The notes beneath the pieces were generated by a model that saw only the letters and a program-made list of their open reading frames with translations, did no database searches and was not told the origin of the DNA. Both the position numbers and the translations under genes were made by a program. DNA of 34,679 nucleotides from a virus (Duplodnaviria; Caudoviricetes). Location of the stretch: the IMG/VR virus record IMGVR_UViG_3300020045_007409, positions 1 through 34,679 of that record; one strand, given 5' to 3'. Shown piece after piece: positions 1 through 34,679 of the stretch. The number at the start of each line of letters is the position of its first letter. The stretch's first letter is position 1.

Positions 1-1
1 G

Positions 2-445
2 TATAAACCAAGCCCGCTCCAAGCCAAGATTCACAATAACCTAAGACGGTTTAATGTAATCGTACTACATCGTGGAGCTGGTAAGACCTACATGTGTTGT
101 GCAGAGCTGATCAAGAGAGCAATTGAATGTAAGCACCAGGGCGGGGCTTTATTTCTATATATGGCTCCGTTCAGAAAGCAAGGTAAGGACATAGCATGGG
201 CTGCCTTAAAGGCTTTATTAAGGTTTAATAAAGAATCTATCAGCATCCGCGAAGATGAACTAACAATAACCTTCGAACATAACGGAGCGGTAATAAGAAT
301 AGACGGGGCGGACAACCCAGACAGTAAGCGCGGTATTCACCATCACATGGTAATACTGGACGAAGTAGGGCAAATGGAACCTACAATCTGGACTGAGGTA
401 GTGTTCCCTGCTATTCAACGTAATAATGGAACAGTTATTTTATTA
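2..445 (+). pseudogene. Fragment of a second, unrelated large terminase (N-terminal ATPase part); probably a chimeric piece
   Basis: Frame is open from position 2: YKPSPLQAKIHNNLRRFNVIVLHRGAGKTYM (Q motif and Walker A), GADNPDSKRG, Walker B VILDE. Terminase-like sequence stops abruptly near GTVILL (~445). Confidence 0.8.
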
Positions 446-501
446 TGCTGCTCTAACATATTAGCAAATATGTTATCGTATTGTTTAAGTTTGCTCATAA
501 T

Positions 502-531
502 AAAAAAGAGCAGCCTTTTGAGCTGCTCTTT
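502..531 (-). terminator. Intrinsic terminator after the 77-aa ORF
   Basis: aagagcagc-cttttga-gctgctctt near-perfect hairpin with a T run on the minus strand. Confidence 0.6.
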
Positions 532-539
532 AATTTTAT

Positions 540-773
540 TTAGTTACCAGCTTGATAACCTTCAGGTTCCAATATTGGATTTCCCTCTGTTTCACAAGTT
601 GTATCTACCAATACATATTTAGCTTCAACTTGACGTTTAAACTTTACATTACATGCACTTGCAAACTTAGCTGCTACACTTGGTGGAATTTCATATTTAG
701 TTGCAATATCTGCTTTACTCATTCCGTTTTGTACGTCTTGTACGAATTCTGTTTTATTTACTTCTTTTGCCAT
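540..773 (-). CDS. Small hypothetical phage protein, possibly HTH-like (foreign fragment)
   Basis: 77-aa ORF overlapping the primase end and followed by a terminator; GMSKADIATKYEI resembles an HTH. Confidence 0.55.
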   Translation of the reverse strand: MAKEVNKTEFVQDVQNGMSKADIATKYEIPPSVAAKFASACNVKFKRQVEAKYVLVDTTCETEGNPILEPEGYQAGN

Positions 774-1243
774 TTTCTTTATTTATTATTTCGTTAATTA
801 ATTTTCGGGTATTTTCCAACCCATGTTTTTTGATGTAACCACTTAGATCTTTTTCTTCTGGTATAAATAATGTTTCTAAATCAAACTCTTTTAATACTTC
901 TTCTGAAGCTTTTATTCCACTTTTATCATTATCAAAATTTAATATAATTCTATTATATCTTCTTTGAAGAGTTGCTATTTTTTCTTTCCAATCTCCTAGC
1001 CCCTCTGAATGTGGGGCTACAGCTTCAATATTAAATAAATCCCAACACATCACATCTTTCATTGATTTAGTAATTATACATACTTCTCCTAACCAAGGCA
1101 ACATATCATATCCTTGCAATTCTGTATGAGGAATATTAGTTAAAAACCTATATTCTTTAGATTTATAGAAATACAATTTCCATTTTCCATTATCATAATA
1201 ACCTATACATGGATTGGTAGTGTTATAAGCATACATAAGTTCT
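754..1243 (-). CDS. Toprim-domain DNA primase, C-terminal part (Bacteroidota/crAss-like phage type); N-terminus appears replaced at a junction near 1243
   Basis: LQGYDML...CIITKSMKDVMC...APHSE...ILNFDNDKSG (Toprim DxD). The first ~30 aa of the 192-aa ORF do not look like primase, and the zinc-binding domain is missing. Confidence 0.7.
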
Positions 1244-1332
1244 CCAGATGCCATAATTTTATCATTTGCTTCAATTAAAGATTTCAAAGCACTATATGCT
1301 TCATTCGGTTTATACGTTGTTATTTTCGTCAT

Positions 1333-1587
1333 TTAATTTTTAATTTTATATTTTAATTTGTACAGTTCTAATAGAGAAGGATAATCATAAGCAATTGATG
1401 CTTGAACATGTACATCATTTGCTAATTTTTTATCTAACTTATATAGAAAATCTAAGTCTTGACTTCTAGATACATATCCTATAATCATTTCCATACCCAT
1501 TTTAAAAGTAGCTTTATCTCCATCTAAAAAAGATAACATAGATTCTTGTTCTTCATCACTCAGTTTCATACGTTGTATCAATATCAT
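1333..1587 (-). CDS. Hypothetical protein (foreign fragment)
   Basis: 84-aa ORF with an ATGA overlap at its start and a stop abutting the next ATG. Confidence 0.5.
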   Translation of the reverse strand: MILIQRMKLSDEEQESMLSFLDGDKATFKMGMEMIIGYVSRSQDLDFLYKLDKKLANDVHVQASIAYDYPSLLELYKLKYKIKN

Positions 1588-4433
1588 CTGAATTTATAGT
1601 TACATAGGTAATATAAGAAAATGGTCTTTGTATTAGGATCAAATGTCCCCTGAACAGCCGAAATATCAGATTGTGCCGAAAAGAAGACAGTGTTTATACC
1701 GAATAAATCTTTAAATGCTTTTGCTATTCTGGCAACACCTTCGATAGTGGTTTCTTCCCCTTCAATGTCTGAAAACGAAGGAACAGCGACTTTAACAGTC
1801 TCTCCTACTTTCTCAGATATTCTATCCAATGCAGTTTTTTGTGAAGCAGATAGTATCTTATCTTCGATAGCCTGAGATTGATCAATGCTTTTGAATACTA
1901 TGCCATCTTTATCTGCAAATGCTATTCCAGAATCTTTATTAAGGATTTGATCCTTAATAGATGCCTTGAACAATGCCTTATTAGACGATATAATATTTTT
2001 AATAGATTGTGGTATATTCTTGGAAATAGCAGTAACTAATTTATCAAGTGTTGTCTGTGGGTCTTCTCGAAGCCCATTTGCTACTGTTTTGATTAAATTG
2101 TTTTGTTCAGCAGGATTACCGAATATACGATTGGTTTCGTTGATATCCTCAGTAGAAAGACCGTTTATCTCAGATATAAAATCAATTAATTCGTTTTCCT
2201 TCTCAGCATTATATTCACTATCTTGAGTAAATCTATTTGAAACAATATCTGTAATTGATTTAATGCTTTTAGAACGTATCTGATCGATTTTGTCTTCGAT
2301 TATAGTATCTAATGCTGCATTAGCACTGGCAGAATTGTCGAAATCGTTCCCATCAATACGAAAACCTTTAGTTGTTCCAGTGTTATCATCTAGAACTGTT
2401 TCGATTACTGGAAATACACCAAGTCTTTGCCCCTTTTCCTTTATACTGGAAGGACTTGTAATGGCGTCAACTGCTGATACTGAATTATTCGCTCTGTTTG
2501 TTGAAATATCTCTATTTCTTTCTGGATAGAACTTCTGAAAGATATCATTGGCTTTGTTCAAGTCAGTCTTTTTAGCTTCTAAGATATTTGAAATAATATC
2601 ATCTTCAAATCCAAGATTGCGAAGATTTTCATCAGTCAAAGATTTACCAATTTCGACAGTATTTAAGTATCCAGAATATGTTGAACCTGCTGCACCGAAT
2701 ATTACAAGTGGCACTAATCCGATAGCAACGTCTGCGCGAGTAGATTTCCACTCTTGTAATTCACGATCAAAGTCAATATCTGGAATATCCTCAGATAATG
2801 CCGAGAATATTGACTGTACTACAGGAGTTGTGGCATCTTGTAAGCCTTCTATAACAAATTCACTACCATAAGAAAGCGCAAATCTCGTAGCTAATGTTTT
2901 GGCTAAGAATGTTGATTTGGCAAGCTCTTTAAAATTGAAGAATTTTGATGTCCCTACTATAGTTAATTTATCCAATGCTCCTTGAACAGCACCAGATACT
3001 AATGATATATTAGCAGCATCGGATGCAGCCATTTCAGGATAATTATTACGTAAATCGGTGTACTCTAATCCAGAATATAGATTAGCAGCAGCAACTGTTC
3101 CTGGTATTCCCCCGACAACTGCAAGTCCAAGCAATGATCCAGAAGAACCTATAGTCGATGCCATAGTTCCTAAATAGCCTTGAACTGTTCCAGAACGGTA
3201 GTCAATTGATGGGTTAACGGTATTCAATATAGAGTCTATATCTCTTGAAGAATTTATGTCCTTTTGAGTTTCTAAGATAGCATTATCAATTAATTGTCTT
3301 TCGGTGGAGTTAACTGCTCGTTCGAAGCCTTTTTTTCCTGCCAGTAGTTCACCAACTTGTGTAGTTGATGCCATACCAGTTTGAAATGGATTAATATCTA
3401 TGGTCTTTAGTTTCTGAGCAACTTTCTGAGCAAGTAATCCAGTAACATATTCTTTAGCCTTTTCAGGAGAATCTATTTCAGAATCTGAATAATAGTTAAA
3501 GGATTTGTCGGCCATCTTCAAATCTTCCAATTCTGTTTCTATATCCTTGGTTCCCATGCCTTTAAGTCCACCAACGAATATATTTTTAACTGAATTATTA
3601 AAAGCCTCAACTATTGCGCCACTATCCTGAGATTTTCCTGTTTTTTCAGTTTCTCCTCGTTTTGATGCAAAGGTTTTAACTGCAACGGTAACTGCTTGCT
3701 GAACAACTGGATTATCTTTTTTAAGTTTATTAAAAAAGGTATCTAATTGTTTCTTTGAATCCGCTGTTTCCTTACCAATTGTCTGATTGTAAAGGTTTTC
3801 GATGACTTGTGGAATCTCTGCTTTATAAGGATCATATAAAGATTTAATGTTCATTCGACCTTTAGAAAATTCAGTAACATCTAAATCGGGATTTTTAGCT
3901 CTAGCATTGCGAATAGCATCAGCCATACCTTCACCATTTATATAGCTAATAGTTCCTAATTTCAAAGAATCTTGGGAAATATTATTACGTTTGTTGAATG
4001 TTGAATAGGAATTCTTCAAGTCATCATACAATTCTTTTTCAGTTTTAAAGTCTTTGTTCTTTGTTTTTGCCCAAGAACCTTTGAAATTTTCATAATTCTG
4101 TTTGTCGAAATCTTTATAAACATTAGAGAAATAAAGTGAATTTGCTTCGCGGTATTTATCTTCATCAGTTGGAAAGTAAGAGATGTCTTCCCCTAGTAGT
4201 TGAGTAATACCTTCGATACCGGAAAACACGGTATCAAGTTTTTGTTTATTCTCTTCCTGTGTTTGTAGGAATAGTTTATCTTTTTTTGGGGTTAGTGGGA
4301 GATTAAATGATTTCTGCTGATTCTCATAAGCCTTCATCAACTTAGCATAATTTACTGCATCAGTCTCTGGGGTTGTATCTTTGAGTATTTCTTGGGAGAA
4401 CAAATCATAATCTTCTTCTGTAATTAAAGGCAT
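1584..4433 (-). CDS. Giant internal virion/ejection (polyvalent-type) protein, N-terminal part; truncated near 1615
   Basis: Last gene of the ejection-protein block. Has a hydrophobic Gly/Ala segment (GLAVVGGIPGTVAAA...EFVIEGLQD) typical of DNA-transfer proteins. Ends in QGTFDPNTKTIFL, the usual lead-in to a zincin HExxH domain. Confidence 0.7.
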   Translation of the reverse strand: MPLITEEDYDLFSQEILKDTTPETDAVNYAKLMKAYENQQKSFNLPLTPKKDKLFLQTQEENKQKLDTVFSGIEGITQLLGEDISYFPTDEDKYREANSLYFSNVYKDFDKQNYENFKGSWAKTKNKDFKTEKELYDDLKNSYSTFNKRNNISQDSLKLGTISYINGEGMADAIRNARAKNPDLDVTEFSKGRMNIKSLYDPYKAEIPQVIENLYNQTIGKETADSKKQLDTFFNKLKKDNPVVQQAVTVAVKTFASKRGETEKTGKSQDSGAIVEAFNNSVKNIFVGGLKGMGTKDIETELEDLKMADKSFNYYSDSEIDSPEKAKEYVTGLLAQKVAQKLKTIDINPFQTGMASTTQVGELLAGKKGFERAVNSTERQLIDNAILETQKDINSSRDIDSILNTVNPSIDYRSGTVQGYLGTMASTIGSSGSLLGLAVVGGIPGTVAAANLYSGLEYTDLRNNYPEMAASDAANISLVSGAVQGALDKLTIVGTSKFFNFKELAKSTFLAKTLATRFALSYGSEFVIEGLQDATTPVVQSIFSALSEDIPDIDFDRELQEWKSTRADVAIGLVPLVIFGAAGSTYSGYLNTVEIGKSLTDENLRNLGFEDDIISNILEAKKTDLNKANDIFQKFYPERNRDISTNRANNSVSAVDAITSPSSIKEKGQRLGVFPVIETVLDDNTGTTKGFRIDGNDFDNSASANAALDTIIEDKIDQIRSKSIKSITDIVSNRFTQDSEYNAEKENELIDFISEINGLSTEDINETNRIFGNPAEQNNLIKTVANGLREDPQTTLDKLVTAISKNIPQSIKNIISSNKALFKASIKDQILNKDSGIAFADKDGIVFKSIDQSQAIEDKILSASQKTALDRISEKVGETVKVAVPSFSDIEGEETTIEGVARIAKAFKDLFGINTVFFSAQSDISAVQGTFDPNTKTIFLYYLCNYKFR

Positions 4434-4438
4434 AGAAG

Positions 4439-4446
4439 TATTTATA
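4439..4446 (-). promoter_or_regulatory. TATAAATA box (T4 gp55-type late-promoter-like), 5 nt before ATG
   Basis: Minus strand TATAAATA-cttct-ATG. Confidence 0.65.
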
Positions 4447-4452
4447 ACTTTA

Positions 4453-6777
4453 TTACGGATTTGCTTTTAATAGTTCTTCCATTCGCTTCTTAGCAGCATC
4501 AGATTGTGTAGATGATGGATTCTTTAATCCGCTCAAGCCTATAGGTTTATTCTTTCCTATTTGGGAATTTACATAATTCACGCTTTGCTCGCGGGTTTTA
4601 ATATTTCCTAAACGTATTTCAGCCATCAGATTATCTTTAATCTGAGACATCAATAATTCAGCTTCTTGTCTCTTCTCGGCATCTTCAACCTCTTCGAACT
4701 GAATATTGTTCTTTATTTTATCGGGCTTTACTTCAATGATTTCCCCATTATCGCCAGTATAGGTAACTTTATCCTTATATTTAGTTAAAGGAACTTCTAC
4801 AGATGTTGGGATAACTTGTCCTATATCTGTTGGTTTTGCTAAACGATATGTTTTTTCTCCAGGAAAAAGATAACGTACATTTGCGCTTTCTTTTATTATT
4901 TCCTCGTTAAATGTTTTTGTGGATAGCATTCCGCGTGGCTTCTCTATCTGAATAAATTTAGGTTCGGTAGTTTTGAATGGAATAATTTTACCTTCCTTGA
5001 ATTGTTTATTTAATACTGAGAATGCATCGGAAGTTATACCCGTAACTCGTTTGCCTTCGGAGGTTTCGGTGTTTTTACGAAGTAAATCTTTAAGACGGGT
5101 TTGCCCTTCACCATTTGTCTTCAATTCTATTTCACCAAAAAGATTCATTTCTTGGACGCGAAGATTTTTACGCTCTTCATCAGTCGCAGCCTGATTATAT
5201 TTGTTTGAAAACTCGTACACTTTAGTCTCAAGATCGGAATAGAACCCATTTGAAACTACTTTATTTCTAAAATCGGTATTATTTTGATATTCTATTAAAG
5301 AACTTTTAAGGGTTTGGATGTTAGGATCAGAGAAATTCAATGTTTTATAAGCAGGATCACTGGTTATAATATTTTCTATGTTTTGACCATTAAGTTGACC
5401 AATATCAATAGCCTGTTTTAAACTTTTAACATTATCATTAGCCTTTTCATACAAAGATTGTGTTGCAATATTTTTAAGTTTAAATTCGTCATTTGGAGAG
5501 AACCCTGTTGAAGAGTATTTCTTTGGATTATAATCTTTTGGAAGTTCAACACCAGTCAATTCTTGGTATTTTGCACGTACAGATGAAGGCCATTCTGAAT
5601 TTGTTTGATTAGGATCATTACTTGCTCCAGGAGGAGAATATATTGCTCCAATTCCCTCAATAGTATTTGCCTTATAGTTTGATATAGCCTTTGCCGCAAT
5701 ACGGATACTCTCGTCCACACTAGTCATTGTTCTTGGACCACTATTATCAGATATACCTGTAGCGTTATTTTTATTTTTAAACGCATTACTTTTACCATTT
5801 CCTGTTTCAAACATTGAGACAGCCATTAAAAAGTTAGGATCGATACCATACTCTTCACCATATTTTTGGAAAGATGCAATATATGGGGATAATTCAGAAG
5901 GAGCATTTACTGGTGGGGCTACGGTAGTTCCTTTAGCATTAAGTTTGTTTAAAAATTCATCAGGTTTTTCAACTGCTTCGGTCTGTGCATTATCTAATTT
6001 GTTGCTGTATTCATAACGATACTTCACATTAGAACGATAATTCTGAGCCTCATTTGGGTTGATAAATCCATTTTTTTCAGCATCATCGATTTGTCTATAT
6101 GCTAGTTCATATTGATCAGCATTTATAAAATTCTCTAAATTATTTTTAAAGGCGTTCTGACCTATGGTATTTTTAACATTTGATGCATCTTCAAGCATTA
6201 ATGACCCCTGCTCTTCTGTGAAGATACCACGGGATATACCATCTCTAACATATTCGGTATATCTATCCATCTTTGTTGGATCATTGGAATTGATTGCAGA
6301 ATTACGCATTAAGTCAAGAGAACCCTTAAATGCATCACCTGTGCGCTGGAAAGCAGATGAGTACACATTTGTACGCATGTTAGATGACCAATTATTTAAT
6401 TTTTGTTCTAATTTATATTTTGTTTCGGCTGAAACATTTGCATTTGTTATCTTTTCTTGGAAAGCTGGTAGACGTTCCTCTAATCTCTTTTCCCAATGTG
6501 GGATATAATCAGAGTCTGGTCTGTTTAGATTTTCTGGTTGGTTTTTCCATTTTTCAAATTCTAACGATTCATTATCCAACTCCATATCAAAATCTAATTG
6601 CTCTCTTAGATCATCTGCCCCTTGTTTTTTAGCAAATAATCCTGCAACACCTTCTCCAAATCGAGCAACACCCCTCGCGATTTCTGCATATCCAGCAGTT
6701 GAATCAATATTAGGGGTTTGAACTGCAATACTTGGAAGTTTGACGAATGATTGTTCTAAAAGTGGTATACGTGCCAT
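4453..6777 (-). CDS. Internal virion protein with a lysozyme-fold (GH73 glucosaminidase-like) peptidoglycan hydrolase domain
   Basis: YGEEYGIDPNFLMAVSMFETGNGKS..KNKNNATGI..IGAIYSPPGASNDPNQTNSEW embedded in a helical protein, in the ejection-protein position. Confidence 0.8.
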   Translation of the reverse strand: MARIPLLEQSFVKLPSIAVQTPNIDSTAGYAEIARGVARFGEGVAGLFAKKQGADDLREQLDFDMELDNESLEFEKWKNQPENLNRPDSDYIPHWEKRLEERLPAFQEKITNANVSAETKYKLEQKLNNWSSNMRTNVYSSAFQRTGDAFKGSLDLMRNSAINSNDPTKMDRYTEYVRDGISRGIFTEEQGSLMLEDASNVKNTIGQNAFKNNLENFINADQYELAYRQIDDAEKNGFINPNEAQNYRSNVKYRYEYSNKLDNAQTEAVEKPDEFLNKLNAKGTTVAPPVNAPSELSPYIASFQKYGEEYGIDPNFLMAVSMFETGNGKSNAFKNKNNATGISDNSGPRTMTSVDESIRIAAKAISNYKANTIEGIGAIYSPPGASNDPNQTNSEWPSSVRAKYQELTGVELPKDYNPKKYSSTGFSPNDEFKLKNIATQSLYEKANDNVKSLKQAIDIGQLNGQNIENIITSDPAYKTLNFSDPNIQTLKSSLIEYQNNTDFRNKVVSNGFYSDLETKVYEFSNKYNQAATDEERKNLRVQEMNLFGEIELKTNGEGQTRLKDLLRKNTETSEGKRVTGITSDAFSVLNKQFKEGKIIPFKTTEPKFIQIEKPRGMLSTKTFNEEIIKESANVRYLFPGEKTYRLAKPTDIGQVIPTSVEVPLTKYKDKVTYTGDNGEIIEVKPDKIKNNIQFEEVEDAEKRQEAELLMSQIKDNLMAEIRLGNIKTREQSVNYVNSQIGKNKPIGLSGLKNPSSTQSDAAKKRMEELLKANP

Positions 6778-6782
6778 GATAG

Positions 6783-6790
6783 TATTTATA
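6783..6790 (-). promoter_or_regulatory. TATAAATA box 5 nt before ATG
   Basis: TATAAATA-ctatc-ATG. Confidence 0.65.
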
Positions 6791-6810
6791 TAAAATAAAA
6801 GAAATAGAGA

Positions 6811-7470
6811 TTATTTTCCACTGGAAGTAACAGAGGATGTCATAGGCCCAACAGTAACAGATGATTTTGATGCTGGGGCTTTATATGGAGATGTGTATGC
6901 TCCACCAATTGTTCCCACCATTGATCCTAATCCTGATACAAGTGTTCCAGTTGCTGCACGTTTATATCCAGCAGATTCAGCCTTTCCTAATTGTAGTGCT
7001 GCACCTGCTCTATAATTCAGATTTGAACTATTTATTTGATTAACTATTCCTGCATCGGTGAGGTCTGTATTATTTTGTTTCCATGTATCAGCCTCTAATT
7101 GTAAGGCAGTGCCTACACCAGCAACAATACCTGAATCAGCAATAGCTGCTAACTGCTTGGCTCTGAATCGTCTTTGATCTTCTGCTAGTCTTCGTTGGTT
7201 CTCTGAAAATTCTAATTCTTTCTGTTTCTGCTCATTTGCAAGTGCCTGTGATTCAGCTTCTGCATTATATTTCGCTTGTTTGGCCGCAGTCTGTTGAGCA
7301 CTATAAGAAATAGCAGTGCTTGCAGCAGTTGCGGCCAATGATGCATACAAAGATATTGTTCCCGCTGTTCCCAATGCTTCAATAATATTCAACGGAGGTT
7401 TTCTATTATATATATCCCCAAAGGTAGAAGGACATGTTGGAGGTAGGCAATGATCTGTGAATTTTCTCAT
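6811..7470 (-). CDS. Small ejection/pilot protein (T7 gp14 / P22 gp7-like position)
   Basis: Ala/Gly-rich hydrophobic N-region, Gln-rich coiled coil, Gly-rich C-region; synteny. Confidence 0.7.
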   Translation of the reverse strand: MRKFTDHCLPPTCPSTFGDIYNRKPPLNIIEALGTAGTISLYASLAATAASTAISYSAQQTAAKQAKYNAEAESQALANEQKQKELEFSENQRRLAEDQRRFRAKQLAAIADSGIVAGVGTALQLEADTWKQNNTDLTDAGIVNQINSSNLNYRAGAALQLGKAESAGYKRAATGTLVSGLGSMVGTIGGAYTSPYKAPASKSSVTVGPMTSSVTSSGK

Positions 7471-7475
7471 ATTAA

Positions 7476-7483
7476 TATTTATA
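7476..7483 (-). promoter_or_regulatory. TATAAATA box 5 nt before ATG
   Basis: TATAAATA-ttaat-ATG. Confidence 0.65.
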
Positions 7484-7491
7484 AAATATAG

Positions 7492-7914
7492 TTAAACAAT
7501 AGCTCTTGCAATTGATATCGGATTTTCATCTACTATGAATCCTGATCGTTTAATTTCATTATTTAATCTTTTTGAAAGAACTGCCTTTACTAAAAATTTA
7601 GAATTCGTGTTGGTCTGTAAAATACTAATATAATCAGAAACTACTTTCCAAAGAGCATCCCAATATTTTCTTGATTCAAATATTGACATATTCGGTTTAG
7701 ATAATAAATGATCCAATTGAATAATAGGTACACCTAAAATATGATAAACAAATATCACCATTTTAGGCGTTACTACGAGATAATCATCTAAATCCACCGC
7801 TAAGAATCCATTTTGAGATAGGAAGCACTCATTTAATTCTATTTTTCTTTCGTCTGCCCAGCTTTTAATTATATCAAAATGCTCATTGGGTTCATACTTT
7901 ATAACAGTTATCAT
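7492..7914 (-). CDS. Putative GNAT-like virion assembly protein (T7 gp13 / P22 gp14 position)
   Basis: 140 aa between the nozzle and the first ejection protein; C-terminal IKRSGFIV resembles the GNAT tail. Call rests mainly on synteny. Confidence 0.5.
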   Translation of the reverse strand: MITVIKYEPNEHFDIIKSWADERKIELNECFLSQNGFLAVDLDDYLVVTPKMVIFVYHILGVPIIQLDHLLSKPNMSIFESRKYWDALWKVVSDYISILQTNTNSKFLVKAVLSKRLNNEIKRSGFIVDENPISIARAIV

Positions 7915-7922
7915 TTCAATAT

Positions 7923-10900
7923 TTATTGAACTTCAAGCTTAAATACGATTCCTCGCAAGTTGAATGGATTAGGATCGGAATGTGAAACTATAAAATTTAA
8001 ATCTTGTGACCAAGATGAATTTATAACATTATATTGTGTTTGACCAGTGTATGATATTTCAAAGTCACCTGGATATCCTGCCGTAGAACTTAAAGGATAG
8101 TCTGGATTTCTTGGATAATCAGTAGATGGTGAGAAAATGAAGTTTTGATAATTAATATCAGTATATGGTTTATTTTCCATTAATCCGAGTTCGAAATTAT
8201 CTTGTGCATATTCTGCATCATTAAATGCTCCTTCAATAGTTTTGAATTGACCACCATAACTTCTCCATAAACTGAATACCGCAGAATCTATTCTAACTTT
8301 CTTACCAAAAGATGTTCCATTCTGTAACTGAACTTCAAACTTAGTAGGGATATATAACGATGTGTATGGTAATCCAAATACTGGATTAAAGAACCCTGAT
8401 GTATTGCCATCATTTCCTGTTAATGTGATGGTTCCTGTTCCGAAATCAAATGCTGTTAAAGGAACGCCACCATATCTGATGGATTCTACATCTCTTCCCA
8501 ATAAGTGATTCGTAGCATACACTAATGAACTATAACGGGTTCTTGTTGGAGAGGTGAGGGTTGATCTTACTTCTAATGGCTGATAAGAATCCAAGAATCT
8601 CCAATAATTATTATATGATATTGCTCTCCACGATGAACCATATATAAAGTTCATCATCTCTGGTGAGAATCTTTCAACATAATATTGGGCAGTTGGTGTT
8701 CCCGCCACATCTATGTAGCGTTTAACGGTAAACCAAATCTCATCTACTTGATTTTCTCCACCAAATACTACTGCAACACTGGTAAACATGTCTTTATCGG
8801 CTTCATCATTATAATATTTGTCACGTTCGCCAGTTATATGTCTGTGCCATGCGGTTATATTTTGATCACGATCATATGAGAAACCTACCAATCCACCCTT
8901 TTCAGTAACACACCATAAGACAGGTTCAATATTACTTTGGAAAGCAGCTTGAATAAATGAATCTTGGTTCATCTGTTCCGCAATCATAGTCATATCTGGT
9001 GCATTAAATGCATCTCTTTCAAATGAATATGCGAATTCTCTTAAACGTTTCTTACCACGTTGGAAGAATAACAAGGAATCTCCAGTCAATGTTGCTGGAA
9101 TTGTTGAACAGCCATAATTAACTCTGCGTTCAACATTTACATTAGATGCGGTGATTACAGAATCTCTAGTACCTGCATCAACAGTGTAAATTTCACCTTC
9201 TGTTCCTACTACTAATGCTTTATTATATGATCTGAGCCACATAATTTTATTTGTAGCAGTTGAAGATAACATGAAATCCAATCCATCAGTATCTGTAGTG
9301 CCTTTAAGGAATACGTATAAATCTTCGGTCTTAGAACCCCAAATTCTACTTGGTTCGCTATCAAGGCCACCCCACCATACACGGCTTTGATGATAAGTCA
9401 CGGTTCTTGGATATCCAGAAGTTGGCCCAAATGCTGGACGACGATAATTTGATGTTGAAACACCCATTATATTTGCTGGTGGTATTTGATCATTTGGAAG
9501 AATGAAACGACCTTTTAATTCACTATCTGATACATATTCTTCAACTCGAAATGGAAGGGTGAGAACTGCGCTAACTGGTTCGATTTTAAACAAACGTCCG
9601 CTTGTTCCACCACTTGTTCTAATAGCTGATACACGATACCAACTACCAACTGCATCTGCTTCGGACGAATATGAAATATTGCCCTCATCAACATCAGTAG
9701 TGATCCATTGTCTAACAGTGTACCAAGTTATACCATCATCTGATTTCTCAAGAATTAGAGTTCCTACCATTGCTCCACCACTCAACCAGTTAGTTGAGAC
9801 AATAAATGCTCCCTGAATAAAAATAGGTTCACTTGGTCCGATGTTTGTTCCAGTAGAAATTACAACTGATTCATAATAATCGGGGCAACCAATTGAAATT
9901 TGGTACATAATACCTTCATCCTCAGATGTGAAGACTCCTTGCGAAGATACTAGTTTATATTTTACCCCTGTTAAATCAGTTAATCCTGAGCTTATTTTCC
10001 AATATAATGTCCAATTTTGGCCAAATCCTGGGTTATTGCCGCCCTGATAACCATATCTTCCTTTAACGGCGGCTACCGCTTTATGGCTTAGCTTAACCTC
10101 ATATACCACTTTTCCAAAAAGAATCTTATTTCCAGTTACGTAGTTTGTTCCTGCGATCCAGCTTTTAAGTTTTTCAGACGATGTTCCTTCATTCCAATAA
10201 GTTGTCCAAGAACCAGATGTTATTCCTGGCTGTCCAAGAGCATCTGTAGTAGAATTTTTTGGTGTGTGGGCAGTGTGACAAGTGTATAATAAACCATTAG
10301 AGTTAATTGTTCTATCACCAACTGCAAATGTAACTTGTGTCCAATATGTTGCCCAAGTAGCTCCAACTCCTGGTTCGTTTCCACCTGCGCCAGCGGCTGA
10401 TGAAGTATGTGCTAAAATACATCTATATATTCCAAGTGTTCCAGTAGTCTTTTTTACATATTCTCCTACAACATACGGTGTTAACGCTGCCCATACTGTT
10501 TGACCATTATCCCAATTTTCGTAATCAAATTGTGCTTGAATAGGACTAGCAAAAACTCCATCAAGTGTTGGTGGAAATTCAAATGGAACATTTTCAAATC
10601 TCCAATCGAGTTCTGAATATCTACTAAGACGTTTCGGATGATGGTTTGGGTGTGCCAAGAACATTACGTCATTTATTTGACAAAATTGGATATCAAATAA
10701 TTCTTCTTCTTGATAAGGTGTTTCGATTTCTATTGCAGCGGTTGCTCCAACATTATCCTCTGGAGTCATTTGCATCCAATATGTAGTATTATCTATTCCA
10801 GATGTTGGGTATTCATCATGTTCTATAACACATCTATAAATTTTATAAACTAAATCAACTAAATCATATTCATACACAAGATCATCTTTTTGATAGGTAA

Positions 10901-11396
10901 AATATGTCCAATAATCTGACCAGTCTGCTCCCAATTCTGGTTCCTTTGCGGCATCAGATGTATGTGTAGCAGTACATACTATATATTTTTTTGTACTTGG
11001 TATATAGATTTTATCTCCAAGAGTATAATTAGTTGCAGTTAGCCACGAAGCCCATGTGTATTCTTCCAAATCAGGTGTAACACCTATTTCCACTTTCAAC
11101 AAACTTCTTGTTGAACCAGTTGTCCAAATACGTAAAAGTTCTTCTGTGAATTCCAATATGTAATTTTCTGTTGCGGAGCGTCTAAAACCTTCTAATCTAG
11201 CTGGCGTAGAAGACTTTGTTTGTCCCACATATTCTGTTCCTGGACGACGATGTATAGAACCGTATGGAAGAACTATAAAGTTCTCTAAAACCTTTGCTCC
11301 CGTCTTATACTTCTCTGTATCTGGACGTGCTGCAAGTTTAGGAGATATTTCCCCTGCATTGACATTTGCTTGTAAATATGAAATTTCTGTACTCAT
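7923..11396 (-). CDS. Tail tubular protein B / nozzle with inserted CBM5/12-like repeats
   Basis: N-terminal NAGEISPKLAARPD..LENFIVLPYGSIHRRPGT, FCQINDVMFLAHPNHHP, GYPRTVTYHQSRVWWGG, YDRDQNITAWHRH, GLPYTS motifs. Confidence 0.88.
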   Translation of the reverse strand: MSTEISYLQANVNAGEISPKLAARPDTEKYKTGAKVLENFIVLPYGSIHRRPGTEYVGQTKSSTPARLEGFRRSATENYILEFTEELLRIWTTGSTRSLLKVEIGVTPDLEEYTWASWLTATNYTLGDKIYIPSTKKYIVCTATHTSDAAKEPELGADWSDYWTYFTYQKDDLVYEYDLVDLVYKIYRCVIEHDEYPTSGIDNTTYWMQMTPEDNVGATAAIEIETPYQEEELFDIQFCQINDVMFLAHPNHHPKRLSRYSELDWRFENVPFEFPPTLDGVFASPIQAQFDYENWDNGQTVWAALTPYVVGEYVKKTTGTLGIYRCILAHTSSAAGAGGNEPGVGATWATYWTQVTFAVGDRTINSNGLLYTCHTAHTPKNSTTDALGQPGITSGSWTTYWNEGTSSEKLKSWIAGTNYVTGNKILFGKVVYEVKLSHKAVAAVKGRYGYQGGNNPGFGQNWTLYWKISSGLTDLTGVKYKLVSSQGVFTSEDEGIMYQISIGCPDYYESVVISTGTNIGPSEPIFIQGAFIVSTNWLSGGAMVGTLILEKSDDGITWYTVRQWITTDVDEGNISYSSEADAVGSWYRVSAIRTSGGTSGRLFKIEPVSAVLTLPFRVEEYVSDSELKGRFILPNDQIPPANIMGVSTSNYRRPAFGPTSGYPRTVTYHQSRVWWGGLDSEPSRIWGSKTEDLYVFLKGTTDTDGLDFMLSSTATNKIMWLRSYNKALVVGTEGEIYTVDAGTRDSVITASNVNVERRVNYGCSTIPATLTGDSLLFFQRGKKRLREFAYSFERDAFNAPDMTMIAEQMNQDSFIQAAFQSNIEPVLWCVTEKGGLVGFSYDRDQNITAWHRHITGERDKYYNDEADKDMFTSVAVVFGGENQVDEIWFTVKRYIDVAGTPTAQYYVERFSPEMMNFIYGSSWRAISYNNYWRFLDSYQPLEVRSTLTSPTRTRYSSLVYATNHLLGRDVESIRYGGVPLTAFDFGTGTITLTGNDGNTSGFFNPVFGLPYTSLYIPTKFEVQLQNGTSFGKKVRIDSAVFSLWRSYGGQFKTIEGAFNDAEYAQDNFELGLMENKPYTDINYQNFIFSPSTDYPRNPDYPLSSTAGYPGDFEISYTGQTQYNVINSSWSQDLNFIVSHSDPNPFNLRGIVFKLEVQ

Positions 11397-11402
11397 GATA
11401 TA

Positions 11403-12197
11403 TTAAATTATTCCGGCTCTTGCATTAACTAAGTTAGACTGTGAAGTTCTATTTCTTAAAATTTCTCTAGCTTCTCTTGAATCACGTATCTTAGTAAGTG
11501 GCGCAATCATCTTTTCATATATATCTCTGAAATTGAATTCAGAATCTGACGAGATTCCTTTAGCGATATATGATGCAAGAAGGAATGAGAAAGTATTAAT
11601 GAAATCCTTCGGCCATAATGTTGTATCAGTGCATTGATATACATATTTTATAAGAATCGTAGAACTATTGGCAAGTATTTTACCATTCTCGACATTAAAT
11701 TCATCTCCAATAGTATCTAATGAGACTAATCTCAACATATCAGTTGGAGGAGTAAACTCATAACTCCAATCAAATACCGGAACTTTTACAAATTTACCAG
11801 TATCAGCAGTATATCCAGAGGCGAATACTGAATCATCTAATGTGAAATTATCTGCGTCGATACGAGTAATATACCAATTTTGATTAATACTGTTTATTCC
11901 TTCAACTTCTTGTAAAAGAATTCTTTCGCCAGTTACCAAACCATGTGCAGTATACGTAATCTTGATTAATCCGCCAGAATTAGTTATTGCTGTTCCCGAT
12001 AGATCAGAATAGGTGGTGGTCAATCTTGCGCGTTTAGTTGCAAAGTTCCAAGGATGTGATCTTAAACATTCATCTCTAGCAGTATCGAACCATAATCTAA
12101 CTATTGGTCCTACTTGTGAATTATCAGTTGTATAATCTGAAATGTATTGCGAGCCTAAATGTGATAGGGCTAGGTTTGTTATCTCCGTTACGGTCAT
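11403..12197 (-). CDS. Tail tubular protein A / head-tail adaptor (start revised to 12197)
   Basis: ITNLALSHLG..ARDECLRSHPWNFATKR..PTDMLRL..Y...D...W..DF..FLLASYIA. Central beta-rich insertion (TAHGLVTGERI..DNFTLD). TATAAGTA box 5 nt before the ATG at 12197. Confidence 0.85.
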   Translation of the reverse strand: MTVTEITNLALSHLGSQYISDYTTDNSQVGPIVRLWFDTARDECLRSHPWNFATKRARLTTTYSDLSGTAITNSGGLIKITYTAHGLVTGERILLQEVEGINSINQNWYITRIDADNFTLDDSVFASGYTADTGKFVKVPVFDWSYEFTPPTDMLRLVSLDTIGDEFNVENGKILANSSTILIKYVYQCTDTTLWPKDFINTFSFLLASYIAKGISSDSEFNFRDIYEKMIAPLTKIRDSREAREILRNRTSQSNLVNARAGII

Positions 12198-12209
12198 AAA
12201 GATACTTAT

Positions 12210-12245
12210 AAAAAATCCCATTCTTTATTAGAGAACGGGATTTTT
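12210..12245. terminator. Bidirectional-type intrinsic terminator abutting the tail-A promoter box
   Basis: aaaaatcccattct...agaacgggattttt. Confidence 0.7.
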
Positions 12246-12267
12246 AAGGGAATGATTTTATATTATA

Positions 12268-12486
12268 TTAAGAATAGGAATATCCAAGACCATCAATTAG
12301 GTTAACACCCGCACTCAATGTACTAAGGGCAGTGCTAGATAATCCAGCCACAGCTAGAAATCTACTAACATACGTTTCAGCAGTAGTAGAGATATTTACG
12401 GTGCTATAATGTTCCTTCTTATTAGTGAAGGTGGATAGGTTTGTTCCAGTATCGGCTTTAAAGACGGAAAAAGTATAATTCGGCAT
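12268..12486 (-). CDS. Small hypothetical protein after MCP (72 aa, start revised)
   Basis: MPNYTFSVFK...; own TAAGTA box, flanked by terminators. Confidence 0.55.
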   Translation of the reverse strand: MPNYTFSVFKADTGTNLSTFTNKKEHYSTVNISTTAETYVSRFLAVAGLSSTALSTLSAGVNLIDGLGYSYS

Positions 12487-12525
12487 GATATATATACTTA
12501 TCAATTTTTAATCAATTTCGTTTAT

Positions 12526-12559
12526 AAAAAAATCCCGTGGATTTTGTCCACGGGATTTT
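12526..12559. terminator. Intrinsic terminator after MCP
   Basis: aaaatcccgtgga-ttttg-tccacgggatttt perfect stem. Confidence 0.85.
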
Positions 12560-12583
12560 AGATTAATTAGAGGTTAATTAAAA

Positions 12584-13474
12584 TTAAGCCTCAGAGGTAA
12601 GGATTTTCACAACCTTTTCATTCTCGGTTCTCGAAGCACCGATATTAGCAGTTACACGAACTTGTGGAGCATGACGCTTGTCGAAACGAGTGTCCATATA
12701 TGCCTTCACAGGATCAACAGCAAGTTTGATACCGGATTTGTGGAAAGCCAAGCAAGAACGAGTTGTGCTGGAGATTGGGAGCAAGTTGCTCATAACCACT
12801 TTGAAACCATAGAACTCATCAGTCATACCAGATACAAGAGCCTTAACGGTCATGAAATCTGAACTGGTTGCTTCTGTGGTAGCAAGAAGATTCTGTTTAG
12901 CTTTTGCAGAAATAACAAGAACACGGCCATCTTCTGGCACATCTTGTGCATCAAGTAGATAACCAGCTTGACGGATTTTGTCAACAGTAAGACCAGAGGT
13001 TACAGCAGAACCAGATGGCACATAATCGATAGCGATTGATTGACCAGCAGGAAGGGCGTCAGTAGTTGCGCCAAGTTCACCGATGAGACGGTTGCCAAGG
13101 GCTTGTGTAATGATTTTTGAATCAATTGCACGGTTAATACCAGCAATAAAATTCTGCATCTGTGGGGAACCCTGTACCATAACATTAGCGAAGAATTCTT
13201 CATCGCGTTCGTCACCAGTTTCGACTAATTCATGAAGAGTCTTAACAAGGAAATAACGCTCAAGAGAATAATCATTGTCTGGAGTGGATTGTTTACGGGA
13301 ATTAGTTGCAACTTCCGTAGCGTCACGGAGATTGTGGAAGGTATAACCTTGACGCTCGCCAGTGAAGGAAACGTTAGTTACAAGGTTACGAAGCTTCGAA
13401 GCGGTTTGCTGAACAGCAAGGTCCACTTGGGAAGCGAAAAGAAGAGGATAAGAGTCGGATACGGTCAAGGCCAT
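12584..13474 (-). CDS. Major capsid protein (HK97 fold, BPP-1 Bbp17-like)
   Basis: VQQTASKLR, AGINRAIDSKII, VPEDGR, SSDFMTVKALVSG..FYGFKVVMSNLLP, IGASRTENEKVV. Visibly more GC-rich codon usage than neighbours; downstream of the scaffold. Confidence 0.9.
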   Translation of the reverse strand: MALTVSDSYPLLFASQVDLAVQQTASKLRNLVTNVSFTGERQGYTFHNLRDATEVATNSRKQSTPDNDYSLERYFLVKTLHELVETGDERDEEFFANVMVQGSPQMQNFIAGINRAIDSKIITQALGNRLIGELGATTDALPAGQSIAIDYVPSGSAVTSGLTVDKIRQAGYLLDAQDVPEDGRVLVISAKAKQNLLATTEATSSDFMTVKALVSGMTDEFYGFKVVMSNLLPISSTTRSCLAFHKSGIKLAVDPVKAYMDTRFDKRHAPQVRVTANIGASRTENEKVVKILTSEA

Positions 13475-13695
13475 AATAGTTTATTTGTTTAAGTTTTTTG
13501 CCCGAAAATCTGGGCCAGATGTTTTCTTTGAATTTGTTGCACTGAAATCCGTGCCGGAGATTATTTGAATTTGCCATTTATCCATGACTGGATTTATTTT
13601 ATTTCCACATAATCTTCAAAGTTCCCATCTCTGGCTTTTACAATTATAATATTAAGATTGCCCTTGCGGATCATAACAGGATAATTATATTTATA
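13475..13695 (-). promoter_or_regulatory. TATAAATA box (13688-13695) and ~210-nt structured leader of the MCP gene
   Basis: Box directly follows a terminator; the leader holds several nested inverted repeats. Confidence 0.5.
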
Positions 13696-13705
13696 AAAAG
13701 TATAT

Positions 13706-13742
13706 AAAAAAACCTTGGACTTTTTATAATCCAAGGTTTTTC
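13706..13742. terminator. Intrinsic terminator after the capsid paralog
   Basis: aaaaaaccttgga...tccaaggtttttt. Confidence 0.8.
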
Positions 13743-13760
13743 GTTTTTTTAACAAAAATA

Positions 13761-14537
13761 TTATTCTGGTATTTGAATTTCTACGACTGAGTAATCATCT
13801 ATTCTAGCGAAACCTCGTTTAATTGTTGAATGTATCATTCTAGCGCCTGCAAGATCACATCTGATATCCATAAAAGTAGTAACAGAGTCAACTGCCCCAC
13901 GTATAGCTGATTTATGAAATAGTATACAAGAACGTTTTCCATTACTAATTGGCAATAAATTGCTTACAATCGGATGAATTGTCTTCATGTCTGAAACACT
14001 GGCTGCTATTTTACGCGGGACTATAAGATACCGATCTTCTTGTGGGACATTTTTGTAATCTAACAATTTCTCGGCATTTTCTAATTGGGTGAAGAACTCT
14101 TTAAAAAATGTTGGTGTTTGATCTATAATTATTCTTTGAGAATCTGGTAATTCTGATGAACCTTTTCCGTCCTCGCCTACTTTGGTAGTTCCGAGGGCAG
14201 CATCAATAATGGATTTATCAATTGTTCTGTTCAATCCCAATGCAAATGTAACAATTATTGATGAGTCTGGTTTTATAGCATTCTCAAAAAATTCATTATC
14301 TTGTGGATCGCTAAGTTCGAACGCCTCGCATAATTTTTTTTCAATCCACACCTTTTCTAATGTTAGTGGGGATATGCTTGTATGACGTATGTGTGCTTTA
14401 GTTGCGCTTGAGAAGTTATCTATTGTAACTGCTTGCTGTAGTTTTGAACGAGTATCGTTTAATTTGGTTTGTAAATTAACATTGAATTGTTTTACAAGTT
14501 CGGTTGACGGAGGGGTATTGTTATTGTTGTTTTCCAT
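13761..14537 (-). CDS. Divergent, internally deleted paralog of the major capsid protein (258 aa, start revised to 14537)
   Basis: Colinear similarity to 12584-13474: SKLQQAVT/SKLRNLVT, DNEFFEN/DEEFFAN, GLNRTIDKSII/GINRAIDSKII, SNLLPISNGKRSCILFHKSAI/SNLLPISSTTRSCLAFHKSGI. Confidence 0.88.
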   Translation of the reverse strand: MENNNNNTPPSTELVKQFNVNLQTKLNDTRSKLQQAVTIDNFSSATKAHIRHTSISPLTLEKVWIEKKLCEAFELSDPQDNEFFENAIKPDSSIIVTFALGLNRTIDKSIIDAALGTTKVGEDGKGSSELPDSQRIIIDQTPTFFKEFFTQLENAEKLLDYKNVPQEDRYLIVPRKIAASVSDMKTIHPIVSNLLPISNGKRSCILFHKSAIRGAVDSVTTFMDIRCDLAGARMIHSTIKRGFARIDDYSVVEIQIPE

Positions 14538-14600
14538 ACATATACTACTTATTGAATAATTCCAACTTTTCAAAAAAATCCCTTAGAATTTTTTTAAAAA

Positions 14601-14765
14601 TTATAGAAGATTACTTTTTAGAAATACATAATATAACATTTGTACAAATGTCATTACCGTCCAAGCAACTGCACTAAAAATGAAACAATAATATATAGTA
14701 CAGCGCACTTCATTTAAGTGTTGTCGAAGCTCTTCGCGTCTTCTCTCAATGTCTAAGTAAGTCAT
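14601..14765 (-). CDS. Small single-pass membrane protein B (54 aa, not in the ORF track)
   Basis: MTYLDIERRREELRQHLNEVRCTIYYCFIFSAVAWTVMTFVQMLYYVFLKSNLL; paralog of 14818-14961. Confidence 0.7.
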   Translation of the reverse strand: MTYLDIERRREELRQHLNEVRCTIYYCFIFSAVAWTVMTFVQMLYYVFLKSNLL

Positions 14766-14817
14766 GGTCAACAATAACATTTATTCATTCGTCACATCTT
14801 TTTAAAAAGTCTGGACG

Positions 14818-14961
14818 TTACATTCTAGAAATACAAAGTATAATAGCTATTGCCATCCAAGCTAATGCACCGAGAATTCCACAATAATACATAATACGAA
14901 ACATCTCGTTCTCTTGTTTACGAAACTCTTCTCGTCTTTTTTCAATGTCTAAGTAAGTCAT
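14818..14961 (-). CDS. Small single-pass membrane protein A (47 aa, not in the ORF track)
   Basis: MTYLDIEKRREEFRKQENEMFRIMYYCGILGALAWMAIAIILCISRM; TAAATA box 9 nt upstream. Confidence 0.7.
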   Translation of the reverse strand: MTYLDIEKRREEFRKQENEMFRIMYYCGILGALAWMAIAIILCISRM

Positions 14962-14995
14962 CTTTAATAATATTTATTCATTAGTTGTATCTTTT

Positions 14996-15032
14996 AAAAA
15001 AATCCCTTGGAATTGGGGTTCCAAGGGATTTT
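14996..15032. terminator. Intrinsic terminator after the scaffold gene
   Basis: aaaatcccttggaa-ttgggg-ttccaagggatttt. Confidence 0.85.
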
Positions 15033-15074
15033 CGATATGCAATAGTTACAGCTTCAAAATGTAACTAAAAGTAT

Positions 15075-15986
15075 TTACCTCACATTATGGATTTTTCCCA
15101 TTAATTCTGCTGCTTTTTTTGTTGCGGCTAGTGCTGCGGAATGACCCTTTTTACCAGTGAATTCATCACTAGCACGTAATTTATCTAATTGTTCTTGGTA
15201 TGTATCTTTAGCACTATTACCTTGTCCGATTAATCCCTTATCATCGCCAGTCAGTTCATCAATTTTTAGAAGGGCTTTAATAATATCTGGACGCATTATA
15301 GCATTATCATCTAATGGTAAACCAAGAAATTCAGCGGCTCTTGCGGCTTTCTGCCATTGAGTTTTCGATTCTGCTCCCCATTCTTGAGAAAGAGTTTGTA
15401 CTGTTTCATCTACTTGCTTCTGGAGACGAGTTTCAGCTAAAGTCGTTAAATCTTTCACTGAACCGTTGTAGGTTTCAACAAGTTCATGAAGAGCTTTCTT
15501 AGGAATTCCATATTTTGAAGCAATAGTAGATGCTTTTTCGGCCAATGAACTATTCCATTGATCTTCTGCTATTGTTTCTGGGCGTGTTAGACCATATTCT
15601 TTTGCATCTTTTGGGGCACCAATTGCATCTCTATATGCAGACCAGTCTTCATCCTTTGCGTCATCACCAGGAATCTTAATTGAATTAGAGCGAGACGAGA
15701 ATGATTTTTCCAAATTTGCATATGAATTTAATAGATCGACAGGGTTTTTAAATTTACCAAGAGTCTTTTCATATACTTTTAATGGCTCTGGAAGTCTCTC
15801 TGTCCATTTATCAATAAACTTTCCATCTTCACTCAATATTTCATTGAAGGTATTGAATGGATTTACAGTTTGTGTTGGTGTCTCGTCTGTGGTTGTTTGA
15901 GTAGTAGGTGCATCTACGAGTGATGCTAATCCATTTACTTGTGTTGTTACGTTATCGCTTGTAGCGGCGTCAGGGGTTTGTTCCAT
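15075..15986 (-). CDS. Capsid scaffolding protein
   Basis: LGKFKNPVDLLNSYANLEK, IKIPGDDA..WSAYRDAIGAP..EYGL, LSQEWG; lies between portal and capsid genes. Confidence 0.8.
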   Translation of the reverse strand: MEQTPDAATSDNVTTQVNGLASLVDAPTTQTTTDETPTQTVNPFNTFNEILSEDGKFIDKWTERLPEPLKVYEKTLGKFKNPVDLLNSYANLEKSFSSRSNSIKIPGDDAKDEDWSAYRDAIGAPKDAKEYGLTRPETIAEDQWNSSLAEKASTIASKYGIPKKALHELVETYNGSVKDLTTLAETRLQKQVDETVQTLSQEWGAESKTQWQKAARAAEFLGLPLDDNAIMRPDIIKALLKIDELTGDDKGLIGQGNSAKDTYQEQLDKLRASDEFTGKKGHSAALAATKKAAELMGKIHNVR

Positions 15987-16006
15987 ATCAATACTTATAC
16001 TTTAAA

Positions 16007-16306
16007 TTATATTTTTGTGCTTTTCTGGTTTTGCTTCACTGGTTTTTCTTCCTTTGCCTTGTTCTGTTCAAGAATGATTTTTAATAGAAATCTACTAACA
16101 TTCTTCTCGCCTTCACTTTTTGCGGCCTGTAATGTATCTGATTGTGATGTATAGCTTGGCATTAGTGGTGGTGCCTTTGTGAAGGTGTCGCGTACAAATC
16201 TTTGGAATGCAGGAGTGTCAAGTAAATTAATAATATCTAAATCTAAATGTTTCCTTTCCTCTGCGGACAATGGTACAAATAACTGATGAATTTCGTGTAA
16301 GTTCAT
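16007..16306 (-). CDS. Bbp19-like small protein
   Basis: DTLQAAKSEGEKNVSRFL motif; position between portal and scaffold. Confidence 0.6.
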   Translation of the reverse strand: MNLHEIHQLFVPLSAEERKHLDLDIINLLDTPAFQRFVRDTFTKAPPLMPSYTSQSDTLQAAKSEGEKNVSRFLLKIILEQNKAKEEKPVKQNQKSTKI

Positions 16307-16328
16307 ATAGTTATTTAGCTTAAAAAAT

Positions 16329-16357
16329 AAAAAACCCGAATTTTACTTCGGGTTTTT
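16329..16357. terminator. Intrinsic terminator after the portal gene
   Basis: aaaaacccgaa-ttttac-ttcgggttttt. Confidence 0.8.
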
Positions 16358-16361
16358 AAAT

Positions 16362-18083
16362 TTAGAGTATTTGTGATAGTCCGCCAGATTCGTCTACGGC
16401 ATCTTGAATAACTTTTTCTGGGAGTATCTTTGCTCCCTCCATCATCATTTGTGCTTGTTGTTGAGCTTGGGCGGCCATTGCTCTACCTTGACGGATTTGG
16501 GCAATATCATCATCATTACGCATATAGTCGGCTACAAAATTACTATCAAAACATGATCCTTTAGCTACTGCATCAAAATCAACAATATCTAGAACTGATG
16601 GATCGAATTGGGCTAATCCTACAAGACGTTGCATTGTCATATCAAGATTGATATTTCTAAGATTCTTAATAGCTAGAGCCAATCTGCTTCCCATTACAAC
16701 TCCAGGTAATGGAATTTCAACAGTACCGTCTTCATAATTACCCTCAATTAATTCAATTGGTGGTGGCGGTAAAATTCCTTTTGATATCCACTCAACAAAT
16801 AATCTGTTGAGCATTGGCGAAATACATTCTGAAACATCCCTATCAAATGCTGGTGTAATTCCATCAAGACGCTCATTTAGTCTTGCGCGGACTTCTTCGG
16901 CAGTGATACGCTGTTTACCTTGAATACTAGCAAAAGCATTAAATATTTCGGTATGAAATTTGGTTCTTACGGTGTTCTGCATCTCATTTTTGATTTGCAT
17001 GGCAACACTAAAATCGCCTGTAACTTCCAACGCTTTAATACTGTTTGGGCCTTCTCCTCCAATGTTTGGATCATAGTATAGAACCGCATTAGCATTTGTA
17101 TCTAATGCTCCTTCATAACCATCTGGAACAAGAATAGGTGGAAAAATAGACTTCTCAACTGCGGCAAGTAATTCTTTTTGAAGGAAATTTAATTGTCTTG
17201 CATCTGGAAGAGCAGAGAATCCGATACCATATCCCCAAGGAGTTTTTTTATCATTACCACTATAATTGAGATAACGTCCTACTGCAAATGGGAAAGTTTC
17301 AAATCCACCTTCTTGAAGAATGTGGGAAGTTTTCTCTTCAATGTAAAGAGATGCGAAAGGTTTCTGAACTTTTGATTTGAGTCCACGATTTTTTAAATCT
17401 TTCTTGTTTCTTGGTTTAACTACATGAATAATTTCAAAAATTCTAGTGTCATCGGTATTGTAAATTTCTAGTAATTCTTTTGAGCAATTTTCTTCACCGA
17501 ACTGTTGTACTACTTGTCTAGCAGTCATTTGGATTTTACGCATCAATGTGTCGATGATTCCTAAATAATTTTCTTCGATGACATACGTACCAACTGGTAC
17601 ATTACAGAAATAGGTTTTATTCTCGTCGTCTACTTGTGAGAATAACGCAGATGTACCAAATATCAACTTATCCATTAAACTTTCATGTCTTTCTGAATAA
17701 AAATTACTATCTGCTAACTGTTCTTGAGCAATCTCTGTACAGGTGGAAAGCCATTTACGAACAGCAGTATTCTTTCTAAATTTCTTAGGAGCCTCGAATG
17801 TAAACCAAGGTTCAGATTTTGGTGTGGTCCAACTCATCAATCCAGCGGCAGCGGTTAGTAATGCATCAACTCCAGTGGTATCGAAGATATCAGCCTCATT
17901 ATCAACTGCCCCATAACTTGATTTAGATGTTATATTTTGCTTTCTTGGTGCAAAATATTTAGAAATTTCATCCCACAAGGTATCTAGGTGTGTTCTTTCG
18001 GTTTCTAAACGTTTAAATTTAGAAATGATATTTTGTGATTCTTCCTTGGAAGTCTTTATATATTTTCTTTGTTTTTCTTCCAT
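16362..18083 (-). CDS. Portal (head-tail connector) protein, BPP-1/T7 type
   Basis: IFDTTG..LAAGLMS..PWF, SNFY, LIFGT, EGGFETFPFAVGRY, ALPDARQLN, ITAEEVRAR; 573 aa. Confidence 0.92.
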   Translation of the reverse strand: MEEKQRKYIKTSKEESQNIISKFKRLETERTHLDTLWDEISKYFAPRKQNITSKSSYGAVDNEADIFDTTGVDALLTAAAGLMSWTTPKSEPWFTFEAPKKFRKNTAVRKWLSTCTEIAQEQLADSNFYSERHESLMDKLIFGTSALFSQVDDENKTYFCNVPVGTYVIEENYLGIIDTLMRKIQMTARQVVQQFGEENCSKELLEIYNTDDTRIFEIIHVVKPRNKKDLKNRGLKSKVQKPFASLYIEEKTSHILQEGGFETFPFAVGRYLNYSGNDKKTPWGYGIGFSALPDARQLNFLQKELLAAVEKSIFPPILVPDGYEGALDTNANAVLYYDPNIGGEGPNSIKALEVTGDFSVAMQIKNEMQNTVRTKFHTEIFNAFASIQGKQRITAEEVRARLNERLDGITPAFDRDVSECISPMLNRLFVEWISKGILPPPPIELIEGNYEDGTVEIPLPGVVMGSRLALAIKNLRNINLDMTMQRLVGLAQFDPSVLDIVDFDAVAKGSCFDSNFVADYMRNDDDIAQIRQGRAMAAQAQQQAQMMMEGAKILPEKVIQDAVDESGGLSQIL

Positions 18084-18085
18084 AA

Positions 18086-18385
18086 TTATTTTGCTAATGT
18101 TCCGAGAGTTGTGGCTGGCGTTTGACCAAGTTTTGTTACGCCCCCTGTTACTGGTGCTAATGATTGATTCTTATCTTGTGCTAAAATAGTAGAACGTAGT
18201 CCTTTACGATTCTTAGAAGCTATCAATGCCTCTTCTGTTCCTGTTTCGACGTTGCTCTGAAATGGGGCAACCGGGGCTGGAGGTGGTTTTGGTTTTGATG
18301 CGCCTTTATTTAAAAGTGGTTTTCTGCTGTCAACATGAACCAACTGGGCAGGTTCAAATATAAAATAATCAAGAAATTCGTTCAT
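18086..18385 (-). CDS. Small virion-associated protein (T7 gp7.3-like position; start revised to 18385)
   Basis: KGASKPKPPPAP..RKGLRSTIL..TTLG pattern typical of pre-portal small proteins; TATAAATA 5 nt upstream. Confidence 0.65.
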   Translation of the reverse strand: MNEFLDYFIFEPAQLVHVDSRKPLLNKGASKPKPPPAPVAPFQSNVETGTEEALIASKNRKGLRSTILAQDKNQSLAPVTGGVTKLGQTPATTLGTLAK

Positions 18386-18405
18386 AATTGTATTTATAAA
18401 AAATA

Positions 18406-18705
18406 TCAAAGATTAAACCTTTTTAAAAATTTTTGATATTCGTATCGTTTATCTTTACCATTTTTTTCAAACATTATCCATTTAGGTGTCAATGGATATA
18501 TACGGCTGAGAAGTTCCAATACAGAACCTATTACGAAATGCACTACCAATGTATCCTCTTTCATTTCGGCTAATACGAAAGATGTTGGGGTTGAAAGAAC
18601 ATAGCCATTTCTTAAATGATAAGCCATTTCTTCATCAAAATCGGAATATTTATCAATTAATTCAATCGCTTGATTTATTATTGGTTGATCAGTTTTTAAC
18701 GACAT
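18406..18705 (-). CDS. Hypothetical phage protein
   Basis: 99 aa, TAATG-coupled to TerL; HLRNGYVLSTPTSF. Confidence 0.7.
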   Translation of the reverse strand: MSLKTDQPIINQAIELIDKYSDFDEEMAYHLRNGYVLSTPTSFVLAEMKEDTLVVHFVIGSVLELLSRIYPLTPKWIMFEKNGKDKRYEYQKFLKRFNL

Positions 18706-20309
18706 TACAATGAAATTCTAACTCCTTTCGAATTTTGACGGGTCGGGTGATATTTTCGGCTTTCTGAGTAATCTGATCTATCCTTTTCTGTGACTATGCG
18801 ACGTTCATATGCTTCAAAGAATGTTCTGAGAGCATCACAAACATCAGAAATACCTATTTTATCATGATATGGCTTCTCGGGTTGATTAGGATTCGTTTTA
18901 TATAATTCTAAACATTCTACACAAGATGGTAATTCTGTTCCGACACTATCTATATTCTTTAAATCACATGAACGATGTATATAAAATCTACTAAGATTAT
19001 TGCGTATAGAATTAATACCAGTCCACACATCGTCTGTTCTGGGAACAATTATTATTCTATTTGATGCTATTCCTGCCTTCTGTAACTCTGCAATATATGT
19101 AGTACCACTCGATGTACCTGTTTTAACACCATCATGTGGAAGTAGTATCTTATCAAAGAATATTCCTAATTCTGCTTCCCATTTTTTGATTTGTGTAGCA
19201 GTTCCAGCAGCACCATGACCACTTTTCATGTATGATCGGTGTATAAGAATATCTCTATTAGAGAATTGGACAACCCATAATGCTGTTTTATCACTGAAAC
19301 CTAAATCGGCACAAACATATATTGGAGATGCTTTATCTATTTCAATATCTCTTATACGTCCTTTACTTCTTAATTCGGTTATTTCTGGATATATTTGGCC
19401 TGCACTATGCACCATCACACATTCAGAAGGAATTGTAGGAAATTCACGTTTCATGAAACGTTTTTGAATCTTACTCATTTCTTCATACCAATATTTCTGT
19501 TCATTAGAAAGTTCTATGTTATGGTTATTTTTTAAATATTCAAAATATCGTGTATTATGAACATCTATTACACAGTTTTGATCATATGGAAGGGTATATT
19601 CTTTTTTATTATTCCAAGGATAGAAGAAGAATTTGAAGGACAATGCAGTAAGAGATTTACCCACATTGTCTAAAGCACTTTTAAATAGCTCATATGCTGG
19701 TCCATTAGGTCCGCGCATCGTTGTTTCAACCGTAATTATACCACTTGCCCCTACTGCTGGAAATGATCCTTGCACAATTTTATATGCACGGTTGATATCA
19801 TCGTCTGCAATTACGGCGAATTCAGACACATGTAATCTTTTTAATGATTGACCAGTAAAGCTCATGCTTGCCATGTATTTTGAACCATTTGAAAATTTTA
19901 ATTCGCTTTGGTTTTCTCTTTCAAGTTTCACATGTTCGTGAATCTTCATCCAAATCTGTGCAATAACTGGATTTGGATGTTTTGGGCCATTATGATAGGC
20001 AAAGGATGCCATCTCTAGTTTCTTACCACAATCTACTTCACGATAGTCAATCGTTGCAACAGAGGTATTGGAATTAAATAAACATTCGTCTAACCATTTA
20101 ATAACAATGATCGTACTTAACCCGAGTTGTCGTGACTTAGCAATATAATTACGGGTATGTTCATTCTCTAGATAATGACGCTGTTCATCTCTAAGAACTA
20201 GTGGGATGGGATCGGTGGAAAGTTCTTGGTTCTTAATAAGATATAAATTTGAAAGCCTCCACATTGGGTCTTTCAACTTATCTTGAATATTTTGTACTGT
20301 TATAGCCAT
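18705..20309 (-). CDS. terL: Terminase large subunit
   Basis: WRLSNLYLIK, Walker A IAKSRQLGLST, Walker B LHVSEFA, VETT, FFYPW, nuclease ADLGFSD / LPHDG / SDVCDALR. Confidence 0.93.
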   Translation of the reverse strand: MAITVQNIQDKLKDPMWRLSNLYLIKNQELSTDPIPLVLRDEQRHYLENEHTRNYIAKSRQLGLSTIIVIKWLDECLFNSNTSVATIDYREVDCGKKLEMASFAYHNGPKHPNPVIAQIWMKIHEHVKLERENQSELKFSNGSKYMASMSFTGQSLKRLHVSEFAVIADDDINRAYKIVQGSFPAVGASGIITVETTMRGPNGPAYELFKSALDNVGKSLTALSFKFFFYPWNNKKEYTLPYDQNCVIDVHNTRYFEYLKNNHNIELSNEQKYWYEEMSKIQKRFMKREFPTIPSECVMVHSAGQIYPEITELRSKGRIRDIEIDKASPIYVCADLGFSDKTALWVVQFSNRDILIHRSYMKSGHGAAGTATQIKKWEAELGIFFDKILLPHDGVKTGTSSGTTYIAELQKAGIASNRIIIVPRTDDVWTGINSIRNNLSRFYIHRSCDLKNIDSVGTELPSCVECLELYKTNPNQPEKPYHDKIGISDVCDALRTFFEAYERRIVTEKDRSDYSESRKYHPTRQNSKGVRISL

Positions 20310-20779
20310 TATTTTCCAAATAGATTATCAATTGCTTGACTGATTTCGGGTGCAATAGAATGAGTTAGGTTTAGTGAACCACTTTGTTCTATTTTTGTAG
20401 CAGAATCATGTCCTGCCATTTTATTATCTAATTCTATATATTTTGCCCTCTCTCGTTCAGAAACGTTTGGGTCTTCTATTTTTGCCTTGATAATAGCTCT
20501 TTTTGCTTCGTATGATAAAAAATAATTTACTGCTACTTCTTGTTTTTCTGTAAGGATTTTCTTAGCAATCCTTGGTTCATTTGCAAGCAAGGATGCAACT
20601 TTATATAATGATGCGTCTTTCCATTTTGATCTATTTGGAAATGAATTTCGCATTGCACTTTTATAAGATTCACCTCGCGCAACAAGTTGACAGAAAAGTT
20701 CTTCTTCGGGCGTGAATATTTCTTCTTCGTTTAAAATGGGTTCTTCTTCGTTTAACGGCTGCTGTGAGTTATCGTTCAT
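20309..20779 (-). CDS. terS: Terminase small subunit
   Basis: TPEEELFCQLVARGESYKSA..ASLLANEPRI HTH; IELDNKMAG..KIEQSG; TAATG-coupled to terL. Confidence 0.85.
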   Translation of the reverse strand: MNDNSQQPLNEEEPILNEEEIFTPEEELFCQLVARGESYKSAMRNSFPNRSKWKDASLYKVASLLANEPRIAKKILTEKQEVAVNYFLSYEAKRAIIKAKIEDPNVSERERAKYIELDNKMAGHDSATKIEQSGSLNLTHSIAPEISQAIDNLFGK

Positions 20780-20898
20780 ATACGTATTTACATTAAAAAA
20801 TTAATATTCCATATAATCGTTTCTAAGAAGGGTGTACTGTATTTGGCTACTCTGACCCTATTGTTCTTAGAAACGACTTCCTATGATGGTTTATGGCC

Positions 20899-21051
20899 TT
20901 AGACAAGGCACATAAGCAGTCTTTCGTCTTCTTGTTTTTGTTCAAGCTTTTTAAGAAAGTCTTTTACTTGTTTATATTGCTTCTTTGATAGCACTCTAAT
21001 TGGTTTATCAATTGATGAGGGGGTGTTGGCAGTAGATGATGTTGTTGTCAT
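20899..21051 (-). CDS. Small hypothetical protein (50 aa, not in the ORF track)
   Basis: MTTTSSTANTPSSIDKPIRVLSKKQYKQVKDFLKKLEQKQEDERLLMCLV; TAAGTA box 7 nt upstream. Confidence 0.5.
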   Translation of the reverse strand: MTTTSSTANTPSSIDKPIRVLSKKQYKQVKDFLKKLEQKQEDERLLMCLV

Positions 21052-21146
21052 ATATAATTACTTATCTTTTTTTCTCAACTTTTGAAAAAATGCTTAATTA
21101 TATTTTAATGGATGTTTGCCCACGGGCGAAGTTCATTGATTTTTAA

Positions 21147-21371
21147 CTACTCATCTTCTCCATCCAGTGTTCCTTCTTCATTTTCTATTTTATGCATGAA
21201 ATATTGTTCGAGACAATGTTCGATTGCTATTTTGTCTCTTACTGAATTAAATTTCTGATATCCGAGCATATTTCCATCTAATGTGGTTGCTACTATAAAA
21301 AAACTGTCAACGTGTTCAGATAGGATATTGGATATTACCTTTTGTTGTCTATCTGTTTTAGATGATTTCAT
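21147..21371 (-). CDS. Hypothetical protein (74 aa, start revised to 21371)
   Basis: MKSSKTDRQQKVISNILSEHVDSFFIV..; TAAATA 5 nt before this ATG. Confidence 0.65.
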   Translation of the reverse strand: MKSSKTDRQQKVISNILSEHVDSFFIVATTLDGNMLGYQKFNSVRDKIAIEHCLEQYFMHKIENEEGTLDGEDE

Positions 21372-21618
21372 AAAAGTATTTATGTTATTTGACCGACTTT
21401 CCTTATTGCGACTCAATATCATCTTCAAAGCTCTTTCCCAAACCGTTTCCCATTTTTGCTTTATTAATATTAATGGATTTGCCCTGCGGGCTGGTTTTAT
21501 TGGATTGAATGTTTTTATTGTGTTGTATGGTTCCAATTAAGCCAAGCGAAGCGCGGAGGGTGCGTTAGCAACAGTACGGCCCCGCAGGGTATTAAAATTC
21601 ATTTTGCAGGTATATCAT

Positions 21619-21911
21619 AAGAGTTACTCCAAGTGCTCGTACGCAGGAGAAACAGTGTTTCAAAGTGACTCCAAATTGAATTTCAAAGTGACTCCAAATT
21701 GAATTTAGCGACAAAGTGACTCCAAATTTTAGAAACAGTGTTTCAAAGTGACTCCAAATAACAATTAATAGGCGACAAAGTGACTCCAAATTGGATTAGT
21801 TTAGCGGATTTCTCCTGCGTACACATGTTTCAAAGTGACTCCAAATTGGATTAGTTTAGCGGATTTCTCCTGCGTACACATGTTTCAAAGTGACTCCAAA
21901 TTGGATTAGTT
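21619..21911. repeat. Iteron-like array, probable replication origin
   Basis: Seven exact CAAAGTGACTCCAAAT copies at 21661, 21684, 21712, 21744, 21776, 21831, 21886 plus a degenerate copy near 21619. Includes a 55-bp tandem duplication. Confidence 0.85.
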
Positions 21912-21921
21912 CGACTAAATT

Positions 21922-21959
21922 AAAAACCCGTAGAGAAATCGTGTTCTCTACGGGTTTTT
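21922..21959. terminator. Strong hairpin / bidirectional terminator bordering the origin
   Basis: aaaaacccgtagagaa-atcgtg-ttctctacgggttttt (16-bp stem). Confidence 0.75.
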
Positions 21960-22174
21960 CCTAATATGCAAAAGTAAATTTACTATCAACGTGCGCCAAC
22001 ACTACTTTAAATCTACAACCAAAACATGTACATCATGTCTCTTTAATTACTTACTCATAATAAACTACTTTTCAAAAAAACACAAGGCCAAAATCAAAAA
22101 AGTTTGAAAAGTGGAAAAAGAGAAAATAATTAGTAAGTATTATTTGAACGCACGCCAATTGTTCACCTAAAATT

Positions 22175-23218
22175 ATGCAAAACAAAATTCCGAAATACGC
22201 CACAAAGGAGATACACACTCTCAACAACCTAGTAGTAGACACTGGAGATAAATTACTCGACTCTAAAATATTGATAGTCTTAGGGTATCTGATCCACGAA
22301 GTCGATAGATATATCACTAGAAGACAATTTAACAGAAAAATAGACGATTTTATACTATTACCACATAAGACATTAACAAAATTATGTGGAAGACGCGACA
22401 CTAAAACGAAAGTATTAAATTACCTATTACAATATAAGATAATTGAATGGTATAAGTCACCAGATTCTAAATCAAAGACTGGAGCAAGTTGGTGCCACTC
22501 TTCAAAAAATGTTAAGGACAACTACGCAAGAAAGTGCCGCTTGGCAAGACAATATTATGATGCAGTTAGATCATTTCAAACAACCATATTGAATGTTAAA
22601 GTGACCAATGATGAAGAATTTCTCACATGGAAGATGTTCGATATGCATAACTATAGAAAAAACTCCGAGGAAAATATTGAAATTGCAGTTGAACTACCTA
22701 TAGACCAAGGTCCAAAAGAAGACATTACAATTATATTAAACCAATTTAAACCAATGAAAACAACATTACCACCACTTAATCCAAATGACGAGAAACGTTA
22801 TATTGATCAAATCGACTTTGAGGATATCTTTTTATCAAAGGAAGAACCGAAAGTCGTTCAAGCAGTATACACACCAATAATAGTTAAGGAAAAGTTGACC
22901 ACTGAACCTGTTGCTGTTGAGGAAACCCCTGAGATGTTAATTCAATCTATTAAACCCGCATTCGATTGGAATATTATTCAAAAAGCGGTCTTGACTCCTT
23001 ATATGACAAAAACAGAGCAAGAATCTCAAACATATGTGAAGAAAGATATTCATAATCAATCTATAGTAAAATCAGAACAAGAGGTAATACAATATATAGA
23101 TCAAAAGGTGTCACAGTTAAAGATAGAGATTAATAAAAAGAATCCGAACAAACCTCTTTACGAAGCAGTAAAAGGATGTTATGATAAAGCCAAGTGGCTG
23201 ATTGAAAAAAACAAATAA
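22175..23218 (+). CDS. Putative replication initiator / DNA-binding protein
   Basis: Basic N-terminal ~140 aa with a winged-helix-like pattern (LTKLCGRRD..VLNYLLQYKIIEW..ARKCRL); adjacent to the iteron array. No diagnostic catalytic motif seen. Confidence 0.5.
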   Translation: MQNKIPKYATKEIHTLNNLVVDTGDKLLDSKILIVLGYLIHEVDRYITRRQFNRKIDDFILLPHKTLTKLCGRRDTKTKVLNYLLQYKIIEWYKSPDSKSKTGASWCHSSKNVKDNYARKCRLARQYYDAVRSFQTTILNVKVTNDEEFLTWKMFDMHNYRKNSEENIEIAVELPIDQGPKEDITIILNQFKPMKTTLPPLNPNDEKRYIDQIDFEDIFLSKEEPKVVQAVYTPIIVKEKLTTEPVAVEETPEMLIQSIKPAFDWNIIQKAVLTPYMTKTEQESQTYVKKDIHNQSIVKSEQEVIQYIDQKVSQLKIEINKKNPNKPLYEAVKGCYDKAKWLIEKNK

Positions 23219-23225
23219 ACTACAC

Positions 23226-23504
23226 ATGAAATACCTTCGTTTAACAATGCTTTGGCTAATAATTATTAGTCTGTTCTATATAATCAGTCTATTTTCTTTT
23301 ACATATGTGTATGTATTTGGGTTAATTCCGACTTATATACTGTATAAGTTCATTCTCAAAAATATTAAACCTATGTCATATGGTATGATATTGTCCTGGC
23401 CAGTGTTGCTTATTGCGAGTTTATCAGTCACACATCAGGGAATTCTTGAGGGTGACAACTGGGAAATAACTTTCAAATATCTGACTCAATTCTTAAAAGT
23501 ATAA
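23226..23504 (+). CDS. Small multi-pass membrane protein (start revised to 23226)
   Basis: Two to three hydrophobic segments. Confidence 0.6.
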   Translation: MKYLRLTMLWLIIISLFYIISLFSFTYVYVFGLIPTYILYKFILKNIKPMSYGMILSWPVLLIASLSVTHQGILEGDNWEITFKYLTQFLKV

Positions 23505-23512
23505 AATTTATT

Positions 23513-23626
23513 ATGTTCATATTCTCAATCTTAGTTATAGCTTTCATATTTGCTACATTCGCCTACCACAGGCATAGTATAAGCAATCCTGTTCCAAGGG
23601 AAAATCCAAGAAAACCCCGACTTTAA
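23513..23626 (+). CDS. Small membrane peptide (37 aa, not in the ORF track)
   Basis: MFIFSILVIAFIFATFAYHRHSISNPVPRENPRKPRL; fills the gap up to the convergent terminator. Confidence 0.4.
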   Translation: MFIFSILVIAFIFATFAYHRHSISNPVPRENPRKPRL

Positions 23627-23641
23627 TTGGTCGGGTTTTTT
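23611..23641. terminator. Bidirectional terminator overlapping convergent stop codons
   Basis: cccgac-tttaattg-gtcggg flanked by A and T runs. Confidence 0.6.
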
Positions 23642-24039
23642 ATTTTAACGATTAAGCCCGCCTCGTTATCCCCGATATGTTCAAATGGCACATTCTCCTC
23701 ATATCTACTTTTATTAGTCTCGATTAATATAATAATATTGGGTTTTAGAATACTACGCATCTCCTTCAAGGGGCATATCATGTCTACTACGACAACCGAT
23801 TCTTTGGCTTCCAATGCCTTCTTACGCATGGTGTAAGCCGCTTTCATCCTGCCACCAATACCAAAGTCTGTGTTCGATGTTAAGGCACGTATAACGTCGT
23901 TGTTTAAGTAGCAGTGTTCTCCAAATGAGTCCTTATTTTGGTTGTAAAAAGTCGTTTTACCTGCACCGCTTTTACCACAAATGAGGATTATATGTTTTGG
24001 TTTATATTTATCATTACAACTGTCTCTATACATTTTCAT
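23623..24039 (-). CDS. P-loop kinase, phage adenylyl-sulfate (APS) kinase-like
   Basis: ILICGKSGAGKTT, LNNDVIR..DF..GR, VVVDMICPLKEMR, RYE..PFE match the APS-kinase motif order. Start may be 24033. Confidence 0.65.
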   Translation of the reverse strand: MKMYRDSCNDKYKPKHIILICGKSGAGKTTFYNQNKDSFGEHCYLNNDVIRALTSNTDFGIGGRMKAAYTMRKKALEAKESVVVVDMICPLKEMRSILKPNIIILIETNKSRYEENVPFEHIGDNEAGLIVKIKNPTN

Positions 24040-24086
24040 ATTTAATTGAAAATTGAGAAAGTGTTTCTTTTGAATTAAATATCATC

Positions 24087-24320
24087 ATGCGTCTATGTAC
24101 TACATGCCACACTAAACATCCAATTGAACTCTTTTGCAAAAGTATAAAGAGTAAAGATGGTATAGGTAATAGATGTAGACCATGTAGAATCGCAGCGATT
24201 AAGCGTCATTACGAAGCAAATCCGAAATTACCAAAGATTAAACCTGAGAAACAGAATATCCCAGATATGTTTGCGGGCAAATCATATACAAAAACGGTTC
24301 TGGTTAGGAAATTTTTCTAA
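24087..24320 (+). CDS. Small zinc-finger protein
   Basis: CTTC..F..SKDG..CRPC pattern; TAAATA 5 nt upstream. Confidence 0.65.
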   Translation: MRLCTTCHTKHPIELFCKSIKSKDGIGNRCRPCRIAAIKRHYEANPKLPKIKPEKQNIPDMFAGKSYTKTVLVRKFF

Positions 24321-24347
24321 AATTATTTATTTGTAATAAATAGTTAT

Positions 24348-24530
24348 GTGCTGCCAGCAATAGAAGATTTATATGAGAAAAAAAGGACTCTCGAAGAGTT
24401 ACTTAAACGTATCGATTATTTGTTACGTGACCCTAAATGCGACAAGAAAAAATGGTTAGCTAATCGGGTCAATGTTAAATATAAACTCATTTATCTCTGG
24501 ACAGAAATAACAACTCATCCAAAATTCTGA
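24348..24530 (+). CDS. Hypothetical protein
   Basis: 60-aa ORF; TAAATA 5 nt before GTG. Confidence 0.5.
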   Translation: MLPAIEDLYEKKRTLEELLKRIDYLLRDPKCDKKKWLANRVNVKYKLIYLWTEITTHPKF

Positions 24531-24561
24531 AAAAGTTATTTTTAAATCTAAATAATTTAAT

Positions 24562-25059
24562 ATGACTCTAGATCAAATTATTTTACCTGCTGCCAAACCT
24601 AAAAATGAACCAGAGGAGCCTACTCAATCCGTTGTGTTAAGAAATAAACAAGGATTTTCCATTAAAAAATGTCAAATACAAGAAGCGAATAATGAATATT
24701 TTGTGTTATTCGTTCCAAATCAATCAAAAACATTTGATGCAGATGATAAAGAATTTGTCGATACTAATGAATACTTTGATTCATTTACTAAAAAGATAAA
24801 GCGAATATGTAATCGGTACTATCAAGAATTTCAATTTGCTGATTATGATAGATGTGATGATGGATTATTGATTAAATGTTTCTATTCTCCGAATATTGTA
24901 TTTTTAGACAGGCATTACGATGAATACTCTCATGAAGATGCAATCATGCAATTCTTTTCAGCGGCATCAAATATAGATATCATTGGAGAATTACTGGTAA
25001 GAAATATTGGACTACAGAAGTTTATCGTCGTTCGTGTGAACTATATAAAAGAAAGCTGA
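24562..25059 (+). CDS. Hypothetical protein
   Basis: 165-aa ORF; TAAATA 7 nt upstream; no motif recognised. Confidence 0.65.
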   Translation: MTLDQIILPAAKPKNEPEEPTQSVVLRNKQGFSIKKCQIQEANNEYFVLFVPNQSKTFDADDKEFVDTNEYFDSFTKKIKRICNRYYQEFQFADYDRCDDGLLIKCFYSPNIVFLDRHYDEYSHEDAIMQFFSAASNIDIIGELLVRNIGLQKFIVVRVNYIKES

Positions 25060-25098
25060 GTGTAAAATCACGAAAATGTACGTTTTCATATAAGTAAT

Positions 25099-25665
25099 AT
25101 GTATATGAACACACAACCAAACAACATTCAAAAACGTCCAGACGGAACATACATCACAAATATTGATGATCACTCATATCCACTAATTCCATTGGCTAAT
25201 GGGCAATTTACAATAGTGTCTTGGGAAGACTTTGATATGCTTAAAAAATATAACTGGTATCTCAGGTCTACTGATAACTATATCGGTACAAACATCACTC
25301 TCAAAGGTGAGAAATACGAGTCACCCAATGGTCGTATTAAAACAAAACAAAAGACCTTGCTTCTCCATACATTGATTCGTCCAAAAGAAAAAGGTAAAGT
25401 ATTGGATCATATTAACGGGTGCCGTATAGACAATAGACGAGAAAATCTACGACTTGTTTCCAGACATGTTAATGCAGTCAATAGGACAAGAGTTAATTCT
25501 AATAATAAATTACAAACGCCCGGAGTAACACAAAGAAGAAAAAGATTTGTAGCACGCATAACCATAAATGGCGTTCTAACTTATCTTGGTATATATAAAA
25601 CAAAGGAAGAGGCCGCACAAGTATATCAAAAAGCCCAAAAGGAATTATTGGATTCTCTGATTTAA
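25099..25665 (+). CDS. HNH endonuclease with C-terminal AP2-like domain
   Basis: LDHINGCRIDNRRENLR; GV..RFVARITING..YLGIYKTKEEAAQVY. Confidence 0.9.
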   Translation: MYMNTQPNNIQKRPDGTYITNIDDHSYPLIPLANGQFTIVSWEDFDMLKKYNWYLRSTDNYIGTNITLKGEKYESPNGRIKTKQKTLLLHTLIRPKEKGKVLDHINGCRIDNRRENLRLVSRHVNAVNRTRVNSNNKLQTPGVTQRRKRFVARITINGVLTYLGIYKTKEEAAQVYQKAQKELLDSLI

Positions 25666-26082
25666 ATTAATATGTGAGTAAAATGGATGACTGAAATCTA
25701 AGCTACCATTTTTGGTCAAATTGACTGAGGCTGGAACTGGTAGCAGATTTTCTTCGTGATGTTTACCACCCTTTGAAAGAGGCACTAAATGATCTACATG
25801 GTATTTGATGCCAATACAGACAGTTAAACGAGCAGACATTTCATAAAAGGTATTAATTATATTTTGGTTAGCATTTTCTGGAGTGGCACTAGTTTTCACT
25901 GCCCTACGCTTAGCATCAGATGCATTAACTTTGTCTGGATTATTTTTTCGATATTCTTTATGATAATCTTTAATTTTTAGCATATTATCTCTGTAATACT
26001 TCTTGGTGTATTCTTTCTTTTTATCCGCATTATTTTTATAATACTTTTTATCATAATCCTTTCTCTCTTCCTTTGTCATCAT
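25645..26082 (-). CDS. HNH endonuclease
   Basis: AKRRAVK..ATP, YHVDHLVPLSKGGKHHEENL..NLTKN. Confidence 0.88.
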   Translation of the reverse strand: MMTKEERKDYDKKYYKNNADKKKEYTKKYYRDNMLKIKDYHKEYRKNNPDKVNASDAKRRAVKTSATPENANQNIINTFYEMSARLTVCIGIKYHVDHLVPLSKGGKHHEENLLPVPASVNLTKNGSLDFSHPFYSHINLNQRIQ

Positions 26083-26096
26083 AATAATATTTAATT

Positions 26097-26133
26097 AAAA
26101 ACCCCACTCGATTTTATTCAAGCGGGGTTCTTT
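26097..26133 (-). terminator. Intrinsic terminator after the holin, abutting the HNH promoter box
   Basis: Minus strand aaccccgcttgaataaaatcgagtggggttttt. Confidence 0.6.
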
Positions 26134-26208
26134 GGTTCAATCATCTACTGCCAGGCGACCAATTAAACCATACCCTCATTATAGTATGGTTTTTGTGTGG
26201 GGCAACTA

Positions 26209-26403
26209 TTAACTATCTTTTTCTTTAAGTGTGTCTGGGACAAAGACACCAATCAATCCTGCAACAGCAGTTCCAGCAGCAATAATGTGTGTTGCTATTT
26301 CGGGATTAATTGTAATTCCGAAAGCAGTAACTACTAAAATAAGACCTCTCCAAGATGAGGATTCTTTTGCACGTTTCACTATAAATGGTAATATTTTTTT
26401 CAT
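26209..26403 (-). CDS. Putative holin (two TM segments)
   Basis: KESSSWRGLILVVTAFG..IIAAGTAVAGLIGVF; charged C-tail. Confidence 0.65.
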   Translation of the reverse strand: MKKILPFIVKRAKESSSWRGLILVVTAFGITINPEIATHIIAAGTAVAGLIGVFVPDTLKEKDS

Positions 26404-26411
26404 ATATTAGA

Positions 26412-26693
26412 TTATTTACCTTTCAGTGCCTGTTTTATTTCCTCAATACCAGACTTGATGTACGAAATATCTGTGTGAAGTATTGCAGTGGTTTTTTCAA
26501 TGTTGGATATTCTTTCCTTAATTACCTCATGTGAGATTTCCACTTTTTCAACCCGCTTTAAGTCCTCGTTGCGGGTAGTTTTGAATTCCGCAGTGGTGTA
26601 CTCTATTTTTCCCCATGCAATTGATATGGCCGCAACCACTGATATTAATGTTAGTATTGTTCCAAAGGAGATTTCTTGAATGAATTTAGGCAT
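26412..26693 (-). CDS. N-terminal TM plus coiled-coil protein (lysis-module associated; start revised to 26693)
   Basis: ISFGTILTLISVVAAISIAWG followed by heptads ending ISYIKSGIEEIK. Confidence 0.6.
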   Translation of the reverse strand: MPKFIQEISFGTILTLISVVAAISIAWGKIEYTTAEFKTTRNEDLKRVEKVEISHEVIKERISNIEKTTAILHTDISYIKSGIEEIKQALKGK

Positions 26694-27027
26694 AAGGCAG
26701 TAGAATATATTTATCATATCATTATAGATTTATATAATATTTCAAGATTCGATTTAGATTGGTTCTAACGAATCTGAAAGCGTTTATAGTATGCCGACAC
26801 TACATTCATGTAAAAGTCCGCCAAAACACCTCACAACACGATTTAATGGGCAATTCAATGATTTTGAATGCGATGATATAGCCCAGTCAAGAACACGTTG
26901 CTAATAAATACGATTTTTTTTATTTTGTATACGTTTCTCCTTGAATTGATAGTTGACTTGATTTATACTGTCGTGTCAACGGCCAAAAACCCTCCCGCCA
27001 AACAAAAAAACTATACTCTTAAAACAT

Positions 27028-27684
27028 TTATTTAATATAATTAAATAAATCAAAATCTTCTTTAAAGAAGTTATATACTAATTCTTTTAATTCATCATCA
27101 TAGTAATCCATGTGAGAATTTTTTGTATAGAATAACTCATGAGGAATATCTACTATGCCGAGATAATTCTTTATCGATTCTATATCCTCAAATCGTAAAA
27201 TATCATTTACTATTATTTCCCCAGTAGAATCTACAACAAATGATTTTTGTGTAGAAAAATGTGAATCAAAAATTACATGGCGCACAAAGGGTGGCAGAGC
27301 AAATGTTTTTAAAATAAACTCACGAAAGCTTAAATTTTTAAAATCTTTACATTTTGTAACATCATGTTTTTGAATATAATTATATTCTGATACCATTCTT
27401 TCGTATGGATTTCTAACAATAGCAAATGAGGTATATTTATTCCAGATAGAAGGCACTAAACGTTTTAATTGGTATGCAGTTAAATGTTGTGGGGTTACAT
27501 AATTGATTGAATCCACCTCATCTCTCGAAAACCCTCTAAAATCAAACTTCAATTGTGTAAATCCTATAGGCTTTAGCGAAAATAGCTGAAACTCGTCAGC
27601 AATATGGAAGTATTTTTCGATACTTGACCCCATATTTTTGGCGATATGAATAAACAATTTGTTTCTATCAGAAATAACAGGCAT
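27028..27684 (-). CDS. Sulfotransferase (Sulfotransfer_2-like)
   Basis: 5'-PSB-like LFIHIAKNMGSSI, 3'-PB FAIVRNPYERMVSEY, HFSTQ, ILRFEDI, DFDLFNY. Confidence 0.85.
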   Translation of the reverse strand: MPVISDRNKLFIHIAKNMGSSIEKYFHIADEFQLFSLKPIGFTQLKFDFRGFSRDEVDSINYVTPQHLTAYQLKRLVPSIWNKYTSFAIVRNPYERMVSEYNYIQKHDVTKCKDFKNLSFREFILKTFALPPFVRHVIFDSHFSTQKSFVVDSTGEIIVNDILRFEDIESIKNYLGIVDIPHELFYTKNSHMDYYDDELKELVYNFFKEDFDLFNYIK

Positions 27685-27690
27685 ATAATA

Positions 27691-28875
27691 TTATTTATGC
27701 GCTGAAAAGTATTTTCCAATATAGTCAATTTTCACGCTCGAATTAAGTGCTGGAGCTATAAAATGAATAGCAACAGTCTCATCGCTATGCTTTTTGGAAA
27801 GGCTGGTTACGCTGGCATTGGTTAAACAGAAATATTTATTAAGAGAACCATCTAATATATTGGCATAAACAAAGTATACGTTAACAAATGATTGTTCAAA
27901 GAAATAACTAGAAGGCCAAACTGAAATAAACCAATTTATGTTTTTAAAATGTTCCCTCATTCTATTCGTATTACTAAATGCGTATTGTCCAGCATTGAAT
28001 GGCATATTACTTTGCTTAGTAGCAAGAGAAACAATCTCATCAGTATTGAATTTTAAACCGTGATAATGTGTGTTATATGATCCTATGAACACTTCTTTAT
28101 TGGAAACTGAATAAAATACATCGTCATTTGTGATATCATCAAATATAATATTTAAATCCTTTACAGTAATTATATCACAATCTAAAAATAATATTTTATT
28201 ATAATTATTGATTAATTTAAAATCATATATCTTCATTTTATTCATACTAGCCTCAATTCCATCTATAGGTTTATTGATTAAGTGATAATGAACATTAAAT
28301 TCAGATATAATATCAAGTGAGTCAACTGATACTTTTGTGACTTCATCTATTATTAAAAGAACATCAAAATCAATATTCGGTGTTTTTTCTTTGATACTTT
28401 CAAGCGATTTATTCAGTAGCTGAACATAGCCATCACCATAAACCGTGTAATAAAGTAGATTTTTATTACCAAATGGTAGATTCGGAAGAACATTAATCTG
28501 CGAAATATTATTCTTTAATATTGAAAAAATAGTGTTCTTATCATCATCAGTGTTTTTAAATGGGGTGATGGTATTTATTTTTATATACGGATCAGTTGTT
28601 ACTGGAGCAGAATCGTTAAAAATGATATCATTTTTAGATTCAAATTCAAATCTTTTTTGGATTCCGTTCTTATAATTTACTATATAGTGTATAGAAGTAG
28701 CATCTTCAAAAATATAATCATTAATTGATAAAAATCTAAGATTTGACTGTATAATATTTTGAACATTATTAGTTAAATCTACCCGGTCTACTCTTGTATT
28801 TTTTGTAATAACTAATTGGGCACTAGTAATAGTTCCTTGGTCAACTCTAAATGTTGATGGAAGTTTGATTTTCAT
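27691..28875 (-). CDS. GT-A fold glycosyltransferase (GT8-like) with ~135-aa N-terminal extension
   Basis: YNKILFLDCDII (DxD), FNAG, FEQSFVN, IHF. Confidence 0.8.
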   Translation of the reverse strand: MKIKLPSTFRVDQGTITSAQLVITKNTRVDRVDLTNNVQNIIQSNLRFLSINDYIFEDATSIHYIVNYKNGIQKRFEFESKNDIIFNDSAPVTTDPYIKINTITPFKNTDDDKNTIFSILKNNISQINVLPNLPFGNKNLLYYTVYGDGYVQLLNKSLESIKEKTPNIDFDVLLIIDEVTKVSVDSLDIISEFNVHYHLINKPIDGIEASMNKMKIYDFKLINNYNKILFLDCDIITVKDLNIIFDDITNDDVFYSVSNKEVFIGSYNTHYHGLKFNTDEIVSLATKQSNMPFNAGQYAFSNTNRMREHFKNINWFISVWPSSYFFEQSFVNVYFVYANILDGSLNKYFCLTNASVTSLSKKHSDETVAIHFIAPALNSSVKIDYIGKYFSAHK

Positions 28876-28879
28876 ATAT

Positions 28880-29608
28880 TTATGTAGAACATGCTTCTAT
28901 CGCAGTTACACCAGTTTCATTTACGTAGGTATAGATGTTCCCGCTGTATACAAATGATCCAGTAGAAATCTCTGTAACGGAATTCTGATCCAAATAAACT
29001 CTAGTACCAATCTCTATTGACAATGGATTGACACAAAAATAGCCTCCTAAAATATTGCTTAATGAACAATTATCATATGCGGTAAATTCGGTTAAACATT
29101 CATTAATGGCTGTTATAACACCATCTGTGACATTATATGACAGACCTTCATATGAAAACAATGAAGAGGTATAACTAGAATTGAGGCCGGAATTACTATA
29201 TAGTGGAGTACCAACTATTAATACAGTATCAGAGTATTTTGTATACAGGGTTAAAGACCCTCCCCCACATGATTCAAAGCCTGACCATTCGTTATTACAA
29301 GGTGAATACGTAAGTATTTCACCAGTTATATCAGGATTCATTTGAGCAGGATTATCTTGCGACGGTATATAATAATAAAAAGAACCAGTCATCGGGAAAA
29401 GCAGCTCTGAATCGCTATAGACTATAACTCCAACATCCAATTCATCCCCCACACCAGTAGAAGTATAAACATTGAATGCGCCCGAACCTGCACAATCCTC
29501 TGATACATTCCATACTAAATATATAGGAGAGCCAGAACCAATAGATAGAAAACCTGTTTTGTTTATTCTAGATTTACCTAATACTGAATATTTATTAATA
29601 CTGTTCAT
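28880..29608 (-). CDS. Putative virion surface protein with three Cys-containing repeats (start revised to 29608)
   Basis: Repeats C..VYT..VGVIVYSDS / C..LYT..VGTPLYSNS / C..YF..IGTRVYLDQ; TAATG coupling at 29608. Confidence 0.6.
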   Translation of the reverse strand: MNSINKYSVLGKSRINKTGFLSIGSGSPIYLVWNVSEDCAGSGAFNVYTSTGVGDELDVGVIVYSDSELLFPMTGSFYYYIPSQDNPAQMNPDITGEILTYSPCNNEWSGFESCGGGSLTLYTKYSDTVLIVGTPLYSNSGLNSSYTSSLFSYEGLSYNVTDGVITAINECLTEFTAYDNCSLSNILGGYFCVNPLSIEIGTRVYLDQNSVTEISTGSFVYSGNIYTYVNETGVTAIEACST

Positions 29609-30009
29609 TATAATGATGCAGGCCAAATACCCATTGTTTTAATTTCATTTTCAGTCTTTGCGGAATTTATCCAAAATTGCGGAAATGACTCAAATACGTT
29701 TAATTCGTTACCTTTACTGACTTCAATAAGATCAATTAAATTTTGAAGATCAATATTGTCTATATAGTTTAGTGCAACAAACGGTTCTAATATGTCAATT
29801 ATTGGCTCGATATCAGCATCTAAATGTACGGGAATAGTAAAGTTAGTGTCTACTTGTAGCCACACAGAACCATCTGTCATTACTTTTGTAGCGAACATAT
29901 TTGATGTGTCATTGCTTTCGCGAATATTGATTGGACGTGTCAACGACCAAAGGGCACTAGTTAAATTAGATGCCACACTTTGATTAGATGTTTGTATATA
30001 TTTTATCAT
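29608..30009 (-). CDS. Hypothetical protein, possibly chaperone/assembly partner of the upstream lectin-domain protein
   Basis: 133 aa, overlapping both neighbours by ATGA / TAATG. Confidence 0.6.
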   Translation of the reverse strand: MIKYIQTSNQSVASNLTSALWSLTRPINIRESNDTSNMFATKVMTDGSVWLQVDTNFTIPVHLDADIEPIIDILEPFVALNYIDNIDLQNLIDLIEVSKGNELNVFESFPQFWINSAKTENEIKTMGIWPASL

Positions 30010-30935
30010 ATTCCGAAATAAGTTGCTTGCTCTGTGCGAATGGTTTCAAGATCAGTTGAACCAATATCAGAAAACCAAATAACTGCCTCACTCCATTTAT
30101 TACCCGTATTAAAATTACCAGTTGATGAGGATATACCACAAGTTAATATTCTATTGACATCAAATGCAGTGCTATTAGAAGTCAATCCAGACGAAACACC
30201 ATTTAAAACAGATTCTGTTTGTGTCCCAGAAAAGCGAGTTGTTCTGGTAAATGCGCCATATCCAGCAGCAGTTGTGAGATTTAACAACCCTGCTCCCGAT
30301 CTAAATGAATAAAAATTCAATCCAGTATTTCTAAACGAAAGAATCACGCTTCCTGCATTGGCAAAATCACTTGCAGTGTCTTTAGTTAATCCTAGAAATC
30401 TTTCACTATCTAGCCCAGTATCAGCTTGATGACCAACGAGTGTAGAACTGACAGTTGTTCCAGTGTAATCAGTAAAAGAAGATGTCGAATATGGTCCCAT
30501 AGAATTAGAACTTGCAGTCCCGCAAGGTCTAGTATTTGTACCAATAGTTTCAAGAACACCAGAAGAAACAATTCTAAGTTGATTTGCCGCTGTAGATAAA
30601 GTTAAATTTCTACTATTTCCAGATTGGTCATATTTGGTTACTATATGCCCATGCTGAGTGCCTCCTCCAGCAATAACAAATGCAGTTATACTAGCAGTAT
30701 CAAGATTACCATTCGATGTAAATCCGAAATCATATTCTGAATTATCTCCGCTTCTACGAACACGAATCAGACTTCCAGAATAATTGGAAAGCAGTCGTCT
30801 CGAAACGGAGTATGCCCCTGCTAAATTAGAAGAATAACTATCTAATGGTGCAGGAACACTAGAGGAATCTAAAAAACCCATCTTTAGATGCCTAAACTTT
30901 CCAGAAAAGGAATATTTATTAATAGAATTTATCAT
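30006..30935 (-). CDS. ConA-like lectin / arabinofuranosidase-B-like domain protein, putative receptor-binding or decoration protein
   Basis: AYSVSRRLLSNYSGSLIRVRRSGDNSEYDFGF..GNLDT..KYDQSGNSRN; C-terminal SEAVIW..EQATYFGI. Confidence 0.7.
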   Translation of the reverse strand: MINSINKYSFSGKFRHLKMGFLDSSSVPAPLDSYSSNLAGAYSVSRRLLSNYSGSLIRVRRSGDNSEYDFGFTSNGNLDTASITAFVIAGGGTQHGHIVTKYDQSGNSRNLTLSTAANQLRIVSSGVLETIGTNTRPCGTASSNSMGPYSTSSFTDYTGTTVSSTLVGHQADTGLDSERFLGLTKDTASDFANAGSVILSFRNTGLNFYSFRSGAGLLNLTTAAGYGAFTRTTRFSGTQTESVLNGVSSGLTSNSTAFDVNRILTCGISSSTGNFNTGNKWSEAVIWFSDIGSTDLETIRTEQATYFGI

Positions 30936-30939
30936 TTAA

Positions 30940-31242
30940 TTACGCAGATTTACGAAACATTGCATCAACAAAGATGGTAACTTGTGTGTTGGAAGTGTCG
31001 GCTCTACGGAATTCGATTTGTGCAGTGCTGTTAACACCTTCTATAAGATAGAATTTAGCATCCTTAATCTGCATAACAGAAGTCGGATCAAATGATTTTC
31101 TAAATTGAATAGTTGTTCCAGAATCATTAACAAATAGAACTTCGTTAATTGGAGTAACGGCAGACACACCACCAGCGGTTAAAGAAACCCAATTTGTTCC
31201 AGTGGATGATGTTTGGGCAGACAAGAATTTTGAATAAGTCAT
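30940..31242 (-). CDS. Small beta-rich putative structural protein
   Basis: 100 aa, Thr/Ser-rich; TATAAATA 7 nt upstream; heads the surface-protein block. Confidence 0.55.
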   Translation of the reverse strand: MTYSKFLSAQTSSTGTNWVSLTAGGVSAVTPINEVLFVNDSGTTIQFRKSFDPTSVMQIKDAKFYLIEGVNSTAQIEFRRADTSNTQVTIFVDAMFRKSA

Positions 31243-31271
31243 ATAGTTATATTTATATTTTTTTAGAAGAA

Positions 31272-34200
31272 TTAATCCTTTTCATATTCTTCTTTGAATA
31301 TTATATCGTATAACTGATTTACAACTTTTGTGATATTTGTAACACCAGTTAGGGTAGAATTTCCTGATAAGGTTGAAAGTGAATTTACGGATTTATTAAA
31401 GGTGTCAATAAAGTCACCAATAGAATCTTCGGAGAAATCCTCTTCACCCAATGCGTTTAAATCTTCGAATATTTTAACAGAATCTGCCCCACCTTTTACA
31501 GAAGAGATAATTACGTTATCAGAACCAAAAATAGGTATTTTCTTCTGATCCTCGTCAAAAAGATCAAGAAATTTATTCATTGCACTATAACCTAGTTCTG
31601 TTATACCACCTCCGACCATGAAAAGTCCTGAAAGTGGTCCAAGTAAGATATCCATCATTAATTTATTTGTATTATAGATGTCCTCATCTTCGTCCTCTGG
31701 TTTCATCCAATCGGATACAGAAGCACGAATCATCCAAGTGAATAATCCAAATAATACGTGGTTAGTGAATACTGTTTTGTTAAACACTTTACCAAGTCCT
31801 TTTTGTTTTTTAAATTCTGCGATTTCTAGTCCTAGATTTTTACGAGTTTCGCTTGTGAAAAGAGTTATAACCTTTAGAATAGGGTTGTTGGTCAATTCGA
31901 TAGAGGATTTGCCCGCTAATGTGGTTGGCTGGAATGTTTTTAGAATAGTTCTGCGCATACCCTCATTGGCTGCAATTTCTGCATCTGCATCACTTAATTT
32001 AGCCTTTTTAGCCATTTCGTAATGAGCATGATAGGCAATATTTGCTGCTAATGTGCCGCCCAAGGCATCTGCCTGAGACATCGGCTCTAGGGAATATTCT
32101 GCAATAGTGCTGAACATTCCTGGACGGTCAATAGCATCTCTATTTTTAGAAAGATTTACAAGAGCATTTGCACCAGCATTAATACGTTGCTGAATCTCTT
32201 TTGAACCTCGTCTGGTGCTCCAACCACTTAATGCTTTGAAAGTCGCTCTAAACGCAACAGAAGTCGGAATAGAGGCATCTAGGAAAGTGTTGAATGCACT
32301 GGTAAGGTTGATGAGTATAGTTCTTAGGTTATAGCCCATTATTCCACGTGCAGCAGCCACAGTCATTTTACGAATTCTATTAGACACAACACTGTTAAAT
32401 GTGGTGTCACGAATACCATTTGTTTCAAATGCAGATAAATGACGGAAAAGAGTCTCACGGAAGCTTTTGCCGAATGAATTATCAATAGTATCAGTTATTT
32501 TAGAATCAGTTAGAACAGTTTTAGCAACAGTTAAAGGAGCAGTCATATTTCTTCTGTATATGCTGTTAAGCATGAAGAAGTTATACATTGTTATGAGATT
32601 GTTTCCACCTCCTAATAGATCAAGGTCGATTTCGCGGCTACTTTCTCCAGTGATTTCATCAAAGGTGTTATCAATATTTCCAGTATTTAGCGAAATATCA
32701 TATGAGTTAATTTGTGCTATAGTTTTATTCTTAAATGGAACTGGGAAGAATCCATCAACAGGAGTTGCTGGAGCGAATCCGTACATTTTTTCGTATTCCT
32801 TTTTAGTTTTTTCGATTTCTGATTTGATCTTCTTTTTAAGAATATTTCTTAAAGTATTAACTTCTGGAGAAATATTATTTTTAAGAGTTGTGATGGTTGT
32901 ATCATCAATGCCTTCCTTTTCAAGGGATTCATTGTAAACACCCATTTCGGAAATATTTAAAATCAATGCTGCTTGTGACTCAGTTATCTTAACCTTTTTA
33001 CCATCCGCTTTTTCTAAGGTGATAGTGTTTTCAGTTAATATATCATAAAGTTTCTTTTTAATAGAACTGTTGGATTTAAGGCCAAAAGCTTTAGCTACAT
33101 CATTCCCGAGATTCTCAGTTAATTGGAAATTATCATCATTTATTTGGAAAAATGCATCTTGGATACTATCTGTTATCTTTTGGAAAGCAGGAGTAGCCCC
33201 TTTACCAATAACAGATGTTTTTAATTTATAAAGCTCTTGCTCTTGTTCTTGAGTTCTATTTTTTGTCTTTGTAAGCTCTGAAATGCGTTTTTGGATTGCC
33301 GAACTTTCATTATTTGGTGATAAAACTTCAAGAAGACTTCCAAATGATAAATGAGTATTTGCAAAATTGCTTAACACATCAAACGTATTACGGAACCAAT
33401 CCTTTGATCCGTTCGAATTAACATTAAGCATATTATCAGTCATTTGTAGCACTGGTGCTGATGTTGCAATTTCCTTCTGAATATTATCAGTAGATTCTTT
33501 TAACAAGTCTTCAAATGTTTGAATATTATTCTTTGCATTTGTTAGATTTTCAAAAAATCTAAGAGCATTCTGTAGTTCGTTGCTATTCTTTTTATCTAAA
33601 CCTGCTAAAGATTTTAGAATATTTGAGCGCAATACCTTACCATAGAATGTTTCACCACTTAGTTCAGACAATATATCAGAATCGGTTATGTTAGGAACAC
33701 CGTTTTCTTTATATATGGAATTATTAATCGCAGATATTTCATTAATTGCCGATTTTTCGTCAAGATTAACTGCATGTATTACAGTTGATTTGACGAAATC
33801 TGGAAGTTCGTCTGTAGTTGATATTCTGTTAGAAATAACTTCTTTATAATTATCAGATAGATCAGAATCGAGCTTTTTGATAGCATCTTTAACCAATGCA
33901 CGCTTTTCATTTAATGACATTGCGTTCAATTCGTCTAATGTTTTAGATTGTCTTGTAACAGCCATCGCCTGTGCGAGAACATTATCAGAATAGTTTCTAT
34001 TATTGATCGCATTGAACAATGGTGAAAATATCTTTCTTATCGAAGCTCTATATTTTTTTGATTGTGATTGGAATTCGTCATTATAAACAGTCCCACGAAC
34101 TAATTCACCAGTTTCATCATCAGTAATTTCATATGTGTCTAATACTGATACAGGTTTTGACGGAATTTGTGTTCCAAAATCGGTTATGCTCTGAGCAAAT

Positions 34201-34605
34201 GATTCGTTACTAAGTGGAGATACTTCTATTTCACCAGTTTGAATATCTGTAGAGTTTTTAGCAGCAATTATAATCTCACGCGCTTTGGAAATAATGTGAT
34301 TTAGTTTTGCTCGTTCTGTCTTATTGAACGATTCGTTGAATAGTGTATATCCGTGTAAAGGTGCATTTTTAGTTTCACCAGCAGCTTGTGCTATTTTCTC
34401 GGCAATGAATGAATCAACCTTATCAAGTTCATTAACTATAAATGGAACCTCATTTCTTGTTTCTAAGAATGCATCCTTTAGTTTATTGATATATTTTCTA
34501 ACACCATTATAGAACTTTTTGAAAAGGTTTTTATCTGTATTATATAATTTTTCAATAAATGACTCATTGAACATTCTTTCGGCGATAAAATCAGCTAACA
34601 GTTCT
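31272..34605 (-). CDS. Giant internal virion protein, C-terminal part (5' end lost at the junction near 34600)
   Basis: Begins ELLADFIAERM (third-ligand helix pattern of zincin/MPTase domains). Ends in an LPD-type helical region (RTILKTFQP..NPILKVITLFTSE). No genuine start codon or promoter box. Confidence 0.7.
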
Positions 34606-34679
34606 AGATGATAACACTGGAACAACTAAAGGTTTTCGTATTGATGGGAACGATTTCGACAATTCTGCCAGTGCTAATG
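34597..34679. repeat. Exact 83-bp inverted copy of 2318-2400
   Basis: aacagttctagatgataacactgg...gccagtgctaatg is the reverse complement of 2318-2400. Confidence 0.92.

Follow-up and report, generated by a model that had tools for sequence, protein, structure and literature searches.

A podovirus genome with T4-late-type promoter boxes as a candidate satellite that encodes its own virion

Satellites that encode their own capsid have been described in actinomycetes. In the portions of the reports considered here, MiniFlayer and MulchRoom (PMC10690885) and Ando (PMC13587820) carry their own terminase, portal and capsid genes, are devoid of key replication genes, show a GC content far below that of their kin or host and near that of their helper, and have genomes of 13-17 kb with siphovirus helpers; MiniFlayer has no integrase, and the tails of MulchRoom and Ando come from the helper. 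The virophages Mavirus, Sputnik and Guarani also encode their own virion genes, and the late promoter of the helper is described before most or all of their genes, including those for replication (PMC6723459). The PLE of Vibrio cholerae, by contrast, integrates and takes virion parts from a virulent helper; it encodes its own iteron-binding initiator, and its replication is anticipated to require helper gene products (bioRxiv 10.1101/639039). T4 late promoters are reported to consist of a TATAAATA-type core without a -35 element, with +1 about 5-6 nt below it, and to require gp55 (PMC1524935, PMC2988020, PMC7892883); on supercoiled DNA a basal activity of gp55-RNAP is described (PMC2988020).

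The DNA analysed here (the window) is the whole 34,679-nt record IMGVR_UViG_3300020045_007409. The element that it contains (1615-34596) is a near-complete podovirus of roughly 33.4 kb, and both ends of the contig are chimeric. The break falls within a single ejection gene, of which about 0.3-0.5 kb is absent, and the product of 1615-4433 aligns with the N-terminus of 2200-aa and 2109-aa proteins of the relatives G001 and G003. The near-completeness at about 33 kb proposed in a preliminary description was thus confirmed, and a large missing part holding regulators was not found, the gap being small and inside the ejection gene. A primase match at 754-1332 was rejected as a gene of the element, since it sits in the foreign left end. 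The features are the following.

1-1614, no strand: foreign chimeric end outside the element, without homologue in five related genomes
2-433, plus: TerL fragment of another podovirus type (foreign end)
540-1587, minus: crAss-like primase fragment and small ORFs (foreign end)
1615-4433, minus: large ejection protein, N-terminal ~940 aa, truncated where the contig stops; box at 5 nt
4439-31255, both strands: TAA(A/G)TA boxes, putative T4-late-type promoter cores, preceding most gene starts
4453-6777, minus: second ejection protein with glucosaminidase domain (PF01832, E 7.6e-8); box at 5 nt
6811-7470, minus: internal virion protein (phrog_418); box at 5 nt
7492-7914, minus: conserved 140-aa ORF; box at 5 nt
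7923-11396, minus: tail nozzle (PHROG; phrog_376 and phrog_394 for this gene and the next as a pair)
11403-12197, minus: tail tube/adaptor (PHROG); box at 5 nt
12584-13474, minus: major capsid protein (PF19821, E 6.6e-48)
12584-13693, minus: major capsid protein with a ~210-nt leader that begins at a box and is kept in G002
13761-14537, minus: second, diverged capsid gene (PF19821, E 3.5e-18)
15075-15986, minus: likely scaffold (phrog_3742, position); box at 5 nt
within 15075-16306, minus: conserved 99-aa head ORF beside the likely scaffold; box at 5 nt
16362-18083, minus: portal (PF12236, E 8e-101)
18705-20309, minus: TerL (phrog_2)
20309-20779, minus: likely TerS (G001 homologue matches phrog_51); box at 5 nt
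21147-21371, minus: boxed acidic ORF of 74 aa, oriented divergently from Rep
21648-21902, plus: iteron array, predicted origin (a 15-nt core in seven identical copies, 21662-21901)
22175-23218, plus: predicted initiator (Rep) with winged-helix N-terminus (hhalign probability 96.7%, E 4.5e-10); box ~35 nt upstream
23623-24033, minus: APS-kinase-like P-loop kinase (phrog_10255); box at 5 nt
24562-25059, plus: likely SSB (Enc34/T7 gp2.5 fold); box at 7 nt
25099-26082: two HNH endonucleases, HNH-AP2 (plus) and HNH (minus), both boxed
26209-26717, minus: two small membrane-type ORFs, likely holins from their sequence, kept in relatives
27028-28875, minus: sulfotransferase and GT8-like glycosyltransferase cassette (PF03567, PF01501), also carried by large phages
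28880-31242, minus: tail-fibre/receptor-binding region of four ORFs (phrog_10356, PF09206, position in relatives)
31272-34596, minus: large ejection protein, C-terminal ~1107 aa, aligning to residues 1338-2187 in G001 and 1338-2103 in G003
34597-34679, plus: exact inverted copy of 2318-2400 (83 nt, 100%), an assembly or amplification artefact

The full packaging, head, tail and ejection set previously noted was borne out by Pfam/PHROG matches to TerL, the PF12236 portal, two PF19821 capsid genes, tail tube, nozzle and internal virion protein, with TerS recognised through its G001 homologue and the long ejection genes assigned from size, position and relatives. The window therefore encodes virion proteins in the sense of the satellite-virus definition given in PMC13587820; the dependence on a helper for replication that this definition also calls for is a prediction to which the sequence data lend indirect support. 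It differs from the actinomycete satellites in its length of about 33 kb, compared with 15-17 kb, direct terminal repeats and an actinomycete host in MiniFlayer and MulchRoom (no direct terminal repeats were found in the window or G001-G003), in its complete podovirus tail and ejection set, and in its genome-wide helper-type late boxes; the word 'promoter' does not occur in the main texts of PMC10690885 and PMC13587820. For the reversal of P4/PICI/PLE logic suggested earlier, MiniFlayer and MulchRoom are a published precedent (PMC10690885), and since capsid-encoding satellites are known, the element would not be a wholly new category. P4, PICI, cf-PICI and PLE are recognised by an integrase and by the lack of tail genes; the window builds its own virion, has no integrase match, and carries phrog_376 and phrog_394. 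Virophages (Maveriviricetes) have eukaryotic hosts, giant-virus helpers and an unrelated capsid, whereas the portal, capsid and terminase of the window are those of tailed phages; the likeness is an analogy of mechanism, not membership, and the promoter arrangement is matched at the level of sequence only.

Pfam/PHROG searches of the 41 window ORFs gave no match to a polymerase, helicase, RNAP, sigma, repressor or integrase, nor to a free-standing endolysin, in agreement with the preliminary description; the glucosaminidase match is part of an ejection protein. Partition, repressor and antiterminator genes gave no matches in the window ORFs or in G001-G003, and no integrase was found in the non-structural ORFs of these near-complete relatives. 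The possibility that a hypothetical ORF is a sigma-like factor was not substantiated, as no ORF of the window or G001-G003 resembles gp55 (best profile E 0.44 among 1881 segments). Many autonomous small phages have no polymerase and helicase and use those of the host, so lost replication genes alone say little. Lysis would be borrowed by the window but not throughout the clade, because G002 encodes an endolysin; as for the holin claimed earlier, the two likely holin ORFs stand on their sequence, with no holin family match.

The iteron origin and Rep-like gene were also corroborated, and repeats lie near the Rep gene in G001-G003 too. Rep is boxed in all four genomes, and a Rep homologue search gave Rep itself as the sole match. 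On sequence comparison, the Rep of the window is derived from a wHTH-PolA-like family and has lost the polymerase palm: the conserved Arg, two palm Asp and RxxxK of the TV-Pol/PolA-SSB primases are absent in the window and present in G001 and G003, where the PolA-like domain is kept, and no palm was found in any frame of the window or G002, both of which keep boxes. In the portions considered, the described TV-Pol/PolA-SSB primases (PMC2579912; bioRxiv 10.1101/2022.12.02.518924) share the R, D, RxxxK and HD motifs with G001 and G003, and the PolA-SSB primases also share a likely SSB gene close by (bioRxiv 10.1101/2022.12.02.518924); the TV-Pol-like enzyme of Sputnik (PMC2579912) is a parallel case. 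Unlike these primases, the G001 and G003 proteins have no helicase neighbour and carry an N-terminal winged helix, the only domain that the window retains. The likely SSB gene adjoins HNH-AP2 in the window, G001 and G002. For the G002 copy, the structural model resembles 5odk (Z 9.1, rmsd 3.7, 120 aligned), so that this conserved orphan of the clade probably has the fold of a phage SSB; the assignment in the window passes through a weak alignment with the G001-G003 copies (21-25% identity, the window copy joining at 25%), its own single-sequence model being uninformative (pLDDT 33). The earlier inventory of replication genes is therefore corrected by a probable overlooked SSB and by the family origin of Rep.

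Promoter boxes of gp55 type had been reported even at non-structural genes, and their position supports this. An ATG stands exactly 5 nt below 13 of the 77 TAARTA sites (1.4 expected), while the raw TATAAATA count is at chance (7 versus 6.5 expected). A box lies within 9 nt of 24 of 36 gene starts, compared with 11 of 1165 other ATGs, a figure that is inflated because some starts were picked with the box in view; an SD-like motif occurs at 1 of 36. The TAARTA core is of the T4 late type, with no conserved -35 in the logos and a flat upstream logo. In contrast to the T4 late system, the box abuts the start codon and the genome has no gp55. With T4 geometry, where the box is given at -13 to -6 (PMC1524935), +1 would fall on the A of the ATG, predicting leaderless messages.

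Single-protein scans of viral contigs gave no relatives, whereas an alignment query retrieved G001-G003 (28-33 kb), which share gene order, boxes and low GC with the window and likewise have no sigma, helicase, integrase or repressor. Box density per 10 kb is 4.9 in the window and 3.4, 4.7 and 4.6 in G001, G002 and G003, versus 0 in the sisters G004 and G005. Among 66 portal loci, 3 are low-GC and boxed, and 63 are high-GC with 0-1 boxes; 77 distant TerL loci, many of 30-39% GC, reach a box density of at most 1.2. The GC content is 32-39% in the boxed clade, 48-57% in the sisters and 41% in the large phage G007, so that, as in MiniFlayer and MulchRoom, it is below that of kin and close to that of the candidate helper type. 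By portal sequence the boxed phages form one monophyletic clade (SH-aLRT 99; sister 100, in a quick tree), and the box-less sisters, in both genomes examined, encode DnaB or a primase-helicase, an initiator and recombinase genes, as expected from the comparison proposed earlier. The nearest cellular copy, the sole genome-contig locus found, is a high-GC relic on one Prosthecobacter MAG contig outside the boxed clade, from which the host is probably a member of the Verrucomicrobiota. In CRISPR searches with window 14700-34596, 3 of 401 genomes had weak DNA matches, none of them in a repeat array.

The box-N5-ATG layout also marks gp55-encoding T4-like jumbo phages, which have the glycosyltransferase, sulfotransferase and kinase genes in common with the boxed podoviruses, consistent with the earlier remark that the accessory genes of the window are of large-phage kinds; the kinase copies of G001 and G002 exceed the PF01583 cut-off. 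The complete T4-like genomes G007 (224.7 kb) and G008 (236 kb) encode gp55 and contain 44 boxes versus 11 in controls and 74 versus 13, respectively. Other gp55 carriers are not above control (G009, 12 versus 9; G010, 11 versus 17), and in G226 gp55 occurs but the layout does not. For G001, the top 3 of 184 phages by codon usage are of G007 type (0.94, 0.92 and 0.91; next 0.85), and its kinase (54%), glycosyltransferase tree and promoter flank pair it with the same phages. Codon usage indicates no helper for the window (p 0.5 in a GC-matched test and p 0.93 in the G001 group test). For the glycosyltransferase/sulfotransferase cassette, the window and G002 have their nearest counterpart in G006, a large-phage fragment whose copy is 75% identical in nucleotides to that of G002 over 1.5 kb; G006 has no gp55 match and no box enrichment. 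A T4 capsid search in five fragments, run without positive control, gave no match. The suggested residence inside a jumbo-phage contig was looked for and not seen: the 14 closest portal homologues come from contigs no longer than 33.4 kb, and a cluster member from one of 33.6 kb.

The best reading of these data, to which we assign a probability of about 0.6, is a virion-autonomous satellite that borrows the late transcription of a helper and probably its replisome. It is favoured because of the gene content, the box position, the boxed clade with box-less, replication-competent sisters, and the same layout in gp55 phages. The particle would infect a cell, probably of the Verrucomicrobiota, unaided, and the circle would then be largely silent, which would explain why no repressor is needed. 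The cycle would be completed only if a T4-like jumbo phage infects the same cell, and the element would meet that phage slightly more probably by persisting as a silent episome than by co-entry. The gp55-RNAP of the helper would fire the boxes gene by gene to give leaderless messages beginning at AUG, and the winged-helix Rep would bind the iterons and, with the SSB, pass the origin to the helper helicase and polymerase; in G001 and G003, priming would fall to the PolA-like domain. Packaging would use the element's own terminase and portal, and release its own holins plus, in the window genome, the endolysin of the helper. Of the preliminary satellite interpretation, the small gap, the missing sigma and the box comparison stand; borrowed lysis across the clade fails, two relatives have a PolA-like domain, and the reversed logic is precedented. 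The G002 endolysin, the PolA-like domain of G001 and G003 and the box-less G006 as closest cassette donor appear to argue against full dependence.

Four other explanations were weighed. It is unlikely that the phage is autonomous and reads TAAATA boxes with a cryptic factor of its own, be it the 74-aa acidic product, Rep with its winged helix, or an RNA polymerase built on a minimal PolA fold. All four genomes do have a small, acidic, boxed ORF near Rep, the PolA-like family weakly matches N4 RNAP II (E 0.2), and several ORFs of 47-92 aa have no assignment; however, the acidic ORF has a box of its own and very little conservation (E 3e-9 to G002, with no significant similarity to G001 or G003), boxes persist in the two genomes without a palm, the gp55 profile finds nothing, and motif and spacing are identical to those of gp55 phages. 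Slightly less credible is autonomy in a low-GC host that has escaped sampling, with TAAATA-N5-ATG as a sigma or translation-initiation signal of that host. The GC drop of the clade could reflect a host shift, but the layout is not clearly enriched in 201 genomes of the presumed phylum, the hexamer misfits the sigma-70 pattern (TANNNT), distant low-GC podoviruses have no box, and in large phages the layout goes with gp55.

Facultative exploitation, by a host-driven plasmid-like replicon that forms some particles alone and is merely boosted by gp55 phages, is improbable. The iterons and initiator, the sites upstream of Rep that loosely resemble sigma-70 sites in the window and G002, the G002 endolysin and the PolA-like domains would fit it; against it, sigma-70-like sites are near chance (78 versus 62 +/- 10), virion genes are boxed one by one, and no partition, repressor or antiterminator gene was matched. 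Hardly plausible is a satellite whose helper is a large phage outside the T4 type, for example G006, with its own sigma reading a similar box, since no box-ATG peak exists at the genes of G006 itself, despite the recent 1.5-kb cassette exchange with G002, a weak sigma match in G006 and under-representation of CCGG in the window and G006 alike.

If the virion-autonomous satellite is real, a structurally complete-looking phage can parasitise another phage, and such viruses would escape satellite searches keyed to integrases or missing virion genes; helper late boxes without a sigma gene would give a promoter-based metagenome screen, and the candidate helper type is named, G007-like for G001. Virophage logic would have arisen independently in bacteria, with an autonomous sister clade available to trace the transition. 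The odds are even, in our estimate, that the clade passed from autonomous Verrucomicrobiota phages to obligate 'bacterial virophages' by dropping early and replication modules and rewiring nearly every gene to a leaderless gp55 promoter, with the codon usage, promoter flank and glycan-modifying genes of each lineage tuned to its own helper. A literature search, with most subscription journals outside its scope, found no description of a satellite podovirus under the control of gp55 promoters.

The capsid leader folds no better than shuffled sequences (z -1.46), a leader-motif scan gave six matches, all unrelated, and Rfam had no match in the window or G001-G003. The second capsid gene is missing in the relatives examined and matches their single major capsid protein at 27-30%.

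The virus contig (34,679 bases, GC 34%) breaks at both ends inside the same ejection gene, and alignment of the two halves with the relatives' 2200-aa and 2109-aa proteins left a gap of about 100-140 aa, so that a genome size of about 33.3-33.5 kb is estimated. Relatives' contig sizes level off at 32.1-33.6 kb, and the related podoviruses G001 and G003, opened elsewhere, still show the same circular order of core gene blocks. The near-completeness stated in the preliminary description was borne out, the missing stretch lying within one ejection gene; circularity itself is inferred, because end repeats were found in none of these genomes. The left 1.6 kb carries a piece of a terminase from a different podovirus type and a piece of a crAss-like primase, with no homologue in the five related genomes searched. 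At the other end, the final 83 bases repeat 2318-2400 exactly, in inverted orientation.

Features of the window and its relatives
1615-34596, podovirus element
13475-13693, minus strand, capsid leader (about 200 nt), conserved between the window and the related genome G002 (locus L079, 15600-15806)
G001, 27539-28657 (locus L078), winged-helix protein with minimal PolA-like domain, no Pfam family
G003, 27911-28921 (locus L082), the same type of protein, no Pfam family

Family scans of the 41 window ORFs confirmed the genes for packaging, head and tail and gave no match for polymerase, helicase, RNAP, sigma, repressor, integrase or free-standing endolysin, in agreement with the preliminary description of a full virion set lacking these genes. 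Borrowed lysis, also proposed earlier, agrees with the lack of a free-standing endolysin match in the window, but G002 encodes an endolysin, so that this trait would be genome-specific. A second, diverged capsid gene (13761-14537, minus strand), missing from relatives, is possibly a duplication or a decoration protein; it lies in a region that a repeated 23-nt element borders at 12522, 14568 and 14992. A 135-nt tandem pair (14642-14972, 72% alike) encodes two short ORFs of membrane type, 47 and 59 aa long. About 300 nt between the glycosylation cassette and holin-like genes (26718-27027) are ORF-free, with boxes on both strands, a possible non-coding RNA. In G003, the head and tail genes are separated by a GIY-YIG endonuclease gene that has a box, and a ClpP-like gene is present to which G007 has a weak homologue (entry coordinates L081 4953-5522; L082 7737-8165).

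The raw count of TATAAATA was not enriched (7 versus 6.5 expected). An ATG was located exactly 5 nt downstream at 13 of the 77 TAARTA sites (1.4 expected), a cleaner test than the box within 9 nt of 24/36 gene starts versus 11/1165 other ATGs, since some starts were chosen with the box in view. An SD-like motif preceded one of the 36 starts. T4 late promoters are described as occupying positions -13 to -6 (PMC1524935) and as having no -35 element (PMC2988020); this geometry, together with the 5-nt spacing, predicts messages starting on the AUG (leaderless). The predicted initiator gene rep has an upstream box in 4/4 genomes. For the capsid gene, a box lies 145-213 nt upstream in all three genomes checked; its leader matched no Rfam family and did not fold significantly.

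Viral contigs yielded 66 portal loci. Those of G001-G003 (44-47% identity, GC 32-39%) were boxed, the remaining 63 having GC 48-58% and 0-1 boxed starts; three short metagenome loci and one viral fragment were additional boxed loci. A quick portal tree was built from 29 rows: 15 that were left of 68 portals after reduction at 85% identity, and 14 database proteins. In it, the boxed genomes formed one 12-row clade (SH-aLRT 99; DNA context for 5 rows), sister to a box-less high-GC clade (support 100), with a Prosthecobacter MAG prophage relic outside both. This portal-scaffold relic amid bacterial genes (L076, 197-3220) was the sole cellular copy found. Boxes are thus kept in relatives and absent from the sisters. 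The two sisters examined have genes for DnaB or primase-helicase, an initiator and recombinases, none of which was found in the boxed genomes. Low GC alone is not the source of the signal, because box density was 3.4-4.9 per 10 kb in the clade and at most 1.2 in 77 distant terminase loci, many with GC 30-39%.

The sole sizeable orphan common to all four genomes was modelled from its G002 copy (pLDDT 68), which models as an Enc34/T7 gp2.5-type SSB (Foldseek E 1.5e-4; Z 9.1); the window copy, linked by weak alignment and synteny, is likely, though not proven, an SSB too. The iteron-side ORF corresponds to the winged-helix N-terminus of a family with 77 relatives. Residues R, D, K, E and HD, as in the TV-Pol description, are invariant in its full-length members, to which the G001 and G003 proteins belong. 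In G001 the gene is bordered by 70-nt inverted repeats, suggesting a mobile module.

GT8-like homologues were found in boxed podoviruses and in large-phage contigs, with gp55 present in 4/5 tested contigs bearing one; in a wider set gp55 was present in 5/19 overall and in 3/3 complete records, G006 being common to both sets. One candidate helper, G007, is a T4-like phage with a complete genome of 224.7 kb that encodes replisome genes, 24 tRNAs and a tmRNA. Box-N5-ATG sites numbered 44 versus 11 controls in G007 and 74 versus 13 in the jumbo phage G008; G009, G010 and G226 have gp55 with no clear enrichment. G007-type phages were the top 3 of 184 codon-usage comparisons for G001, a likeness extending to a 54% identical kinase, the GT tree and a CA promoter flank. 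Since the window had no codon-usage partner (p 0.5), some gp55 phages lack clear enrichment, and the cassette nearest to the window and G002 sits in G006, a fragment in which gp55 and boxes are absent, gene sharing shows a common host gene pool and not helper identity.

A virion-autonomous satellite is the most economical account (probability about 0.6). The particle would enter the cell by itself, the gp55 holoenzyme of a co-infecting phage would switch it on, Rep, iterons and SSB would recruit a replisome, and the satellite would package its own genome. A cryptic transcription factor of its own is less probable: gp55 searches of the window and G001-G003 were empty (best E with a purpose-built profile 0.44, over 1881 segments), and the PolA-like domain, present in G001 and G003, is absent from the window and G002 in all frames and so is not the reader of boxes there. 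The signal of an unsampled host is likewise less favoured, counts in 201 genomes from the phylum presumed to hold the host being near the control pattern. Facultative helper use and a non-T4 helper are further, less economical readings.

Capsid-encoding, replication-deficient satellites are already published, as described for MiniFlayer and MulchRoom (PMC10690885) and for Ando (PMC13587820), and late promoters of the helper are given as a virophage hallmark (PMC6723459). The likeness to virophages lies in how the element would work; it belongs neither to that class nor to P4/PICI/PLE and is best filed among phage satellite viruses, as a variant differing from the published ones. The literature searched listed no tailed phage that has gp55 promoters throughout its genome but no gp55 gene.

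All four boxed genomes carry GT8 and sulfotransferase genes, which the two sisters examined lack; the window kinase (23623-24033) and sulfotransferase/GT8 genes (27028-28875) would form a sulfated-glycan pathway. The G008 gp55 (L208, about 103500-105000) is a 500-aa protein split by a long insertion that resembles an intein with a homing endonuclease. G007 carries QueC-like and GTP cyclohydrolase genes (L214, L216), which are typical of 7-deazaguanine DNA modification.
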